This document shows, piece after piece, positions 1 through 53,674 of a stretch of DNA of 53,674 nucleotides; within the stretch, counting starts at the first letter, position 1, and every line of letters begins with the position of its first letter. The stretch lies in contig CAYJQO010000001.1 in NCBI GenBank assembly GCA_964372445.1, positions 1 to 53,674 of the forward strand, in the 5' to 3' direction. The notes beneath the pieces were generated by a model. It was given only the letters and a program-made list of their open reading frames with translations, ran no database searches and had not been told where the DNA came from. A program made the translations under genes and the position numbers. This stretch comes from an uncultured Candidatus Saccharibacteria bacterium. Lineage in GTDB: Bacteria > Patescibacteriota > Minisyncoccia > UBA6257 > GWB1-50-10.

Positions 1-89
1 CCTGCCGACCCCGCCGTGGCGGGGGAGGAAAACTCGTATCATCCTATCTGGCTCCCCGGGTAGGATTCGAACCTACAACCCACTCCTTA

Positions 90-695
90 CACGTAATCCA
101 GCGTTTCTGCTGGCGTGGACTATATCATCATCCGCTAGATGCGGAGCGAGGCGCTTCCCCCTTTGAATAATCGGGGTACTCCCTTTCGGGATAGTCTCTA
201 CACCTGCCTACGCCAAGGCTACGGCAGGCAGGCCTTCTCTACTCGAGAATAAGCTTGCTTGCAATCCGAAGCTTTAGCGAAGGATTGGCTCGGGATTGCC
301 CTTTGCGGGTTTCCCCGAATTCACCTCGTGTTTCATCCGAAATTGCTTTCGGAAGCTGCGTAATGCCGGCCTCGATCTCACGATGGCAGTTGGCACAGAC
401 AAGAACGCATTTATCCAGCTCGGCTTTCACCTTTTCCCAGGAGCGCGTGTATCCGTGCTGGCCGATGCTGAACTCCTTGTCGTCGCGATTGCGATGATGG
501 AGATCGAGCGCGCCCTGGTACTTGCGATAGCTGCAGACCTGGCACTTTCCGCCTTTGTAGGCGATTGCCAAGGTCTTGATCTTGCGCCTTCGTTTCGCTA
601 CTGCCCTTATGAGCTCTTCTCGCCGGTCGGCATAGGTCCTCTGCTCCACCATTCTGTCAGTATATCAGGGTGCAAGGCAGAGAAGAGGCGTGTCC
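90..695 (-). mobile_element. Group I intron (subgroup IA-like architecture) carrying an HNH endonuclease ORF
   Basis: The 5' exon ends in U (696) and the intron ends in G (90). Pairings read by eye, in plus-strand coordinates: P3 322-328 with P3' 147-153 (CGAGGUG/CGCCUCG); P4 314-319 with P4' 289-294 (UUCGGG/CCCGAG); P5 hairpin 299-309; P6 282-287 with 262-267; long hairpin 203-236; P7 191-196 with P7' 118-123 (GACUAU/AUAGUC). The R-like element is UAGAGACUAU and the S-like element is GAUGAUAUAGUCC. Two extra hairpins lie between P7 and P3': 180-191 (GAAA loop) and 157-176. P8 is 131-145 and P9 is 98-113. A further hairpin UCCGAAA-GCAA-UUUCGGA lies at 336-353. I could not assign P1/IGS with confidence. 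Confidence 0.8.
239..652 (-). CDS. HNH homing-endonuclease-like protein (intron-encoded)
   Basis: 137-aa ORF with an ATG at 652. It has the Cys-pair plus HNH signature: CQVC...DLHHRNRDD...NCHREIE. It lies entirely inside the group I intron. Confidence 0.85.
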   Translation of the reverse strand: MVEQRTYADRREELIRAVAKRRRKIKTLAIAYKGGKCQVCSYRKYQGALDLHHRNRDDKEFSIGQHGYTRSWEKVKAELDKCVLVCANCHREIEAGITQLPKAISDETRGEFGETRKGQSRANPSLKLRIASKLILE

Positions 696-847
696 ACAGG
701 GAGTCGCTCTACCATTGAGCTACCGGGGAATCTAGAGATGGTAATGAACGTTCTATCTCTGAAACGTTTCGCCTGCCGTTCCCTTTCCAGGGCTGCGTAG
801 CAGAAAACTACCGGGGAACGGGAGCGCGTGTGTAGTATAGAATTGAA

Positions 848-874
848 ACGGCTCGCTGTAAAGCGGCGAGCCGT
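848..874 (-). terminator. Hairpin immediately after the stop of ORF 874..1284
   Basis: 9-bp stem ACGGCTCGC/GCGAGCCGT (848-856 / 866-874), followed on the minus strand by TTTCAATTC. The T-tract is weak. Confidence 0.4.
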
Positions 875-1284
875 TACCTCTTACCGATGATGGAGAGCAG
901 CTGTGCCGTAATACTCTCCTCAACCGCGGTCCTCGTGAGCGAAAGGTCAACTGAAACCACCTGGCTCCTCTGCTGCCGCTGGCGGCGCGCCACAGACGCA
1001 TTCGGCCCAGCCACGTCAATCTTGAAGGTCCGCAGCGCACCTTCGCCCCGCACCACCACATAGAAATCGATACCGTTGGCAACATCCGCGAAGCTTAACT
1101 TCCCCGTCTTTAAATAATCGTGGATCGTGCCCGCCCGTTTCATGCTATCAAGGATTTTGCCTACGAGCTCTTCCCGAGCTGTGCCGACCACCTGGGTGAT
1201 TACCGGTTCCCCATTAATTTTTGTCCGAATATTTTTGACCACCTCGGGCAAACTGAACCGTTCCCGCTGCTTCACGCACATCAC
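874..1284 (-). CDS. Hypothetical protein
   Basis: 136-aa ORF with a strong AGGAGG Shine-Dalgarno at 1284-1289. The true start is probably the ATG at 1281 or the GTG at 1275. I recognised no family. Confidence 0.6.
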   Translation of the reverse strand: MMCVKQRERFSLPEVVKNIRTKINGEPVITQVVGTAREELVGKILDSMKRAGTIHDYLKTGKLSFADVANGIDFYVVVRGEGALRTFKIDVAGPNASVARRQRQQRSQVVSVDLSLTRTAVEESITAQLLSIIGKR

Positions 1285-1514
1285 CTCCTTTCACTACCGT
1301 TCCAACTCCATGTGTAAGAACTGAAGAAAGTATAGCTGCTGTGGCTGGCTGCGGCAAGACCGCCATTGAAACCTCGAAGGCGGTTCGCTAGTATTAGCCC
1401 GTACCTTGATCGAACTACCCTCCTGACTATCGAAGCGTTTCCCGTGATGGAAGGCACGGAGCGAAGCGATGGTCGGAAACCCAAGGTGTCCGAGACAGGG
1501 GTCGGGGTTTTAAT

Positions 1515-1590
1515 CCCCCCATAGCTCAGTTGGTAGAGCAGCTGCCTTTTAAGCAGTGGGTCCCAGGTTCGAATCCTGGTGGGGGGACCA
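1515..1590 (+). tRNA. tRNA-Lys(UUU)
   Basis: CCCCCCA TA GCTC AGTTGGTA GAGC A GCTGC CTTTTAA GCAGT GGGTC CCAGG TTCGAAT CCTGG TGGGGGG A CCA. Full cloverleaf, anticodon TTT, encoded CCA. Confidence 0.93.
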
Positions 1591-1594
1591 CAAC

Positions 1595-2194
1595 GTGGAA
1601 CAGTCAATCCGCACCATCGTGAAGGTTGCTATAGCAGTGAGCGTTGCGGTCGGCTTTTTCTATGTGGCACGCTCGGCAACGCTGCAGGCGGTCGTCTACG
1701 CGCTGGTGATCCCGCTGGCACTCGCCTTCCCCGCCTGGTTCTACCGGCGCCACCGGAGCCACACCTTCACGCACACCTTCCGCGCCGAGCTCGAGCTCCT
1801 CATCCTGATCGGCATTGGCCTCTCCGTCCTCGGCGAGAACTACCTCTACCGCAACCTCCTCAACTTTGACAGCTTCGTCCACCTCGTGAACGGGGGGCTC
1901 CTCACGCTCCTCGTGGTTTCCCTTAGCCACCATCGGTGGCTCGACGGTCGGCTCTCCGCGATGCGGACCGTGCTCCTCGCGGGGCTCCTCCCCGCGGTCT
2001 TGAATGAGATCTACGAGCTCACGTCGGATGCCCTCCTCGGCACCCACCTGTGGGGGGATGCCTTCAAGCCGCTGTGGCTCGACACGGCGAGCGATGTCGT
2101 CATCCAAACGCTCGGAGCGGTGCTCGCCATCATGATCTTACGGCAGTACCTCCACCGCTGGATTGAGCGGTGGAGCAAACGCGTGGCCTGGTAG
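1595..2194 (+). CDS. Integral membrane protein, unknown function
   Basis: Several hydrophobic segments. The track ORF begins inside tRNA-Lys, so I placed the start at the first in-frame GTG after the tRNA (1595). Confidence 0.6.
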   Translation: MEQSIRTIVKVAIAVSVAVGFFYVARSATLQAVVYALVIPLALAFPAWFYRRHRSHTFTHTFRAELELLILIGIGLSVLGENYLYRNLLNFDSFVHLVNGGLLTLLVVSLSHHRWLDGRLSAMRTVLLAGLLPAVLNEIYELTSDALLGTHLWGDAFKPLWLDTASDVVIQTLGAVLAIMILRQYLHRWIERWSKRVAW

Positions 2195-2211
2195 GGACGG
2201 GGGTGATGGCC

Positions 2212-4911
2212 TCAGGAACAGCCACCCGAGGAATCACCACAGCGGACACAGGTGAGGCACGAACCGGTACGAACCATCATCCCGCCGCAGCTGCGGCATA
2301 CCGTTTCACCAGAACTGGTGGTCCGCGCTGCTGAACCTGGTCCTGGAGCTTCGATGGCCTGATGCGCTCCCTCTGCGTGCGAGAGGCCAAGGTCCGCCAG
2401 CTCGGCGGGGGTCATGAACCGGTACGCAAGGTAGCGGAAGATGTAGTCCACGATGGAGGTGGCGATGCGCACCTGCTCATTCTCGGTGAACCCAGCCGGT
2501 TCGAAGCGCGTGTAGATAAATTTCCGGGAGAATGCCCGGAGCGGCACCCCGTACTGGAGCGCCATGGACACCGAGATCGCAAACGCATCGAGGAGGCCGG
2601 CGAGGGTGCTCCCCTGCTTCGCGATGCGGATGAAGATCTCAGCCAGCGACCCGTCATCGTAGACCGAGTAGGTGAGGTAGCCATCGTGGCCGGCGATCGA
2701 GAACTTGTGCGTCTCCGACGGCCTTGTCGATGGCAGGCGTCGCCGCACCACAACCGGCCCGCCGGACCCGGCGGCTGCCGCGGCACCCGTTGCGCCCGCC
2801 GTTTGGAGCGGCTGGGTCGCCTTGGAGCCGTCGCGGTACACGGCGAAGGCTTTGATGCTCAGCTTCCATGCCATCACGTACGCCTCGGCAATTTCCTCCT
2901 TCGTCGTCTCGCTGACCATGTTGAACGTTTTTGAAATCGCCCCAGAGATGAACGGTTGCACCGCGGCGACCATCCGGACGTGCCCCTGCCAGGAAATGGT
3001 TCGGTTCCCCTCCGCAGGCCGTACCGCACAATCGAAGATGGGCAGGTGCTCCTCCTTGAGGTGGGGCGCCCCCTCTACCGTGCCGTGTGCCGCTACCCAA
3101 TCCGCGATCTCGCGCACCTCACCTTCCGCGTACCCGATGCGGCTGAGGGCTTTCGCCACGCCGCCGTTCACCATCTTCATCCACCCGCCACCGACGAGCT
3201 GCTTCATTTTAACCAATGAGAAATCGGGTTCCACGCCGGTCGTGTCACAGTCCATCATGAGCGCGATGGTCCCCGTGGGTGCGATGACCGTAACCTGCGA
3301 ATTTCGGTAGCCGTAGGCCTCGCCGAGCTCGCGTGCCTCTTCCCACACGCGCACCGCCTCGGCGGCGACCGCCCGGTCCTCGATGTGATCCCCGTTAATG
3401 GCACGCGCCGCGGCACCATGCTTGGCGATCACCCGGAGCATCGGAATTCGGTTCACCGCATACCCCGCGAAGGGACCCTTCCGCCTCGCGATGAGCGCTG
3501 AGTATCGGTACGCTTCGCCGGAGAGAATTGAGGAAATCGCACCGGCCCACGCCCGCCCCTTCTCGGAATCGTACGGCAAACCCTTTGCCATGAGGAACGC
3601 TCCCAGGTTAGCGTAACCTAAGCCTAGCTCGCGGAAATTATGGGCATTTTCAGTGATCTGTTCCGTCGGGTAGCTCGAGGCATCCACGAGGATCTCCTGT
3701 GAGAGGATGAGCACGTCCACGGCGTGCTTGAACTCACGGAGCATGAACGTCCCATCCTCTCGGAGGAACTTCATGAGGTTGATGGAGGCAAGGTTGCAAG
3801 CTGAGTTATCCAGGTGCATGTACTCCGCACAGGGGTTTGACGCGTTGATCCGTCCGGAGTTTGGACACGTGTGCCAGTCGTTGATGGTGGTATCAAACTG
3901 CACGCCTGGATCGCCACACGCCCAGGCAGACTGCGCAATCTCGCCAAGGAGGTCGCGCGCCTGGTACCGATCGGCTGTCTCGCCGGTCGTCACGAGCTTC
4001 GTTTCCCACGTGCCGTCGGCTTCAACCGCCCGCATGAAGTCATCGGTGATGCGCACCGAGTTGTTCGCATTCTGGAACTGGATGGATGCCCACGCCTCGT
4101 TGTTGAGGTCAGACATATCATAGCCCGCGGCGGCGAACGCCCGCACCTTCTTCTCCTCCTCAGACTTACACCGAATGAAGTCAACCACGTCAGGATGCTC
4201 AATGCCGAGGACCACCATCTTTGCGGCACGCCGCGTCGTACCACCGGACTTGATCATCCCGGCCACTGAATCGGCGCCGCGCATGAAAGACACCGGACCG
4301 GATGCGTAGCCGCCGCGCGAGAGCTGCTCACGCTTCGAGCGGAGCGAGGAGAGGCTCACACCGGATCCTGAACCGTATTTGAAAATCATGCCCTCGTTCC
4401 GAATCCACTCAAGGATGGATGGCATGTTATCTTCGACGGAGAGAATGAAACACGCGGAGCACTGCGGCCGTTGGTGCACGCCGACGTTGAACCAGACCGG
4501 GCTGTTGAACGCACCCTGCTGGTACACGAGGAGATGGGTGAGCTCGTCTTCAAACACCCGTGCCTGCGCGGCGCTCGAGAAGTACCCGAGCCGTTCTCCG
4601 AAACCGCGGATCGTGTGCGCCACCCGCGTCACCATCTGCCGCACGCTCCGCTCGCGCTCTGGGGTACCGAGCTTGCCGCGAAAGTACTTCGATGCGGTAA
4701 TGGACACCGCGTTCGGCGACCAGAAGCTGGGGAATTCGACGTCTTGCTGCTCAAACACCTTCTGGTCACCGCTTCCGACCACCGCATCCTGCCGTACCCA
4801 CGTGATTTCGTCGAACGGGTGTCGCCCCGCTACGGTGAAAATTCGTGGCAACGAGAACGTCAACCGTTTCACGCGCGCCGGCTTCTTTATTTCTAGTGCG
4901 GGAGCTGGCAT
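2212..4911 (-). CDS. nrdJ: Adenosylcobalamin-dependent (class II) ribonucleotide reductase
   Basis: 899 aa with class II RNR core motifs (NPCAEY, SACNLASINL, GLGYANL) and a Cys-rich C-terminal tail (CRSCGG...CLTCVRCG). Confidence 0.95.
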   Translation of the reverse strand: MPAPALEIKKPARVKRLTFSLPRIFTVAGRHPFDEITWVRQDAVVGSGDQKVFEQQDVEFPSFWSPNAVSITASKYFRGKLGTPERERSVRQMVTRVAHTIRGFGERLGYFSSAAQARVFEDELTHLLVYQQGAFNSPVWFNVGVHQRPQCSACFILSVEDNMPSILEWIRNEGMIFKYGSGSGVSLSSLRSKREQLSRGGYASGPVSFMRGADSVAGMIKSGGTTRRAAKMVVLGIEHPDVVDFIRCKSEEEKKVRAFAAAGYDMSDLNNEAWASIQFQNANNSVRITDDFMRAVEADGTWETKLVTTGETADRYQARDLLGEIAQSAWACGDPGVQFDTTINDWHTCPNSGRINASNPCAEYMHLDNSACNLASINLMKFLREDGTFMLREFKHAVDVLILSQEILVDASSYPTEQITENAHNFRELGLGYANLGAFLMAKGLPYDSEKGRAWAGAISSILSGEAYRYSALIARRKGPFAGYAVNRIPMLRVIAKHGAAARAINGDHIEDRAVAAEAVRVWEEARELGEAYGYRNSQVTVIAPTGTIALMMDCDTTGVEPDFSLVKMKQLVGGGWMKMVNGGVAKALSRIGYAEGEVREIADWVAAHGTVEGAPHLKEEHLPIFDCAVRPAEGNRTISWQGHVRMVAAVQPFISGAISKTFNMVSETTKEEIAEAYVMAWKLSIKAFAVYRDGSKATQPLQTAGATGAAAAAGSGGPVVVRRRLPSTRPSETHKFSIAGHDGYLTYSVYDDGSLAEIFIRIAKQGSTLAGLLDAFAISVSMALQYGVPLRAFSRKFIYTRFEPAGFTENEQVRIATSIVDYIFRYLAYRFMTPAELADLGLSHAEGAHQAIEAPGPGSAARTTSSGETVCRSCGGMMVRTGSCLTCVRCGDSSGGCS

Positions 4912-5010
4912 GAAAAAAGATTTCTAAACCCGGATCACTATAGCAAGGGAGGGTTGGGTAACAACTGTGGATAAGTGATCTCTCTTGCGGTGCGCGCCCT
5001 TGCCAGGATC

Positions 5011-5032
5011 AAAAAACCCCGCCTCGCGGGGG
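5011..5032 (-). terminator. Intrinsic terminator downstream of ftsZ
   Basis: The minus strand reads CCCCCGCGAGGCGGGG followed by TTTTTT (plus strand aaaaaa at 5011-5016). Confidence 0.75.
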
Positions 5033-5051
5033 TTGCCGGTACCAGCCACGG

Positions 5052-6281
5052 TCACTTTTTCTTTTTCCGAAGGAAAGCGGGGATTTCCCACACTTCCTGA
5101 GCCTCTGATTTTACCGGAACGCCCTTCGGAGGTTTCTCTACTTCACCCTCGCGGTTTGACACCACCCTCTCTTTCTCGCCTGGCTTGCCCGGCGCGTACG
5201 GCGGCACCTCACGTCGGCTATGGTCGGCACCCATGAAGAGCGACGGAGCGCTGGGCGAACCCAGGCGATCCCGAAACATACCGTTGAAACCCGTGGCGAT
5301 CACCGTTACCTTCAGGCTCTTATCCTTCAGGTTGCGGTCATAGTATGCACCGAAGATAATCCGCGCGTTCGGGTCGAGGTTCGTCGAAACCGCCTTCGCA
5401 ATGTCATGCACCTCAGCCATTTTGAGGTCTCGTCCGCCAGCGATGCTGAAGAGCACCCCCTTCGCGCCGTCGATGGTGGCCTCGAGCAGCGGCGAGTTAA
5501 TGGCGGCATCGACCGCCTTCACGGCACGCTCCGGACCGGTTGCCTCACCGATGCCAATCAGGGTTGCCCCGGAGTCTTTGAGGATAGCCTTGATGTCCGC
5601 AAAGTCCACATTGATGATGCCTGGGATGTTCACCAGTTCGGTGACCGCTACGACCGCGTTCTTCAACACATCGTCGATGTATCCGAACGCGCGCATGATC
5701 GGCGTATCCTTGCTAACCAAGCTGAAGATGCGATCGTTCGGGATCACCACCAGAGCATCCACTTTGTCCTTGAGCCGCATGAGCCCCTCCTGGGCAATCG
5801 TCATCCGCTGCGCTCCCTCGAAGGCGAACGGCTTCGTCACAATCCCAATGGTGAGGATGCCACGTTCTCTGGCAATCTCTGCCACAACCGGCCCGCCGCC
5901 GCTCCCGGTACCCCCTCCCAACCCAATGGTGAGGAAAAGGATGTCGGCGCCCTCAATGGCCTCGCCGATCTCTGATCGGTTCTCCTCTGCCGCCTGCTTG
6001 CCAACCTCGGGGTTCATACCGGCACCCAGGCCCTTCGTCAGCGCTTTCCCGATGTAGAGCTTGCGGTGCGCTGAAACGTAGTCGAGGTCTTGCGCATCCG
6101 TGTTCACGGCGATGAACTCGACGCCGCGCAGGCGATCACCGCCATTCATCATCCGGCCCACGATGTTCCCACCACCGCCGCCAACGCCGAGCACCTTCAC
6201 CGAGGCGAGCCCATGCCGCCCCCGGTGCGGCTTGGGAACCATCGCCTTCACGTTCCTCTGTTTGGTACGTCTCTTCTTCAT
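5052..6281 (-). CDS. ftsZ: Cell division protein FtsZ
   Basis: Tubulin signature GGGTGSG and C-terminal peptide IPAFLRKKKK. Start placed at ATG 6281, just after the ftsA stop; the longer track ORF overlaps ftsA. Confidence 0.95.
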   Translation of the reverse strand: MKKRRTKQRNVKAMVPKPHRGRHGLASVKVLGVGGGGGNIVGRMMNGGDRLRGVEFIAVNTDAQDLDYVSAHRKLYIGKALTKGLGAGMNPEVGKQAAEENRSEIGEAIEGADILFLTIGLGGGTGSGGGPVVAEIARERGILTIGIVTKPFAFEGAQRMTIAQEGLMRLKDKVDALVVIPNDRIFSLVSKDTPIMRAFGYIDDVLKNAVVAVTELVNIPGIINVDFADIKAILKDSGATLIGIGEATGPERAVKAVDAAINSPLLEATIDGAKGVLFSIAGGRDLKMAEVHDIAKAVSTNLDPNARIIFGAYYDRNLKDKSLKVTVIATGFNGMFRDRLGSPSAPSLFMGADHSRREVPPYAPGKPGEKERVVSNREGEVEKPPKGVPVKSEAQEVWEIPAFLRKKKK

Positions 6282-6291
6282 GGCGAGTTCC

Positions 6292-7509
6292 CTAGGGCAT
6301 GAGGTTGCGGAAAAAGTTTTTGATCGTCTCCACACCACCTGCCGGGTGCTCCTCCTCTACCGCACCCCACCGGGCAAGGCCAACCGCGGTCGCAAACTCT
6401 GGGTCATCGATGAGCTCTGCATGCGCGGTGTTCGTCACTTCCATATCGGTGAGGCTGGGGTAGCCAATTTGCACCGGTAGCTTCAGTTCCTGGCGGAGCA
6501 GCTCGTCCATGCCGGGGAGCTTAATACCGCCACCGGTGATCACCACCCCCGCGGGGAGCTGCACCGAACGCCCCAGCACCTTCAGCTCATTATTGATGAG
6601 GTCGAGTATTTCCGCAAGGCGGATTTCGATGATTTCAGCAAGGAAACGGCGGGACACCTCGTTCTGGTTCGCCGGCTCGACGGCGGAGAGCTTCACCATC
6701 TCCCTCCGTGCGATATGCTTCGCCACCGCATGGCCGTAGTTCACCTTCAGCTTCTCCGCAGCCTCGATTGACACCTTGAACCCGATGGCAATATCGTTCG
6801 TCACGAAGCCGGAACCAATCGGCAAGCTCTTCGTGTGCAACACCTTGCCTTCCTCGAAGACGGCGAGCGAGGTGGTGCCGAAACCGAAGTCGACGAGGAG
6901 CACGCCCAAATCTTTCTGCCGTTTTGAGAGCACCGCACGCGCGGCCGCGAGCGGGTTGAAAATGAGACCGGCTGCCCGGATGCCGACCCGCTCCAGATTC
7001 TTGATGAGGAGGTTCACCTGAGGCGCGAACGCCTCGACGATCAGCGTAGAGGCCTCGAGACGGCTCCCGGTCATGCCAAGCGGATCGGCGATATCTCCCA
7101 CATCGTCGACGAAGTACTCACGGATGATGTTGTGGAGCACCAGGTAGTTCGGCAGCTGCTTCACCGCGCGTGAGGCTTCCACGACACGGTCAATGTCGTC
7201 CTGGTGAATTTCCTGATCCGCACGAGCCACCGCAACGATGCCACGCGAAGCACGCGCCTTCACGTGCTCGCTGTTCATGTTCACGAACGCATGACGCGTC
7301 GCCTTTTTGGAAACGTGGTTGAGATCAAGCACGAGATCTCGTAGCACGTGCGTTACCTCCTCAAGGTCTACGATCACCCCTTTCCGCACCCCCTTCGATT
7401 CATGCTTGAACGCGGTAACCAGCGAGAGGGTTCCGTCCTTCTTCGGGGTTACCACCAACCCTTTAATGCTCGATGAACCGATGTCGATACCCGTAATGAG
7501 GCTGGCCAT
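6292..7509 (-). CDS. ftsA: Cell division protein FtsA
   Basis: Actin-like ATPase. N-terminus ITGIDIGSSSIKGLV. Lies directly upstream of ftsZ. Confidence 0.93.
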   Translation of the reverse strand: MASLITGIDIGSSSIKGLVVTPKKDGTLSLVTAFKHESKGVRKGVIVDLEEVTHVLRDLVLDLNHVSKKATRHAFVNMNSEHVKARASRGIVAVARADQEIHQDDIDRVVEASRAVKQLPNYLVLHNIIREYFVDDVGDIADPLGMTGSRLEASTLIVEAFAPQVNLLIKNLERVGIRAAGLIFNPLAAARAVLSKRQKDLGVLLVDFGFGTTSLAVFEEGKVLHTKSLPIGSGFVTNDIAIGFKVSIEAAEKLKVNYGHAVAKHIARREMVKLSAVEPANQNEVSRRFLAEIIEIRLAEILDLINNELKVLGRSVQLPAGVVITGGGIKLPGMDELLRQELKLPVQIGYPSLTDMEVTNTAHAELIDDPEFATAVGLARWGAVEEEHPAGGVETIKNFFRNLMP

Positions 7510-7511
7510 GG

Positions 7512-7958
7512 CTACCGTAGGACCCGAACCGTCCTGAGCGCCTGGCGCTCGAGGCGTTCCATGGCCATTCTATCACGCCGCCCATGGTGCGTATACCCGA
7601 GGAGGTGGAGCGTGCCGTGCACCGCAAGGTAGCGGAGGTCTTCACCCCGCCGCTGGGCGTACCGGCAGGCAAGGTATACCTCCCCGAGGCATCGACACCT
7701 ACCGCGGAGATCAGGTCGCGGGAAGTGCGGCGGTTCCGCGAAGCTCAGCACACTAGCCATCCGGTCTCTGCCACGGAAACGTCGGTTCAGCAATCGCATC
7801 TGGGCATCCGCTATGAAAAAAACCGCCACGCGGGAGGTGTTATGCCGAGCGGCCCGGAGTGTCGCGCGAACCGCTCGGGCAACGCTACGGGCAAGTGGCC
7901 TCCCCGGCCCGGCGGCGCCCAGAGAGGTCACCGTTACGTGTGGGCACTGGCGCTTCAT
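7512..7958 (-). CDS. ybeY: rRNA maturation RNase YbeY
   Basis: HGTLHLLGYTH metal-binding motif. ATGA overlap with the upstream gene. Confidence 0.85.
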   Translation of the reverse strand: MKRQCPHVTVTSLGAAGPGRPLARSVARAVRATLRAARHNTSRVAVFFIADAQMRLLNRRFRGRDRMASVLSFAEPPHFPRPDLRGRCRCLGEVYLACRYAQRRGEDLRYLAVHGTLHLLGYTHHGRRDRMAMERLERQALRTVRVLR

Positions 7959-8425
7959 CCCAAGCGACCCGCCAGCCGATCCCGTACCATGCCGCTTACC
8001 ACTTTGGCATCAACCTTCCCCTTGACCTGCTTCATGACCTCGCCCATGATGGCACCGAAATCATGTTGGCTCGCGTCGGGGCGACTCGCGAAAACAGCGG
8101 CTACCACCTGCCGAATCTCGGCCTCACCGAGCTGCGCGGGGAGGTACGGTGTGAGCACCGCGAGCTCGGTTGATTCCCGATCCGCGAGGTCGGTTCGGCC
8201 GCCCTTGACGTAGAGTTCGATCGCCTCCCGTCGCTTCTTCACCTCACGGGCAACCACGTCGGCAACCTCCTCATCGGTTAGCTCGCCGCTCCCGCCGCGG
8301 CCCCGCTGTTCGATCTCCCGATTGTGGATCTGCGCAGCGAGCGACCGAAGCGTGGTGAGCCGTTCGGCTGCTCCCCCACGCATTGCCCCCTTCACATCAG
8401 AGAGTATCGAATCCTTGAGCCCCAT
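7955..8425 (-). CDS. GatB/YqeY domain protein
   Basis: 156 aa. The N-terminus (LKDSILSDVKGAMRGG) and the PYLP motif are typical of YqeY. Confidence 0.85.
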   Translation of the reverse strand: MGLKDSILSDVKGAMRGGAAERLTTLRSLAAQIHNREIEQRGRGGSGELTDEEVADVVAREVKKRREAIELYVKGGRTDLADRESTELAVLTPYLPAQLGEAEIRQVVAAVFASRPDASQHDFGAIMGEVMKQVKGKVDAKVVSGMVRDRLAGRLG

Positions 8426-8427
8426 GG

Positions 8428-8643
8428 CTACCGGTAGCCGTGCTTCTTGAGCCGCGCGTACTGCTCCTCACGCTTCAAGCGATGCAGCGCACCGAGCCGG
8501 CGGCGCCGGCGGTTCTCCGTGCGGTCTCGGAACTGACGCTTCTTAACCTCGCGAATGAGGCCGCTGTGCTGGACCCGCTTATTGAAACGGTAGAGGAATG
8601 AGCTCACGCTCTCTCCCTCTCGCTTTTTTACCTCTATGGCCAT
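8428..8643 (-). CDS. rpsU: 30S ribosomal protein S21
   Basis: 71-aa basic protein with ...FLYRFNKRV...REVKKRQF... . Confidence 0.9.
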   Translation of the reverse strand: MAIEVKKREGESVSSFLYRFNKRVQHSGLIREVKKRQFRDRTENRRRRRLGALHRLKREEQYARLKKHGYR

Positions 8644-8679
8644 AGCGGTTTGATTTGGCTTAGCTCGCCTCGTGCCACC

Positions 8680-9102
8680 CTACACCGGGTTGACGTTCCG
8701 CGCAATGGTCTGCGCCACTTCCTCGACCGACTGTAACCCGGGGTTGTCGACCACGGTATGGATTGAGCCGCCGCCATCTCGGAGCCAGCGCGGGATCACA
8801 TGGATGTGCAGGTGGTTGACGGTTTGCCCGCTTGCCATTCCGTGGTTGATCCCAATCGTGAAGCCGTCCGGATGGAGCGACCGCTTGATGAGATCGGTGA
8901 CCTGGCGCACCGCTTCAAACACTGGTCCCACCTGGGACGCGGGGAGGTCCAGGATAGTCTCGGCGTGCACCCGGGGGAGCACCATGGTGTGCCCCGGTGC
9001 TCGCGGCCGAACATCTAAGACTGCCACCGCCGCAGGATCCTCGTACACGACATGGGCGGGGATCTGCCTGGCAGCGATGCGACAGAACAGGCACGTATCC
9101 AT
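8680..9102 (-). CDS. HIT-family nucleotide hydrolase/transferase
   Basis: Histidine triad HLHIHVIPR. Confidence 0.9.
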   Translation of the reverse strand: MDTCLFCRIAARQIPAHVVYEDPAAVAVLDVRPRAPGHTMVLPRVHAETILDLPASQVGPVFEAVRQVTDLIKRSLHPDGFTIGINHGMASGQTVNHLHIHVIPRWLRDGGGSIHTVVDNPGLQSVEEVAQTIARNVNPV

Positions 9103-9104
9103 GG

Positions 9105-10442
9105 CTAGGGAGCTGGCTTGAGCCGCCGACGAACCTCCTCGGACAGTTTTGCAATCACCACCGTTTCCTGGGCACCGGACTTCATGTCACGGACAATGAT
9201 CGTTCCATCGTATACCTCCCGCTGTCCAAGGATGAGGGCGAGCGGTGCGCCAACTTTGTCGGCCACCTTGAGCTGGGCCTTGAGCGACTGTTTGCCTAGG
9301 GCTTCCACCACCGCGATGCCATTCGCGCGGAGCTCCCCCATAATTCGCAGGCCTGCTTTTTTCGCCTGTTCCCCAACTGCAGCGAAAAATGCTTTCGGTC
9401 TGGCCTTGAGGTGAAGCGTGATGCCCTGGCTGTGCATCGCCTCAATGGTGCGTTCAATGCCGATGGCGACACCGACACCTGGCACCGAGCGACCGCTGAG
9501 CATCTCGGCGAGGTAGTCGTAGCGGCCGCCGCCGCCGAGTTCGCTCGGCGAGGTCGGGCTGTACACCTCGAAGACGGTGCGGTTGTAGTAGTCGAGCCCG
9601 CGGACGAGGTGCGGATCCGGTTCGTACGCAATGCCGCTATCCTCGATGAGCTCCAGGACGGTCTTGAAATGGGAGTTGCAGTTCTGGCATAGGTGGTCGA
9701 GCACAATCGGGGCGTGCTCCTTGAGCCCAAGGCAACCCGGCTCCTTGCAGTCGAGGAGGCGCAGGGGGTTCTTATCAAACCGGCGCAGGCAGTCCTGGCA
9801 GAGCTTCACCTTCCGCGACTGGTAGTAGCCCCGGAGCCTGTCCCGGTACGTTGGTCGGCATACACGGCAGCCAATCGTGTTCACCTTGAGCGTGAGGTTC
9901 TTGAGCTTCAGCGAGCGGAGGAGGTCCATGGTTGCTAAGATTACCTCACCATCGTAGATAGGGTCATTGTCTCCAATGATTTCCATCCCCCACTGGTGGA
10001 ACTGACGTCCCCGGAGAGCCTGGGGTTTTTCGTAGCGGAACATCGGACCTAGGTAGTACACCTTCAGCGGCGAGGCGAAGTAGCCAAGGTGGTGCTCGAG
10101 GTAGCTCCGCATCACGGGTGCGGTTCCCTCGGGACGGAGGGTAACCCGATCTCCTCCCTTGGTGCGGAAGGTGTACATTTGCTTCTCTACGATATCCGTC
10201 GCCACGCCGACACCGGCTTCGAAGAGGCCCGCGGGCTCGAGTATTGGGGTTTCGATGAAGTGGAGATTGTGGAGCTCGGCGACGGTCTGGACAGCTTGGG
10301 AAACCATTTTCCACGAGTCACCATCTTTGGGAAGGATATCGGTCATCCCCTTCACGGATTGAAACCGTTCTGGGGTAGCGGCTCGAGGGCCGCGGCGTGG
10401 CGGTTGCTTCGGTGAGCTTGGTTTCATTTTTGGTGTAGCCAT
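9105..10442 (-). CDS. hisS: Histidine--tRNA ligase
   Basis: Class II aaRS with KGMTDILP and RYEKPQ..R.RQF motifs. The track start at 10508 is TTG; the ATG at 10442 seems more likely. Confidence 0.93.
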   Translation of the reverse strand: MATPKMKPSSPKQPPRRGPRAATPERFQSVKGMTDILPKDGDSWKMVSQAVQTVAELHNLHFIETPILEPAGLFEAGVGVATDIVEKQMYTFRTKGGDRVTLRPEGTAPVMRSYLEHHLGYFASPLKVYYLGPMFRYEKPQALRGRQFHQWGMEIIGDNDPIYDGEVILATMDLLRSLKLKNLTLKVNTIGCRVCRPTYRDRLRGYYQSRKVKLCQDCLRRFDKNPLRLLDCKEPGCLGLKEHAPIVLDHLCQNCNSHFKTVLELIEDSGIAYEPDPHLVRGLDYYNRTVFEVYSPTSPSELGGGGRYDYLAEMLSGRSVPGVGVAIGIERTIEAMHSQGITLHLKARPKAFFAAVGEQAKKAGLRIMGELRANGIAVVEALGKQSLKAQLKVADKVGAPLALILGQREVYDGTIIVRDMKSGAQETVVIAKLSEEVRRRLKPAP

Positions 10443-10519
10443 GATCGAGGACGCTAGCGGCCGGCGCTGCCCTGTCCCACCGAACGCCGGTGCCGAACCG
10501 TACGGCAAAACTGTGGGGT

Positions 10520-11074
10520 CTAGTATGAGGGTGCGGCGAACGCCATCGCCTGGCTCACCGGCCAGAGGCGGAACCGAACCAGGCCAACAATTTCTCCCTT
10601 GGCCAGCGGCCCCCAGTTCCGAGAATCAAAACTGAAACTACGATTGTCACCCATCACAAAGTACTGGTTGGAGCTGAGCACAACATCGAACCGACCGGCT
10701 GTTTGGTTGTGTAGGTATGGTTCCTGGAGTACCTTCTCGTTGTTGCCGTTGTAGATCGCCACCTGTCCACTCTCGATGGTAACCCGTTCACCCGGCAGCC
10801 CAATGAGCCGCTTGATGTAGAACGATCGGTGATCGCCCGGGTACTTGAAGACCACTACCTCCCCGCGCGTCGGCTCGCGGAACCGGTAGGCTAGCTCATC
10901 GATCAGGAGGTAGTCCCCATTGTAGAAGCTCGGCTCCATGCTCGCCCCACTCACCAGGAACGGTTGGGCTACGAACGTGCGCACCAGGAATACCGCCACC
11001 ACCGCGATGGTGACGGTCTCGATAATTTCAAAAAAGGCCCAGAGTATTTTCCGCATGCCGATGCTCATCGCCAT
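10520..11074 (-). CDS. lepB: Signal peptidase I
   Basis: N-terminal TM segment, SGASMEP catalytic Ser box, GDNRSFSFDSR box. Confidence 0.9.
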   Translation of the reverse strand: MAMSIGMRKILWAFFEIIETVTIAVVAVFLVRTFVAQPFLVSGASMEPSFYNGDYLLIDELAYRFREPTRGEVVVFKYPGDHRSFYIKRLIGLPGERVTIESGQVAIYNGNNEKVLQEPYLHNQTAGRFDVVLSSNQYFVMGDNRSFSFDSRNWGPLAKGEIVGLVRFRLWPVSQAMAFAAPSY

Positions 11075-11156
11075 CGCTCATCGGTGCTCTCCCTGCGCGC
11101 TTCCGCCGCACCGTGGTAGAATACCCTTAGCCGATGGTGCCGTTAGTATATTGAAC

Positions 11157-11711
11157 ATGTCTATCGAATTCAACCCCGACCGCATCACACTCCTAGTAGG
11201 ACTCGGCAACCCGGAGAGGCGCTACGCGCACACGTACCACAACGTCGGACGTCTCATCACCCAAGAGCTCGCCCGAGACGGCCGCTCGCCAACGTTCCAG
11301 CGCGCAAACCACAAACATTTTGTCTACCACCGCGGACGCAGCCGTACCCTCGTGCTCCCCACTACACCTATGAACGCCTCCGGGATCGCCGTCCGGGAAG
11401 CCCTCCGCCACTTCCATGCAAACCCCGAGGGGTTACTCGTGGCACACGATGACGCAGATATCCTATTCGGTACCTACAAGCTGAGCTTCAATCGTGGTGC
11501 CGCAGGGCACCACGGGGTTGAATCTATTATAGAGGCAATTGGTACGAGCGCGTTCTGGCGCCTTCGGGTAGGCACGAGGAGCACGCGCACAGATTCGAGT
11601 TCGAGAGCGAAGCGCCCCAAGGCGGGCGATTTCGCGCTTTCCCACATGGGCACCAGAGAACTTTCCTTAGTTCGAGCGCTCGCAGGTCAGCTCCAAGCAC
11701 GCAATGCGTAG
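11157..11711 (+). CDS. pth: Peptidyl-tRNA hydrolase
   Basis: LLVGLGNPERRYAHTYHNVG motif. Start moved to ATG 11157; the longer track ORF overlaps lepB on the opposite strand. Confidence 0.9.
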   Translation: MSIEFNPDRITLLVGLGNPERRYAHTYHNVGRLITQELARDGRSPTFQRANHKHFVYHRGRSRTLVLPTTPMNASGIAVREALRHFHANPEGLLVAHDDADILFGTYKLSFNRGAAGHHGVESIIEAIGTSAFWRLRVGTRSTRTDSSSRAKRPKAGDFALSHMGTRELSLVRALAGQLQARNA

Positions 11712-11737
11712 AGGAAGGAAGTGTCGTCCGCGGCCAG

Positions 11738-13255
11738 CTACCGGGCCAATCGGTCTGGCTTCACCACAAATGTGATCGTGAACCCGAGCGATCCATCATC
11801 GAGGTTTGCAATCTGGCGGATGGGAAGGTTCACCTCAGAGAATGATGGCTCCTGGGTAAGGACGCCGGTGAACGACTGAATCGCATCGTAGTTGCCCTTC
11901 GCCACGCGGCCCGTGAGCGTGACCGCCCCTTCCAGCGATGCCACTTCGAGGCGATCTATGGTGACCCCGTGCGTGGCCGCAACCTCCTTGAGCCGCGCCA
12001 GGAACAGGTACCATGATTGGGTCGAGGTGCGCGCGTCCCGCGCCGTAGCCACAAGCCGGTTGAACTCTTCAGCTTTCGCTCGAAGCGTGGCGAGCTCACG
12101 TTCAGCCTGCACTCCGGGGAATACTCCCCCCTGCTCCTTCAGGTCACGTGAGGCACTACCAAGGAAGTACGCCGCTCCGGCATAGAGCACCAGGAAAAGG
12201 AGGAGCGTCCCGGCAATGATGTTCCGCCACAGCACTACAAAATCGATAACCTGTTCTTGGTAGAAGAGCTCTGCTGATCCCACAGGGGCTAAGCTGATCG
12301 CGATGTCACGGCTCCGGTCAACCGATCCACGAATGGCCGACCCCAGCGCCACGTACCACTGGGACGTGAGCGACCATGAGGTGAGGGTGAGCGGGGCAAT
12401 GGCAAGACCGAAGCGGCTCTCCAGAAACTTCTCAATTTCTCCACCGAGCGCTGGTGCAATGAGGTACACCCGTTCGGGGGTTTCCTTGAACCGCCCAAGC
12501 GTAAAATTGATCACCTTCTGTACCTCCTGGGTCACCACCTCCTCGAAGAGGGCCCGGGATATTTCCCGCGCCTCTCCCTGGATCGACGCCCACGATCGAA
12601 AGTAGTCAAAGTAGAGCGAGCCGTTCTTCACGATGGAAAGATTCAGGCCGTCGCTCGATACCTGAAACACCAGTGCCGCTGCCGCGGTTCGCTGGATCGT
12701 TTCACCCGCAAGCCGTGCCACGGCGAGGCTGGGAAATTCGAATGCGACCGGAGCGAAGCGAGCCTGTTCGAGGGCTCCCCGGTACGCATCAACCACTTTC
12801 CGCTCAGCAAAGGCGCCGAGGAGCTCGTAGCGATCTTGGTTCACACCGATCACCTGGGAACTCATGTAGGCGGCTTCGGTTGGTATCGGTGATAGCATCT
12901 GGAGATTCAAGTTTGCTGATTCGGCAAGTCGCCCCTCACCCAGGTTAGGAACGTGAAAGCTCTGGGTGTAGGCCACGGCAGCCGGGAGGCATACCACAAC
13001 TGAAACCCTACGGTCACCCAGACCACCTTCGATCATGCCATGGAGCTGCCGAAGCAGTCGGGACAGCTCGTCAGGCAGGAGCACCTTACCCTCTCGGATC
13101 ACCCCGGGCGGAATCTTGAGCGAGAGCGCCCGCGGGCGCTTTCCCAGCGCCACGTAGAGCAAGGCGGAATCGCTCACCTGGAGACCGCCGATCTCAGGTT
13201 TCGAGGCAAGCCATGCGAGGAGCTGCACCACCTTAGTGACGAGCGATTTGCTCAT
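11738..13255 (-). CDS. PilM-like actin-fold domain fused to a PilN/PilO-like transmembrane plus periplasmic region (type IV pilus assembly)
   Basis: 505 aa. The N-terminal ~330 aa follow the PilM pattern. Then comes one TM helix (IIAGTLLLFLVLYAGAAYFLG), then a coiled-coil and a C-terminal domain. Assigned by pattern recognition only. Confidence 0.55.
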   Translation of the reverse strand: MSKSLVTKVVQLLAWLASKPEIGGLQVSDSALLYVALGKRPRALSLKIPPGVIREGKVLLPDELSRLLRQLHGMIEGGLGDRRVSVVVCLPAAVAYTQSFHVPNLGEGRLAESANLNLQMLSPIPTEAAYMSSQVIGVNQDRYELLGAFAERKVVDAYRGALEQARFAPVAFEFPSLAVARLAGETIQRTAAAALVFQVSSDGLNLSIVKNGSLYFDYFRSWASIQGEAREISRALFEEVVTQEVQKVINFTLGRFKETPERVYLIAPALGGEIEKFLESRFGLAIAPLTLTSWSLTSQWYVALGSAIRGSVDRSRDIAISLAPVGSAELFYQEQVIDFVVLWRNIIAGTLLLFLVLYAGAAYFLGSASRDLKEQGGVFPGVQAERELATLRAKAEEFNRLVATARDARTSTQSWYLFLARLKEVAATHGVTIDRLEVASLEGAVTLTGRVAKGNYDAIQSFTGVLTQEPSFSEVNLPIRQIANLDDGSLGFTITFVVKPDRLAR

Positions 13256-13698
13256 GGCACCGCCTGTTCCCGCAACGATTCGAGCTGCACCAAACCGCTC
13301 GCCTGGTCGACCACCATGGAGGCAACGAGCGTCCGCCGGCGAGTCGCCGCTTGGCCCTCCGATGTAATGGCGTAGCGGTACCGGTTCGTCACCACATCAA
13401 TGGTTCGCTGCACAGCAACCTCAGCAGCATCCTGCTGCCCACCAACCGTCACATCTAAGGTGTAGGTGTAGGGCGTGCTAAAATCCCAGAACTCTTTGTT
13501 CCGAGCAACCTTGAGCTGGGCATCACGAATGCCCGCTTCGGCGGCGGCAAGGGCACGCGCAGATGCACGTTCTCCGAAACCGGAGGTGCTCAGGAAGTAT
13601 GTGACGAACGAGCCAGCTATCGCAATTTCTATAATAATGCCGCTCACGAGGATGATGAACGTTAGTGTCGCCTGCCCTCGACGAACGAATTTCCTCAT
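13252..13698 (-). CDS. PilX-like minor-pilin/pilus assembly protein
   Basis: N-terminus RRGQATLTFIILVSGIII followed by ALAAAEAGIRDA, which resembles the PilX N-terminal domain. ATGA overlap with the downstream gene. Confidence 0.5.
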   Translation of the reverse strand: MRKFVRRGQATLTFIILVSGIIIEIAIAGSFVTYFLSTSGFGERASARALAAAEAGIRDAQLKVARNKEFWDFSTPYTYTLDVTVGGQQDAAEVAVQRTIDVVTNRYRYAITSEGQAATRRRTLVASMVVDQASGLVQLESLREQAVP

Positions 13699-13780
13699 AC
13701 GGTATCCTTCCTAATAATAGCAAAACGCGGCACCGTCGACCGCGCTACGCCTTTCACGTGCAGTTGCAGAGTAGCTCAGT

Positions 13781-14215
13781 TCAGCGAAGCGGCGAGGGGC
13801 TACTCCCGGTGCTCGTCGGTGCACTACCAGAAGCTTCTGGTGGAAGCTGTGGGACTCCCGAGGCACCGCCACTCCGAATGAACTGCGCGAGCTGACCGTT
13901 CGGGTCAAGCTTGGATATCCAAACGACCTCAGCGCGGTTCATCTGGATGTAATCCTCGGGCCCCCAGAATACCCGCGCGAAACGTTGCACGCTGAACGGG
14001 TTCTGCGGATCTTGGTTCAGCTGCAGCACGTAGACGTTCCGTAGGCCAAACTCGGGGAAACGGGTCAGCTCTCCAAAGTACAGGTCGCCGGTTCTGAGGT
14101 ACACCGCGTGGTAGGTTCGTATCACACCCCACGGGCGCCACACGAAGAGCCCCACGAGCGCGATGAGGAGCACCACCACAGACGCGAGGAGTACCTTGTT
14201 GGTGCCACTGGTCAT
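13781..14215 (-). CDS. Membrane-anchored hypothetical protein with a Ser/Pro/Gly-rich tail
   Basis: 144-aa ORF with a single N-terminal TM segment. Confidence 0.55.
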   Translation of the reverse strand: MTSGTNKVLLASVVVLLIALVGLFVWRPWGVIRTYHAVYLRTGDLYFGELTRFPEFGLRNVYVLQLNQDPQNPFSVQRFARVFWGPEDYIQMNRAEVVWISKLDPNGQLAQFIRSGGASGVPQLPPEASGSAPTSTGSSPSPLR

Positions 14216-14275
14216 ACCGTTCTCACATTCTACTACGGGTGGTGGTGGGTGGTCAACGAGCCCTGTGCACAGTGG

Positions 14276-15226
14276 CTATCGTGACCGGAAGTAGCTGTAC
14301 ACGTCCAGGACCGCTTTGACCGCATCTCCCATGGAAATGTTGTTCTGTTTGTAGAGCACGTCCGTGACGTCCCCGGCGGCCCACACCCCGGCGTACGAGG
14401 TTCGCTGGGTTCGGTGGTCCACCACTACCTCGCCCGCCTGGTTCAGCGCCACAAAATCCTTAACGAGCTCACTGTTCGGCACCGCACCAATCTCGATGAA
14501 CACCCCCTGCACGGACAAATCACCTATCTTCCCCGTCACCTTATCTCGGTAGCGCAACCCTTCAACTGCTCTCGTGCCGCACACCTCGACCACCTCGGCA
14601 TTGAAGATCACGCGCACCTTTGGATTCTTTTTTACCTTCTCCTCTGTCACGGGGTCACCCCTCATGCTGTTGCTCCGGTTCAATAGGGTGATCGAGGTGG
14701 CATAGGGAATGAGGTCGATGACCGCCTCAAGCCCCGCGTTGCCGCCGCCAACGACCGCAACGGGCTTCCCCTCGAAGAGGGGCGCATCACATATGGAACA
14801 GTACGCGACGCCTTTGCCGTCGAGCTCAGCCTCGCCGGGGACCCCGAGCTTGCGCCGACGGCTCCCCGAGGTTAGGAGAATGGTCTTAGCCTCGAGGGTC
14901 TTGCCGCCTTCGGTGGTCACGGTGAACCCTGGAGCATCGGCTCCGGCGCCACCATCGCTCGATTGGTGGGGGGTAATCGTTCGGACAAGGTCACCATCCA
15001 AAATGGTGACCCCCTGCTGCGCACGCAGGTGAGCCTCGAGCATTTTTCCAAAATCGTAGCCGGATACCGACGACATCCCAATGAAATTCTGGATGCCGGC
15101 GGAGACGAGCGACTGACCTCCGAAAAAATCGGTGAGCACCACGGTGCTCATTTTCTTCCGGGCCGCGTACACCCCACCCGCGACGCCAGCTGGTCCACCC
15201 CCAATAATGGCGAGATCGTATTCCAT
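14276..15226 (-). CDS. trxB: Thioredoxin-disulfide reductase
   Basis: IIGGGPAG FAD motif, redox CSICDAPLF (CxxC), VVGGGNAG NADPH motif. Confidence 0.92.
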   Translation of the reverse strand: MEYDLAIIGGGPAGVAGGVYAARKKMSTVVLTDFFGGQSLVSAGIQNFIGMSSVSGYDFGKMLEAHLRAQQGVTILDGDLVRTITPHQSSDGGAGADAPGFTVTTEGGKTLEAKTILLTSGSRRRKLGVPGEAELDGKGVAYCSICDAPLFEGKPVAVVGGGNAGLEAVIDLIPYATSITLLNRSNSMRGDPVTEEKVKKNPKVRVIFNAEVVEVCGTRAVEGLRYRDKVTGKIGDLSVQGVFIEIGAVPNSELVKDFVALNQAGEVVVDHRTQRTSYAGVWAAGDVTDVLYKQNNISMGDAVKAVLDVYSYFRSR

Positions 15227-15279
15227 GTGTTACGGTAGCTACCGGCGCCGACCCGTACTGGCGGGATGGCGCCCCGCGG

Positions 15280-15447
15280 TCACGGCCGTGAGGGCGGCGA
15301 GAAATCCCAGAGCACCAGCACCACCATCAGCCCCCCCACGACGACGCTATTCCAGGTAACTAGGTTGAGTGCGGAGAACCCGAGGACCCACGGCGACCCA
15401 ACAAGCCAAACGCAGAGCCCCAGCAACATCCAATGGTTCCACCGCAT
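15280..15447 (-). CDS. Small SPW-repeat-like membrane protein (55 aa, below the ORF-track length cut-off)
   Basis: My translation: MRWNHWMLLGLCVWLVGSPWVLGFSALNLVTWNSVVVGGLMVVLVLWDFSPPSRP, ending in a TGA at 15280-15282. It has the SPW..GF and WN motifs typical of SPW-repeat proteins. GAGAGGG lies about 13 nt upstream. Confidence 0.5.
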   Translation of the reverse strand: MRWNHWMLLGLCVWLVGSPWVLGFSALNLVTWNSVVVGGLMVVLVLWDFSPPSRP

Positions 15448-15619
15448 AGGTCAGCAGAGCCCTCTCACGCCACCGATGATGAGCCCCACAATTGGCCCAG
15501 TATAGCTGAGGGTACCTGTGAAATCAATAATGAAACGAACGCCCCGTCGGCTCCCACGCAACAGAGCGGCAGTTTCCAATGCCGCGCTACACACCTTACC
15601 CGGAGTCCAACCCGTTCCG

Positions 15620-16417
15620 CTACTCTAACGCCGCATCGATGATACGTTGCACTGAAGGGCTCGAGGGGTCGCTGCTCGTAAAGGGGAGCGCGCCTGGGAT
15701 CACAAACCGCTTCCCGCCTTTCGTCATCACCACGGAGTAGGGAGTGCCTCTCGCGCCGGCATTCTTGGCGTCTTCCTTTTGGGCCGCCACCGTTGCGGCG
15801 TGCCTGCCGCTCGCCACACACAATTCAAAACTGTTCCGGTTCAACCCGACATCCACCGCAATCTGCGGCAAAACCGATAAATCAATACGGTCGTTGGATG
15901 GGGTTACCTCAAAGTAGCGATCCACGAAAGCCCAGAATGCGTCGTTGCCGCCAAGTTCAGCGGCACACTCGCTAGCCTCCGCCGCCTTGCCAGCTTTTGA
16001 GTGGAGCACGCGGCCATCCGGGCCGGGATCATCCAACGGAAGGTGGCGGTACACCCAGGTAACCCTGTCGCCGTACTGTGCGATAACCTGCTTGAGGGTT
16101 GGGTGGAACAACTTGCAGAAGGGGCACTCGAGGTCTGAAAACTCAACGATCGTGACTGGCGCGTTCAGGGAGCCACGCACGTGGTCGGCCGCGGTCACGG
16201 GTTTGATGTTTACCGGGGAAGGGCTCGGCGCCGCCTGCTCCACGATGTTCCCCGCGAGACCGCCGCTCGGCACCGTCCCAGGAGAACGTTTCCCGGCACT
16301 GTAGACCACCGATAGGGCGATGAGGAGGGCCGCGATCAAAATGCTCGCGGGGAGCGTACGATCTTTTTTCGCCACCGGCCCAGCCACCGGTTCCTGAACT
16401 TGCTGCGGCGCTTCCAT
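15620..16417 (-). CDS. DsbA-family thiol:disulfide oxidoreductase, membrane anchored
   Basis: N-terminal TM segment and CPFC active site within a thioredoxin fold. Confidence 0.85.
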   Translation of the reverse strand: MEAPQQVQEPVAGPVAKKDRTLPASILIAALLIALSVVYSAGKRSPGTVPSGGLAGNIVEQAAPSPSPVNIKPVTAADHVRGSLNAPVTIVEFSDLECPFCKLFHPTLKQVIAQYGDRVTWVYRHLPLDDPGPDGRVLHSKAGKAAEASECAAELGGNDAFWAFVDRYFEVTPSNDRIDLSVLPQIAVDVGLNRNSFELCVASGRHAATVAAQKEDAKNAGARGTPYSVVMTKGGKRFVIPGALPFTSSDPSSPSVQRIIDAALE

Positions 16418-16530
16418 AGAAGTAGGTACGGTAACCGTATGCTACGCGGGAGCTAGAAAATGTCAAGCGGGGCAAGCTGTGCTAGGATGGTGACGCTCGG
16501 TTCATCCCACACCCTGTCGAGCCTGCGTAC

Positions 16531-18000
16531 ATGACGGCACAGCGAATCCGCACCTTCCTCTTCCACAACACATCGCTCTTCCAGACCGTCGTCAAGAACA
16601 CGTTCTGGGTGAGCATGGGGCAGGTCATCGGGCGCCTCCTCCGGGCGCTCCTCATCATCTACGCCGCTCGCCTGCTCGGCGCCGCCGGCTACGGCGTGTT
16701 CTCGTACGCGCTGAGCCTCGCCGGTTTCTTCTCCATCTTCTCCGACATCGGCCTCACACCGCTCCTCACCCGCGAAGGGGCAAAGAATCCGGAGCTCATG
16801 GTGAAATACGTCGGGACCGGGTTCACCATCAAGCTGGGGTTGATTGCGGTAAACTCTGTGATCATCCTCTCGGCGCTGCCACTGCTCTCGCACATCGCGG
16901 AAGCAAACGCGCTCTTCCCGCTGATTGCCCTGCTCTTTGCCTTTGACAGCGTGCGTGACTTCACCTTCGCCATTACCAGGGCAATCGAGAAGATGCAGAT
17001 CGAGGCCGGGGCCTTCATGCTCACCAACGTTACCATTCTGGCCTTAGGCTTCGCGGCGCTCTTCCTCTTCCCCAACGTCCGGGCGCTCCTGGTAGCCTAC
17101 ACCATCGGGAGCGGCATCGGCATGGTGTTCGCGGTGTGGAAGGTTCGCGCGTACCTCGCCCGGTTCTGGCGTGCGTTCGACCGCAACCTCATCCGCCCCA
17201 TACTCACCGAGGCCTGGCCGTTCGGCGTCTCTGGTCTCCTGAGTGCCATTATGCTCTCCACCGACACCATCATGATCGGGTGGCTCCGCAGCACCGAAGA
17301 GATCGGCTTCTACGGAGCCGCTCAGCGCATGATTCTTCTCCTCTACCTCCTCCCCGGATTCATTGGGGTCGCCACCTTCCCGGCGCTCTCGCGGCTCTCC
17401 GCAGTCGACCGGGAGCGGTTCGGAGCGGTGTTCGGTAAGACCATGCGTGTAGCGCTCCTCATGGCGGTGCCGCTCACGGTGGGTGGCATCCTGGTTGCCC
17501 CCGAACTCGTTCGGTTCATCTTCGGCGCAAGCTACGACGCGGCCGCGCCAGTGTTCCAGGTGCTGCTCCTCACCGTCACGTTAACCTTCCCGGGCATGCT
17601 CATCGGGAACGCCCTCTTCGCGTTCGGTAAGCAGTGGTACCTGGTACGGTCGTTTGCCCTGGGCGCCATCGGGAACGTACTACTGAACTATGCGTTCATA
17701 CCGCGGTACGGCATCGTCGGTGCCGCCGTGGCAACCGTCATCACCCAAGGACTCACCACCGCGGCCAATACCTACATAATGCAGCGTACCCACCGGTTCC
17801 GGTTCTTCGCCGGGCTCTCTAGGTTGCTCGTGGCTGCCGCCGCGATGGCAGCTACGGTCCTCGTGGCGAGGGCGACGGGAGCGCACGTGCTCCTCACGGT
17901 TGCCGCTGGCGGCGCCGCGTACCTAGGTACGCTCTACCTCACCGGCGAATCACTCATCGCCACCGTCGCAGAGCGCTTTCGGAACAGCACCAACGAATAG
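16531..18000 (+). CDS. Oligosaccharide/polysaccharide flippase (Wzx-type, MOP superfamily)
   Basis: 489 aa with roughly 12-14 hydrophobic segments and a typical Wzx N-terminus. Confidence 0.85.
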   Translation: MTAQRIRTFLFHNTSLFQTVVKNTFWVSMGQVIGRLLRALLIIYAARLLGAAGYGVFSYALSLAGFFSIFSDIGLTPLLTREGAKNPELMVKYVGTGFTIKLGLIAVNSVIILSALPLLSHIAEANALFPLIALLFAFDSVRDFTFAITRAIEKMQIEAGAFMLTNVTILALGFAALFLFPNVRALLVAYTIGSGIGMVFAVWKVRAYLARFWRAFDRNLIRPILTEAWPFGVSGLLSAIMLSTDTIMIGWLRSTEEIGFYGAAQRMILLLYLLPGFIGVATFPALSRLSAVDRERFGAVFGKTMRVALLMAVPLTVGGILVAPELVRFIFGASYDAAAPVFQVLLLTVTLTFPGMLIGNALFAFGKQWYLVRSFALGAIGNVLLNYAFIPRYGIVGAAVATVITQGLTTAANTYIMQRTHRFRFFAGLSRLLVAAAAMAATVLVARATGAHVLLTVAAGGAAYLGTLYLTGESLIATVAERFRNSTNE

Positions 18001-18004
18001 CTGA

Positions 18005-18589
18005 TTACTGCACCGGCAAGTTCTCCGGCCAGTAGGTGAGAATTTCCTGGAGCACTTCGAGTGCTTTACTATTTTCGCCGCGCTCACGGTAGACGCTGTA
18101 GAGCCCGTAGAGAAACTGCGGCCGGCGCGGGCTCCGCGCAAGACCTTGCACGTAGTAAGCTTCTGCTTTCCCGAGCGACGCGGCGTCGCGGTACGTCACC
18201 CCGAACTCTTCCCACGCCTGCCCCAAGAACAGCATAAGCTGCGTGGTGTTCACGCGGGGGTTACGCGCGATCAGCTCTTGGTACCTGCCCTCGGCGTACT
18301 CGATGAGCGCGCGAGCCGCCCACTCAGGCGGGTTCCGGCGCACGATGTTCCCGATCTCATTGGTCATGAAACGGACCTCCTCGGCCTGGCCCACAGGCGA
18401 GGGGTAGTCAAGGGCGCGGTCAAATACCGCCTTGAAATCCTCGATACGCTTCGTCTCCGGGGACGAGAGGGCTCGGTACGCCTGGATGAACTGTCTCGAT
18501 TTCTCGAACGGGGCGTACGAACCGACGTAGAGGGCAAAGAGGGCAACCCCAATCCCGATGATGAGCAACCCTTTCCTAAGCATGTGCAT
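18005..18589 (-). CDS. Membrane-anchored TPR-like protein, homologous to the C-terminal half of ORF 36515..38929
   Basis: One TM segment, then a helical-repeat region. Its ATG sits in ATGCTTAG, overlapping the stop of the upstream ligase-like gene. The track start at 18622 is TTG. Confidence 0.6.
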   Translation of the reverse strand: MHMLRKGLLIIGIGVALFALYVGSYAPFEKSRQFIQAYRALSSPETKRIEDFKAVFDRALDYPSPVGQAEEVRFMTNEIGNIVRRNPPEWAARALIEYAEGRYQELIARNPRVNTTQLMLFLGQAWEEFGVTYRDAASLGKAEAYYVQGLARSPRRPQFLYGLYSVYRERGENSKALEVLQEILTYWPENLPVQ

Positions 18590-19937
18590 GGGAACGTTCA
18601 AAAAGGTACGCCGCAAAGGCAAGGAAGAGGAACAGGTTCAGGTAGATTGGCAGGACGTCGAAGATCACCAAACCCTGCGTGAGGTACGCAACCGGTAGCG
18701 AGAAAATGAGGGCGTGCTGCACGCGCGAGTGATGCTCGCCCTCACCGAGACCGTTCGCAAATTTTCGCAACTCAAGGAAGAACACCACGAACACGGAAAG
18801 GAACGCGAGGAGGCCGAGCATGCCCGTTTCCGCAAGGTAGTCCAGGAACAGGTTGTGCGCCCGGTCATACCAGGTCTCGGACTGCTCCCCGGGGATGTAG
18901 TGCCTCGGATCGAAGTGCCGGTCGAATACCACCGAAAAGTTCTCAGGGCCCCAGCCGAGGAGGGGGCGCTCCCTCGCCCCGGCAACCGCCGAACCCCATG
19001 TCCAGAGCCGACTCTGGAAGCTCGAGCTCCCCAGGCCGAGGTTGAAAATCCGGGCGCCGGGGAGCTGCCGAACGAACGGGGTATCGTGGAAGTAGACGAG
19101 CGAGCTGACCGCAATGGTAAGCACCATGAGAGCCGGCGCCGCATACCGGCGCCACCTTCCGCCACGGCTGAGGGAAATGTAGAAGAGGAAAGCCCAGACG
19201 CCGGCCAGCAACCCGAATACCGAACCGCGCGTCTGGGAGAGCCAGGTAACCACCACGAAAAGAGCTGAGAGTATGTAGAGCGCTACGCGTCCTTCGACGC
19301 GGCGAACCTTCGGAAGGAGGTAGCAGAGAAAAAACAAGATGAAGAGCAGGTAGCTGCCCACGTACGCTGCGTTCCCGAGCGATCCCTGGAAGCGGAGCGA
19401 CGAGTTCAGGACCGCCCTGAGCGGAGGCCCGACGAACCCTTGGACCCCCATGCCCGCGAGCACGCCGTAGAGCACCATGAGGATACCGGCCGTGATGGAA
19501 ATCCAGAACATCCGCCGCCAGGCCGCCACATCCTTCATGAGCAGCCGCAGAAGTAAGAAGAAGAGGTAGAAGTGGAGGATTTGGTAGCCGCCCTCACCCC
19601 GCTCGAAGTTTGACCAGAACGCGAGGGAAGGATCGTAGCCGAAGAGGGACGCGAGGAGCACGACGAGCATGAAAATGGAAACCGCAACCGTGAGGGGTGA
19701 TCGGAAGAGCGCCCGGAGCGACTCGCCCCAGCGACGCTGCTCCTCATCTGACGCTACCAGGAGACCGATGAGGAACGCGGCGAGCGCGAGGTCAACCACG
19801 GAACGGAAGAAGGCGTACTTGACAACAATGAACGGGAAGAGGGTCGCCCCGCTCACCAGGATCACCGAAAGGGGGGCTAGGTAGAGGAAGAAACGCGAAA
19901 CTTGATAAAACTTCATGGGTTCGGCATACTGTTGCAT
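18576..19937 (-). CDS. O-antigen ligase-like (Wzy_C domain) membrane protein
   Basis: Polytopic membrane protein with LLGWGPENF...YDRAHNLFLDYLAETGMLG, typical of Wzy_C. Start at ATG 19937 or 19916. The longer track ORF overlaps the divergent dehydrogenase gene. Confidence 0.8.
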   Translation of the reverse strand: MQQYAEPMKFYQVSRFFLYLAPLSVILVSGATLFPFIVVKYAFFRSVVDLALAAFLIGLLVASDEEQRRWGESLRALFRSPLTVAVSIFMLVVLLASLFGYDPSLAFWSNFERGEGGYQILHFYLFFLLLRLLMKDVAAWRRMFWISITAGILMVLYGVLAGMGVQGFVGPPLRAVLNSSLRFQGSLGNAAYVGSYLLFILFFLCYLLPKVRRVEGRVALYILSALFVVVTWLSQTRGSVFGLLAGVWAFLFYISLSRGGRWRRYAAPALMVLTIAVSSLVYFHDTPFVRQLPGARIFNLGLGSSSFQSRLWTWGSAVAGARERPLLGWGPENFSVVFDRHFDPRHYIPGEQSETWYDRAHNLFLDYLAETGMLGLLAFLSVFVVFFLELRKFANGLGEGEHHSRVQHALIFSLPVAYLTQGLVIFDVLPIYLNLFLFLAFAAYLFERSHAHA

Positions 19938-19943
19938 ACTACC

Positions 19944-21215
19944 ATGCTCAAGAAGAACGTGAAAACGACCGTTGCCATCGTTGGCGTTGGCTACATCGGC
20001 TTCCCCACCGCAATCGCAATGGCGAAAGCCGGCGCGCGGGTAATCGGCATCGATATCAGCCGTGACCGCGTCAGGGCCATCAACCGAGGGAAAAGTATTA
20101 TGAAGGAAATCCCCGACGAAGAGCTCCACGCTGTGTCGAAACGGTTCACCGCAACAACCGATTGGAAGAAGGTTCGACCGTGCAGCGTGATTCTGATCGC
20201 CGTCCCCACGCCGCTCACCAAGAACAAAACTCCGGACACCACCGCCATTGAACGCGCGGGAGCAAAAATCGCAAAGTTCATGAGGCGCGGCACGCTCGTC
20301 ATCCTCGAGAGCACCTCGTACCCCGGCACGACCGAAGAGGTACTCCAACCGATTCTTGAGAAAGGTGGCCTCGTCGCCGGCAAGGATTTCTACCTCGCCT
20401 TTGCTTCAGAGCGTTTCGATCCCGGGAACAAGGAGTACCGCCTGACCGACATTCCCAAGGTGGTGGGCGGCATTAATAGAACGTCGACGGAGAAAGCAAC
20501 GGCGTTCTATAAACGGTTCTACCACCAGGTTCACCCAGTCTCCTCGCCGCGGAACGCCGAGATGGCGAAGCTTCTCGAGAACATCTTCCGCCTCGTAAAT
20601 ATCTCCCTTGTAAATGAGCTCAAGATGATCGCTGATAAAATGGGGGTCGACTTCTGGGAAGCGATCGAGGCCGCGAAGACCAAACCCTACGGTTTCATGC
20701 CGTTCTACCCGGGTCCGGGAGTGGGTGGGCACTGCATTCCCCTCGACCCGTTCTTCCTCGCGTGGAAAGCGCGCGAACACAACTTCTTCATGCGATTCAT
20801 CCACCTCGCCGGGGAAATCAACGAGCTCATGCCGCACTACGTCGTGACGAGAATTGCTACCGAGCTCAACCGCAAGCGGAAATCGATCAATGGCTCCACC
20901 ATCCTCCTTCTGGGCGCGGCGTACAAAAAAGATATCGACGACCACCGAGAATCCCCCGCGCTTGACATCATGTGGGACCTTACGAGGAAAGGTGGAAACG
21001 TGCTCTACAACGACCCACACATCCCTACGCTCCGCATTAAGGATACAACCTTCACCTCGGCGTCGCTCACCTCCGACCTCGTGAAGAAAACGGACTGCGT
21101 CGTCATCCTCACCGATCACTCCGCCTACGACTACCGCATGATCGCCAAGCACGCCAAACTCGTCATCGATACCAGAAACGCCATTAAACAGAAACTGCCG
21201 ACCGTCTTCGCGTAG
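19944..21215 (+). CDS. UDP-N-acetyl-hexosamine 6-dehydrogenase (WbpA/WecC/TviB-type nucleotide-sugar dehydrogenase)
   Basis: VAIVGVGYIGFP Rossmann motif, ESTSYPGTT, GGHCIPLDP catalytic Cys motif. Confidence 0.9.
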   Translation: MLKKNVKTTVAIVGVGYIGFPTAIAMAKAGARVIGIDISRDRVRAINRGKSIMKEIPDEELHAVSKRFTATTDWKKVRPCSVILIAVPTPLTKNKTPDTTAIERAGAKIAKFMRRGTLVILESTSYPGTTEEVLQPILEKGGLVAGKDFYLAFASERFDPGNKEYRLTDIPKVVGGINRTSTEKATAFYKRFYHQVHPVSSPRNAEMAKLLENIFRLVNISLVNELKMIADKMGVDFWEAIEAAKTKPYGFMPFYPGPGVGGHCIPLDPFFLAWKAREHNFFMRFIHLAGEINELMPHYVVTRIATELNRKRKSINGSTILLLGAAYKKDIDDHRESPALDIMWDLTRKGGNVLYNDPHIPTLRIKDTTFTSASLTSDLVKKTDCVVILTDHSAYDYRMIAKHAKLVIDTRNAIKQKLPTVFA

Positions 21216-21223
21216 CGCTCGGT

Positions 21224-22054
21224 ATGCGGTTCCTCCTCATCGGCACCGGTTTCATCATGCCGCGGCACGTAGAGGCAATCTACCGCGTCGGCGGCAAGTT
21301 GGTTGATCTCGTGAATACCGCCCACGGCGAGGACACCTGGCGCGAGGTGATACTGCGCACGAAAGCCAGCCATGTCATCATCGCTACCCCAAACGATCTC
21401 CACTTTCCCATGGCCATGGCAGCCGCCGAGGCTGGCAAGGTGGTGCTCTGCGAGAAACCCCTTGCGCTTACCTCCAACGACGTGCGATTGCTTGCCACCA
21501 AACCAAATATTTTCACCGTGCTCCAGCTCCGCCACCACCCGCTCGCCAAGAAGCTCAGGTCTGAAATCAACCATCGTGAGCGGTACGACGTTGAGATGGA
21601 TATCTCAAACTACCGCGACGATCGCTACTACCGGAGCTGGAAAGCGGACACCCGCCGGTCCGGCGGCATTCTCTTCAACCTCGGCTCTCACTACTTCGAT
21701 ATGCTCATTCACCTCTTCGGCTACCCCACCGAGATCGTTGAAACTGCCGGCAACGATCGGACCATGCATGGCACGCTCCGGGGAGAGCGCTACACCTGCC
21801 GCTGGCGGGTTTCGAGCGAGGCGAAGCAAGGCGAGCAGCACCGGACCTACACGATCAACGGTGTCAATTGTAATTTTTCCTCCCGGGAGAACCTATCGCA
21901 GGAGCAGCTCCACGCTGACGTCTACCGGGATCTCATGGAGGGCCGCGGGGTCACGCCCGCTGACGCTCTGTACTCGACGCGCCTCATCGAGACCATCTAC
22001 AAGCGTGTGCCCTTGACAAGCCACGTGCAACCACCTATAACGAGCACAGCGTAA
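21224..22054 (+). CDS. Gfo/Idh/MocA-family oxidoreductase (WbpB-like)
   Basis: N-terminal Rossmann fold and CEKPLA motif. Position within a WbpA/B/D/E-like gene set. Confidence 0.8.
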   Translation: MRFLLIGTGFIMPRHVEAIYRVGGKLVDLVNTAHGEDTWREVILRTKASHVIIATPNDLHFPMAMAAAEAGKVVLCEKPLALTSNDVRLLATKPNIFTVLQLRHHPLAKKLRSEINHRERYDVEMDISNYRDDRYYRSWKADTRRSGGILFNLGSHYFDMLIHLFGYPTEIVETAGNDRTMHGTLRGERYTCRWRVSSEAKQGEQHRTYTINGVNCNFSSRENLSQEQLHADVYRDLMEGRGVTPADALYSTRLIETIYKRVPLTSHVQPPITSTA

Positions 22055-22093
22055 CTGAAACGAGTGAATATTAATAATTGAAAGGGGCACACG

Positions 22094-22513
22094 TTGAAAA
22101 CGGGTATCAACACGGTGGTGTACCACCCGGAGCTCTCGAACATTGGCAGCGGCGCGGTAATCGGCGATGGCTCGAGGATCCACTCTCACGTTTGGATCGG
22201 TGACACGGTGCGGATCGGCAAGAACTGCAAGGTTGAGGCCTTTGCGTTCATCCCAAACGGGGTAACGATCGAGAACAATGTGTTCATTGGGCCACATGTT
22301 TGCTTTACCAACGACAAGCACCCGCCGTCCCACGGGAAAGGCTGGAGTGAGACGGTCGTACGGCGTGGCGCCAAGATCGGCGCGAACGCCACCATCCTAC
22401 CGGGGATTACCATCGGTGAACAGGCTATGGTTGGCGCTGGCGCCGTAGTCACGAGCGATGTGCCCGCCCGTGCCACGGTTGTCGGAAACCCAGCACGCCC
22501 TATAATCAAATAG
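22094..22513 (+). CDS. Hexapeptide-repeat (left-handed beta-helix) N-acetyltransferase (WbpD-like)
   Basis: Repeated [LIV]G hexapeptides. TTG start preceded by AAAGGGG. Confidence 0.85.
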   Translation: MKTGINTVVYHPELSNIGSGAVIGDGSRIHSHVWIGDTVRIGKNCKVEAFAFIPNGVTIENNVFIGPHVCFTNDKHPPSHGKGWSETVVRRGAKIGANATILPGITIGEQAMVGAGAVVTSDVPARATVVGNPARPIIK

Positions 22514-22547
22514 GGCGTGTTTTGTTTTGACTCCCTAGCCCACACCT

Positions 22548-23669
22548 ATGCAGTTTCTAAACCTCTCCAAACAACGCCTTGCGCTTCGTGGACCACTCCG
22601 GCGCGCCGTGGAACGAGTTCTCAATCGCGGCGCCTTCATCTTGGGCGAGGAAGGCGCGACCCTTGAACATCGGATCGCGGACCTTACCCGCACACGGTAT
22701 GCCGTCGGCGTGAACTCGGGAACCGATGCTCTCTACCTTTCGCTTCAGGCACTCGGTATCAAATCCGGGGACGAGGTGATCATCACACCGTTTACCTTCG
22801 TCGCCACCGCCGAAGTGATTGCCAACCTCGGCGCGCGGCCCGTCTTCGTTGACATCAACTCCCGTACGTACAATATTGATGCCACAAAAATTGAGCGTGT
22901 GGTGACAAAACGGACAAGGGCAATCATCCCCGTGCACCTCTACGGGCAGATGGCAGACATGCAACCGATTATGCACATCGCCAAACACAAGCGGCTCGCG
23001 ATCATCGAGGATTCTGCCCAGGCGCTCGGCGCCTCCCAGGTGGTGCGGGGAAAACGGCGGATGGCTGGATCTCTGGGAAATGTCGGCTGTTTCAGTTTCT
23101 TCCCCACCAAGAACCTGGGCGCCTACGGCGATGCCGGCATGGCGGTCACCAATGACGCCCGGCCAGCCGAAGTGCTGCGGCTCCTCCGGAACCACGGCTC
23201 CAGGAAGAAGTACCACCACGAGGTGCTTGGGGTGAGCTCCCGCCTCGATGAGCTCCAGGCCGCCATGCTCCTTGCGAAACTGCCGTACCTACGCCGATGG
23301 AACATGGCGCGGAGACGGATCGCGGCACAGTACACGCGAGCGTTCTCAGGAATCCCAGAGCTTCGGGCCCCCGTTACCAACGTCGGAAGCTACCATATTT
23401 TTCACCAGTACACGGTTCGGACCCACCGCCGTGATGCCCTCCAGAGCTACCTTGAGCACCACGGCATCCCCACGGCGATCCACTATCCGCTCCCTCTCCA
23501 CCTCCAGCCGGCATTCAAATACCTTGGGTACCACCGTGGCGATTTCCCGGAGGCCGAACGCGCGGCACGCGAGGCGCTCTCGCTCCCCATCTACCCCGAG
23601 CTTCGCGCAGCCGAGCAGGCAGCGGTGGCGCGGGCGGTCACCCACTTTTTCACATCCGAACCAGCATGA
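22548..23669 (+). CDS. DegT/DnrJ/EryC1/StrS-family sugar aminotransferase (WbpE-like)
   Basis: 373 aa with typical motifs: GVNSGTDAL, SFFPTKNLGAYGDAG, HQY. Confidence 0.92.
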   Translation: MQFLNLSKQRLALRGPLRRAVERVLNRGAFILGEEGATLEHRIADLTRTRYAVGVNSGTDALYLSLQALGIKSGDEVIITPFTFVATAEVIANLGARPVFVDINSRTYNIDATKIERVVTKRTRAIIPVHLYGQMADMQPIMHIAKHKRLAIIEDSAQALGASQVVRGKRRMAGSLGNVGCFSFFPTKNLGAYGDAGMAVTNDARPAEVLRLLRNHGSRKKYHHEVLGVSSRLDELQAAMLLAKLPYLRRWNMARRRIAAQYTRAFSGIPELRAPVTNVGSYHIFHQYTVRTHRRDALQSYLEHHGIPTAIHYPLPLHLQPAFKYLGYHRGDFPEAERAAREALSLPIYPELRAAEQAAVARAVTHFFTSEPA

Positions 23670-24667
23670 GCACCACACCTAAGAAGGTGTCGGTGGTGGT
23701 CATTTGCCGGAACGAGGAACGGTTCATCGGCCGATGCCTGGATTCGCTCCTCGGCCAAACCTACCCGCGCGAGCGCCTAGAGGTCCTCGTCGTGAACGGG
23801 GCGAGCGAAGACCAGACCCGCGAAGTCGTCGCCAGCTACGTGGCGCGGTATCCAGGCACCGTGAAACTCCTCGAGAATCCTCGAAAGTTTACCCCCATTT
23901 CGATGAACATCGGTATTGCAAGCTCAACCGGCGACTACATTGCGATCGCCGGTGCCCACTCAACCTACGCGTCTGACTACCTCGAGCGCTGTGCAACTTA
24001 CCTTGAGCGGTACGGAGCCGACAACGTCGGCGGCGCAATCCGAACCGTGCCGGCGGCTGACACCACGGTCGCCCGAGCAATCGCGGCCGTCCTCCGCTCG
24101 CCGTTCGGTACCGGCAACTCGTACTTCCGGACCGGCAGCGATGAGCCCCGGTTCGTGGACACGGTCTTCGGCGGGTTCTTCCGGCGTGACGTGTTCGAGC
24201 GAGTAGGGCGGTTCAACGAGGCTCTGACCCGCAGCCAGGATATGGAGTTCAACCTCCGGCTCGCACGGGCGGGCGGCAAGATCCTACTGGCCCCCGACAT
24301 CACCTCGGACTATTACCCCAGGGCGACGCTCGGGGCGTTCCTCAAACACAACGTGGCCGATGGCGTCTGGGCGATCCTCCCCATGAAGTTCGGCGCCGCT
24401 CGCTTCAAAACGCGGCACCTCATCCCGTTGCTCTTCGTCGCGAGTATCGTCGTATCAACGCTCTCCTCACTTACCTTTCCACCCCTCCTCTACGTAGCCC
24501 TCGGGGTACTTGCCCTCTACGCCGCCACCTCGATTTACTTCGCTATGAAAATCGCCGCCGCCGAGAAAGACCTCGCCCTCGTGCCTTCTCTGATCGCCGC
24601 TTTCGCCGCTCGCCACTTCGGCTATGGCGTGGGATCCCTAGTCGGCCTCACCCGACTCTTCATATGA
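23666..24667 (+). CDS. Glycosyltransferase family 2
   Basis: VSVVVICRNEE...L.SLLGQTY N-terminal GT-A motif, C-terminal TM segments, ATGA overlap. Confidence 0.88.
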   Translation: MSTTPKKVSVVVICRNEERFIGRCLDSLLGQTYPRERLEVLVVNGASEDQTREVVASYVARYPGTVKLLENPRKFTPISMNIGIASSTGDYIAIAGAHSTYASDYLERCATYLERYGADNVGGAIRTVPAADTTVARAIAAVLRSPFGTGNSYFRTGSDEPRFVDTVFGGFFRRDVFERVGRFNEALTRSQDMEFNLRLARAGGKILLAPDITSDYYPRATLGAFLKHNVADGVWAILPMKFGAARFKTRHLIPLLFVASIVVSTLSSLTFPPLLYVALGVLALYAATSIYFAMKIAAAEKDLALVPSLIAAFAARHFGYGVGSLVGLTRLFI

Positions 24668-25779
24668 CGCTTTGCTTCCTCGCCGCGGCGAACTCGATTC
24701 ACAGCATCCGATGGATCCGGTACTTCGCCGAACACGGCCACGACATTCACTGGGTCTCGCTCGCGCCACCGATCCCCGAAGCGGCAAGCCTCGCTGATCA
24801 CGTTCACTTCCATGAGGTGAGTCCCTCTCCCCTCGCCGATCTCTCAGGTCGGCGCGCCATTTTTCACCTTCTCCCGGCGGTGGCCACGCTGCGACGCATT
24901 CTCCGAGCTACTAAACCAGAGATCTTGCACGTCCACTCAGCTGGCACGTACGGCCTGGTCGGTGCACTTGCCCGGTTCCACCCCTCCATTCTCACCCCGT
25001 GGGGGTCCGACGTGCTCCTCACCTCGCGGCTCGTGCGGCCACTCCTTCGATTCATCGTTCGCTCATTCGACCTCCTCACCTGTGACGGAGAGAACACCTC
25101 GCGCCGCCTGGTTGAGCTCGAAGTCGCACCCTCAAAGGTCAGGCGTATCATGTTCGGAACAGACGTTGAGCAGTTCAAGCCGGCAACCCGTCCGCCTCGA
25201 GGGGAAGAAAGAGAACTCACCGTGGTATCCTTGCGCAGCCTCGAGCCGATCTACGATATTGAAACGTTGCTCCGCGCCGCGGCGATGGTCATCGCCCGAG
25301 TCCCCCGGGCCCGGTTCTTAATCGCGGGCGACGGGAGCGAGCGCACACGTCTGGAAGTCTTGGCGCGAAACCTCGGCCTCGGGGCATCGGTAACATTCCT
25401 GGGGCGGATCGAGAACGATACCCTCCCCGCGCTCCTCCAACGGGCACACATCTACGTCTCGACCGCACTCTCTGACTCGGGTCTCGCTGCCTCAACCGCT
25501 GAAGCGATGAGCTGCGGCCTCCCGGCCGTGGTCACCGACTCGGGAGATAACCGCGCATGGGTTGCTGAGGGCGAAGGCGGCTTTGTGGTTCCCCTGAAGG
25601 CTCCAGAGCTCTTGGCACAAAAAATAGTAGCGCTCGCCTTAGACCGAAAGGCGCGCAAACGGTTTGGGGCTCACAATAGGAAACTCATTGAGGAGAGGAA
25701 CAACTACCATCGGGAGATGCAAAAGATGGAACAACTGTATGAAGAAATTACTAAGAGGCACCAAGCGGCTACTCGATAA
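24664..25779 (+). CDS. Glycosyltransferase family 1/4 (GT-B)
   Basis: C-terminal E..G...EAM.CGLPVV-type motif (AASTAEAMSCGLPAVVTD). Confidence 0.88.
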   Translation: MTLCFLAAANSIHSIRWIRYFAEHGHDIHWVSLAPPIPEAASLADHVHFHEVSPSPLADLSGRRAIFHLLPAVATLRRILRATKPEILHVHSAGTYGLVGALARFHPSILTPWGSDVLLTSRLVRPLLRFIVRSFDLLTCDGENTSRRLVELEVAPSKVRRIMFGTDVEQFKPATRPPRGEERELTVVSLRSLEPIYDIETLLRAAAMVIARVPRARFLIAGDGSERTRLEVLARNLGLGASVTFLGRIENDTLPALLQRAHIYVSTALSDSGLAASTAEAMSCGLPAVVTDSGDNRAWVAEGEGGFVVPLKAPELLAQKIVALALDRKARKRFGAHNRKLIEERNNYHREMQKMEQLYEEITKRHQAATR

Positions 25780-26413
25780 AATATTCGGCACGGTGATCGA
25801 CGAGCTGTACTGGCGCTTTCGACATTGTTTCAACAAACACTGGGCAGAAAATTACATTTCTGAAGAATCGCTGAAAAATCCCCAGCGCCGGTTGTTGATT
25901 GAAAAAATATCCGTCCACGCTCCGCTTGGAAGCGTTTTGGAAATTGGCTGCGCCTCCGGGCCTAATCTCTACGCGTTTTCTAGAGAGTTCCCCGACACAC
26001 AATTCTTTGGTATTGACATTAGCAGAAGGGCAGTTGAGGTGGGGACCGCGTGGATGAATGACCGGGGAATAAAAAACGTCAAACTTTTTACGGGAAAGGC
26101 CGACAAACTAGGAAGGTTTCCGGACAAAAACATGGACATCGTTCTAAGCGTTGCAACGTTACTGTACATCGGGCCCGACAAAATAGACCAGGTTATTGAC
26201 GAAATGCTCCGTGTCGCCAAGAAGGCGCTTGTCCTGATCGAGTGGCACACCGAGCAAGAGTGGTCCTACGCATTCGACCACTGGGCGTACAACTGGAAAA
26301 TTCTACTCGAAAAGCACGGCCAAACGAGCGTTTCCGCCTCCAAGCTCACGTTCGGAGACCTAGGCGGCGGCTGGAAAGAGCTTGGGTATCTCATCGAGGT
26401 ACAAAAAAAATAA
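25739..26413 (+). CDS. Class I SAM-dependent methyltransferase
   Basis: Motif I VLEIGCASGPN. Start placed at ATG 25739, a 41-nt overlap with the upstream gene. Visibly more AT-rich than its neighbours. Confidence 0.75.
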   Translation: MKKLLRGTKRLLDKIFGTVIDELYWRFRHCFNKHWAENYISEESLKNPQRRLLIEKISVHAPLGSVLEIGCASGPNLYAFSREFPDTQFFGIDISRRAVEVGTAWMNDRGIKNVKLFTGKADKLGRFPDKNMDIVLSVATLLYIGPDKIDQVIDEMLRVAKKALVLIEWHTEQEWSYAFDHWAYNWKILLEKHGQTSVSASKLTFGDLGGGWKELGYLIEVQKK

Positions 26414-26430
26414 CCTTCGAAGCCACCGGC

Positions 26431-26598
26431 TTCGAGCGCACAACCCGGACACCACGTGAGCGCCAGAGGGTAGGCCTCTTCGTGCGCCTCTTCCGTCGCC
26501 AGCAGCGAGTTCGCGAGCGGGTGCGCCCCTAAATCAAAAAATGCGGAGAGCGGCTCTGCTCCGCACACCCGGCACCGCACCTGCTCACCCCAGGCCAT
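26431..26598 (-). pseudogene. 5' remnant of a C-methyltransferase-type gene (N-terminal zinc-ribbon domain only)
   Basis: The first ~56 codons, MAWGEQVRCRVCGAEPLSAFFDLGAHPLANSLL...YPLALTWCPGCAL, match the Cx2C...DLG..PLAN...YPL..C..C pattern of the putative zinc-binding domain at the N-terminus of sugar C-methyltransferases. No methyltransferase domain follows. The frame then runs into the 3' end of the convergent gene. Confidence 0.55.
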
Positions 26599-26669
26599 AG
26601 CTGCTGCTAAGCGTACGGAAGATAGACGACGCTTTCAAGACCCAGCCCGCAGGAGAGGAACGAGCACGC

Positions 26670-27500
26670 CTAGGGCAAACCGCCTCGCGCATCCTTCACC
26701 CTCCGGTAGAGCAGGTAGGGAAAGGGAAACACGCGGAGCACCAGGAAGAGGAAACAGAGAGCGCTGAGCAAACAGTACGGAATGATGAAGTGCGGGTACG
26801 CTCCGCGGTGCTTCCATATCACCCGGCGGGTCGCCACGAAGTCCTGGTAACGTGCGCGTGCCAGACCCCTCTGCCGCGCATCGGACTTCCGGTAACAGAC
26901 GGCGTGGTCCGGCAAGATCGCTAGCTTCCCCTGCTTCGCCAGCTTCATCCACAGGTCGTAGTCCTTCCCGCGGGGGAAATCGGCATCGTACCCGCCCACG
27001 GCGAGTGCCGTGGCCCGCCGGTACAGCACGCTGGAGTGTGCGATGGGGTTGCTCCAGAAGAAATGGTTCCTGATGTCCGCATCGCTCAACCGGTACCGGC
27101 TGCGGGCAATCTCAACGTTGGTGACGGGATTCATCACGATGATGTTTGTGGCGACCAGCACCGTATCCGGGTGCTCGTCGAGGAACGCAACCTGCCACTC
27201 CAGCTTGCGTGGGTCAACCCAGAGATCATCGTCATCGAGGATCGCGATGAGCTCACCCCGCGCCACCTGTAGCCCCTCATTGAGTGCAGCCACAGGTCCA
27301 AGGTGCTGCTCGTGCCTGATGTAGTGAACGCGGGCATCAGCGCACGCTCGAACGACGCCCTCGGTTTCATCGTCAGACCCATCGTCTATCACGATGAGCT
27401 CAAAATCCTTGTAGGTTTGGCCCAGGACGCTCGCCATGGCGCCTCGGAGACGTTCCGCCCGGTTGCGCGTGGTAATAATGACGCTCACCTTGAGCTGCAT
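26670..27500 (-). CDS. Glycosyltransferase family 2
   Basis: VSVIITTRNRAERL...QTYKDFELIVIDDGSDD and DDDD motifs. Confidence 0.88.
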   Translation of the reverse strand: MQLKVSVIITTRNRAERLRGAMASVLGQTYKDFELIVIDDGSDDETEGVVRACADARVHYIRHEQHLGPVAALNEGLQVARGELIAILDDDDLWVDPRKLEWQVAFLDEHPDTVLVATNIIVMNPVTNVEIARSRYRLSDADIRNHFFWSNPIAHSSVLYRRATALAVGGYDADFPRGKDYDLWMKLAKQGKLAILPDHAVCYRKSDARQRGLARARYQDFVATRRVIWKHRGAYPHFIIPYCLLSALCFLFLVLRVFPFPYLLYRRVKDARGGLP

Positions 27501-27608
27501 AGATTAGTGGACGCTGGTCAAGTAAGTATACTAGAATGGTACAGCGCAGGTAGCAACGTGTGCACTGCCAATGGTGATGCCACGCCTCGAACAAACGCGG
27601 CGTACCCC

Positions 27609-28274
27609 ATGATGAACCGCATGGAAACGTACGACCGCGCTCGACAGTTCAGGCTCGAACCGATCGAGTTTCTCAAAAAGCTTGACTTCCTCAACTGGTA
27701 CCGTTTCTATTTCATCGTCAAAGAGGTTGGGAATCACGGGAGCAGGCATGTCCTCGAAGTTGGCCCTGGCGAGGGTGCCATCAAGCGGGTGCTCGAGCCG
27801 TTCGTGGAGCGCTACGAAACTATGGACGTGAACGCGAAGCTCACGCCAGACCACCACACGGACGTGCGGGACCGCAGAACGAACCTGGAGCACCGGTTCG
27901 ACTGCGTGATCGCCGCGGACATCCTCGAACACATTCCGTTCGCAGACCTCGGGCGGGCGCTCGAGAACCTACAGCGCTATCTCCGCCAGGGCGGCATTGC
28001 GCTCATTACCATTCCCCACCGCGCTTGGTTTATTTTTGTTATGAATTGGCTTACCTACAAGCATCACGTGGTACGGGCTCCGGATTGGATGAGGAAAACC
28101 TACAGCCGCCTTCACGGCAGAAAAAACTGGATCGACTCCGACCACCAGGGGGCAATTGGTGATGGTTACCACGCCAGCCAAGACGTTGAGCGAGTGATGG
28201 AACAGGCGGGTTTTAAAATCGACGAGCACCGGAAACTCCTCTACGTTGATTTTTGGGTATTACTGAAGACATGA
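27609..28274 (+). CDS. Class I SAM-dependent methyltransferase
   Basis: Motif I VLEVGPGEG and later DILEHIP. Start moved to ATG 27609; the longer track ORF overlaps the divergent GT2 gene. Confidence 0.75.
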   Translation: MMNRMETYDRARQFRLEPIEFLKKLDFLNWYRFYFIVKEVGNHGSRHVLEVGPGEGAIKRVLEPFVERYETMDVNAKLTPDHHTDVRDRRTNLEHRFDCVIAADILEHIPFADLGRALENLQRYLRQGGIALITIPHRAWFIFVMNWLTYKHHVVRAPDWMRKTYSRLHGRKNWIDSDHQGAIGDGYHASQDVERVMEQAGFKIDEHRKLLYVDFWVLLKT

Positions 28275-29545
28275 GATTCCGATCTGCTATTGCCGCTGCC
28301 GGCAAAACGTTTCGTACCACAAACATCTCGCGACGCGTGCAGCGGATTGTCATCTCGCCCATCAAAGAGATGTCTATCCTCGCGGATGAGCTTGAATCGA
28401 GAACCGGCAAATCACTCATCTCGTTCGGCCAGGGCATCCCCTACTTCGATACGCCACCCCACGTGAAGGCCGGGGTACGGCGCGCCCTCCGCGAACCTGA
28501 CACCGCGAAGTACACGCTCGAGCCAGGCATCACCGAGCTCCGCGAGCTCATCGCACGGCACCTTGAACGGTCCAAGGGCATCCGCCGCGTTCGGCCGAAG
28601 GCCGAGGTCATGGTCACGACCGGCTGCCAGGAGGCCATGGCCTGTGCCCTGGCTACCGTGATTGACCCAGGCGACGAGGTGCTCCTCCCCGAGCCGGCGT
28701 TCGCTTCCCACATTGAGCAGATCATCCAGTTCGGGGGCACCCCGGCGTTCGTACCACTCATCGAGGAGAAGGGCTGGCGGCTCGATCTCAAAGCTTGCGA
28801 GCGGCGCATCACGAAAAAAACCAAGGCGATCCTTATGAGCAACCCCTCGAATCCGACCGGCGCAGTGCTCTCCTCCCGAGAGGTTCGTGCGCTCGCCGCG
28901 CTCGCCCAGCGGCATGACCTCATTGTGATCACCGACGAAACCTACGATTTCCTCACCTACGATGGGGTACGGCACGTCTCTCCGGCGAGCATCCCAGCAA
29001 TCCGGGATCGGGTCATCCTCTGTGGTAGCTTCTCAAAAAAGTATGCCTTGACCGGCTACCGCGTCGGGTACGCCTTCGCCGACGAGGGGATTATCGACCA
29101 CATGCTCAAGGTGCACGATGCCTTGACGATTTGCGCGCCGGCCATTTCCCAGAAAGCGGCCATCGCAGCGCTCAAGGGTCCTACCGGCACCGTCCGGGAA
29201 TTCGTACGCAAGCTCACCGTGAACCGGGAACGCATGTGCCGAGAGCTGGATACCTTCTCACCACTCTTCTCGTACCAACGGCCGATGGGTGCCTACTACA
29301 TCTTGGTCAAGGTAAACCGTCCGCACGCTCGTGGTGAGCAACATCAAACCATTAATTCGTTCAAGCTGGCACTGAAGATTCTCCGCGAGGCACGCGTGGT
29401 GGTAATCCCAGGCGCCGCTTTCGGACCGTCGGGTGAAGGACACCTCCGCTTCTCCTTCGCCGGCGAACCGAAGCTTATCGCCGAGGGTTTCGCCCGGCTG
29501 CGACGGTGGGCAAAGCAGTGGGTAGCAGCTGGCTATCCGTTGTAG
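28271..29545 (+). CDS. PLP-dependent aminotransferase, class I/II (AspC-like)
   Basis: SFSKKYALTGYRVGY Lys motif and SNPSNPTG. ATGA overlap with the upstream gene. Confidence 0.88.
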   Translation: MRFRSAIAAAGKTFRTTNISRRVQRIVISPIKEMSILADELESRTGKSLISFGQGIPYFDTPPHVKAGVRRALREPDTAKYTLEPGITELRELIARHLERSKGIRRVRPKAEVMVTTGCQEAMACALATVIDPGDEVLLPEPAFASHIEQIIQFGGTPAFVPLIEEKGWRLDLKACERRITKKTKAILMSNPSNPTGAVLSSREVRALAALAQRHDLIVITDETYDFLTYDGVRHVSPASIPAIRDRVILCGSFSKKYALTGYRVGYAFADEGIIDHMLKVHDALTICAPAISQKAAIAALKGPTGTVREFVRKLTVNRERMCRELDTFSPLFSYQRPMGAYYILVKVNRPHARGEQHQTINSFKLALKILREARVVVIPGAAFGPSGEGHLRFSFAGEPKLIAEGFARLRRWAKQWVAAGYPL

Positions 29546-29549
29546 CCAA

Positions 29550-30332
29550 ATGGAACCAAGGAAACGAGAGGAAATTGAGCACTACGACCGCCTCGCCCGG
29601 GAGTGGCAGGAACAGCACGCCGCGAGCGGCGGTCCAACTGACGTTGAAGGGTACGACGTCAACCTTTTCGCAAGCTACCGATTCGCCTACGAACTCCTGC
29701 GCCAGTACGTGCCCGGCAAGCGGGTGCTGGACTACGGTTGCGGCCACGGCATGCATACGGTGCCGATCGCCAAAATGGGCGCGAACGAAGTGGTGGGCAT
29801 TGATCTCTCTAGGGAGTCGCTCGTAATCGCAAGGGAACGCGCCGCGCTCGCCGGCGTAGCAGATAAAATCAAACTCCTCAAGATGGACGCCGAGGCGCTT
29901 GATTTCCCCGATAGCTCCTTCGACGTGGTCTTCGACGGAGGCACCTTCTCCTCGATCGATTTCGCGAAGGGCTTGGCCGAGATCAAGCGTGTCCTCCGGC
30001 CGGGCGGCTACCTCATCGGCATCGAGACCCTGGGCCACAACCCGCTCGCCAACCTCAAGCGGTGGTTGAACCAGAGGCGCGGCATTCGTACCGCGTGGGC
30101 CGTTGCGCACATTTTGAAAATGAAGGATCTCGCGTTCGCCCGCACGCTCCTCACGCCAATCGAGCTCCGCTTCTTCCATCTCACCTCGCTCATCGGGATA
30201 CCTTTCTGGAATCTCCCCGGCGCCAGCGTGCTTGTGAACACGCTCGAGGGGGTGGACTCGCTCCTCCTCTCAAACCCTTTCCTCAAGCGGTACGCCTTCA
30301 AGGTACTGTTTGTGTACCAAAGGAAAATGTGA
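29550..30332 (+). CDS. Class I SAM-dependent methyltransferase
   Basis: VLDYGCGHGMH motif I and LRPGGYL motif. Confidence 0.85.
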   Translation: MEPRKREEIEHYDRLAREWQEQHAASGGPTDVEGYDVNLFASYRFAYELLRQYVPGKRVLDYGCGHGMHTVPIAKMGANEVVGIDLSRESLVIARERAALAGVADKIKLLKMDAEALDFPDSSFDVVFDGGTFSSIDFAKGLAEIKRVLRPGGYLIGIETLGHNPLANLKRWLNQRRGIRTAWAVAHILKMKDLAFARTLLTPIELRFFHLTSLIGIPFWNLPGASVLVNTLEGVDSLLLSNPFLKRYAFKVLFVYQRKM

Positions 30333-30347
30333 TTTTTGAAAGAAATG

Positions 30348-30378
30348 AAAAGCCCCGCTCTTTCGAGTGGGGCTTTTT
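30348..30378. terminator. Bidirectional intrinsic terminator between convergent genes
   Basis: AAAA GCCCCGCTC TTTC GAGTGGGGC TTTTT: a 9-bp stem flanked by an A-run and a T-run. Confidence 0.7.
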
Positions 30379-30404
30379 GCTATGGCACTGAACCCAAGCC
30401 ACTC

Positions 30405-31307
30405 CTAGAACTCAATCGCGATTGCCGTTGCTTCGGCAAAATTCATGTAGTTCGTCGTTTTGGCCGCATCCTCAACTCGCCGCGCCTCGGCAAGCACCTG
30501 GTGGAGCCCTCCGCAACGGTAGCGCTCGAGCATTGCCTGGCCGATCGCATGTGAATCACCGCCCTTCATCACCTCCCATGGCACCATGCCATCGGTGAAA
30601 AGGATGAGCGTTTGGACCTCACTGGTCCGGAACTCCTTCCGATGCCATGTAAGTTCCAGGCGAGGTTGGCCATTCAAGAAAGTGTAACCCATAAGGCCTC
30701 CCGGGTTGTTCACGTTGTCCCGGCGTGCCTCGCTGAGGATGGGGAAGAACCGATCCCACATCTCGGCCCGTACGCGGTTCCGCGTCCCCTCGTCAGTCGA
30801 AGCAAGGTCAACGTTCCATTCGTCGGCAACATGCCTCATAATTGAGTCAATCGTCTCGTTGAGCCTTTTCTCAACGAGGAAGTTCTGGATCTCGGTAGCG
30901 TAAAACCGGCCCGATTTGAAACCCACGACCGCAAGGGTATCGCCGCCCTGGATTACCTCAACGGTCTCCGGCGTGACCTTGGTGAAAGCGAACGCCGCTC
31001 CCGGTAAGAGGTCGGCGCGGTCCAATGGGATGCCCCTGCCCTGCATGATCTTTCCCACCGCGAGGTTTGCCCGTCTCACCACCTCATCGATCGGCACACC
31101 AGCATCCTCAAGCGCATAGAACGTCCGCTCAATTTCTCGCGCCACCATCTCGCCACCGTTCAAGCCGTCGCCGAATACCATCGGCGGGTTTGAGGGGCTG
31201 TAGGGCGCGGGCGTCCCATCGAACACTCCGAAGAACGGCATGCACACGACGTAACTATTCTCCTTGGTTTTCGACGACCCGGCGTCGTACAACGTTTCGA
31301 TTCGCAT
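30405..31307 (-). CDS. Divergent PP2C-like phosphatase-fold protein
   Basis: PP2C-like motif order: FFGVFDG, QGGDTLAV, LILFTDGM, and C-terminal EATAIAIEF. No strong family match can be asserted by eye. Confidence 0.5.
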   Translation of the reverse strand: MRIETLYDAGSSKTKENSYVVCMPFFGVFDGTPAPYSPSNPPMVFGDGLNGGEMVAREIERTFYALEDAGVPIDEVVRRANLAVGKIMQGRGIPLDRADLLPGAAFAFTKVTPETVEVIQGGDTLAVVGFKSGRFYATEIQNFLVEKRLNETIDSIMRHVADEWNVDLASTDEGTRNRVRAEMWDRFFPILSEARRDNVNNPGGLMGYTFLNGQPRLELTWHRKEFRTSEVQTLILFTDGMVPWEVMKGGDSHAIGQAMLERYRCGGLHQVLAEARRVEDAAKTTNYMNFAEATAIAIEF

Positions 31308-31451
31308 CCGTAAAATCTCCTATGTAGTTAATGCGAAAAGAATTTTCCAATTCTAAGCTATGGCTAATATAGCATATGATGACCAATCTGTCAATTACCC
31401 GCTTCCAAATTTGGCTTATCTCTTCTACTATGTAGTAGAACTGATCTGGCT

Positions 31452-32051
31452 ATGACGAAGCGCCTCTTCGATCTGTTTCTCGCCTCGTTCGGGGCTATTA
31501 TCCTCTCCCCGTTCATCGCGGGGCTTGCGGTTGCCATCAAGCTTAACTCGCCTGGCCCGGTATTCTACCGTGGCATTCGGATGGGGAAGGATTGGAAACC
31601 GTTCCGAATCTTTAAGTTCCGGACTATGGTGTCCGATGCCGAAGCGCTGGGTGGCCCTTCCACCCGCGAAGCCGACCCGCGGCTCACGAACGTGGGCAGA
31701 TTCTTGCGCCGGTGGAAGCTCGACGAGCTCCCGCAGCTCTTCAACGTCATCATGGGCGAGATGAGTTTAGTCGGGCCTCGACCAGAAGTTCCCGAGTATG
31801 CTAACCTCTACCGAGGGGATGAGCGCATCGTCTATACCGTTCGGCCAGGCATCACCGACTACGCCTCGCTCTGGAACTCAAATGAGGCCGCAATCCTCGC
31901 CGGAGCCAAAGATACCGCTGAAACCGAGCGGATCTACCTCGAGCGAATCCGCCCGGAGAAGGTGCGGCTCCAAATGAAGTATGTGCGGGAAATGTCTTTA
32001 TGGACAGATATTACAATAATCTTTGCCACCATTAAGAAAATATTTCTTTAG
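31452..32051 (+). CDS. Small initiating phosphoglycosyl transferase (PglC/WbaP-C-type bacterial sugar transferase)
   Basis: KRLFDL..., re-entrant hydrophobic helix, KFRTM, DELPQLFNV..G.MSLVGPRP. Confidence 0.9.
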   Translation: MTKRLFDLFLASFGAIILSPFIAGLAVAIKLNSPGPVFYRGIRMGKDWKPFRIFKFRTMVSDAEALGGPSTREADPRLTNVGRFLRRWKLDELPQLFNVIMGEMSLVGPRPEVPEYANLYRGDERIVYTVRPGITDYASLWNSNEAAILAGAKDTAETERIYLERIRPEKVRLQMKYVREMSLWTDITIIFATIKKIFL

Positions 32052-32158
32052 CAGTTGATGCGCGGCTATGAATATATATGAGTAATAGTCCATCTGTATG
32101 GAACCTTTGACGCGGGGTTCCTGCCCACTATATTGAGAAGCCTTGCGTACCTGCAAAA

Positions 32159-32935
32159 ATGATTGATTACCACAGCATAGCCACCGAAGCGAGAAAAAAG
32201 GTGCTTGAGATGATCTATCGGGCACAGTCGAGCCACATCGGCAGCAACTTCAGCTGCATTGATATCTTGAGCGTGCTCTTCGAAAAAATGGACTTCCAGA
32301 AGGATAAGTTCATCGCGAGCAAGGGTTGGGTAGCGGCATCCGTGTACTATTTTCTGGCGCAGAAGGGAATCGTCCCAAGAGAGGACCTGGAGCGCTACTG
32401 CCAACCGGGCGAAAAGGTGTACATCGGCCTCGTGGAACCACAGGGAAAGTTCGGCTTAGAGTTCGCAGGCGGGAGCATGGGGTACGGCCTCCCCGCTGGG
32501 GTCGGCTTCGCGCTGGCCAAGAAAATGAACAAAGAAGAGGGAAGGGTTCATGTCCTCGCGAGCGACGGAGAAATGCAGATAGGAACGGTATGGGAATCGA
32601 TCCTCATCGCCAAGCAACATAACCTCGCAAACCTCGTAGTGTGGGTGGACAACAACCGGTTCCAGGCAATGGGACCAACCAAGGAGATTTTGAACATCGA
32701 ACCGCTCGATGAACGGGTAGCACCTTTCGGCTGGGTGGTTCAAAGAATAGACGGCCATGACTTCGAAGCGATCGGAAAGGCCGTTGAGGGTCTAGCTCCA
32801 TCATCTCCTACGATGATCATCTGCGATACCATTAAGGGAAAGGGGTGGAAAAGAGCGGAAAATAACAATCTCTACCACTACAAGAACCTCTCGGAAGAGG
32901 AATACCAGGAAGCGCTAACCGAGTTACATGGCTGA
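32159..32935 (+). CDS. Transketolase, N-terminal (ThDP-binding) subunit
   Basis: 258 aa with GS.GYGL..G.G.A and DGE...G..WE motifs of split transketolases. Confidence 0.88.
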   Translation: MIDYHSIATEARKKVLEMIYRAQSSHIGSNFSCIDILSVLFEKMDFQKDKFIASKGWVAASVYYFLAQKGIVPREDLERYCQPGEKVYIGLVEPQGKFGLEFAGGSMGYGLPAGVGFALAKKMNKEEGRVHVLASDGEMQIGTVWESILIAKQHNLANLVVWVDNNRFQAMGPTKEILNIEPLDERVAPFGWVVQRIDGHDFEAIGKAVEGLAPSSPTMIICDTIKGKGWKRAENNNLYHYKNLSEEEYQEALTELHG

Positions 32936-33434
32936 AATAGTTCAACAGTCAGATAACCGCCGGGTTTTCATCGACACGCTCTGCGAGCTGGCGGAAAAAG
33001 ACAAGGATATTGTTTTTATCATCCCAGATGTCGGTTTCAACTATGCTGAGAAATTTCAAAAACTCTACCCGGAGCGCTACTTTAATTTTGGCGTGACCGA
33101 AGCCAGTTCAACTATTATTGCCGCTGCTCTCGCCTTGAGCGGCAAGAAGCCCTACCTCTACTCTATGATTAACTTCGTCACGTTCCGGGTGCACGAGATG
33201 GTACGAAATGCTATCTGCATGCATAAGGCAAATGTGAAAATTTTGGGTGTTAGGGGGAGCGAGAAGTACACGTTCCTTGGGTTCAGCCACAACCTCCTCC
33301 GGGAAAACGAGGAAGTGGATTTCCTAGACAAACTTCCGGGGATGAAGACGTACCTCCCGATGAGTCCTGCGGAGACAAGGGCAGCAATACTGAAATCGTA
33401 CGGGGAACCTAACCCTGCCTACATTCGACTCTGA
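32928..33434 (+). CDS. Transketolase pyrimidine-binding subunit, short form (no C-terminal domain)
   Basis: 168 aa with FNFGVTEAS and an ending of ...PAYIRL. It overlaps the upstream subunit by 8 nt. Usual C-terminal subunits are about 300 aa (established knowledge). Confidence 0.8.
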   Translation: MAEIVQQSDNRRVFIDTLCELAEKDKDIVFIIPDVGFNYAEKFQKLYPERYFNFGVTEASSTIIAAALALSGKKPYLYSMINFVTFRVHEMVRNAICMHKANVKILGVRGSEKYTFLGFSHNLLRENEEVDFLDKLPGMKTYLPMSPAETRAAILKSYGEPNPAYIRL

Positions 33435-33439
33435 CGAAC

Positions 33440-34561
33440 ATGGCCTACCGCGTTCGCTTCGCCAATCCGCAGCAGCAGTACCAGGACCACCGCGATGAGT
33501 TCATCGCGGCCTTTGACGACGTGCTCTCGCGGGGGGATATCGTGTTGCGCAAGGACCTCGCACAGTTCGAGGAGAGCTTCGCCCAATTCGTCGGCACACG
33601 GTACGCCATCGGCGTGAACTCCGGTACTTCCGCTATCTGGCTAGGCATGCGCGCTGCCGGCATCGGCGCGGGCGACGAGGTTATCACGGTGGCGCACACG
33701 TTCATCGCCTCGATTTCCATCCCGTACCTCTTGGGCGCCAAGCCGGTCCTCATCGATGTCGGCAAGGATTTCAACATAAACCCGGCACTCATCGAGCAGG
33801 CGCTCACCAAACGCACCAAGGCGATTGAACCGGTGCACCTCAACGGCCGCTGCTGCGACATGGAGCCAATCCTGGATATCGCGAAGCGCAAGGGTCTCCT
33901 CGTCATTGAGGACGCGGCGCAGGCCCTGGGGGCGGGGCTCCAGCTCCACGATGGTACCTGGAAGAAAGCGGGTTCCTTCGGGGCGGCCGGGGCTTTCAGC
34001 CTCTACTGGGCCAAGACGCTCGGCGGCTTCGGCAACAACGGCGTGGTTACCACCGACGACCCCGAGGTCGCCGAGAAGGTCCGCCTCATGCGGTACAACG
34101 GCGAGGATCGCGAGACACGTCACTTCAAGTACCACAGCCACAACCTAATTATGGACAACCTCCACGCAGCCCTCCTGAACGTCAAGTTTAAATATTTCCC
34201 CTCCTGGCTCGAGCGCCGGCGGGCAATCGCTGAACGGTACCGCCAAGGGCTTTCCGGCTTCCCGGAGCTCGCGCTCCCCCACTTCGACCATCCACGGTTC
34301 CACGATACCTACACAAACTACGTGGTGCGCACGCCGCGACGCGACGAGCTCAAGGCGCACCTCGAGCGCGAAGGGGTGGAAACTATTATTTCGTGGCCAG
34401 TCCCCACGTACCGAGAGGAACTCCTCCTCCCAAACGACATCCACCTTCCAGAGACCGAACGGATCTGCACTGAGGTGCTCTCGCTCCCCATGTACCCCGA
34501 GCTCACCGACGAGCAGGTGGACCTCGTCATCGCCGCGGTCACAAAGTTCTACCGCGGGTAG
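33440..34561 (+). CDS. DegT/DnrJ/EryC1/StrS-family sugar aminotransferase (PglE-like)
   Basis: 373 aa. Same family motifs as 22548..23669, but clearly a distinct paralog. Confidence 0.92.
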   Translation: MAYRVRFANPQQQYQDHRDEFIAAFDDVLSRGDIVLRKDLAQFEESFAQFVGTRYAIGVNSGTSAIWLGMRAAGIGAGDEVITVAHTFIASISIPYLLGAKPVLIDVGKDFNINPALIEQALTKRTKAIEPVHLNGRCCDMEPILDIAKRKGLLVIEDAAQALGAGLQLHDGTWKKAGSFGAAGAFSLYWAKTLGGFGNNGVVTTDDPEVAEKVRLMRYNGEDRETRHFKYHSHNLIMDNLHAALLNVKFKYFPSWLERRRAIAERYRQGLSGFPELALPHFDHPRFHDTYTNYVVRTPRRDELKAHLEREGVETIISWPVPTYREELLLPNDIHLPETERICTEVLSLPMYPELTDEQVDLVIAAVTKFYRG

Positions 34562-34601
34562 CCGCCGGGCGTCCGCGGAGGTTGACGGTCGGAAGCTGCT
34601 A

Positions 34602-36500
34602 TTGTACGCTCACTCTACCGTGAGCAACTTCATTAACCTCCTTCGCGCAAGGAAAATACTCGCGTTCGGCATTGCCGACGCAGTTCTTTCCATGCTCGCG
34701 GTGTGGGCAGCGTTCCTTATCCGCTTCGAGGGTGCCGTACCAGAAACATACCGCCGCAACCTGTGGACGTACGCGGCGATCCTCGCGGCGCTGAACCTCT
34801 TCTTCCTCTGGCGGGGGCGGCTCTACGCCTTCACGTGGGCCTTCGTCAGCCTCTCGGAGCTCACCAAACTCCTCAAGGCGATCACCTACTCGAACGCGCT
34901 CTTCGCCATCGCGGCCCTCGCGCTCCGTGACCGCACCGAGCTCTTCGGCGGATTTCCCGGATCGGTCTTGGTCGTCAACTACGTGTTCAGCCTCCTCGCC
35001 ACCGGGGCAATTCGCATTGCCAAACGGGCACTGAACGAACTCGTCCCGCACCGCACCACTCCTGAAGCCGTGGAGACACTCATTGTGGGGGCGGGCGACG
35101 AGGGAGAGGCCTTGCTCCGGACGCTCCTCAAGGGAAGCGGGTACCGGCCCATCGGCATCGTGGACAACAGCCCAGCCAAGCAGAACTCCTCCATCCACGG
35201 CGTTCCCGTGTTGGGACCCATCAGCCGCATTCCCGCGATAGCGGCCGAGCAGCCGGTCCGCCAGGTCATCATTGCCCTCACCTCAGCGCAGGCGCAGACC
35301 ATCCGCGAGGCGGTCACGCTCACGCGCACCGCCGGCATCCCAAACGTGAAAATCGTTCCCGCCACCCACGAGCTCCTCTCGGGGGCGGCAAAGCTCACCG
35401 ACCTCCGAGAAATCCAGGTGGAGGACCTCCTAGGACGGAACCCGGCCAAGATCGACACCAAGCAGATTGCTTCCTTCATTAAGGATCGGGTGGTGATGGT
35501 CACCGGGGCAGCCGGTTCGATCGGCTCGGAGCTTGCCAGGCAATGTCTCACCTTCAGCCCACGCCGGCTCATCCTCCTCGACTTCAACGAGAGCGGCCTC
35601 TTTGACCTCCACGCGGAACTCTGCATGACGCAACCTTCCGCACGAGATCGCCTCGTGCCGATCGTTGCAAGCATCATCGACCGCCGCAAGGTAAACCATC
35701 TTGTGGAAGGTTACCGCCCCGATATCATCTTCCATGCCGCCGCGTACAAGCACGTGCCGCTCATGGAGGATTTTCCGGAGGAGGCGGTGGCCACTAACGT
35801 GTTCGGGACTCTGAACGTCGCCCGAGCGGCCTGTGCCCACGGGGTACCTAAGTTTGTCCTCATCTCCACCGACAAAGCTATCCGGCCCACCTCCGTCATG
35901 GGGAAAACCAAGCGTGCCGCAGAGATCGCCACCCAGGCCTTGAACGGAGCTGGGGCAACCCGATTCATCGCGGTGCGATTCGGCAACGTCATTGGCTCTC
36001 GGGGAAGCGTCATCCCGCTCTTCCAGGAACAGATCCGGCGCCGGGCGGCGATCACCGTCACCCACCCAGACATGACCCGCTACTTCATGACCATCCCCGA
36101 GGCGGCGCTCCTCGTCATGGAGGCAGGCGCGGTTGGCGCGGGTGGAGAAATCTTTATGCTCGACATGGGCATGCCGGTCAAGATTGACGACCTCGCGCGT
36201 GAAACCGTTCGGCTCGCCGGGTTGGTACCGGACGTTGATATCCCGATCGTCTACACCGGGGTGCGCTCTGGGGAAAAAATCTTTGAGGAGATCTTCAGCA
36301 ACGAAGAGCGACGCATCGGCGCAACGCAGTGGGATAAAATTTTCATAACGAAGGGTAATGAAGTGCCCCTGGCCACCGAGGTTACGGATAGGCTTGCCAG
36401 GTTAGAAGCGTCGCTCACCGCGGCACCTGGAGAGCTCCACGAGGCGCTGGACCAATTCGTCGGTTCACTCCCGGGAAAGACTTCGACGATCGAGGTGTAG
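34602..36500 (+). CDS. Membrane-bound NDP-sugar 4,6-dehydratase (CapD/PglF/WbpM-type)
   Basis: Four N-terminal TM segments, then an SDR domain with VTGAAGSIGSEL and YKHVP.. . TTG start at 34602; the exact start is uncertain. Confidence 0.9.
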   Translation: MYAHSTVSNFINLLRARKILAFGIADAVLSMLAVWAAFLIRFEGAVPETYRRNLWTYAAILAALNLFFLWRGRLYAFTWAFVSLSELTKLLKAITYSNALFAIAALALRDRTELFGGFPGSVLVVNYVFSLLATGAIRIAKRALNELVPHRTTPEAVETLIVGAGDEGEALLRTLLKGSGYRPIGIVDNSPAKQNSSIHGVPVLGPISRIPAIAAEQPVRQVIIALTSAQAQTIREAVTLTRTAGIPNVKIVPATHELLSGAAKLTDLREIQVEDLLGRNPAKIDTKQIASFIKDRVVMVTGAAGSIGSELARQCLTFSPRRLILLDFNESGLFDLHAELCMTQPSARDRLVPIVASIIDRRKVNHLVEGYRPDIIFHAAAYKHVPLMEDFPEEAVATNVFGTLNVARAACAHGVPKFVLISTDKAIRPTSVMGKTKRAAEIATQALNGAGATRFIAVRFGNVIGSRGSVIPLFQEQIRRRAAITVTHPDMTRYFMTIPEAALLVMEAGAVGAGGEIFMLDMGMPVKIDDLARETVRLAGLVPDVDIPIVYTGVRSGEKIFEEIFSNEERRIGATQWDKIFITKGNEVPLATEVTDRLARLEASLTAAPGELHEALDQFVGSLPGKTSTIEV

Positions 36501-36514
36501 GCCGTGCGGCGGCC

Positions 36515-38929
36515 CTAGAGCGTGTCAAGTATCTCCCAGTTCTGCTTCCTGGCGAGGTCAGTCAGCACATCCATTTGGTCGGCGAGCGACGGGTCGATGC
36601 GCTTCAAGGCCTCGGCGTGACGGATAACCCCGTCGGCATCGCGCAGGCTCCGATACACTATGATCGCGTCGTACCGGTAGTCCTTGTTCGTGGGGTGGAA
36701 CCAGGTCAAAACCTCAAGGAGATCCACCATTTTCTCTGGCTCCCCCAGCGTCCGGTACATCACGACCATGTTCTTGAGGTCACTCTCGAGGAACAGGTAG
36801 TACTGGGTGTTCGTGAGGTCACTCCCCTGGTAGGCCACGTCGCGGCCGAGCTCTTTCCGACCCCACTCCCGCGCAAGGTCAAGCTCTTGCTCCGCCTCGG
36901 CGCGGTAGGTCGCCTGCTCTGGTGTCCCCTGGTGCTGATCGGAGTCAGCGGCGAGGAGCAAGGCAACCCCAAGAAGGTAGTGCGCCTTGGCTGACCTCGG
37001 CTCGAGGGCAAGCGCCTGGCGCACCACCGCAATGGATTCTTCATGCTTTCCCTCTCCAGAGAGCGCAAACGAGAGCAGGTAGCGGAGCGCCTGCCGGTCC
37101 GGTGAGAGGGCGAGCGCCCGCCGCGCAAACGCTTCGGACCGAGGGAAAATGGACGGATCATCCTTGGCCCGCTCGTTGTACGCCTCGACGAGGCGGGTGA
37201 AGTTCCTCGGCTCATAGGGTTCACGATTCACCACCTCTTCAAGCGCATCGAGGGAACGGTTCACGAGCGGGTCAAACTTTTTGTTCGTGAGGAGGCCGCC
37301 GCTGTACATGAGCTCCACAAACTTCGCACGGATCTCCATCTGCGCAAAGTTGTACGGGGTGAGGAAGGTATCCGCCGCGGCGAAGATTCTTTGTCCGACA
37401 CGTGTTTTAATGGCAGCGCCGAACGCCGACGCCTGGTAGGCAGGTAGGTAGTTCCACGTGTAGAGCGAGTAGCCGATGGCGACGGCGACGAGTACCGCTG
37501 CCGGCGCGGCAACCCACCGGTAGCGCGTGGCGTGAGGCGCTGGGCCGCCGCTGTCCGGTGCCGACGAAGCCGCAGCGCCTTCCTCCGCTGCCACCACGAG
37601 ACCAAGCAGGGTAAAGAAGAGCACGTAGGAGGTAATCTGGTCGAAGAGGAACAGGTTCTGCACGAAGTGCGCCACCGTGACGGCGATCAGGATCGGCGCG
37701 GAGAGCGCTACGGCCGCACGGAGACCCGGCCCTGCGGCGGCAACGCCATCACGCGCGCGGCGTGCGAGCAGAGCGAGCGAGCGGAACAACGCAACGAACA
37801 TCCCCAGGAAGGCGAGGAGACCGAATACCCCCTGCGTCACGAGCACGTCAACGAGCCGGTTGTGCGCCCGGTCGAACCAGTCTTCGGCGAAGTACGAGTA
37901 GAGGGGATCGAAGTGCCGGTTGTAGGCGATGTTGAAGTTTTCCATGCCCCAGCCGAGGATCGGGCGCTCCTGCCATGCCGAGAAACCAACCTTGAGCGCG
38001 ATGAGGCGTGTCACCACGGAGGGATTCGTGAGGGACACACTGGTGAGACGTCCGAAGCCGGGCACCTTGAGCCAGAGCGGTGAGGCGCGCGTGAGCAAAA
38101 ACCCGACTACCAAAACCACGAGCCCGGCGAGGACTATGGCACCAGCGAGGCGCACCCGGCGGGCGCCGCGCCAAACCAGGTAGATGGCAAGGACAAGCGC
38201 CCCCGCAGCAAGCCCGATGATGGCACCACGAACTGCGGTTATAAAAATGGTGGCAACCGAGGCTCCAGCGGTCGCAAGCGACGCATACCACCAGAAGCTC
38301 CGCCGTGGTGAGCTCCAGTAAACAATCGCCGTGACTCCGAGGAGGAGAATGAGGTACTCCGCGAGGTAGGCAGGGTTCCCGGAGAACGATCCCGGCTGCG
38401 AGGCGGGGGCGAGCGCGAACGGAAACTTGGTCACCAGGAAGTACTGGAGCCAGGCGTAGAGTATAGAGACCCACCCAACCACGAGCGAAATTTTAAAGAA
38501 CCGCAGCCAGTCCTTCCCGGTAAAGAGGAGGAGCGCGAGCACGAGGAAGATAAGGTAGTGGATTACCCCGTAGAGCCCTTCTCCTCGCTCGAGGTCGCCG
38601 AAGAATGCCCGGTAGGCATTGGTGGCCAGGACGGAGGAGATGGCAGCGGAGACAAGGAAAAGCACGACGAACCTGAGGAGAAGGTTCTTGCTGAGCCGAC
38701 GGGGCGCGATACCGGGCAGGGCGCCCACCAAGGTCGCTCGGCCTCGGAGTGCCAGGGCAATATAGACGCTAAAGAGGAGGAGGGAGATCTCAAGAACGCT
38801 CCGGTAGAAAAGGGCTTTCGGGAACACAAAGGGTGCAAGGAAGAGCGAGCTGCTCGTCACGAGCGGCGTAGCGGCAAAGAGGAAGAGGAGTACCACTATG
38901 ACGGTACGCAAGCCGGAGAGCGGTTTCAT
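36515..38929 (-). CDS. O-antigen ligase-like (Wzy_C) membrane domain fused to a C-terminal TPR domain
   Basis: 804 aa. PILGWGMENF...FDRAHNRLVDVLVTQGVFG is the Wzy_C motif. The C-terminus has TPR-like repeats (ALALSPDRQALRYLL..., ALALEPRSAKAHYLLG). It is a paralog of 18576..19937 plus 18005..18589. Confidence 0.8.
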   Translation of the reverse strand: MKPLSGLRTVIVVLLFLFAATPLVTSSSLFLAPFVFPKALFYRSVLEISLLLFSVYIALALRGRATLVGALPGIAPRRLSKNLLLRFVVLFLVSAAISSVLATNAYRAFFGDLERGEGLYGVIHYLIFLVLALLLFTGKDWLRFFKISLVVGWVSILYAWLQYFLVTKFPFALAPASQPGSFSGNPAYLAEYLILLLGVTAIVYWSSPRRSFWWYASLATAGASVATIFITAVRGAIIGLAAGALVLAIYLVWRGARRVRLAGAIVLAGLVVLVVGFLLTRASPLWLKVPGFGRLTSVSLTNPSVVTRLIALKVGFSAWQERPILGWGMENFNIAYNRHFDPLYSYFAEDWFDRAHNRLVDVLVTQGVFGLLAFLGMFVALFRSLALLARRARDGVAAAGPGLRAAVALSAPILIAVTVAHFVQNLFLFDQITSYVLFFTLLGLVVAAEEGAAASSAPDSGGPAPHATRYRWVAAPAAVLVAVAIGYSLYTWNYLPAYQASAFGAAIKTRVGQRIFAAADTFLTPYNFAQMEIRAKFVELMYSGGLLTNKKFDPLVNRSLDALEEVVNREPYEPRNFTRLVEAYNERAKDDPSIFPRSEAFARRALALSPDRQALRYLLSFALSGEGKHEESIAVVRQALALEPRSAKAHYLLGVALLLAADSDQHQGTPEQATYRAEAEQELDLAREWGRKELGRDVAYQGSDLTNTQYYLFLESDLKNMVVMYRTLGEPEKMVDLLEVLTWFHPTNKDYRYDAIIVYRSLRDADGVIRHAEALKRIDPSLADQMDVLTDLARKQNWEILDTL

Positions 38930-39000
38930 GATGGATAAGCCAGTAGCCTACTCAATGGTAGAAGATTCCTCACCCATCCACAACGGAGAGCCCTGGGACA

Positions 39001-39034
39001 GCAAAAACAAAGCCCCGCCCGAAGGCGGGGCTTT
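39001..39034 (-). terminator. Intrinsic terminator downstream of the surface-protein gene
   Basis: 11-bp stem AAAGCCCCGCC/GGCGGGGCTTT with loop CGAA, followed on the minus strand by TTGTTTTTGC. Confidence 0.75.
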
Positions 39035-39052
39035 GCTAGCTCTCAAGGAATG

Positions 39053-42000
39053 CTAGTTCTGACGAGTGAAGATGTCAGACGGGTAGGTATCCACGTAGAC
39101 ACCGTTCGCCCAGTCGGCTGTCGTCAACGCGTGTGCCGTTGCCGAGTTGTCGGACCAGACGAAACCAGAGTCAGCGTCGTCAACCACCGCGTCGCCACCA
39201 GCGCTGCCGGTGGCTCTCGCCGTTGCATACGCTACACCCTTCGTGATCGAAGCCGTGGAGGTGTCCTGTCGGAGCACCAACTGCGTCGAAACCGACGAGT
39301 TGCTCCCCGGGGCGATCACGCTGCCGGTAATCTTGTACTCCCTCGAGGCACCCGCAGGAATGACTTCCTCGGTGCCGAGGTAGAACGTGTAGTTACCAGC
39401 CGTTGGGGCGCCTGCCGTCGCGGTCGTCGTGATCGTGAGGTTTACGCTGTTCGTCATGTCGCGGAGCGTAAAGGTTGCAGCCGGGTCAAATGCACCGCTT
39501 ACCTTGAACAACGGTACCGTTGCCGCTGCCGCGCTCACATTGAAGCTCACGACGTTCCACGAGATCTGCTCGTTCGAGCTCTTGTTCGTCACGGTGAACT
39601 TGATGAGGTCGTTCGAGCCATTCGTCAAGACCGTGCCGCCAGGCGAGGCCACGGTAATCCCTGGGTAGGTCTTGTAGAGAACCTTCAGGTTACCCTTGGC
39701 GCCACCGGCCGAGCCGACATCGTAGATCGTGGAGGCAGAACCGGTCGCCTCGAAGCCATCAGCGGCTACGGCTCCGTCCTTGAAGTGGACGTAGACCGAG
39801 CGGCCAGAGGTCGCGCCGCTTGCGATCGTGTTCGTGTCCGCCTTCACCGTCAGGGTCTTCGTGCCGTCCTTCGGGACCACCAAGCCGAGGTCTTCAATCA
39901 CGACATCCCCCGCTGCCGAACCCGAGCCGATGGGGGTGTACCCAGCGGTTGAGCCGATCTGCGTCGAGCCGTCGTAGAGGTAGACCTTCGTCACCTCCGC
40001 GGTTGAGGTCGCCGAGGCTGCGGTCGAGGAATCGTTGTTGACCAAGAGTTTCATTTTCTTGATCGTCAGAGCCTCGTTGGCCGCGGTGATGCGGAACTTG
40101 CCGAGGACCGTCTTCGAGGCACTCGTCGTTATGATCCCGGCCTTGCTCTCGACGTCGTCCGGCGCCGTCGCAATCGTGATCGTGCCGGCCGAGAGAACGG
40201 TGATCACCCGATCGGCAAGCATGTTCAACCCGGGGCCGTTGAATGAGCTGGTGTAGGTCGGCTCGTTGCCTTCCGAGTCAACCGCCACGATATCGCTCCC
40301 CGCCGTGTTCGAGGTCGTCGCCACACGGATACCGATCGAGTACGTGTTGTTGCTTGTCGCTGAGACCGAGAGGTTGCCCTTCAGGACAAGGGTCTTGCTC
40401 TGGCCCTTCGCGATCACGAAGCTTAGGTTCGAGAACGTGGCATCCGCACTAGAGGCGTTAAACGTGGCCAGCGACTTAATGTCGGAGATCCGCGTGTCGC
40501 CGTCGTAGAGCGCGAAGTTCTGGAGGTCCGCAATCGCCATGGCATCGGTCTGGCCCGTTGAAGCCGACGTTGAGGTGACCTTGATCGTGGTCACCTTGAT
40601 GTCGTCCGCGATGGCCCGGAGCCCGATACCCACGAAGGGCACCGCCTGCGTCCCCTTCACGAAGCTCTGCGAGGCCGGGTTACCAGCCAAGCTAAGCTCG
40701 AGGGTCGGCGCCTTCACGGTCTGGGTGTTGCCCTGGAGGGCCGTCGAAGGCGTGATCTCTGCCGCCACCAGGAACTGGTTGTTATCCAAGTTCTTGACGT
40801 CAGCGCTCGCCGCAAACGCGGTGAGGGTGACGCGGATGGCGTCGCTGTTGTCCCAGTCGGTCGGGATGTCCGCGGTCATCTTGAACGTCCGGGTCTGGCC
40901 CGCGTTCACGTTGAAGATGTCCGTGAAGTTCACCCCGGTGACCGCATCAATGTTCGCGATCGTCACGTCCGAGGGACCCGCGACGGTTACCCCCGTCGCC
41001 TCATCCACCACCTTGAAGTCGGTGAGCTGGCTGTCGCCGATGAGCGATCCAGCGGTCGTCGCGATCGAGGCGTGGAGCTTCCTGACCTCAACGTTGTTCG
41101 CGGCAGCCATCGAGAAGCGGTAGAGGACCTGGTCCTTGCCGTTCTTCTTAATGTCGCCCGTGTTGGGGCCGAGGAAAGTCGTGGTTAGGGTCGCGCCCTG
41201 GATGGTGAGGACGTGGTGGTTCGCAGCGGTCGAGTCCATGGTCTTCGTGACCGTGGCACCCTGGCCGTACTGCTGCCCCACGCCGTAGACGTCGTTCGCC
41301 TCATCGATGTAGAGGGCGATCGTGTCGTTGCGCTTCGCCGCCCCACCGATGCTAGCCAGGACCTTGAAGTCCTTGCTGTCACCCTTGAGGATGGTCACGG
41401 GGCTCGCGAGGTCGAAGACAATGAGATCCTTCGCGTTCACCCCGGAGGCGGTCGCGAGCGTGTTGCCCGCGAGGTCCTGCAAGACGAAGGTTGTGAGGTT
41501 CGACTTGGAGGTTGTGCCACCCGAGAACATCGCAATGCGTGAGATTTTAATGTCCTCGTTCGCGGTGGTGAGCTTGAACTGCGAAACCGCGGCGCCCGGC
41601 TGCCCGATGTTCGGGTTGCCAAGGCTCCCAGACTTCGCAATCGTGAGCGTTCCGGATGTGGCCGCAGAGACGGTCATCTCCTTACCCGTGACCGGGAGGC
41701 CGGTGACTGCCACGTCGGCATTCACCGCCGTCACCGAGAAGGCGTTCCGGCCAGCCGCTCCCGCGCCAGCCGCCATATCCGCGATCACCGAGAGCATCTT
41801 CACGCCGCTCACCGCCAGGTTCAACCCGGTAAAGGTCGCCTCGTGCGATGAGGTGTTGACCGATCGGCCGGAAGTCAAACGGACCGGGCCGTCGTAGAGG
41901 TAGACGTTCGAGAAATCGGTCGCCTGACCGGCACCGACGCGCTTGACCGTCACCGTGTTCACGGTACCGCTCCCCGCCAAGTTGAACTTGGTGTAGGTAA

Positions 42001-42556
42001 CGTTCCCGGCACCCTTCGGAACGGCGTTCTCACCGGGCGTGTCCGAGGCAAGGCTCGCCGCGAGACCGGTCGCTGGGATCGGTACGGGCGAGGGCCCTGG
42101 CCCGGGCGCTGGTGACATTGCCGCAATGGCCGCGCGCGTCTTCGGTCCGAAGTAGCCAACGGCGGGAGAAATGCCATTCGCCGCCTGCCACTTCGCGAGA
42201 GCCGCTGCCGTCTTGGAGCCAAAGTAGGTTGACTCGCTGCCAGGCGATCCGGGGCCGCTCGCGGCTACCGGGTAGCCCTTGGCGTTAAGCCACTGCTGGA
42301 GGGCTTTCACCTCCGCCCCCTTGCTACCCAATGTGAGGTTTTGGGTGAACGTGGTGGCTGGGGCTGGGCTGCCCTGCGCAACAGAGAGCTGTGCCTGGAG
42401 CGACTGGATCATGGTGAGGAGCTGCGCGATCTGCGCCTGGAGCTCCTCGGTCGTTGCAGCCGAAGCTGCTGGAATAATCATGGTAGCACCGGAGAGCCAC
42501 ACCGCCATGGTGACGGAGAGCCCCACCGATGCAATTTTTCTTGCTACGGTATTCAT
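39053..42556 (-). CDS. Large secreted cell-surface protein: signal peptide, coiled-coil, peptidoglycan-binding domain, then tandem beta-rich repeat domains (S-layer-like)
   Basis: 1167 aa. Signal peptide ends ...AASA|ATTEE. PG_binding_1-like segment: LGSKGAEVKALQQWLNAKGY...GSKTAAALAKWQAANG. After that come about 7-8 divergent ~120-130-aa modules sharing the pattern V.L.KF.LTA..E...I..I, YLYDG, F..L...I.KG..K.L.VK. Confidence 0.85.
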   Translation of the reverse strand: MNTVARKIASVGLSVTMAVWLSGATMIIPAASAATTEELQAQIAQLLTMIQSLQAQLSVAQGSPAPATTFTQNLTLGSKGAEVKALQQWLNAKGYPVAASGPGSPGSESTYFGSKTAAALAKWQAANGISPAVGYFGPKTRAAIAAMSPAPGPGPSPVPIPATGLAASLASDTPGENAVPKGAGNVTYTKFNLAGSGTVNTVTVKRVGAGQATDFSNVYLYDGPVRLTSGRSVNTSSHEATFTGLNLAVSGVKMLSVIADMAAGAGAAGRNAFSVTAVNADVAVTGLPVTGKEMTVSAATSGTLTIAKSGSLGNPNIGQPGAAVSQFKLTTANEDIKISRIAMFSGGTTSKSNLTTFVLQDLAGNTLATASGVNAKDLIVFDLASPVTILKGDSKDFKVLASIGGAAKRNDTIALYIDEANDVYGVGQQYGQGATVTKTMDSTAANHHVLTIQGATLTTTFLGPNTGDIKKNGKDQVLYRFSMAAANNVEVRKLHASIATTAGSLIGDSQLTDFKVVDEATGVTVAGPSDVTIANIDAVTGVNFTDIFNVNAGQTRTFKMTADIPTDWDNSDAIRVTLTAFAASADVKNLDNNQFLVAAEITPSTALQGNTQTVKAPTLELSLAGNPASQSFVKGTQAVPFVGIGLRAIADDIKVTTIKVTSTSASTGQTDAMAIADLQNFALYDGDTRISDIKSLATFNASSADATFSNLSFVIAKGQSKTLVLKGNLSVSATSNNTYSIGIRVATTSNTAGSDIVAVDSEGNEPTYTSSFNGPGLNMLADRVITVLSAGTITIATAPDDVESKAGIITTSASKTVLGKFRITAANEALTIKKMKLLVNNDSSTAASATSTAEVTKVYLYDGSTQIGSTAGYTPIGSGSAAGDVVIEDLGLVVPKDGTKTLTVKADTNTIASGATSGRSVYVHFKDGAVAADGFEATGSASTIYDVGSAGGAKGNLKVLYKTYPGITVASPGGTVLTNGSNDLIKFTVTNKSSNEQISWNVVSFNVSAAAATVPLFKVSGAFDPAATFTLRDMTNSVNLTITTTATAGAPTAGNYTFYLGTEEVIPAGASREYKITGSVIAPGSNSSVSTQLVLRQDTSTASITKGVAYATARATGSAGGDAVVDDADSGFVWSDNSATAHALTTADWANGVYVDTYPSDIFTRQN

Positions 42557-42782
42557 TTATGTTGTTTTTATTTTTCGACTTTCTTTTCTATTACTGTGCT
42601 GTTCGATCCAACAGCATACTGTGGATCGTCGACCTTTCTCTGTGTCAGGGGCACTGCACTTCGCTCGACCTAACCGCTCACCTTCCAAGTCCCGCAGTGG
42701 AGCGGGAGCTCGCCGCTTCTGGTGAGGATCGGCGGGAGGGCAAGTGGCGGAAAGTGCAAAGAACAGTGTTCGATATTGAATG

Positions 42783-42925
42783 AAAAAGCTCGCTGGTGGA
42801 GCGAGGCATGGGGCACACCGGAACCTGGCACCGGCGACGGATAGCAAGCGGCTCACGCCGCCAGGGTTTCCGGTCGCCCGTAGCTGGTTCGCGAAGTAGC
42901 TCAGCCTCACCCCAAGCTAACTTCC
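42783..42925 (-). ncRNA. Candidate structured leader/small RNA ending in an intrinsic terminator (class unknown)
   Basis: On the minus strand there is a promoter-like TTAAGA-N18-TATACT (42960-42931). This is followed by a GNRA-capped hairpin GGCGGC-GUGA-GCCGCU (42847-42862), nested inside a GGCGAC/GUCGCC helix (42873-42878 / 42833-42838). It ends in CUCGCU-CCACC-AGCGAG plus UUUUU (42783-42806). No convincing ORF. Confidence 0.3.
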
Positions 42926-43060
42926 CGAGTAGTATAGCAAAACACTAGCTTCTTTCTTAAGGTCCTACCTGTGGATAACTCCCCTGTCAGCGAAGCTTCC
43001 TTTATAGAACGACCATGTGCGATGTGCGTTACGTCCGACCCTTTGGTATCCCTAAACCGG

Positions 43061-43834
43061 CTACACCGACCAACGCGAGGCGGCAAAAATGAGCATGGTG
43101 AGGACCACGAGGACGGTGAGGGATCGGAGGACACCGGTGAGGTCAAGCGTGCCCCGAAAGTGCGCGACGAGGCTGTCACGGGCGAGGAAGCTGAAGAGCG
43201 TAAGGAACGCTGCGGTGTTGATGGGCCCGAGCGGGAGGAACGTGAGTACGAGCTGGAGCTCTGCGGCCGCAAGGCCAGCAGCGGCGGCCGCAACCCAGGT
43301 GCGCCGGCCGGGGGGCGCCCCGGCAGAGAGGAACGCTTCGCGGAGGAGGAGCGTCACCGACACGAAGACGGCAAGCGCGGCGAGCGGTGAAGGTACAGCA
43401 GGGCCGTGGGATCCAACCGCCTCTACGGTCAAGAGCCAAGTGAACATGATAACGGTGCCGAGCACCGCGTAGCTGATCGGCTGGTGGCCGGCGGGCGCCT
43501 GGCCCGAGCGCAGGATGGCAATGAGTACGGCACCGGTGGTAAGCGTTGCGACGAGCGCAACGGGGAGGGCGCCGAGTGCCTCCATCGGCGCATGTCCGAT
43601 GAGGTACGCCCCAGCCGCACTCGAGAGCGCGAAGAGCCAGTAGGAAACGGCTATGGAGCGCCGGTGCGGCAGCTCTACAAAAAACGTCACGAAGAGCGCG
43701 CCCAGGAGGACGACCACCCACCACGCGAAGCCGTACCGCGTGGCGAGGGCGAGCGCGGCGAGCAGGAGTAGGGCTCTAGACGGAGATCTCCACTCGATGT
43801 TCCTTGCTAAGCGAAACGTGAACCTTCTTTCCAT
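43061..43834 (-). CDS. Polytopic membrane protein, unknown function
   Basis: Several hydrophobic helices. Both candidate ATG starts (43834, 43873) overlap the clpB 3' end by 59-98 nt in another frame, so the start and even the reality of the gene are uncertain. Confidence 0.5.
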
Positions 43835-46451
43835 CTTTGACGTCCCCGCGCACCAGCCGGTCGGCGAGCGCATCGACGATCACCTTCTGGATGAGCCGCT
43901 TGATCGGGCGGGCGCCGTAGTCCGGATCGAAGCCATGCTCGACGAGGTAGGCCTTTACCTCCGGCCGCACGTTCAGGAGGATCCCCTTCTTCTCGAGCCG
44001 CTCCTCAAGCCGGGTGAGCTGGATATCGACGATTTTGGCAATGTGCGCCGGGGTGAGCACGTTGAAGATAACAATCTCATCGAGACGGTTCAGGAACTCG
44101 GGGCGGAAGGTCTCCCGGAGCGCCTCCATCACCTTATCACGGAACTGTTCCTCCTTTGATTTGAGCTCCTCCCGGTCGGCGGCGCCGAACCCGAGCCGGG
44201 ACAGCTCTTGGAAGTAGTGGCTGCCCACGTTTGAGGTAAGAATGATGACGGCGTTCTTGAAGTTCACCATCCGCCCCTTCCCGTCAGTCAAGCGTCCGTT
44301 GTCCAGCACCTGGAGGAGAATATTGAACACCTCGGGATGTGCCTTCTCCACCTCATCAAAGAGAATGAGGCTGTAGGGGCGGTGGCGAACCAGTTCGGTG
44401 AGCTGGCCGCCTTCCTCGTAACCCACGTAGCCGGGTGGGGAGCCGATCAGGCGCGCCACGGTGTGGCGCTCCATGTACTCGGACATGTCCACCCGAATCA
44501 ACGCTTTCTCGTCATTGAACATGAATTCGGCGAGCGTCCGGGCAAGCTCGGTTTTCCCTACCCCCGTGGGACCCAGGAACATGAAGGACCCGGCAGGGCG
44601 ATCCTCGTCGGCGAGGCCGGTGCGTGAACGCCGCAGGGCACGGCTCACCCCCCCGATCGCTTCCTCCTGGCCAACCACGCGCTCTCGCAGCACGTTCTCG
44701 ATGCGGGAGAGCTTGTGCAGCTCGGTCTCGAGCATGCGGGCGACCGGGATACCGGTCCACCGCCACACCACCGCGGCGATGTCATCTTCCTCAACGGTTT
44801 CCCGAATGAACCGCTCGCCTGCCACCTTGGGCTGCCGCCTTTTGCCACGCTTCGTAGCTCCCGTGCCTGCCCGCCGCTGCTGCTGCTCGAAGGAATGGTA
44901 CTCTTTCTCGGCTGCGGGCAGCTCGCCGTAGCGAATTTGGGCCACCCGCTCGAGTTCACCGGCCCGCTCGGCGATCTCTGACTCACGGTGGAGGTCATCC
45001 ATGCGCTTGCGGAGCCCGTGGAACTTTTCGAACGTTGCCTTCTCGGCTTGCCACCGCTTGGACATCACCTCGGCTTCTGCCTTGAGCCCGGAGAGCAGCT
45101 TCTCCACTTCCCGGAGGCGCGCGGTTTTCTTGCCCTTCACGCTCTCCTTCGCGAGCGCGGATCGTTCAATCTCAAGGCGCGTGAGCTCCTTCCGCAGATG
45201 CTCAAGCTCTCCCGGCACGCTGTCAGACTCAAGCCGGCGCGCGGCTGCTGCCTCGTCGATGAGGTCCACCGCCTTATCCGGCAGGAACCGATCGGTAATG
45301 TATCGGGCGCTCAGGTTTACCGCCGCCACGATCGCCTCATCCGTGATCTTGAGACCATGGTGCATCTCGTACTTCTCCTTGAGCCCGCGGAGGATCGCCA
45401 CGGAGTCCTCAATGGACGGCTCGTCAACTATGATCGGCTGGAGCCGGCGCTCGAGCGCCGCGTCCTTCTCGATATGCTTCTGGTACTCCTTGAGGGTGGT
45501 GGCGCCAATCGCGTGGAGCTCGCCCCGCGAGAGCGCGGGTTTTAAGATGTTCGCGGCATCAATCGCACCCTCGGCAGCCCCCGCACCCACAATCATGTGA
45601 ATCTCGTCGATGAAGAGGATGATGCGCCCCGACGCCTGCTCGATCTCGCGGAGGAACGCCTTGAGCCGGTCTTCGAATTCGCCGCGGAACTTCGTCCCGG
45701 CGATCAGAGCTCCGAGGTCGAGCGCCACAATTTCCCGCTTCTTGAGCGATTCCGGCACATCCCCCGAGACAATGCGCTGCGCCAATCCTTCCACGATCGC
45801 AGTTTTTCCCACGCCGGGCTCGCCGATCAGGACCGGGTTGTTCTTGGTTCTCCGGGAGAGAATCTGGGTGAGGCGGCGGAGCTCTCCCTCGCGGCCAATC
45901 ACCGGGTCAAGCTTCCCCTGGCGCGCCTTCTCGGTAAGGTTGATCGCATACTTGTCGAGCACCTGGAACTTGCTCTCGGGCGTCTCATCGGTCACCCGGG
46001 TCGAGCCGCGGAGCTCCGCAAGCGCCCGGAGGAGCACCTCGCGCCGCACCCCGAAACGTACGAGGAGCTCCTGCGCCGCAGAGGGCACGTTGGCAATGGC
46101 AAGCACGATGTGCTCACACGAAATGAACTCATCCTTGTGCCGCTGGGCAACCTCCGCTGCCTGGTCGAGGATCCGCATGAGCTCCTGGGAGAGGTAGAGC
46201 TGTGAGACGTTCCCACCCATGGTGAAGATTTTCGGCAAACGCGTGAGCTGCCCCTCGAGCTCGCGCTCGAGGGCGCCGAGGTTCACCCCTCCCTTCAAGA
46301 GCAGCGGGCGTACGAGCGTAGCCTCATCACCGAGGAGCGCCGCCAGGAGATGGAGTGCCTTCACCTCGCCGTGCTGGTAGCGACCGACGAGCTCCTGGGC
46401 ACTCTGGAGCGCCTCCTGAGCCTTAATGGTGAAACGGTGGAAGTTAGGCAT
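43776..46451 (-). CDS. clpB: ATP-dependent disaggregase ClpB
   Basis: 891 aa. Two AAA+ modules (GEPGVGKT and GPTGVGKT Walker A motifs), a long middle coiled-coil, and a Clp N-domain. Confidence 0.96.
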
Positions 46452-46557
46452 GAAGATAATCGTTTCTCCTAGTGTGCAAAAAAATCCGCGTTAAATCAAG
46501 TTGCCGCACGAGCGCTACGGATGGCGCAAGGTCCGGCAGCTATGCCCGGGCACTCCC

Positions 46558-47820
46558 CTACTCGCTGGTCGGCCGCTCCCCAAGTTTGACCGTGAGGGTG
46601 AGTGTGTCCTTGCCCCGCTGCACCTTGAGCGTAAGCGTGTCGCCAATCGAGCGCTCCTGCACGACCGACCCGATGGTAGCGCTGCCTTCAACCTTCTTGC
46701 CGTTCACCTCAAGTATAATGTCTTCTGCCTTGAGACCGGCTTTCTCCGCCGGCGAACCGGGGATCACGCCAGGGCCATCCTCCGTGCCGCGAATGAGCGC
46801 ACCGTAGGCTACGGGGAGCTGCTGCCGCTTGGCGAACTCATCGGTAACCATGAGGTACCGAATGCCCAGGTAGGGCGTCTTGATTTTGCCGGTCTGCCGT
46901 ACCGAATCGATCGCCCGCTTCGCTCGGTTGATAGGTATGGCGAAGCCGATGTTCTGGGCGCCGGCCGCAATAGCAGTATTAATACCGATTACCTCCCCCC
47001 TCAAATTCAGGAGCGGACCGCCGGAGTTGCCCGGATTGATCGCCGCATCGGTCTGGATCACCCCCTGGATGGTTTCTGAACCAATCCCCTGCCCCGAGGC
47101 CGTGATGTCCCGCGCGAGGCCAGAGATGACGCCGACGGAGACTGTGTTCCGAAACTCCCCCAGCGAGTTCCCGATGGCAATCGCCGTCTGGCCGAGCTTA
47201 ACCGCGTCTGAGTTCCCGAGCTTCGCCGCGGGGGCACCGCTCATGGCAACTTTGATAACCGCGAGGTCCTGGACCGGGTCACGGGCGAGCACTTTCGCGG
47301 TGTACTTCTTCCCGTCGTTCGTGAGCACGGTGTACTCTGCGGCTGCGTCGGTGACCACATGCCTATTGGTGAGGATGAGCCCGTCCGAGGAGATGAGGAA
47401 GCCGCTGCCGCCCCCCACCTCCTGCTTCTTCGTGCCCTTCTGGCAGGGTTGCAAAAATTCAAAGCCGCCTCCAAAGAAATCACGGAATTGCGGTGGCACG
47501 TCGCCAAAGGGATCGTAGGGACACTGCTCAATGATCGGGAGGTCTTTGGAGATGACAATGGAAACCACAGAGGGAGCCGCCTCCTCGACCGCTTGCACGA
47601 TCGCCTGCTCGTAGTCAACTGCCGGCTGGTAGAGTGTGGCCTGGCGCTCCGGACGCGGCAACGCGGGAGCAACCGGAGCCGTTGAGGTCGGAGCACCACG
47701 GAGAAAATTCAGCACGTCATCCCAAACGGAAGCGCTCGCGAAGCGCGCGGCCACCGCAGAGCCCACCACGCCCCCGATCAGGGACGATGCGATGACGATG
47801 GAGAGCAGCTTCTTCGACAT
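46558..47820 (-). CDS. htrA: HtrA/DegP-family serine protease with PDZ domain
   Basis: N-terminal TM segment, trypsin-like core with GNSGGPLLN, C-terminal PDZ. Confidence 0.92.
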   Translation of the reverse strand: MSKKLLSIVIASSLIGGVVGSAVAARFASASVWDDVLNFLRGAPTSTAPVAPALPRPERQATLYQPAVDYEQAIVQAVEEAAPSVVSIVISKDLPIIEQCPYDPFGDVPPQFRDFFGGGFEFLQPCQKGTKKQEVGGGSGFLISSDGLILTNRHVVTDAAAEYTVLTNDGKKYTAKVLARDPVQDLAVIKVAMSGAPAAKLGNSDAVKLGQTAIAIGNSLGEFRNTVSVGVISGLARDITASGQGIGSETIQGVIQTDAAINPGNSGGPLLNLRGEVIGINTAIAAGAQNIGFAIPINRAKRAIDSVRQTGKIKTPYLGIRYLMVTDEFAKRQQLPVAYGALIRGTEDGPGVIPGSPAEKAGLKAEDIILEVNGKKVEGSATIGSVVQERSIGDTLTLKVQRGKDTLTLTVKLGERPTSE

Positions 47821-47850
47821 AGCGGTACGGAAACTGGAATGGGCGCGGCG

Positions 47851-48621
47851 CTACCTGATCTCGTACCGGAGCGTCACCTCCACGGTAACCTCTTGGGAAC
47901 CGGGTTCGATGGTCGGAACCGGCATGCTATCCCCGCCACCCTTCCCGTAGGCCTCGGCGTAGTACGGGATCGGGCGTACCCCACCTTCGTCAATGCCGAG
48001 GAGCCGCCCCAGGCTAAAGCCAGCTGCGCGGGAGACCGTGCGCGCCTGCTCCTGGGCCTTCCCGATTGCCTCCGCACGGGCCCTGGATTCAAGTGCAGTA
48101 GGATCATCCACGGTGAAGGAGAGGGACGACACCGAGTTAGCTCCCTCCTTCACGACGCCACCGAGGAGGTTGCCGATCTTCGCGAAATCACGCACCGTCA
48201 CCTGCACGGACTGGGTGACCGTGTAGCCGACGATCTCCGGCGGCGGACACGGGCTCACCGCGCCTTCCCGCGGGCAGCTGTAGTACTGGTAGCGCGGTTC
48301 GATCTGGTAGCTCAAGGTCTTGATGTCCTTGGCTTCGACCTGCAACGATTTCACGAACTCAATGCCGCGGTTTACCTTGGCCGTATTCTCCTCTTGGACG
48401 CGGGCAACGTCGGTCCCGCCCTCCGTGACCACGCTAAAGGTGAACCGCGCCACGTCGGGCACCGCAACCACTCTTCCCTCGCCCGTGACCGAGAAGCTCC
48501 GGAATGATGAGGGTTGGATAGCATCACCGTAGGAGCGGACGTAGGACCACGCCGAGGCGCCAACCGCGAGAATGCCGATGGTGATGGCCACGCCGAGCAC
48601 GTTCCTGATGGTGGTGTTCAT
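47851..48621 (-). CDS. SIMPL (DUF541) domain secreted protein
   Basis: N-terminal TM/signal segment. Overall pattern of 26-kDa periplasmic immunogenic protein-like sequences. Recognised by pattern only. Confidence 0.8.
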   Translation of the reverse strand: MNTTIRNVLGVAITIGILAVGASAWSYVRSYGDAIQPSSFRSFSVTGEGRVVAVPDVARFTFSVVTEGGTDVARVQEENTAKVNRGIEFVKSLQVEAKDIKTLSYQIEPRYQYYSCPREGAVSPCPPPEIVGYTVTQSVQVTVRDFAKIGNLLGGVVKEGANSVSSLSFTVDDPTALESRARAEAIGKAQEQARTVSRAAGFSLGRLLGIDEGGVRPIPYYAEAYGKGGGDSMPVPTIEPGSQEVTVEVTLRYEIR

Positions 48622-48705
48622 GGATTCATTGTAACGCGCGGCTCCCGTTCTGCAACTCGCGCCGCGCGCAACCTCACACGGTGGTACGAGGCTTAGCCAG
48701 TTTCG

Positions 48706-50076
48706 TTACGTCGAGTGCAACACCCGCTTGAGCCGTCGCACAGCCGTCACGAGCTCCGCGCGCGTGGTCGGCCTCCCGAGGCTGAGCCGGAGGCTCGAGC
48801 GGATGTGCCCAGGTGCGCAGCCAAGCGCCATGAGCACATGCGATGGCTTCGTGGTCCGGGCCGCGCACGCCGACCCAGACGCAGTCGCCACACCCACGAG
48901 GTCAAGCTTGATGAGCAGGTCTTGGCTACTCTCGCCTGGGATGGAAATGTTGAGTACGTTGGGGAGGGAGTTCCCATCGCCGGGCTCGCAGCCGTTCACA
49001 GCTGTCCCCGGAGCTATGCGCGCGATTTCGTGCCAGAGGTGTCGCCGCAGGGCGGCAACCCGCCTGGCCTCCCGATCCTGTCGCGCAGCGACGAGCCGGG
49101 CAGCCTCCGCGAACCCGACGATCGAGGCAACATGCTCGGTCCCGGAGCGCAACCCGAACTCCTGGCCGCCACCAGTAATAATGGGGTGTAGGGTATAGCC
49201 ACTAGGGTTTAGGTCTTTTTTACTAGACCCTACACCCTGAACCCTAGACCCCACGTACAGAGCGCCTATTCCTTTCGGTCCGTAGATCTTGTGCGCCGAG
49301 AGGGTCATGAGGTCTACGCCGAGACGCTTCACGTCACAGCTGAGGTACTGGAACGCCTGTACGGCATCAGTGTGGAGGAGCGGGTAGCCATCCGCCGTTC
49401 CCTGGTCCTGCCGGAACTCTTTGATGATTCGAGCAATCTCGGCGATGGGTTGGACCGTGCCGATCTCGTTGTTCGCGTACATCACCGAGACGAGCACCAC
49501 TCGCTCGTTGATCGCCGACCGGAGCGCCACGAGGTCAACGAACCCGCGCCGATCGACCGGAAGGTAGTGAATCTCCACACCACCATCTCGCTCCAAATCT
49601 TTCACTGTCTCGAGCACCGATTCATGTTCGATAGCTGAAACGATAATACCCACAGGCACTCCTGAGAGCCAACGGCGCGGCCGATTCGAGGAAGCTGGCG
49701 GAGCACCGGTGGGCTCGGTCCCACCTCCGGCGGGCCGCCGGTACGAGCCCGCAGGCCGCGGCTCGCCGCTGGAGCGAGCCGACGGCCGGTCCTGAGGAAC
49801 GGCTGTGCCGTTGGCAAATACCTGCCGCACCACGCCACGGAGTGCCAAGTTGTTCGCCTCCGTGGCCGATCCCGTGAACACCACCTCCCTGAAGTCCCCG
49901 CCGATGAGCCCGGCAATCGTTTCACGCGAGCGGTCCACGGCCGCCATGGCTCCCTGCCCAAACCGATGGAGCGAACCTGGGTTTCCGTACCGCACCGAGA
50001 GGTACGGCTCCATGACCCGGCGAACCCTCCGGTCAACTGGCGTTGTGGCAGCGTAGTCTAGGTAGATAGGTTTCAT
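48706..50076 (-). CDS. Cysteine desulfurase (class V aminotransferase, NifS/IscS-like) with two in-frame insertions
   Basis: YLDYAATTP, SAHKIYGPKGIGALYV (PLP Lys), GGGQEFGLRSGTE, ASGSACA (catalytic Cys loop). Confidence 0.9.
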   Translation of the reverse strand: MKPIYLDYAATTPVDRRVRRVMEPYLSVRYGNPGSLHRFGQGAMAAVDRSRETIAGLIGGDFREVVFTGSATEANNLALRGVVRQVFANGTAVPQDRPSARSSGEPRPAGSYRRPAGGGTEPTGAPPASSNRPRRWLSGVPVGIIVSAIEHESVLETVKDLERDGGVEIHYLPVDRRGFVDLVALRSAINERVVLVSVMYANNEIGTVQPIAEIARIIKEFRQDQGTADGYPLLHTDAVQAFQYLSCDVKRLGVDLMTLSAHKIYGPKGIGALYVGSRVQGVGSSKKDLNPSGYTLHPIITGGGQEFGLRSGTEHVASIVGFAEAARLVAARQDREARRVAALRRHLWHEIARIAPGTAVNGCEPGDGNSLPNVLNISIPGESSQDLLIKLDLVGVATASGSACAARTTKPSHVLMALGCAPGHIRSSLRLSLGRPTTRAELVTAVRRLKRVLHST

Positions 50077-50193
50077 TTGATCTTATTGATTATAGGCTGG
50101 CGGAGGAAATGTGGTATTTGACAATCGTCATTAGATATGATATGGTGTTCATTAGATAAACCACTATTTAAATAATTTATACATGGAGTTGAA

Positions 50194-50739
50194 ATGGAAT
50201 TCAGCGAAATGATCCGCCTGGTGAAAATCGGCGACTTAGCCTCCCTCGCAAATACCTTTTGGGAACCACAAACCGACTCGTCCCGAGTGTGCCTGGTCCG
50301 CTCCGTGCTCTGGAGTGATGACTGGCGGGTGCTGTTCGTCTTGAACCAAGCAGAGCCCGACAAGCAGAAGCCTCAGGGTTGGGGAATCCCCGGGGGCAAG
50401 GCAAAACCTGGGAAGACCCTCTACACCTCGGCGAATGATGAGGTCGAGGAAGAGAATAACCTCTTCACCGCGGATTTCCAGCTAGATCCAGCACCGTTCG
50501 ATGCGTATGTCCAGAGCGGACGGATCCAGGTATGGTTCTGCGGCTTCCTCCAGGAGTTCACGGAGATACCTCCTAACCCAAATGATCCGAACAAGGACAT
50601 CGTCCGAGCGGCACTGATCGACCCGTCCACCCAGATTGAAACGGTGCATGGAAAGTCAATGTTCCAGGGCGAGGAGGTATACCCTCGGCACCTTCGACAG
50701 GTGCTGCTCTCAAAAACAAGGCTGCCGGTGAGGTGCTAA
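50194..50739 (+). CDS. Nudix-fold-like protein with a degenerate Nudix box
   Basis: GGKAKPGKTLYTSANDEVEEENNL aligns to Gx5Ex7REUxEExGU, with the first E, the R and the last G replaced. GGAG lies 5 nt upstream of the ATG. AT-rich upstream region. Confidence 0.5.
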   Translation: MEFSEMIRLVKIGDLASLANTFWEPQTDSSRVCLVRSVLWSDDWRVLFVLNQAEPDKQKPQGWGIPGGKAKPGKTLYTSANDEVEEENNLFTADFQLDPAPFDAYVQSGRIQVWFCGFLQEFTEIPPNPNDPNKDIVRAALIDPSTQIETVHGKSMFQGEEVYPRHLRQVLLSKTRLPVRC

Positions 50740-50802
50740 ATAATCCACCCCCGTACCGAATTATGGTACGGGGGTGTCACGTTTCCTCGCCGCAACGGCA
50801 CC

Positions 50803-51393
50803 CTAGGCGTAGGTTGGGTGTCGCTCACGCACGTGGGCACGGTGGTTCACATAGCGGGCAAGTGCGAAGAGCACGCTCGAGAGACGATTGAGGAACGTAA
50901 GGAGTTCGGGGGTAAGCCGCCGTCGGTGGTACCGCACCGCGGCGCGCTCGGCATCTCGCGCGTAGGTCCGCGCCACGTCGAGCCGGGCAGCTAGCTCACT
51001 CCCACCGGGAATCACAAACTTGCGAAGCGGTGGCAATGTCCGATCAATATCCCGGATGGCATCCTCGAGGAACGCGGTGTGCGCGGCGGTGATCCGCGTA
51101 GCCCTCGGTGGCCTCCCCACACGCCGAGAGGCCAACGCGCCTGCGGCAACCTCCGCCTGGACGATGAAGAGCGCCTCCTGGATGCCCAGCAGCACCGCGG
51201 CAACCGAAACGGTGCCCTTCCGGTTTTTCTTCGGCACCGCGTGCTGCGCCTCGACGCGACAAAGCCCGAGCCAGGAGTTGAGGCGATCGAGCGACCCCAG
51301 AAGCTCGAAGAGCGGGTCGTCCTTCGGCATCGGCCGCCGGCCAAGGCGGCTCGTACCTCGATCCCCTTTGCCGGTGAAGAAGATGGTACGCAT
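50803..51393 (-). CDS. ATP:cob(I)alamin adenosyltransferase, PduO type
   Basis: N-terminus MRTIFFTGKGDRGTSRL matches the T(G/R)xGDxGxTSL motif. Helical bundle. Start placed at ATG 51393. Confidence 0.88.
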   Translation of the reverse strand: MRTIFFTGKGDRGTSRLGRRPMPKDDPLFELLGSLDRLNSWLGLCRVEAQHAVPKKNRKGTVSVAAVLLGIQEALFIVQAEVAAGALASRRVGRPPRATRITAAHTAFLEDAIRDIDRTLPPLRKFVIPGGSELAARLDVARTYARDAERAAVRYHRRRLTPELLTFLNRLSSVLFALARYVNHRAHVRERHPTYA

Positions 51394-51471
51394 GGTGTCT
51401 AGAACCATTGTACCCCAGGTGGGAAAACAAAAAAATCCGGGCCGAGCCCGGACCGCCAATGCTGCTAGCCC

Positions 51472-51708
51472 TTACAGGCTATTGAGGTCTTGGTCGATAG
51501 CCTGGAACTCTTGGTCGAGGTTTCCCAGGTCCACGTTCCCTGCTTCGCTCGCCATGGCTGCCGGCGAATTATTCTCTGGCGCCAGCGGAGCCACCGTATC
51601 CCCGGCCTGATCGGTATAGGTTGGTGCTGACGACTGGGAGAGCACCAACGCAACCACCCCGATCACGATCACGACGACCACGAGAACGATGATGCTGGTT
51701 TTGTTCAT
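51472..51708 (-). CDS. Small membrane-anchored protein with an acidic tail
   Basis: 78 aa. One N-terminal TM segment (IIVLVVVVIVIGVVALVL). Confidence 0.55.
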   Translation of the reverse strand: MNKTSIIVLVVVVIVIGVVALVLSQSSAPTYTDQAGDTVAPLAPENNSPAAMASEAGNVDLGNLDQEFQAIDQDLNSL

Positions 51709-51723
51709 AGAAAATAAAGTTGT

Positions 51724-52497
51724 TTATGGGCTTGTTGAAGTCGCACCCCCCCTCCCGCGGAGCTCTGCAAGCGTCGTCGCTGCCTGGTGCACCGCATCAC
51801 GCGCTGCCTTCACGGCATCCCGAACCTTTGTAAGATCGGCGTGGAGCTCCCGGCGCACGGCCCCCACGTCGGCGCGGAGGCTGTCGGAACCGCTCACCGT
51901 GATCGAGTACACCTTTCCTGACTGCGTGGTGATAGCCACGCGAGCGGCATCGATCGCGGCCTGCGCGGCAACCATCGCTGTGCGAACCGCGGAGACATTC
52001 ATGCCACCCTGCTCATTTTTTGTGGTCCGCGCCTCGATGCGGTCAAGGACCTTCTCCAGCTTGCCGAGGGCATCGGTGAGGTGGCGGAGTGTCCGCTCGT
52101 TCAAATCGTTCACCTGGCTGCCAATCCGCTCGACCACCTGCTGCTTCCGCTGGTCCTTGAGCGCCGCAAGGCGACTCTTAAGCGAGGCCTGTTCTGCCTC
52201 GATCCGGGACTTGAGCTCGGCACGCTTCGCCTCGAACTCTTCCCGGAAGGCTTCGCGGGCATCCCTGATGGCATCCCGAGTCGTGGTCGCTGAGACATCG
52301 CCCGCGCGCAGGTCGCGAACCTGCTGCTTCAGTCCCCCCCGCAGGTCGCGCAGGTCCTGCGCCGCGTCTTCCCTGAGGTCGCGAATCTGATTACGCGTAT
52401 CCCGAATCTGCCCACGGATACCTTCCGTCGTCGTCTGCGCCGAAGCGGTGCCCACGAGCACTAGGGAAACTATCGAAATAATGAACCACTTTGCCAT
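51724..52497 (-). CDS. Secreted alpha-helical/coiled-coil protein with short RDLR-type repeats
   Basis: Signal peptide ...GTASA|QTT. Repeats of IRD.R.QIRDLR / DLRDLR / VRDLR. Charged helical composition. Confidence 0.6.
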   Translation of the reverse strand: MAKWFIISIVSLVLVGTASAQTTTEGIRGQIRDTRNQIRDLREDAAQDLRDLRGGLKQQVRDLRAGDVSATTTRDAIRDAREAFREEFEAKRAELKSRIEAEQASLKSRLAALKDQRKQQVVERIGSQVNDLNERTLRHLTDALGKLEKVLDRIEARTTKNEQGGMNVSAVRTAMVAAQAAIDAARVAITTQSGKVYSITVSGSDSLRADVGAVRRELHADLTKVRDAVKAARDAVHQAATTLAELRGRGGATSTSP

Positions 52498-52598
52498 GAT
52501 GTAGCTGATACCTATTCCACGGTAGCCGGCTCTTCCCTTTCTGTCAAAGCCTGCCTGTGGACAGATGCCTCATGTGGTACGCGCCACCAGACGGTTCG

Positions 52599-53207
52599 TT
52601 ACCGCCGCATCGGGGCGGCGATCGCCTCGAGGAGCCGCACCGTATCTACCCCGAGCTCACCGTGGGGAGCGGCGCGGAGGATGAGCCGCGCAAGCTTCTT
52701 GCGGTGTCCCGGCGCCATGGGCGCCCGCTGGGCCGTCGGTTCAGACCCGGTTGGGAGCCGATCGAGCGGGAAGTACCCTATCGTCTCAACCTGGTCATCC
52801 AGGATCGTCCCTTGATCAGCGGGCTTCCGCTCGGCGACAACCAAGAAGAAGTGATCCTCGTGGAACGCTGACCCGGGACGCTCCGACGGTATGCGGATCG
52901 AAACGGCACGGGCTGGATCGACCGCTTCGCGCGAGAGCGGAAAGCCGGTTTCCTCTTGGAACTCGCGGACCGCGGTGCCAACCGTATCCCGATCCTGCGC
53001 CGCATCGAAGTGACCCATGGGCATCTTCCACGTACGCCGTTCTACGAACATGCTGCCCGTTCGCTGCTCGTTTCGCTCGCCCGCCTTCTGCAGGACAAGG
53101 AGGAGCTCCGGCGCTTTCCCCACTCGCTTCCAAACGAACGCCACGCCGGCCGAGTAGCTCACATCTGGTTCAGGTTTGAAGTTCTTGGCAATCGATGAGC
53201 TATCCAC
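52599..53207 (-). CDS. Nudix hydrolase
   Basis: Canonical Nudix box GHFDAAQDRDTVGTAVREFQEETGF. GTG start. Confidence 0.85.
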   Translation of the reverse strand: MDSSSIAKNFKPEPDVSYSAGVAFVWKRVGKAPELLLVLQKAGERNEQRTGSMFVERRTWKMPMGHFDAAQDRDTVGTAVREFQEETGFPLSREAVDPARAVSIRIPSERPGSAFHEDHFFLVVAERKPADQGTILDDQVETIGYFPLDRLPTGSEPTAQRAPMAPGHRKKLARLILRAAPHGELGVDTVRLLEAIAAPMRR

Positions 53208-53331
53208 CCACCAATGATAGCACGGGGTCCCCTGGTCGAGCGTGTCGAAGATCCTGAGCGAACGAAGTGAGTCGAAGGGTTAGGACCTGCCTGATCGGCA
53301 GGTAGGCTTGTTTGCTGGCAGGGTCATACGA

Positions 53332-53354
53332 AAGCCCCCGCTAGGCGGGGGCTT
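53332..53354 (-). terminator. Hairpin downstream of the repeat-protein gene
   Basis: 10-bp stem AAGCCCCCGC/GCGGGGGCTT with loop TAG. The following T-tract is weak (TTCGTATG). Confidence 0.5.
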
Positions 53355-53360
53355 GATAAT

Positions 53361-53674
53361 TCAGGCGGGGGCCTCTTCCGTTTCCGGGAAGAGGTCGTAG
53401 ATCTTGCGGAGGGCGGCGCGTTGTGCCTCGGTGCCATCGGGGACGTTGTCGTACGCTTCCCGTGCCTCGTCGAGGGTGGTGCAAAATGAGAGCCACTTCT
53501 CGAAGGCGGCGCGTTCTGCCTCGCTGCCGCTGGGAGCGTTGTTGTATGCCACCTGTGTATCGTTGAAGGTGGCAGCAGCTTCAACTGCTTTGAGTGAGAG
53601 CTTGTTGTACTTCGCAAGAGCGGCGCGTTGTGCCTCGGTGCCATCGGGGACGTTGTCGTACGCTTCCCGTGCCT
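53361..53674 (-). CDS. Repeat protein (partial; the frame stays open to the window edge)
   Basis: My translation up to the window edge: ...AREAYDNVPDGTEAQRAALAKYNKLSLKAVEAAATFNDTQVAYNNAPSGSEAERAAFEKWLSFCTTLDEAREAYDNVPDGTEAQRAALRKIYDLFPETEEAPA*. The track start at 53552 is only an internal GTG. Confidence 0.6.
   Translation of the reverse strand, partial: AREAYDNVPDGTEAQRAALAKYNKLSLKAVEAAATFNDTQVAYNNAPSGSEAERAAFEKWLSFCTTLDEAREAYDNVPDGTEAQRAALRKIYDLFPETEEAPA
53413..53674. repeat. Perfect direct repeat of at least 55 nt (53413-53467 and 53620-53674), 207-nt period, inside the repeat-protein CDS
   Basis: Both copies read gcggcgcgttgtgcctcggtgccatcggggacgttgtcgtacgcttcccgtgcct. The second copy is cut by the window end. 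Confidence 0.9.

Follow-up and report, generated by a model that had tools for sequence, protein, structure and literature searches.

A CPR chromosomal tRNA-Asn(GUU) gene interrupted within its anticodon by an IA-like group I intron with an HNH reading frame

The classical group I introns of bacterial tRNA genes, found in tRNA-Leu(UAA), fMet, Ile(CAU) and Arg(CCU), belong to subgroup IC3, and the preprint that describes them as such also lists 17 new settings, one of which is the tRNA-Asn class 'Asn.4Ug' (Williams, bioRxiv 2020, doi 10.1101/2020.01.27.920355). The text of this preprint gives no account of the ORF, the host clade or the phage relatives. The locus described here lies in a 53.7-kb stretch of DNA (hereafter the window), and it shares with the Asn.4Ug seed (Pam37.Asn.4Ug) the tRNA-Asn host gene, the insertion after the fourth nucleotide of the anticodon loop (35/36), U at -1, G at omega and additional hairpin sequence separating P7 from P3'. 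A local alignment of the two cores, from J2/3 to omega-G, scored 115, compared with 46.6 ± 7.1 (maximum 81.5) for shuffles; with its homologous ribozyme core and the junction CUGU/...G/UAA (slashes mark the splice sites), the window intron is a member of this class. The seed is short (276 nt) and ORF-less, with the guide 9 nt from the splice site and with P2 plus P2.1, whereas the window intron has a P1 loop of ~300 nt, an HNH gene with its own predicted promoter and a single P2. The window intron is a genuine example of a phenomenon already catalogued and, since the basic phenomenon was known, it is confirmatory rather than a discovery. The original prediction, made from the sequence of the window, held that an ORF-bearing, IA-like intron in tRNA-Asn would be unusual; this did not stand, given the listing of Asn.4Ug (doi 10.1101/2020.01.27.920355), the 72 loci sharing the intron and the 269 loci encoding its HNH protein. 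Nor did its premise that bacterial tRNA introns lack ORFs, as a 150-codon ORF is reported for the Synechocystis tRNA-fMet intron (cited in PMC5733544). Most classical introns are nevertheless without an ORF, in contrast to the window intron, and they also differ from it in isotype and position and in the hairpins P7.1/P7.2, which are found in 0/4 of them in the Williams seed alignment and are present in the window. The cyanobacterial 'group I introns' of 22–49 nt (PMC5733544) are not comparable with the window intron.

Phage group IA2 introns encoding nicking enzymes (e.g. [quoted passage not shown] These introns reside in protein-coding phage genes, whereas that of the window lies in a chromosomal tRNA gene and carries its ORF in the P1 loop. 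A precedent for tRNA-Asn as a homing target is T4 SegB (PMC2330249), a free-standing homing endonuclease of a phage tRNA cluster whose preferred site is inside the tRNA-Asn gene of phage T2L; it resembles the free-standing phage HNH relatives located beside tRNA-Asn, but it differs in its GIY-YIG type, in not being encoded by an intron and in its cleavage site, which is close to the 3' end of the tRNA gene. The host clade is shared with introns of reduced CPR genomes that carry endonucleases and interrupt structural RNA genes (PMC8172020; Tsurumaki et al. 2024, cited in PMC11809585); these are described from 16S and 23S rRNA genes and mostly with LAGLIDADG enzymes, unlike the tRNA location and HNH type seen here. 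Group I introns in CPR tRNAs are mentioned in PMC8172020, and literature searches on group I introns with tRNA-Asn, HNH or CPR returned mostly organelle or unrelated papers.

Split tRNA-Asn gene and its splice sites

The window represents a cellular chromosome (FtsZ, FtsA, HisRS, ClpB and RNR are encoded) and, as read from its sequence, carries a tRNA-Asn(GUU) gene that is interrupted between the anticodon nucleotides U35 and U36 (Table 1). The boundaries given in the original prediction (49–729) proved correct to the base in silico, and the spliced 75-mer was identified by ARAGORN as tRNA-Asn(gtt) with the anticodon loop CUGUUAA, as foreseen. In 72 non-redundant loci, almost all of them in Patescibacteria genomes, the same intron occupies the same site, and 72/72 of these loci yield tRNA-Asn(gtt) when spliced in silico at 35/36, so the split gene is far beyond chance. 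The exon junction CUGU/UAA is invariant in 77 loci. Pairs of the acceptor and anticodon stems that span both exons are 100% Watson-Crick or G-U in the 72 non-redundant loci (59 distinct mature sequences), with many compensatory changes, and both the discriminator G73 (71/71 relatives) and the pair U1-A72 (72/72) are kept, which fits bacterial tRNA-Asn identity. In silico analysis thus places the exons under purifying selection.

Table 1. Coordinates of the split tRNA-Asn gene, the intron and its elements in the window
Feature	Position	Strand	Remarks
Sigma-70-like promoter candidate TTTACA-17-TATACT	834..862	minus	~105 nt upstream of the tRNA; putative, from a consensus scan (10/12 matches)
tRNA-Asn 5' exon	729..696	minus	34 nt, TCCCCGGTAGCTCAATGGTAGAGCGACTCCCTGT; tRNA positions 1–35, ending at U35 (anticodon base 2)
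Group I intron	695..90	minus	606 nt; first nucleotide G at 695, terminal omega-G at 90; starts GGACAC, ends ACGUG
Extended -10 promoter-like box TGaTATACT	659..667	minus	ends 6 nt before the ATG of the ORF (652)
Intron ORF, HNH endonuclease	239..652	minus	137 aa; CxxC...HH...CxNCH motifs; in the P1 loop
P1 3' strand (internal guide) CGCAG	356..360	minus	G359 wobbles with U35; C358, A357 and G356 pair with G34, U33 and C32
P2 hairpin UCCGAAA-GCAA-UUUCGGA	336..353	minus	88.6% paired; 7/7 pairs changed on both sides
P3 5' strand	328..322	minus	87.5% paired
P4	318..313 with P4' 295..290	minus	98–100% paired
P5 hairpin	309..299	minus	97.9% paired
P6 with long two-hairpin extension	202..289	minus	closing pairs 93.8% paired; contains the ORF stop codon (241..239)
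P7 5' strand GACUAU	191..196	minus	part of the R element; pairs with 123..118; 96.6% paired
P7.1	190..181	minus	98.1% paired
P7.2	176..158	minus	88.4% paired
P3'	153..147	minus	part of the 98..153 block
P8	145..131	minus	part of the 98..153 block
J8/7 and P7' (S element)	P7' 123..118	minus	part of the 98..153 block
P9	113..98	minus	part of the 98..153 block
tRNA-Asn 3' exon	89..49	minus	41 nt; U36 to A76; discriminator G73; CCA encoded at 51..49

The internal guide is distal: GCAGC occurs without change in 72/72 introns, 298–348 nt away from the 5' splice site and directly 5' of P2. The resulting P1 is short (5 bp), with C360 of the guide pairing with the intron nucleotide G+1. Intron position +1 and its guide partner were G:C in 61 loci, A:U in 9 and A:A in 7, with no other combination, and the A:A mismatch of these 7 loci lies beside the wobble pair. 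Any P10 would comprise at most 1–3 bp and is not conserved, the nucleotides preceding the guide (UUA, UAA, UCA, CUU and others) not being kept complementary to the 3' exon UAA. A guide in a proximal position, such as the ORF-less seed has, was considered and rejected: G[CU]AG occurs at intron nucleotides 5–70 in just 30/72 introns, which is approximately the chance level, while the distal GCAGC is invariant.

We infer the following course of splicing. The precursor would be transcribed, probably from the promoter ~105 nt upstream of the tRNA, and the end of the 5' exon (C32-U33-G34-U35) would pair with the guide CGCAG (360..356), located ~335 nt into the intron, forming P1 with its U.G wobble. 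An external guanosine would attack after U35, the terminal G (position 90) would then occupy the G-binding site in P7, and U35 would attack after this terminal G, by which the anticodon GUU would be restored and the intron released.

Ribozyme core and subgroup

The covariance model Rfam RF00028 (Intron_gpI) matched positions 392..97 of the minus strand, an outcome in line with the original prediction, with 50.1 bits (E 7.7e-10), barely at the gathering score of 50; relatives scored 67.6 (the closest relative), 61.4 and 86 bits. Across 65 sequences, the 49 core pairs of P2–P9 (P7.1 and P7.2 included) were paired in 87.9% of cells, compared with 33–52% in slid-partner controls, and the observed values were reached by 0/500 shuffles. 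Changes on both sides (compensatory) were seen in 32/49 of the core pairs and in 7/7 pairs of P7.1 and P7.2. P8 and P9 were just 65–67% paired in the MAFFT alignment, in which both regions are poorly aligned. The minimum-free-energy fold of the intron recovers P2–P9 (z = -3.0) and contains the sub-hairpins of the P6 extension, which appears as a 69-nt insertion in the Rfam alignment.

The 5' exon ends with U and the intron with G, as had been predicted, and this omega-G is invariant in 77 loci. The R element (UAGAGACUAU) and the S element (GAUGAUAUAGUCC) named in the original prediction are both present, the P3–P9 core includes the P3/P7 pseudoknot, and the G-C pair of P7 is invariant in 64/64 sequences. 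On these sequence grounds the intron forms a complete ribozyme of the group I type, predicted to be self-splicing. The two additional hairpins between P7 and P3', by which an IA-like intron had been proposed, were recovered as well-paired helices P7.1 and P7.2 (Table 1). Hairpins in this position are a mark of subgroup IA in the Michel-Westhof classification. As both are present, the intron is IA-like and not classical IC3, and its setting is Asn.4, while those of IC3 introns are Leu.3, Arg.5, fMet.2 and Ile2.5.

HNH reading frame, its relatives and mobility

The last ~40 codons of the intron ORF overlap P1', P2, P3, P4 and P5, reaching into P6. The product matches PHROG 2255 (E 5.9e-29) and PHROG 3106 (E 4e-23), PHROGs alone giving matches, as it was not recognised in Pfam and NCBIfam searches (Pfam HNH, E 0.25). 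It carries an HNH catalytic motif with two zinc-binding CxxC pairs, in which residues C37, C40, H52, H53, C86, C89 and H90 are invariant and N88 nearly invariant among relatives. With a dN/dS of 0.089, the ORF was found in silico to be under purifying selection. In the AF2 model, 10-residue blocks across residues 1–100 have average pLDDT values of 67–88, and the tail (101–127) falls below 50; the best matches in a fold search were HNH nucleases without exception, though weak (best E 0.037), and the sole match in a PDB sequence search, the HNH domain of a group II intron maturase, was marginal (E 0.014). Phage group IA2 introns also encode the HNH nicking endonuclease I-HmuI (phage SPO1). The endonuclease of the Synechocystis tRNA-fMet intron is not known as an HNH enzyme.

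The promoter-like box in front of the ORF is conserved. At least 5/6 of TATAAT is present within 22 nt upstream of the ATG in 58/65 related introns (5.2% in control windows), and in 52 introns the TATAAT-like box ends 6–9 nt before the ATG; with such placement, the HNH mRNA would have little or no leader.

The HNH protein is encoded at 269 loci in 185,579 species-representative genomes, a number for which its distribution looks patchy. The ORF-bearing intron was found in hundreds of Patescibacteria genomes, across many lineages, mostly labelled Parcubacteria/Paceibacteria, and the HNH proteins are 60–83% identical across hosts that differ widely in tRNA exons and G+C content. The module composed of the ORF, the guide and P2 is found at one and the same insertion site with at least two ribozyme cores that cannot be aligned with each other. 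Phage relatives of the HNH protein are free-standing genes in phage tRNA arrays, and for 43/61 of them an intact tRNA-Asn gene lies no more than 400 nt away. Metagenomes commonly contain closely similar tRNA-Asn genes that are uninterrupted, and three intron-bearing tRNA sequences were also found in identical but uninterrupted form in metagenome contigs. Among 120 metagenome contigs there was no syntenic intron-less counterpart of the loci L012, L025 or L028, so that it is the identical tRNA sequences that point to presence/absence polymorphism.

As to mobility, we infer that the HNH gene would be transcribed from its own extended -10 promoter and that its product most likely introduces a cut or nick close to the anticodon region of tRNA-Asn genes that lack the intron, after which repair would copy the intron in (homing). 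A broader reading, which we propose tentatively and with somewhat less than even confidence, is that one HNH lineage may be specialised on GUU-anticodon tRNA genes, occurring both free-standing beside tRNA-Asn in the tRNA arrays of large phages and in the P1 loop of CPR tRNA-Asn introns, with the module having been combined at one site with no fewer than two or three unrelated cores and the ORF expressed leaderless from the intron-internal extended -10 promoter.

Alternative readings and significance

By its sequence features, the locus is very probably a functional CPR chromosomal tRNA-Asn(GUU) gene, split at U35/U36 by a mobile, self-splicing IA-type group I intron. It is highly improbable that the intron no longer splices and that the tRNA gene is dead, with Asn decoded by another copy in the genome. 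The borderline Rfam score of the window intron (50.1 vs 50) and the common occurrence of closely similar uninterrupted genes in metagenomes would agree with such decay, but all core helices and both splice-site nucleotides are intact, and no second tRNA-Asn gene was found in the 53.7-kb window or in the flanks of related genome loci. Moreover, the maintenance of cross-exon pairing by compensatory change in 59 distinct mature sequences, with G73 and U1-A72 invariant, would not be seen in a pseudogene, and the tRNA sets of complete CPR genomes are reported to have become full only after tRNAs with group I introns were recognised (PMC8172020). Almost certainly wrong is a register shifted by two nucleotides upstream (...CCCU / ...ACG / UGUAAGG), which likewise has U before the intron and G at its end and would give tRNA-Thr(UGU). 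ARAGORN with introns allowed does report 'tRNA-Thr(tgt) i(33,606)' for the window gene, and Thr or His for about half of the relatives; these labels of unspliced genes (Thr(tgt/cgt), His(gtg)) are register artefacts, as splicing at 35/36 produces Asn(gtt) in 72/72. In 77 loci CUGU/UAA stays constant while the dinucleotide preceding the terminal G takes the forms AC, GC, AU and GU, and the Thr register would therefore create differing anticodons (UGU, CGU) in otherwise Asn-type bodies. The guide CGCAG, in addition, pairs with C32-U35, which puts the wobble at U35, and U1-A72 with G73 fit bacterial tRNA-Asn identity.

The mobility of the intron has its own alternative, namely that of an old, vertically inherited and now immobile CPR intron whose HNH protein is kept for a role other than homing (e.g. 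as a maturase or a general nuclease), and this we consider unlikely. The occurrence of the intron over many Patescibacteria lineages, the strong purifying selection on the ORF (not required by pure selfish cycling) and the failure to find an empty syntenic site among the 120 metagenome contigs are compatible with it. It is opposed by the patchy distribution of the HNH loci, by the identity of the proteins across hosts with such dissimilar tRNA exons and G+C content, by the presence of one ORF/guide/P2 module on at least two unalignable cores at one site, and by the free-standing phage relatives adjoining tRNA-Asn, which is the usual signature of a homing endonuclease targeting that gene.

For a functional gene carrying a mobile intron, several consequences may be considered. 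In a reduced genome, one ribozyme may gate all AAC and AAU decoding, and if the genome has a single tRNA-Asn gene, all Asn decoding would depend on it. CPR chromosomes and phage tRNA arrays are linked via the shared endonuclease lineage, and the hundreds of natural variants, including differing cores behind one ORF, are good material for studies on the assembly of mobile group I introns; if the reading of a specialised HNH lineage is true, they would offer an extensive natural collection of examples of the 'endonuclease gene invades an intron' route by which mobile introns arise. The split gene of the window is also missed by tRNA finders, and CPR genomes can therefore seem to be without tRNA-Asn, with possible errors in the inference of completeness or of the genetic code: in the window, plain ARAGORN reported tRNA-Lys only.

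The split tRNA-Asn gene

The intron in the tRNA-Asn gene is real, and the structural reading of the original prediction (a tRNA-Asn(GUU) gene split by an IA-like, ORF-bearing group I intron) was right. Its coordinates and exon sequences agreed with our reading of the sequence: ARAGORN identifies the joined exons, 75 nt, as tRNA-Asn(gtt); they form a canonical cloverleaf whose anticodon loop is CUGUUAA, and CCA is encoded. Plain ARAGORN and the Rfam tRNA model detected only a tRNA-Lys(UUU) (1515..1590) within the 53.7-kb window, and therefore the split gene is invisible to ordinary annotation. ARAGORN's call for the unspliced gene when introns are allowed, 'Thr(tgt) i(33,606)', arises from a second U...G register two nt upstream. 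This register was rejected on comparative data: CUGU|UAA in the exons is unchanged in 77/77 loci (window counted), while the two bases preceding the terminal G vary (AC, GC, AU, GU).

In silico splicing at 35/36 produced tRNA-Asn(gtt) in all 72 non-redundant loci. The 59 distinct mature sequences contain only Watson-Crick or G-U pairs (100%) at acceptor positions 1-72 to 7-66 and anticodon-stem positions 28-42 to 31-39, and many compensatory changes have accumulated there. Each such pair is composed of one base per exon, approximately 560 nt apart in the DNA. As judged from these sequences, the cross-exon pairing is the pattern of selection for a working tRNA, which would imply that the intron is removed. 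U1-A72 (72/72 loci) and G73 (71/71) are consistent with bacterial tRNA-Asn identity. The 3' CCA is encoded in just 18 of the 72 split genes (related CPR/metagenome loci and the window, whose gene is among the 18); the others must depend on CCA addition.

In 6 of the 72 loci (the window, L010, L013, L016, L024 and L071), 10-14 nt of the tRNA's 5' end recur as an exact copy 51-324 nt ahead of the gene, perhaps as a scar left by repair or gene conversion. The window's copy lies inside an inverted repeat (CCGTTCCC...GGGAACGG). Further upstream, a promoter-like sequence comes after the hairpin that ends a 136-aa ORF.

Coordinates of the features discussed (window, unless another source is named)
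Feature	Source	Position	Strand	Remarks
tRNA-Asn 5' exon	window	729..696	minus	TCCCCGGTAGCTCAATGGTAGAGCGACTCCCTGT
tRNA-Asn 3' exon	window	89..49	minus	TAAGGAGTGGGTTGTAGGTTCGAATCCTACCCGGGGAGCCA
Extended -10-like box TGaTATACT	window	667..659	minus	upstream of ORF ATG; compared with TATAAT
Intron ORF, 137 aa	window	652..239	minus	HNH by PHROG
Guide CGCAG	window	360..356	minus	pairs with C32, U33, G34, U35; G359 opposite U35 is a canonical wobble
P7.1	window	190..181	minus	98% paired, pairs covary
P7.2	window	176..158	minus	88% paired, pairs covary
Copy of tRNA 5' end	window	808..818 (vs 720..730)	minus	TTCCCCGGTAG, 88 nt upstream
Promoter-like TTTACA-17-TATACT	window	834..862	minus	10/12 matches; ~105 nt upstream of tRNA-Asn gene
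Upstream ORF, 136 aa	window	874..1284	minus	no Pfam match
Loci with free-standing viral HNH genes	L091; L097; L099	2071-2870; 2108-2879; 2307-2850		examples from IMG/VR contigs
Example sites in arrays with same-anticodon tRNA pairs	L091; L099; L102; L119; L148	2780-2870; 2764-2850; 2084-2170; 2877-2966; (L148: Ile)		among others
Locus of phage HNH endonuclease g371, 242 aa	L166, Yersinia phage fHe-Yen9-04, NC_042116.1	270862-271657		annotated

Ribozyme core and P1 guide

The intervening 606 nt (695..90) begin and end with G. The Rfam Intron_gpI search proposed with the original prediction gave a full-length model match (392..97, minus strand, E 7.7e-10) at 50.1 bits versus a gathering score of 50, and the R element, the S element and both extra hairpins are as in the original prediction. 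For 65 loci, the part of the intron that runs from the guide to the 3' splice site was aligned (MAFFT), and pairs were counted for a structure based on the window's own sequence (49 pairs, 3088 cells). Standard pairs occupy 87.9% of the cells, versus 33-52% with partners slid by 1-3 columns; both-side changes occur in 32 of the 49 pairs, and neither the pairing nor the covariation score observed was attained in any of 500 shuffles. On this alignment, the predicted P2, P3, P4, P5, P6 and P7 are well supported, while P8 and P9 are paired in 65-67% of cells because MAFFT aligns these variable hairpins poorly. All seven pairs of P7.1 and P7.2, situated between P7 and P3', covary, and thus the core belongs to subgroup IA, not IC3, in contrast to the IC3 core of classical bacterial tRNA introns. 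Folding 366..90 by energy alone independently recovered P2-P9 (-100.9 kcal/mol, z = -3.0).

Within 70 nt of the intron's start there is no convincing partner for the 5' exon end CUGU; the candidate G[CU]AG, present there in 30/72 introns, is at about chance level and was rejected. Without exception, the 72 introns contain the pentamer GCAGC at a distance of 298-348 nt from the 5' splice site, two nt before P2. Intron position +1 covaries with its guide partner: G faces C (61 loci), A faces U (9) or a mismatched A (7), and other combinations are absent. Since this distal invariant guide pairs with the 5' exon end, the HNH ORF lies in the P1 loop, and the guide itself is encoded by the conserved Thr-Gln codons of the motif GITQLP. 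The bases preceding the guide show no conserved complementarity to the 3' exon, and therefore P10 is weak or absent.

The HNH ORF

The ORF was not recognised by Pfam or NCBIfam; PHROG families annotated as HNH endonuclease matched it strongly (E 5.9e-29). Residues C37, C40, H52, H53, C86, C89 and H90 are invariant in 33 aligned relatives, and codons 1-98 have a median dN/dS of 0.089, dS being close to saturation. The AlphaFold2 model is confident for residues ~10-95, its best PDB fold matches, all weak, being HNH nucleases (Cap5, Gme HNH, T4 endonuclease VII and Cas9 HNH). Residues 101-127 are modelled as disordered, which would fit a C-terminal tail arising from mere read-through of P1', P2, P3, P4 and P5 into P6.

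In 58/65 introns, the 22 nt preceding the ATG include at least 5/6 of TATAAT (perfect in 47; control windows: 5.2% pass); the box ends 6-9 nt before the ATG in 52 and is accompanied by the TG of an extended -10 (often TGnTATAAT) in 32. From this conserved box just before the ATG we infer an intron-internal promoter, from which the endonuclease would be transcribed independently, as a leaderless or nearly leaderless mRNA.

Precedents, distribution and phage relatives

The arrangement, initially considered unusual, is not unprecedented. A scan of ~80,000 bacterial genomes raised the tRNA settings of group I introns from four (Leu.3Ug, Arg.5Ug, fMet.2Ug and Ile2.5Ug, all IC3) to 21, with 0.49 interrupted tRNA genes per genome in metagenomic genomes of unnamed phyla (Williams, bioRxiv 2020, doi 10.1101/2020.01.27.920355). 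Its seed Pam37.Asn.4Ug occupies exactly the same site, and thus the tRNA-Asn setting was already known. Between J2/3 and the terminal G, the window's core aligns with this seed (score 115 vs 46.6 +/- 7.1 for shuffles), but the seed is short and ORF-less, whereas the window's intron carries the HNH ORF. Complete CPR genomes yielded an all-amino-acid tRNA set only after group I intron tRNAs were recognised (Lui et al., PMC8172020), and tRNAscan-SE 2.0 was not designed to detect such genes (tRNAscan-SE 2.0 paper). We found no earlier description of the P1-loop HNH ORF or of its promoter, CPR spread and phage relatives.

The window encodes class II ribonucleotide reductase, FtsZ, FtsA, HisRS, ClpB and polysaccharide synthesis genes, and is a cellular chromosome. 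The protein collection contained 1455 HNH relatives (E <= 0.001), of which the few with a source name came from Patescibacteria (CPR) metagenome-assembled genomes. Among species-representative genomes, 269 loci encode a relative; the best 80 of these belong almost all to Parcubacteria/Paceibacteria-type lineages, and nearly every locus without a contig-end break has the same split tRNA-Asn. At least 120 metagenome contigs carry uninterrupted tRNA-Asn genes matching a pattern built from the spliced sequence, including the exact mature sequences of three intron-bearing loci; no syntenic empty site was found among them. The distribution is patchy. Most likely, ordinary group I self-splicing restores the anticodon GUU and the intron-encoded HNH endonuclease spreads the element into intron-less tRNA-Asn genes.

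In IMG/VR viral contigs (L086-L165), HNH relatives (47-71% identity over residues ~28-100) are free-standing inside phage tRNA arrays. An intact GUU-anticodon tRNA lies within 400 nt of 43/61 distinct relatives, often on both sides (tRNA-Asn, HNH, tRNA-Asn), and tRNA-Asn makes up just 62 of the 549 tRNAs in these loci. The split, intron-bearing form occurs in a single viral contig (L115).

In the CPR loci, two unalignable cores follow the same ORF/guide/P2 module at the same insertion site. Type A, with P7.1 and P7.2, is found in the window and the majority of loci; type B, without them, is found in 11 (L023, L033, L040, L043, L045, L055, L057, L060, L061, L074 and L084), resembles Williams' Tyr.4Ug and Thr.2Ug seeds, and gave Rfam group I matches of 41.7-61.4 bits in the three loci scanned. 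A third core (86 bits) is that of L115. These sequences suggest that recombination has occurred, or cores have been swapped, between P2 and P3.

Among isolated phages, the best-covering match is g371 of fHe-Yen9-04, whose 3' end overlaps a 91-nt feature annotated as 'tRNA-Ser'. With introns disallowed, ARAGORN reported no tRNA beside the HNH match. In many phage arrays a tRNA of normal length, 72-77 nt, is accompanied by a 'long' tRNA with the same anticodon, which measures 85-91 nt and has a class II-like variable arm. Several GUU-anticodon phage tRNAs differ strongly in their acceptor stems, G1-C72 types occurring beside U1-A72 types.

Follow-up and report, generated by a model that had tools for sequence, protein, structure and literature searches.

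A patescibacterial tRNA-Asn group I intron with an HNH endonuclease gene in its P1 loop and a reading frame that continues through the ribozyme core

Introduction

How can one stretch of DNA serve as both a ribozyme and a protein-coding sequence? This question is raised by a group I intron at the start of the window, by which we mean the whole 53,674-nt stretch of DNA that was analyzed (contig CAYJQO010000001.1 of assembly GCA_964372445.1, from an uncultured Candidatus Saccharibacteria bacterium). An HNH endonuclease ORF within this intron appears to run on into the catalytic core, and the shared nucleotides could be selected both as RNA and as codons, or the end of the protein could simply be read-through.

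Such overlaps have been described in other introns. The tRNA-fMet intron of Synechocystis PCC 6803 holds the gene for I-Ssp6803I in P1, with a 61-nt overlap with P1/P2 (Bonocora & Shub 2001, in PMC3073962). The core creep model predicts a variable stop, a dispensable extension and an extension length that depends on GC content (Edgell, Chalamcharla & Belfort 2011, PMC3073962). The class of tRNA intron found here, Asn.4Ug, has been catalogued by position only (seed row Pam37.Asn.4Ug) in a study which remarks that introns longer than ~400 bp may hold protein genes, and in which the HNH gene, its site in L1 and the overlap are undescribed (Williams 2020, bioRxiv 10.1101/2020.01.27.920355). Group I introns in the tRNAs of CPR bacteria have received a passing mention (Lui et al. 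2021, PMC8172020). A literature search found no description of the HNH/tRNA-Asn family.

Results

A group I intron splits the sole tRNA-Asn candidate of the genome

A tRNA-Asn(GUU) gene was found on the minus strand of the window, at positions 729-49, interrupted after anticodon-loop nucleotide 4. Its parts are as follows.

696 to 729, minus strand: tRNA-Asn(GUU) 5' exon, ending in CUGU, with loop nucleotide 4 as U-1; joined to 89-49, it is reported by ARAGORN as tRNA-Asn(gtt)
90 to 695, minus strand: group I intron of 606 nt, with omega-G at position 90 (Rfam RF00028, 50.1 bits; G before UAA in 48/48 aligned homologs)
49 to 89, minus strand: tRNA-Asn 3' exon, starting with UAA and ending with an encoded CCA

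On the unjoined genome, ARAGORN reported no tRNA-Asn, and standard tRNA finders overlook an intron-split gene of this kind. The host assembly belongs to the Patescibacteria, measures 682 kb and is 96% complete. ARAGORN found no second tRNA-Asn across this genome, which leaves the split gene as the sole candidate. Since no other tRNA-Asn gene is present, the interrupted gene must be spliced to decode Asn codons. This is indirect evidence for the predicted self-splicing of the intron with guanosine and Mg2+. The intron lies between anticodon-loop nucleotides 4 and 5, follows U-1 and ends in omega-G, as defined for class Asn.4Ug. It shares with the Asn.4Ug introns of Williams (2020) the host tRNA, the insertion after loop nucleotide 4, U-1, omega-G and a GCAGC directly 5' of P2.

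Two other readings of this region were tried and rejected. The gene could be read as tRNA-Thr(UGU) with the alternative junction CU/GU..UG/UAA (slashes mark the splice sites), but this is ruled out by the U1-A72 pair and G73 of the tRNA, by the arrangement CUGU/...G/UAA common to all homologs, and by the covariation in P1, which fits the Asn junction. An 11-nt duplicate of the 5' end of the tRNA had suggested a decayed intron copy upstream; local alignment of 733-875 with the pre-tRNA and with ORF-less introns was no better than with shuffled sequences. A promoter-like site for the pre-tRNA, TTTACA-17-TATACT, is located upstream at 862-834.

The intron belongs to a patchily distributed family

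To place the intron among its relatives, species-representative genomes were scanned. This yielded 73 loci, about 50 of which have the layout seen in the window: a tRNA-Asn 5' exon ending in CUGU, a start codon 15-59 nt further on, an HNH ORF of 99-167 aa, 31-264 nt from the stop to the 3' splice site, and a G/UAA junction. Their hosts include many lineages of Patescibacteria as well as Omnitrophota, Acidobacteriota (Pyrinomonadaceae) and Acetothermia. An HNH homolog (E <= 1e-10) was present in 51 of 401 sampled Patescibacteria genomes, or about 1 in 8. Of 25 genomes from the same class, 10 have an intronless tRNA-Asn allele, and in one case the anticodon arm is identical to the window exons. 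With intronless alleles alongside intron-bearing genomes, the distribution is as patchy as a mobile element would lead one to expect.

Covariation supports the proposed core

The Rfam group I model (RF00028) matches 392-97 with 50.1 bits, only just above its gathering score of 50, and further evidence was drawn from the homologs. We aligned 48 whole pre-tRNAs, and for 41 of them the part running from the guide sequence up to the 3' splice site was folded de novo with RNAalifold. P2, P3, P4, P5, P6, P6a, P7.2, P8, P9.0 and P9 were recovered without input from the structural model of the first-pass annotation. The helices are listed below in the order in which they are transcribed.

695 to 699, minus strand: 5' strand of P1 (exon CUGU and intron G+1), pairing with CGCAG at 360-356
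356 to 360, minus strand: internal guide sequence (IGS) CGCAG, the 3' strand of P1, within codons T98-Q99; no change in GCAG among 48 sequences
337 to 352, minus strand: P2 hairpin (352-347 / 342-337), with the GNRA loop GCAA at 346-343; codons 101-105; compensatory changes in 6/6 pairs
322 to 328, minus strand: 5' strand of P3, codons 109-110, pairing with 153-147 (Rfam model and RNAalifold)
291 to 317, minus strand: P4-P5 domain, with P4 at 317-313 / 295-291 and P5 at 309-307 / 301-299 (Rfam model and RNAalifold)
202 to 289, minus strand: P6 (289-287 / 204-202) and an enlarged P6a of ~80 nt with the ORF stop in its apical part (RNAalifold)
118 to 196, minus strand: P7 (196-192 / 122-118), P7.1 and P7.2 hairpins (191-158), 3' strand of P3 (153-147) and P8 (146-129) (Rfam model and RNAalifold)
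90 to 117, minus strand: P9.0 (117-115 / 92-90) and the P9 hairpin (112-98) with a GAAA loop; covariation in both helices

The Rfam alignment agrees with RNAalifold for P3 to P9, while its assignment of P1 and P2 to 392-360 is a forced fit. Both methods place P3 to P6 where the first-pass annotation had placed them and not elsewhere. The covariation analysis for which it had called bore out these helices, with compensatory double changes in 39 of the 46 RNAalifold pairs. The fold of the P6a extension was not better than that of shuffled sequences (z -1.6).

P1 was defined by the 48 aligned sequences. U696 lies opposite G359, which puts U-1 in a G.U wobble with the guide sequence, and the CUGU/GCAG combination is invariant. 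GCAG is unchanged at every codon position of the overlapping ORF, third positions included. The pair formed by intron position +1 and the base 5' of GCAG covaries over a distance of ~340 nt, being G-C in 32/48 and A-U in 14/48. C-G pairs at this position also occur, in loci with a free-standing HNH gene. At the other end of the intron, a G precedes UAA in all 48 homologs, in agreement with omega-G at G90.

Classical bacterial tRNA introns belong to subgroup IC3, which has a compact core without P5abc, GNRA loops at L2 and L9, and no P7.1 or P7.2. The window intron likewise has no P5abc, and its L2 (GCAA) and L9 (GAAA) are of the expected kind, yet it carries two hairpins (191-158) between P7 and the 3' strand of P3. 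These hairpins are missing from six homologs with the same HNH.

The HNH gene occupies the P1 loop

The intron contains one long ORF, most of which fills L1.

239 to 652, minus strand: HNH endonuclease ORF, 137 aa, with an ATG start and a TAG stop at 241-239 (ORF list, homologs, PHROG match)
361 to 694, minus strand: L1, the loop of P1, holding a promoter-like element and the HNH body; 6-25 nt long in ORF-less tRNA-Asn introns

G695 is the first nucleotide of the intron, and the ATG at 652 thus follows the 5' splice site after 43 nt (695-653), just as first proposed. The protein has the residues C37xxC40, H52H53, N88 and C86xxC89H90, with none of its zinc-binding or catalytic positions lost. 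In 40 homologs, the Cys and His residues of the motif were invariant, and N88 was nearly so (>=90%). The strongest profile match was to phrog_2255, a phage HNH family (E 5.9e-29, residues 4-108), followed by further PHROG HNH families with E-values of 4.1e-23 and 2.3e-20. The Pfam HNH profile PF01844 scored 11.9 bits (E 0.25), which is under its cut-off of 21.4. NCBIfam profiles gave no match to the ORF protein, and a sequence search of the PDB with it returned nothing significant.

An AF2 model built on the homolog alignment had a pLDDT of 74-91 over residues 1-100, falling below 50 over residues 103-137. In a Foldseek search of the PDB, the top 50 matches to this model were all HNH proteins, among them Cap5, McrA, the HNH domain of Cas9 and Gme, but the matches were weak (best E 0.03, probability 0.97), with none at E <= 0.001. 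The first-pass annotation had ended the HNH domain near position 361, at NCHREIE. This boundary needs correction, since NCHREIE is encoded by 391-371 and the fold extends to about residue 100. About 1,455 protein homologs are on record (E <= 0.001). The best 120 of these are 102-155 aa long, share 63-83% identity and are named 'hypothetical', 'HNH' or 'McrA'. Circumstantial evidence, namely its sporadic distribution and its tie to tRNA-Asn both inside the intron and beside the gene, leads us to infer that the nuclease would cut or nick intronless tRNA-Asn DNA and thereby drive homing.

The location of the gene within the ribozyme was settled with introns that lack it. The 401 Patescibacteria genomes were searched for CUGU-R-(3-33 nt)-Y-GCAGC right after the tRNA-Asn 5' half. 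ORF-less introns at the same site were found in 16 of these genomes; they are 199-389 nt long and their P1 loops measure 6-25 nt. Their R/Y pair is GC in 8, AU in 6, GU in 2 and AC in 0. The short P1 loops of these introns mean that the HNH gene sits in L1 and that the ORF reads through the guide sequence before it reaches P2. The earlier proposal that an endonuclease gene invaded a peripheral loop of an existing ribozyme is thus supported in its outline, both by these short loops and by free-standing HNH genes beside tRNA-Asn (see below); the loop concerned is L1 and not an extension of P2.

The overlap is conserved as RNA and not as protein

As read from the alignment, the ORF continues through the IGS, P2, P3, P4, P5 and the 5' side of P6, and ends in the enlarged P6a. 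It had been claimed that the last ~40 codons correspond to P2.x, P3, P4, P5 and P6 (353-239). The read-through of the core was upheld, but the overlap starts earlier than stated, with codons 98-99 forming the IGS. Similarly, the ORF does reach the 5' side of P6, as claimed, and its stop lies in P6a rather than in the core P6 helix.

The overlap from the IGS to the stop is 121 nt in the window, the second longest among homologs, for which the range is 13-214 nt and the median is 39 nt. The stop is found at many places in the ribozyme. In P2, it lies on the 5' strand in four homologs, in L2 in one and on the 3' strand in four. Further on, it lies in J2/3 in five, at the UGA of the conserved GGUGAA in P3/J3-4 in seven and in L5 in 15. 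The last positions are represented by one sequence each: L6a (the window), the UAG of J6/7 and the 3' strand of P7.

Diversity by codon position differs sharply between the two parts of the ORF. In the HNH body it was 0.28/0.18/0.58 for first, second and third positions, a pattern which, judged from these sequences, is that of purifying selection on the protein. In codons 102-116, it was 0.37/0.38/0.33. The reading frame of the overlap also varies. A recognizable HNH motif was present in 117 of the closest protein homologs. Of these, 68 stop before P4', and the stretch J5/4-P4'-P6 is read in all three frames by the others that reach it: NPEPS-type in 26, SRAxP-type in 10 (the frame of the window ORF) and IPSQA-type in 4, although the compared sequences are related, which inflates such counts relative to the independent events behind them. 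In the ORF's own frame, the first stop came after a median of 36 nt, versus 27 nt in the other two frames (p 0.12). [quoted passage not shown] The free-standing homologs end 3-10 residues past CHREIEAG and have no TQLP.

One might propose instead that the C-terminal ~40 residues are functional, for example as a DNA- or RNA-binding or maturase-like extension, and that the 121 nt are under true dual constraint. The motifs EKRGEFGET and GNPEPS recur among homologs, and the overlapping C-terminus of I-TevI makes one contact with the DNA backbone (PMC3073962). However, these motifs are literal translations of P3/J3-4/P4 and J5/4-P4'-P6, and the same RNA is read in three frames. There is no excess of third-position changes in the tail, and in half of the homologs the ORF ends before P4. 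Disorder is predicted for the tail, and the free-standing homologs do without it. A functional tail is therefore exceedingly improbable. On the alignment, the tail 'motifs' (GNPEPS, EKRGEFGET) are conserved ribozyme read as codons, and knowing that residues ~98-137 are translated ribozyme guards against over-reading them as protein features. The protein annotations under the labels 'hypothetical', 'HNH' or 'McrA' carry this spurious C-terminus.

We favor the interpretation of the tail as an unselected by-product of read-through, which is a known kind of arrangement. Dual constraint and read-through had both been offered by the first-pass annotation. The loss of the codon pattern, the varying stops and the use of three frames speak for read-through and against dual constraint, and the predicted disorder of the tail and an overlap length equal to that of the other two frames add to the case. 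As contrary to its model, the annotation had named a C-terminal 40 aa conserved as protein with the helices broken. The opposite was seen, with the helices kept and no third-position excess.

A -10-like box precedes the start codon in most Patescibacteria-type introns

The first-pass annotation had predicted that translation and splicing are mutually exclusive, which is plausible. A possible way around this conflict is offered by an element in L1.

659 to 667, minus strand: extended -10-like element TGATATACT, a candidate promoter within L1 for a leaderless mRNA, separated from the ATG by 6 nt

In 35/37 introns of the Patescibacteria type, the start codon is preceded at a distance of 5-10 nt (mode 6) by a -10-like hexamer, compared with an average of 3.5 and at most 10 in shuffled sequences. 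The hexamer matches TATAAT exactly in most of these introns, with a TGn extension in 18, and SD-like motifs are absent from all 37. Copies from other phyla show the reverse, with an SD-like motif in 10/12 and a -10 box in 0/12. In the host genome, -10 signals at the start codon occur at 6% of long ORFs versus 0.3% in the control, which makes leaderless genes plausible in this host. The conserved -10 box suggests that the mRNA of the nuclease is leaderless. A separate transcript of this kind, starting at the internal -10 box, suggests how the conflict between translation and splicing may be avoided.

Alternatively, the full pre-tRNA or the excised intron may serve as the mRNA of the nuclease, with translation and splicing in competition and the TATAAT-like element not acting as a promoter. 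There is precedent in T4 td, where ribosomes on the I-TevI ORF impair splicing and a sequestered RBS restrains expression (PMC3073962). The Omnitrophota, Acidobacteriota and Acetothermia copies, with their SD-like motifs and no -10 box, are also consistent with a single molecule. Furthermore, no -35 was recognizable for the internal -10 box, and a promoter search of the window gave just the upstream tRNA promoter at 862-834. Conservation of the box could reflect shared ancestry or a role in the RNA. Against a single molecule stand the fixed distance of the hexamer from the AUG despite diverged flanks, its TGn extensions and the lack of SD-like motifs in the Patescibacteria introns. The element is also missing from the L1 loops of ORF-less introns. 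Overall, we regard translation from the pre-tRNA or excised intron as a possibility to be taken seriously, though not as the probable one.

Discussion

These results are best explained by a mobile-type Asn.4Ug intron with an HNH gene in L1, a neutral read-through tail ('core creep') and a candidate leaderless mRNA. As a whole, this explanation is very probable. The anatomy of the intron, the constraint on the overlap at the RNA level and the absence of protein-level constraint on the tail are its demonstrated parts; the explanation as a whole runs as follows. The HNH gene consists of about 100 codons and lacks its own stop, since the C-terminal helix of its product extends to within two codons of the guide sequence. 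With no stop of its own, translation would continue through the IGS and P2-P6 to the first in-frame stop that the ribozyme offers, which in the window is the one in the enlarged P6a, 121 nt beyond the IGS. Nucleotides 360-239 are selected as RNA, for pairing and tertiary motifs, and residues 98-137 would be a disordered and dispensable tail. In Patescibacteria, the -10 box in L1 would drive a leaderless mRNA for the nuclease, with its 5' end at the AUG. Such a transcript lacks the 5' exon and thus could not splice, so ribosomes crossing the core would not compete with the splicing of the tRNA. The full pre-tRNA has an internal AUG with no SD and would be free to fold and splice.

It could be argued that the ORF is a decaying remnant in a fixed and immobile intron, that the nuclease is no longer made and that the read-through means nothing beyond annotation. 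Decay is common among homing-endonuclease genes when no unoccupied allele is left (PMC3984707), and two homologs (L011 and L012) have premature stops. The copy in the window, in contrast, has all of its zinc-binding and catalytic residues. The HNH body is under strong purifying selection (diversity of 0.58 at third versus 0.18 at second positions), the -10 box and start codon are conserved, and intronless targets exist in 10/25 genomes of the same class. Decay is thus a very unlikely explanation.

Returning to a mobile intron with a read-through tail, the family can be compared with the predictions of core creep. The stop is variable, ranging from P2 to P7 with 13-214 nt of overlap. That the extension is dispensable is indirectly supported by the three frames, the predicted disorder, the missing codon pattern and the tail-less free-standing forms. 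An extension length dependent on GC content was not seen (rho 0.11, p 0.47, n=47). The large family is an unusually clean natural test of core creep, in which the stop position proved free, three frames are in use and overlap length is as expected by chance. The basic picture of mobile group I introns is unchanged; the parts worth following are the internal -10 box and the upstream versus embedded arrangements.

The closest known system is the Synechocystis I-Ssp6803I intron, which is also a group I intron in a bacterial tRNA anticodon loop with an endonuclease gene in P1 and an ORF that overlaps the core. The endonuclease there is of the PD-(D/E)XK type and not HNH, and the host tRNA and insertion position differ. 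The overlap of 61 nt with P1/P2 is exceeded here, where it extends to P6 in the window (121 nt) and to P7 in a homolog (214 nt). In addition, the many homologs available here allow the overlap to be shown to be unselected. With T4 td and I-TevI, the family shares a variable, probably dispensable extension and expression signals of the nuclease's own within the intron (here a putative promoter), and in both cases ribosomes on core sequences are expected to hinder splicing. I-TevI, however, is a GIY-YIG enzyme encoded in the P6 loop with a 20-nt overlap, and its host gene is protein-coding. The host here is a tRNA, hence there is no translation of the exons, and the overlap includes the guide sequence itself.

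The same nuclease family is also found outside of introns. Most of the seemingly free-standing homologs directly precede a tRNA-Asn gene (at -12 to +63 nt), and at ten such loci (L027, L037, L045, L046, L057, L060, L066, L068, L072 and L089) this gene holds an ORF-less intron of 205-250 nt. HNH genes both beside tRNA-Asn and in L1 mean that one nuclease family is tied to tRNA-Asn in two arrangements. Free-standing and embedded states are linked by the collaborative-homing and endonuclease-invasion models (PMC3984707). The same two states are known from collaborative (trans) homing (Zeng, Bonocora & Shub 2009; Bonocora & Shub 2009, PMC3984707), and are represented here by 10 free-standing and ~48 embedded loci. 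The known cases concern phage protein-coding genes, in contrast to the cellular tRNA-Asn genes seen here, where one nuclease family accounts for both states.

We suggest, with considerable doubt, that the system may keep both ends of the proposed pathway by which mobile group I introns arise, with the embedded form solving the conflict between translation and splicing in a new way through a leaderless mRNA from L1. If so, a free-standing nuclease beside an ORF-less intron would be one end and the same nuclease in the P1 loop the other, and the family would be a candidate natural series for the entry of nuclease genes into introns. In a tree of the HNH proteins (95 columns, with most forks poorly supported), upstream-type genes appeared at several places among the embedded ones. 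Parsimony gave five changes of arrangement, of which the well-supported branches force only one, and the tree gives no direction. At one further locus (L062), the tRNA-Asn gene that adjoins the upstream HNH gene is intronless.

HNH genes beside tRNA-Asn and in divergent introns

Homologs of the HNH gene were also found outside the intron. At ten loci, L027, L037, L045, L046, L057, L060, L066, L068, L072 and L089, an HNH homolog is positioned -12 to +63 nt upstream of a tRNA-Asn gene that carries an ORF-less intron. The introns of tRNA-Asn genes in this arrangement are 205-250 nt long, and in three of the upstream-HNH loci the HNH stop codon falls within the first bases of the adjoining tRNA. 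At L062, the tRNA-Asn adjoining the HNH gene has no intron. At another locus, a 290-nt insert (L047:1501-1790) separates the upstream HNH gene from tRNA-Asn. The first part of this insert partially duplicates the tRNA 5' end, and by eye the insert seems to code for a small GIY-YIG-like peptide.

In columns 640-780 of A1, the alignment of whole pre-tRNAs, a different ribozyme backbone is seen in six introns (L024, L026, L030, L033, L036 and L040) that carry closely related HNH genes. These introns are without the P7.1/P7.2 hairpins, and their P3 and P6 sequences and J3/4 differ. Therefore, at one and the same position in the tRNA, similar nuclease genes occupy divergent introns.

The HNH homolog at L017:1201-1717 has the ITQLP tail. 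No tRNA-Asn exon was found within 420 nt upstream of this gene, and 3' of it the guide sequence is mutated to GCAAC and the core is truncated. L017 looks like an ectopic, decayed copy.

The window intron has an enlarged P6a (window 205-286, minus strand) of about 80 nt, compared to about 25 nt in most homologs. Part of this insert is common to L004. The predicted fold of the P6a extension did not surpass that of shuffles (z -1.6).

Other tRNA genes of the host genome

A second split tRNA gene, tRNA-Phe(GAA), lies on the minus strand of the same contig, outside the window, at locus L001 (G000:C1:56237-58298). Its intron is as follows:

About C1:57747-57970, minus strand: ORF-less group I intron, 224 nt, in the anticodon loop of tRNA-Phe(GAA)

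This intron scored 60.9 bits with RF00028, the Rfam group I intron model, and the exons, once joined, were called as tRNA-Phe by ARAGORN. No further tRNA-Phe gene was found in the host genome. Across the whole genome, ARAGORN called 39 tRNAs, with Asn, Phe and Asp absent. tRNA-Asn and tRNA-Phe were not called because group I introns interrupt both, and these two introns are the only RF00028 matches in the genome. The tRNA-Asp gene could be interrupted, unassembled, or overlooked by RF00028.

Promoter-like and translation start signals

One promoter-like match was located upstream of the split tRNA-Asn:

Window 834-862, minus strand: sigma-70-like promoter match, TTTACA-17 nt-TATACT (10/12), roughly 100 nt before the 5' end of tRNA-Asn

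This is likely the promoter of pre-tRNA-Asn. Among 373 long ORFs of the host genome, an SD-like motif precedes the first ATG in 15% (control, 10%), and 6% (control, 0.3%) carry a -10-like hexamer 5-10 nt ahead of this ATG, counts that are crude since the start codons are uncurated. Such sequence counts hint that non-SD and leaderless initiation are frequent in the host organism.

What the first reader, a model, noticed from the sequence alone, without database searches (positions are those of the whole stretch)
16531..42556. Glycan island bracketed by Wzy_C/TPR paralogs next to a giant PG-binding surface protein: candidate surface-protein O-glycosylation (slg-like) system
The island contains everything needed for a lipid-linked heteroglycan. 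It has an initiating PglC-type phosphoglycosyl transferase (31452), NDP-sugar modification modules, three glycosyltransferases, several methyltransferases and a Wzx flippase (16531). There is no Wzz, ABC exporter, LptD/outer-membrane component or obvious teichoic-acid ligase. Instead there are two O-antigen-ligase-like Wzy_C proteins. Wzy_C domains are also the catalytic domain of protein O-oligosaccharyltransferases (PglL/PilO, and the S-layer OTases WsaB/WsfB). The fused Wzy_C-TPR gene (36515-38929) lies directly downstream of a 1167-aa Ser/Thr-rich secreted repeat protein. Pilus genes are also nearby. The glycan may therefore be transferred to a protein (an S-layer-like protein or pilins) rather than to lipid A.
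Basis: inference. Interest (0 to 1): 0.7.

Follow-up and report, generated by a model that had tools for sequence, protein, structure and literature searches.

The report
Candidate surface-protein glycosylation locus in Parcubacteria
An ultra-small, uncultured bacterium (Parcubacteria, candidate phyla radiation) carries a sugar-chain assembly island beside a large wall-anchored surface protein and two ligase-like membrane enzymes, an arrangement kept in many relatives that most likely sugar-coats that protein, though no experiment shows it yet.

Summary
Window 16.5-42.6 kb holds a Wzx flippase, a small PglC-type initiating transferase, two NDP-sugar modification modules, three glycosyltransferases and three methyltransferases. 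It also holds two paralogous Wzy_C proteins, each with a TPR partner: one fused (804 aa), one split (453 aa plus about 194 aa). A 1167-aa secreted protein with a peptidoglycan-binding domain lies directly upstream of the fused gene. The contig belongs to Parcubacteria, a group reported to lack LPS, so a WaaL role is very unlikely.

New evidence partly supports the protein-glycosylation reading. The pair "large surface protein then Wzy_C-TPR" is conserved in about 20 species-level genomes, while the flanking sugar genes change. Three of three surface-protein homologs chosen without regard to neighbours have the enzyme directly downstream. The TPR domain is predicted to lie outside the membrane. 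The fused/split architecture matches the S-layer O-oligosaccharyltransferases WsfB and WsaA/WsaB. A relative sits in an ABC-transporter-type locus, where no polymerase is needed. Distant homologs sit next to other secreted proteins.

The fold (WaaL-like) cannot separate ligase from polymerase, and nothing shows glycosylation directly. I rate it a new member of a known kind in an unstudied phylum, confidence about 0.5.

The parts
16531..18000 (+). Wzx/MOP-family flippase for the lipid-linked glycan
   Evidence: Pfam Polysacc_synt 126 bits, Polysacc_synt_3 86 bits. Only weak NCBIfam hits to Wzx_EPS/MOP flippase models, below their cut-offs.
18005..18589 (-). TPR_B: one TM helix plus an extracytoplasmic TPR domain, the separately encoded partner of Wzy_C paralog B
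   Evidence: TPR_14/16/19 hits. Colinear with residues 480-646 of the fused paralog. Its ATG overlaps the stop of paralog B by 14 nt. The same split pair recurs in L012, L013, L014, L017, L064, L090 and L091.
18576..19937 (-). Wzy_C paralog B (about 453 aa, 12 TM): second ligase-like enzyme, either an O-OTase or a Wzy polymerase
   Evidence: Pfam Wzy_C 55.7 bits against a cut-off of 31.7. 30% identical to paralog A, E 2e-36.
19902..23669 (+). Module of NDP-sugar dehydrogenase, GFO/MocA oxidoreductase, NeuD/PglB/VioB-type acetyltransferase and DegT aminotransferase. The gene set resembles WbpA/B/D/E, which makes a 2,3-diacetamido uronic acid.
   Evidence: TIGR03026 424 bits, above its cut-off. 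GFO_IDH_MocA and DegT 388 bits. TIGR03570 80 bits, below its cut-off. The pathway assignment is an inference from gene content.
23666..30332 (.). Glycan elongation and decoration genes: GT2, GT4, GT2(-), three SAM methyltransferases and a class I aminotransferase
   Evidence: Pfam hits. AspAT-like NCBIfam hits for 28253-29545.
31452..32051 (+). Small monotopic PglC-type phosphoglycosyl transferase, the initiating enzyme
   Evidence: Bac_transf 199 bits; 199 aa covering only the catalytic domain.
32159..36500 (+). Split transketolase-like pair, DegT aminotransferase and a membrane PglF/CapD-type UDP-GlcNAc 4,6-dehydratase. These would supply a 4-amino-4,6-dideoxy-HexNAc-type (bacillosamine-like) or further modified sugar.
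   Evidence: Pfam hits and NCBIfam PseB/FnlA-like and PseC/ArnB-like hits below equivalog cut-offs. The module is conserved next to the Wzy_C-TPR gene in L001, L003, L004, L007, L008, L018 and L089.
36515..38929 (-). Wzy_C-TPR paralog A (804 aa): 12-TM WaaL-fold domain, a 13th TM helix and an extracytoplasmic TPR superhelix of about 300 aa. Proposed O-oligosaccharyltransferase.
   Evidence: Wzy_C 65 bits plus TPR hits. AF2 model pLDDT 92, pTM 0.89. Best PDB fold match is WaaL 7TPG, TM-score 0.68 normalised to the target. Invariant R115, R308, D353, R354 and H356 across 38 homologs. Conserved position downstream of the large surface protein.
39006..39037 (-). Strong intrinsic terminator between the surface-protein gene and the Wzy_C-TPR gene
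   Evidence: 14-bp stem with 9 GC pairs, a tetraloop and a U tract. Intergenic fold z = -3.5. An equivalent hairpin is present in 19 of 19 orthologous intergenic regions.
39053..42556 (-). 1167-aa secreted, PG-anchored protein made of Ig-like domains. Candidate S-layer-like structural protein and proposed glycan acceptor.
   Evidence: PG_binding_1 44.6 bits. 21.8% Ser+Thr and no Cys. AF2 model shows a signal peptide, coiled coil, PG-binding domain and a chain of all-beta domains. 343 homologs, most of those listed 1130-1180 aa long, one with SLH in place of PG_binding_1.
43061..43873 (-). Conserved multi-TM protein of about 250 aa with unknown function, always between clpB and the surface-protein gene. 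Whether it belongs to the system is uncertain.
   Evidence: No Pfam or NCBIfam hit. Same position in L001, L003, L005, L088, L089, L090 and L091.

Best explanation
This is a surface-protein O-glycosylation locus of a monoderm-like Parcubacteria cell, analogous to the S-layer glycosylation (slg) loci of Firmicutes.

Proposed steps:
1. The small PglC-type transferase starts a glycan on a polyprenyl phosphate with a 4-amino-4,6-dideoxy-HexNAc-type sugar. The PglF-like dehydratase and DegT aminotransferase supply that sugar.
2. Three glycosyltransferases extend the glycan. One added sugar is probably a diacetamido-uronic acid from the WbpA/B/D/E-like module. Three methyltransferases decorate the chain.
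3. Wzx flips the lipid-linked glycan to the outer face of the membrane.
4. The WaaL-fold Wzy_C domain of the 804-aa enzyme transfers the glycan en bloc to Ser/Thr/Tyr residues of the 1167-aa PG-anchored protein encoded directly upstream. The enzyme's extracytoplasmic TPR domain holds this abundant Ig-repeat protein.
5. The split paralog (Wzy_C B plus TPR_B) is either a second transferase with a different glycan or site specificity, or the polymerase that lengthens the glycan before transfer.

Shown here: gene content, fold, the conserved catalytic His/Arg positions and the conserved gene pair. The extracytoplasmic location of the TPR domain is a prediction from the model and the positive-inside rule. 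Inferred: the sugar identities, the acceptor, and which paralog does what.
For: 1. Complete pathway for a lipid-linked heteroglycan.
2. No LPS acceptor is plausible. All close homologs are Parcubacteria/Patescibacteria, and CPR bacteria are reported to lack lipid A/LPS synthesis (PMC10221324).
3. Conserved gene pair. A homolog of the large protein lies directly upstream, on the same strand, of the Wzy_C-TPR ortholog in L001, L004, L005, L007-L014, L016-L018, L034, L043, L053, L064 and L070.
4. Reverse test.
5. The neighbouring sugar genes differ between these loci: PglF/DegT/transketolase/PGT in the window, GDP-mannose-type genes in L005, AsnB/TylF-type genes in L090 and L091. Enzyme A still stays 34-55% identical. 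This fits a transferase tied to its acceptor better than a repeat-unit-specific polymerase.
6. AF2 model with pLDDT 92. Helix order and the positive-inside rule place the catalytic loop (invariant H356) and the TPR domain on the outer face.
7. The same fused/split Wzy_C+TPR dichotomy is described for the S-layer O-OTases WsfB (fused) and WsaA+WsaB (split) (PMC2943079).
8. A family member (P0043, 31% identity) is fused to a PG_binding_1 ectodomain. Its locus has a separate TPR gene, an ABC-2 transporter pair and a GT-methyltransferase, which is the type of pathway that needs no Wzy polymerase.
9. In nine distant CPR loci examined, the gene directly downstream of the Wzy_C-TPR homolog encodes a protein with a signal-peptide-like N-terminus. 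Five are S8 subtilases with FG-GAP repeats. Four belong to another family, two of which have TIG-domain hits.
10. Adjacency of substrate and enzyme genes is documented for the TfpO, TfpM and PglS O-OTases (PMC12645811).
11. The large protein looks like an abundant structural surface protein. It is rich in Ser/Thr and has no Cys. Family length is nearly constant, and a homolog carries an SLH anchor instead. A strong terminator follows the gene in 19 of 19 loci. Cryo-EM of a Parcubacteria member shows an apparent S-layer (10.1101/2022.04.20.488981).
Against: - There is no direct evidence of a glycoprotein.
- Wzy_C/WaaL-fold membership is shared by ligases, O-OTases and some Wzy polymerases, so neither the Pfam hit nor the fold match discriminates.
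- The PglL-specific domains are absent.
- The locus uses Wzx and has no other polymerase candidate, so at least one paralog could be Wzy.
- A strong terminator separates the large-protein gene from the enzyme gene, so they are not a simple operon.
- The linkage decays for distant large-protein homologs. P0143 stands alone, and P0169 is followed by a TPR protein and glycosyltransferases but no Wzy_C within 8 kb.
- S-layer genes also cluster with wall-polysaccharide genes in Firmicutes (own knowledge), so adjacency is not proof.
- Codon bias of the large-protein gene is not exceptional.
Confidence: 0.5

Rival explanations
1. This is a cell-wall or capsular heteropolysaccharide locus of the Wzx/Wzy type. 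One or both Wzy_C-TPR proteins are Wzy polymerases, and the external TPR domain acts as a chain-length or export scaffold. The polymer is attached to the wall by an enzyme encoded elsewhere, or stays lipid-linked. The large PG-binding protein is only a neighbour, as S-layer genes often are to wall-polymer genes.
For: - Wzx is present and no other multi-TM polymerase candidate exists in the island.
- Pfam Wzy_C also covers polymerases (own knowledge), and the WaaL-like fold is not discriminating.
- Many distant homologs sit next to the initiating transferase, without the large protein.
- TPR domains are known polysaccharide-export scaffolds, and there are weak PgaA/PilW-type TPR hits.
- A terminator separates the large-protein gene from the enzyme gene.
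Against: - Enzyme A stays conserved and stays next to the large-protein gene while the sugar genes change. Polymerases usually track the repeat unit.
- A family member lies in an ABC-transporter-type locus, where no polymerase is needed.
- I know of no described Wzy polymerase with a fused or partnered TPR domain (own knowledge), whereas S-layer O-OTases have one (PMC2943079).
- No LCP ligase or Wzz/PCP gene is in the window.
Confidence: 0.3
2. The Wzy_C-TPR enzymes are ligases that transfer the flipped glycan to a non-protein acceptor of the monoderm envelope, either peptidoglycan or a membrane glycolipid. They would functionally replace LCP-type ligases.
For: - WaaL fold with the conserved Arg/His set for an Und-PP-linked donor.
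- A PG_binding_1 domain is fused to a family member (P0043), which would place the enzyme at the wall.
- No LCP gene is in the window.
Against: - I know of no precedent for a Wzy_C-family enzyme ligating to peptidoglycan (own knowledge).
- TPR domains typically bind proteins.
- The recurrent adjacency to genes for different secreted proteins is not explained.
Confidence: 0.13
3. This is a classical LPS O-antigen locus, with WaaL ligating the O-antigen to lipid A-core.
For: The source annotation 'O-antigen ligase' on homologs and the best PDB fold match, WaaL 7TPG.
Against: - The contig is Parcubacteria/CPR by all close homologs, and CPR bacteria are reported to lack lipid A/LPS pathways (PMC10221324).
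- No Lpt, Lpx or Waa genes are in the 53.7 kb window.
- The extra TM helix and TPR domain are not WaaL features.
Confidence: 0.02

Closest known systems
S-layer glycosylation (slg) loci of Paenibacillus alvei (WsfB) and Geobacillus stearothermophilus (WsaA/WsaB)
   Same: - Monoderm-type envelope.
- A polyprenyl-linked glycan started by a phosphoglycosyl transferase.
- A Wzy_C-domain transferase with a C-terminal TPR (WsfB) or an adjacent small TPR protein (WsaA+WsaB). These are the two architectures seen here (PMC2943079).
- Methyltransferases in the cluster.
- An AsnB homolog follows the enzymes in L090 and L091, and wsfA of P. alvei is also an AsnB homolog (PMC2943079).
   Different: - The acceptor candidate is anchored by PG_binding_1, not SLH, and is built of Ig-like domains. 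S-layer lattice formation is unproven.
- Two paralogous Wzy_C+TPR sets are conserved together.
- The organism is a CPR bacterium.
- Direct sequence relatedness to WsfB/WsaB was not tested.
- According to PMC2943079, wsfB in P. alvei is transcribed on its own and slg clusters have no preferred chromosomal site. Here the enzyme gene lies directly downstream of the candidate target gene.
TfpO/PilO, TfpM and PglS pilin O-oligosaccharyltransferases
   Same: Wzy_C-only enzymes that lack the PglL_A and Wzy_C_2 domains (true of TfpO and TfpM). They are encoded next to their dedicated substrate gene (PMC12645811). Here the enzyme gene directly follows a highly conserved structural surface-protein gene.
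   Different: The proposed substrate is a 1167-aa wall-anchored protein, not a pilin. The enzyme carries an extra TM helix and a TPR domain of about 300 aa. The host is monoderm-like.
PglL general O-oligosaccharyltransferase (Neisseria, Burkholderia, Acinetobacter)
   Same: En bloc transfer from an Und-PP-linked donor by a Wzy_C domain. The upstream PglF/PglE/PglC-like sugar module resembles the bacillosamine-type pgl pathway.
   Different: The PglL_A and Wzy_C_2 domains are absent even at E <= 10. There is tight linkage to one candidate substrate rather than to none.
WaaL O-antigen ligase (structure 7TPG)
   Same: Best structural match of the 12-TM domain, TM-score 0.68 normalised to WaaL. 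Conserved His and Arg residues in the external loops.
   Different: No lipid A-core acceptor is expected in CPR bacteria (PMC10221324). The enzyme has an added 13th TM helix and an external TPR domain. No sequence-level PDB hit was found.

Membership tests
Wzy_C / O-antigen-ligase superfamily (PF04932, WaaL fold) | Pfam Wzy_C match above the gathering score | tested here: met
   65.1 bits (paralog A) and 55.7 bits (paralog B) against a cut-off of 31.7.
Wzy_C / O-antigen-ligase superfamily (PF04932, WaaL fold) | Multi-TM WaaL-like fold with a large external loop carrying a conserved His and Arg residues | tested here: met
   AF2 model pLDDT 92. Top PDB hit is 7TPG WaaL, TM-score 0.68 normalised to the target. 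R115, R308, R354 and H356 are invariant and R234 nearly invariant in 38 homologs.
PglL/PglS-class O-oligosaccharyltransferases | Co-occurrence of PglL_A (PF15864/IPR031726) and Wzy_C_2 (PF11846/IPR021797) with Wzy_C (PMC12645811) | tested here: not met
   Neither domain is reported for either paralog, even at E <= 10.
TfpO/TfpM-class O-oligosaccharyltransferases | Enzyme gene adjacent to its cognate substrate gene (PMC12645811) | tested here: inconclusive
   Adjacency to a conserved surface-protein gene is strong. The neighbour is not a pilin, and its substrate status is unproven.
S-layer glycosylation O-OTases (WsfB; WsaB with WsaA) | Wzy_C domain with a C-terminal TPR, or an adjacent small TPR protein | tested here: met
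   Paralog A has fused TPR hits at residues 600-665, and the model shows helical repeats over 512-803. Paralog B is followed by a gene for a TM+TPR protein of about 194 aa. The architecture rule comes from PMC2943079.
S-layer glycosylation O-OTases (WsfB; WsaB with WsaA) | Located in a cluster with an initiating transferase, glycosyltransferases and a flippase or ABC exporter | tested here: met
   The ABC-transporter variant occurs in L006.
S-layer glycosylation O-OTases (WsfB; WsaB with WsaA) | Direct sequence homology to WsfB/WsaB | not tested
   The WsfB/WsaB sequences could not be obtained with the session's tools.
S-layer glycosylation O-OTases (WsfB; WsaB with WsaA) | The acceptor is a lattice-forming S-layer protein that carries the glycan | not testable with these tools
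   Only indirect signs: composition, an SLH-anchored homolog, a strong conserved terminator, and cryo-EM of a Parcubacteria member showing an apparent S-layer (10.1101/2022.04.20.488981).
WaaL (LPS O-antigen ligase) | A lipid A-core acceptor is present in the organism | not testable with these tools
   The whole genome was not available. The taxon is reported to lack lipid A/LPS synthesis (PMC10221324), and no Lpx/Lpt genes are in the window.
Wzy O-antigen/capsule polymerase | Sequence tracks the repeat-unit structure, and the enzyme is needed only in Wzx-dependent loci | tested here: inconclusive
   Paralog A stays 34-55% identical next to differing sugar gene sets. A relative occurs in an ABC-transporter-type locus. 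This argues against a polymerase role for paralog A, but paralog B is not resolved.

The most novel reading that the evidence does not exclude
The protein family of about 1150 aa (PG_binding_1 plus Ig-like domains) is the so far unidentified S-layer or surface-coat protein of Parcubacteria. The conserved block clpB / TM protein / surface protein / Wzy_C-TPR A / Wzy_C B / TPR_B would then be a lineage-wide machine that glycosylates this protein. More broadly, TPR-coupled Wzy_C enzymes would be the CPR's way of targeting lipid-linked glycans to specific secreted proteins, including subtilase/FG-GAP and TIG-domain proteins in other lineages. This would shape the surface through which these episymbionts meet their hosts.
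Probability: 0.35. Interest if true: 0.75.

Novelty: new member of a known kind. Interest (0 to 1): 0.55.

Why it matters
CPR/Patescibacteria make up a large share of bacterial diversity and live attached to other cells, yet the molecular make-up of their surface is almost unknown. I found no paper in the searchable library that names their S-layer protein or describes protein glycosylation in them. This locus gives a concrete, testable candidate for both. One is a conserved, abundant-looking wall-anchored surface protein. The other is a dedicated pair of ligase-like enzymes with protein-binding TPR domains next to a variable sugar island. If confirmed, it would extend Wzy_C-type protein O-glycosylation to a new super-phylum. 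It would also supply TPR-coupled oligosaccharyltransferases for glycoengineering, and point to the strain-variable glycan coat as a factor in host or phage recognition.

Tried and rejected
- **Sequence search of the TM domain against PDB chains.** No hit even at E <= 10. The full-length profile search returned only TPR proteins among the 60 matches listed.
- **Fold search of the enzyme model.** WaaL 7TPG is the only non-TPR structure among the 50 matches listed, so structure cannot separate ligase, O-OTase and polymerase.
- **Fold search of the surface-protein model.** Only generic Ig-repeat proteins came back (PrgB, complement, integrins) and no known S-layer protein.
- **Internal sequence repeats in the large protein.** None by BLAST at E < 1e-3. 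Only weak domain-level similarity appears.
- **Codon bias as a proxy for high expression.** ENC is 39.0 and GC3 0.82, at the biased end but matched by clpB, wzx and one DegT gene. Inconclusive.
- **Low-complexity Ser/Ala/Pro tails of the PglL-substrate type in other exported proteins of the window.** Only the 144-aa protein 13781-14215 has one. There is no support for a general glycosylation system.
- **Pilins as targets.** I found only a sub-threshold PilM-like hit and no canonical prepilin motif, so I rejected this as a main reading.
- **AONS-like reading of 28253-29545.** I considered this at first and rejected it. The protein is an AspAT-like aminotransferase.
- **ORF 20406-21152(-).** It has no family hit and lies antisense to the dehydrogenase gene, so I treated it as spurious.
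- **Literature searches linking O-antigen ligase or S-layer glycosylation with CPR.** Nothing relevant found.

Full report
**1. What is in the window**

The window has about 60% GC. Outside the finding it carries housekeeping genes: class II ribonucleotide reductase, ftsZ, ftsA, hisS, signal peptidase I, trxB, a DsbA-like gene, clpB, htrA and a NifS-like gene.

The best homologs of both the Wzy_C-TPR protein and the large surface protein come from Parcubacteria/Patescibacteria assemblies. Examples are 'O-antigen ligase [Parcubacteria group bacterium GW2011_GWB1_45_10]' at 52% identity, and Jorgensenbacteria and Liptonbacteria entries.

A scan of one genome per species found at least 555 confirmed relatives of the enzyme. 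The 80 best are almost all labelled as Patescibacteria lineages.

CPR bacteria are reported to lack lipid A/LPS synthesis and to have a Gram-positive-like envelope (PMC10221324).

**2. The observation**

- Wzx (16531-18000).
- A module of NDP-sugar dehydrogenase, GFO oxidoreductase, NeuD/PglB/VioB-type acetyltransferase and DegT (19902-23669).
- GT2, GT4 and GT2.
- Three methyltransferases.
- A 199-aa PglC-type phosphoglycosyl transferase (31452-32051).
- A split transketolase, a second DegT, and a 632-aa membrane PglF/CapD-type dehydratase (32159-36500).

No Wzz, ABC exporter, LCP or Lpt hit was found among the ORFs I scanned.

The two Wzy_C proteins are real paralogs, 30% identical over 431 residues with E 2e-36.
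- Paralog A (36515-38929, minus strand) is fused to a TPR domain.
- Paralog B most likely starts at 19937, not at the mechanical ORF start of 20348. It is followed by a separate gene (18005-18589) for a single TM helix plus TPR. That gene's ATG overlaps the stop codon of B by 14 nt, and its product is colinear with residues 480-646 of A.
- The split is not a sequencing frameshift. The same arrangement (about 450 aa followed by about 200 aa) recurs in L012, L013, L014, L017, L064, L090 and L091.

The 1167-aa protein (39053-42556, minus strand) has a signal peptide, a PG_binding_1 domain, 21.8% Ser+Thr (window mean 11.2%) and no cysteine.

**3. Structure**

The AF2 model of paralog A is confident (pLDDT 92.2, pTM 0.89).
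- Helix order and the positive-inside rule give 12 TM helices.
- A large external loop covers residues 280-357 and ends in the invariant D353-R354-A-H356-N motif.
- A disordered cytoplasmic linker spans 451-470, followed by a 13th TM helix.
- An all-helical TPR superhelix (512-803) then lies on the outer face, on the same side as the catalytic loop.

Across 38 homologs R115, R308, D353, R354 and H356 are invariant, and R234 is nearly invariant.

The only non-TPR structural match listed in the PDB is the O-antigen ligase WaaL (7TPG), with TM-score 0.68 normalised to WaaL. The other matches listed are TPR proteins, including O-GlcNAc transferase and SPINDLY. There is no sequence-level PDB hit for the TM domain.

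The fold therefore places the protein in the WaaL/Wzy_C superfamily. It does not say which acceptor the enzyme uses.

The large protein models as a coiled coil (36-60), a PG-binding domain (70-146), a Pro-rich linker, and then a chain of all-beta Ig-like domains (pLDDT 81). It matches only generic Ig-repeat proteins.

**4. Comparative genomics, the main new evidence**

*(a) Conserved gene pair.* Orthologs of paralog A at 32-55% identity lie directly downstream, on the same strand, of a homolog of the large protein. This holds in L001, L004, L005, L007-L014, L016-L018, L034, L043, L053, L064 and L070.

*(b) Reverse test.* The loci in (a) were chosen through the enzyme, so I ran the test the other way. 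I picked three large-protein homologs (39-43% identity) only for sitting on long contigs. All three have Wzy_C about 100-120 bp downstream. Two of them continue with paralog B, a protein of about 195 aa, and an asparagine-synthase homolog.

*(c) Conserved block.* The block is clpB, a TM protein of about 250 aa, the surface protein, Wzy_C-TPR A, and optionally Wzy_C B with TPR_B. In the window the B pair has moved to the far end of the sugar island, which is why the island looks 'bracketed'.

*(d) Variable sugar genes.* The sugar genes beside the block differ between loci:
- PglF/DegT/transketolase/PGT in the window, L001, L003, L004 and L089.
- GDP-mannose-type enzymes in L005.
- AsnB/TylF-type genes in L090 and L091.

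Paralog A stays conserved throughout.

*(e) A relative in an ABC-transporter-type locus.* P0043 is 31% identical over the TM domain. It carries an N-terminal ectodomain with PG_binding_1 fused to Wzy_C. It is followed by a separate TPR gene and sits with an ABC-2 permease/ATPase pair and a GT-methyltransferase. This is the ABC-transporter type of glycan pathway, which needs no Wzy polymerase, as in the G. stearothermophilus slg cluster (PMC2943079).

*(f) Distant CPR lineages.* There the Wzy_C-TPR homolog lies divergent from a large phosphoglycosyl transferase. In nine loci examined, the gene directly downstream encodes a protein with a signal-peptide-like N-terminus. Five are S8 subtilases with FG-GAP repeats. 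Four belong to another family, two of which have TIG-domain hits.

*(g) Limits of the linkage.* It weakens with distance. P0143 stands alone. P0169 is followed by a TPR protein and glycosyltransferases but no Wzy_C within 8 kb. An SLH-anchored homolog (P0165) has TPR genes nearby on a short contig.

**5. Signs that the large protein is an abundant structural coat protein**

- The family has 343 detected members. Most of those listed are 1130-1180 aa long.
- The anchor module is exchangeable. One homolog has SLH instead of PG_binding_1.
- In L002 a strain variant keeps the C-terminal 550 residues (59% identity) but has a different N-terminal 315 residues, next to an integrase gene.
- A very strong terminator follows the stop codon: a 14-bp stem with 9 GC pairs. 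An equivalent hairpin with a U tract sits at the same place in 19 of 19 orthologous loci.
- About 500 nt of non-coding sequence with a promoter-like site precede the gene.
- Codon bias is at the strong end for the window but is not unique.
- Cryo-EM of a Parcubacteria member (Ca. Nealsonbacteria) showed an apparent S-layer. The authors of that study pointed to PG-binding proteins (10.1101/2022.04.20.488981).

**6. Interpretation**

A lipid A acceptor is implausible. Within known biology, a Wzy_C enzyme in a monoderm-like cell is either a Wzy polymerase or a protein O-oligosaccharyltransferase.

For paralog A these points favour the transferase:
- It is tied to a particular surface-protein gene rather than to particular sugar genes.
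- It has an external protein-binding TPR domain.
- It shows the same fused/split architecture as WsfB and WsaA/WsaB (PMC2943079).
- A relative lies in an ABC-transporter-type locus.
- Homologs elsewhere sit next to other secreted proteins.
- There is a documented precedent for O-OTase genes lying next to their substrate genes (TfpO, TfpM, PglS; PMC12645811).

These points count against it, or are unresolved:
- There is no chemical evidence.
- The enzymes lack the PglL_A and Wzy_C_2 domains, even at E <= 10. They are therefore not PglL-class, although TfpO and TfpM also lack those domains (PMC12645811).
- The locus uses Wzx and shows no other polymerase candidate, so paralog B, or even A, may polymerise.
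- The terminator means the two genes are not simply co-transcribed.
- S-layer genes also cluster with wall-polymer genes in Firmicutes (own knowledge).

My estimates are:
- about 0.5 for the surface-protein glycosylation model, with B as either a second transferase or the polymerase;
- about 0.3 for a pure polysaccharide locus;
- about 0.13 for ligation to peptidoglycan or a lipid;
- about 0.02 for LPS.

**7. Likely glycan (inference from gene content only)**

The reducing-end sugar would be a bacillosamine-like sugar from the PglF-like dehydratase and DegT, placed by the PglC-like transferase. It may be further modified by the conserved split transketolase and the class I aminotransferase.

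A 2,3-diacetamido uronic acid would come from the WbpA/B/D/E-like module. There would be two or three further sugars and O- or N-methyl groups.

None of the equivalog cut-offs are reached, so these sugar identities are tentative.

**8. Novelty and verdict**

The kind of system is known: Wzy_C-type O-glycosylation of an S-layer or surface protein. Homologs are already annotated 'O-antigen ligase family protein'.

I found no description of these points in the searchable literature:
- the system's presence and conservation across Parcubacteria;
- the identity of the candidate coat protein;
- the conserved pair of TPR-coupled paralogs.

I file it as a new member of a known kind. Interest is moderate (0.55), because it makes the composition of the CPR cell surface directly testable.

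Noticed in passing
window 39006-39037 (-); the same intergenic position in L001-L005, L008, L010-L013, L016, L017, L043, L053, L064, L070, L089-L091: A very strong intrinsic terminator (14-bp stem in the window) directly follows the surface-protein gene. It is conserved as a feature in 19 of 19 orthologous loci although its sequence differs. This suggests a highly expressed, separately terminated structural gene with limited read-through into the enzyme gene.
   Followed up: yes
window 43061-43873 (-): A multi-TM protein of about 250-270 aa with no family hit always sits between clpB and the surface-protein gene, and its start overlaps the 3' end of clpB. It holds the same position in L001, L003, L005, L088, L089, L090 and L091. 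Its function is unknown, and it may belong to the surface-protein system.
   Followed up: partly
L002 5390-9885, compared with L001 6355-9885: Two contigs carry an identical Wzy_C-TPR protein but different upstream proteins. L002 has an 859-aa variant that shares only the C-terminal 550 residues (59% identity) with the window protein, and it lies next to a phage-type integrase. This looks like strain-level swapping of the N-terminal (anchor) half of the surface protein.
   Followed up: partly
P0165 (contig listed, no DNA held): A 1470-aa homolog of the surface protein carries an SLH domain instead of PG_binding_1. A second SLH protein and two small TPR proteins lie nearby. This looks like anchor-module exchange of the kind described for S-layer proteins.
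   Followed up: partly
L006 10001-22218: A Wzy_C enzyme (P0043) has a 500-aa N-terminal ectodomain containing PG_binding_1. It is followed by a separate TPR gene and sits in a locus with ABC-2 transporter genes and a 1008-aa GT-FkbM-methyltransferase. The gene set resembles the G. stearothermophilus slg cluster.
   Followed up: partly
L021, L039, L054, L058, L037 (S8+FG-GAP); L026, L029, L030, L044 (TIG-domain family): In distant CPR lineages the Wzy_C-TPR homolog lies divergent from a phosphoglycosyl transferase of about 440 aa. The gene directly downstream encodes a protein with a signal-peptide-like N-terminus: a subtilase with FG-GAP repeats, or a conserved family that in two cases has a TIG-domain hit. 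These may be other dedicated targets.
   Followed up: partly
window 32159-33434 and 28253-29545; L001, L003, L004, L089: A split transketolase-like pair travels with the PglF-like, DegT and PGT genes in the related loci listed. An AspAT-like class I aminotransferase accompanies them in the window, L001 and L003. This hints at an unusual (branched or amino-acid-modified) sugar. This segment also has the lowest GC of the window (0.525-0.557, against about 0.61).
   Followed up: no
window 30405-31307 (-): A 300-aa cytoplasmic ORF on the opposite strand inside the island has no Pfam or NCBIfam hit. By eye its motifs (FGVFDG..., LILFTDG) resemble PP2C/SpoIIE-type phosphatases.
   Followed up: no
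window 11738-14215 (-): A 505-aa protein with a sub-threshold PilM-like N-terminus and a TM segment is followed by two small single-TM proteins. The second (13781-14215) ends in a Ser/Pro/Thr-rich tail (PPEASGSAPTSTGSSPSPLR).
   Followed up: partly
L001/L002 19818-20277: A HicA/HicB toxin-antitoxin pair is inserted inside the orthologous sugar island of a related genome.
   Followed up: no
record titles of L011, L014, L054, L065, L071: Contigs carrying this CPR-type gene are labelled Prolixibacteraceae, Nanoarchaeota, Gammaproteobacteria or Nitrospirota. Many others are labelled 'Saccharibacteria' although their nearest relatives are Parcubacteria. This suggests mis-binning or coarse taxonomic labels in public MAG sets. 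L071 and L083 encode TPR-less versions of about 430-440 aa and may be genuine non-CPR relatives.
   Followed up: no
window 21224-22513 (+): The GFO/MocA oxidoreductase ORF is short (276 aa, and its C-terminal domain matches only partly). The following acetyltransferase ORF (139 aa) matches only the C-terminal part of the NeuD/PglB/VioB model. The genes may be truncated or the starts mis-set.
   Followed up: no
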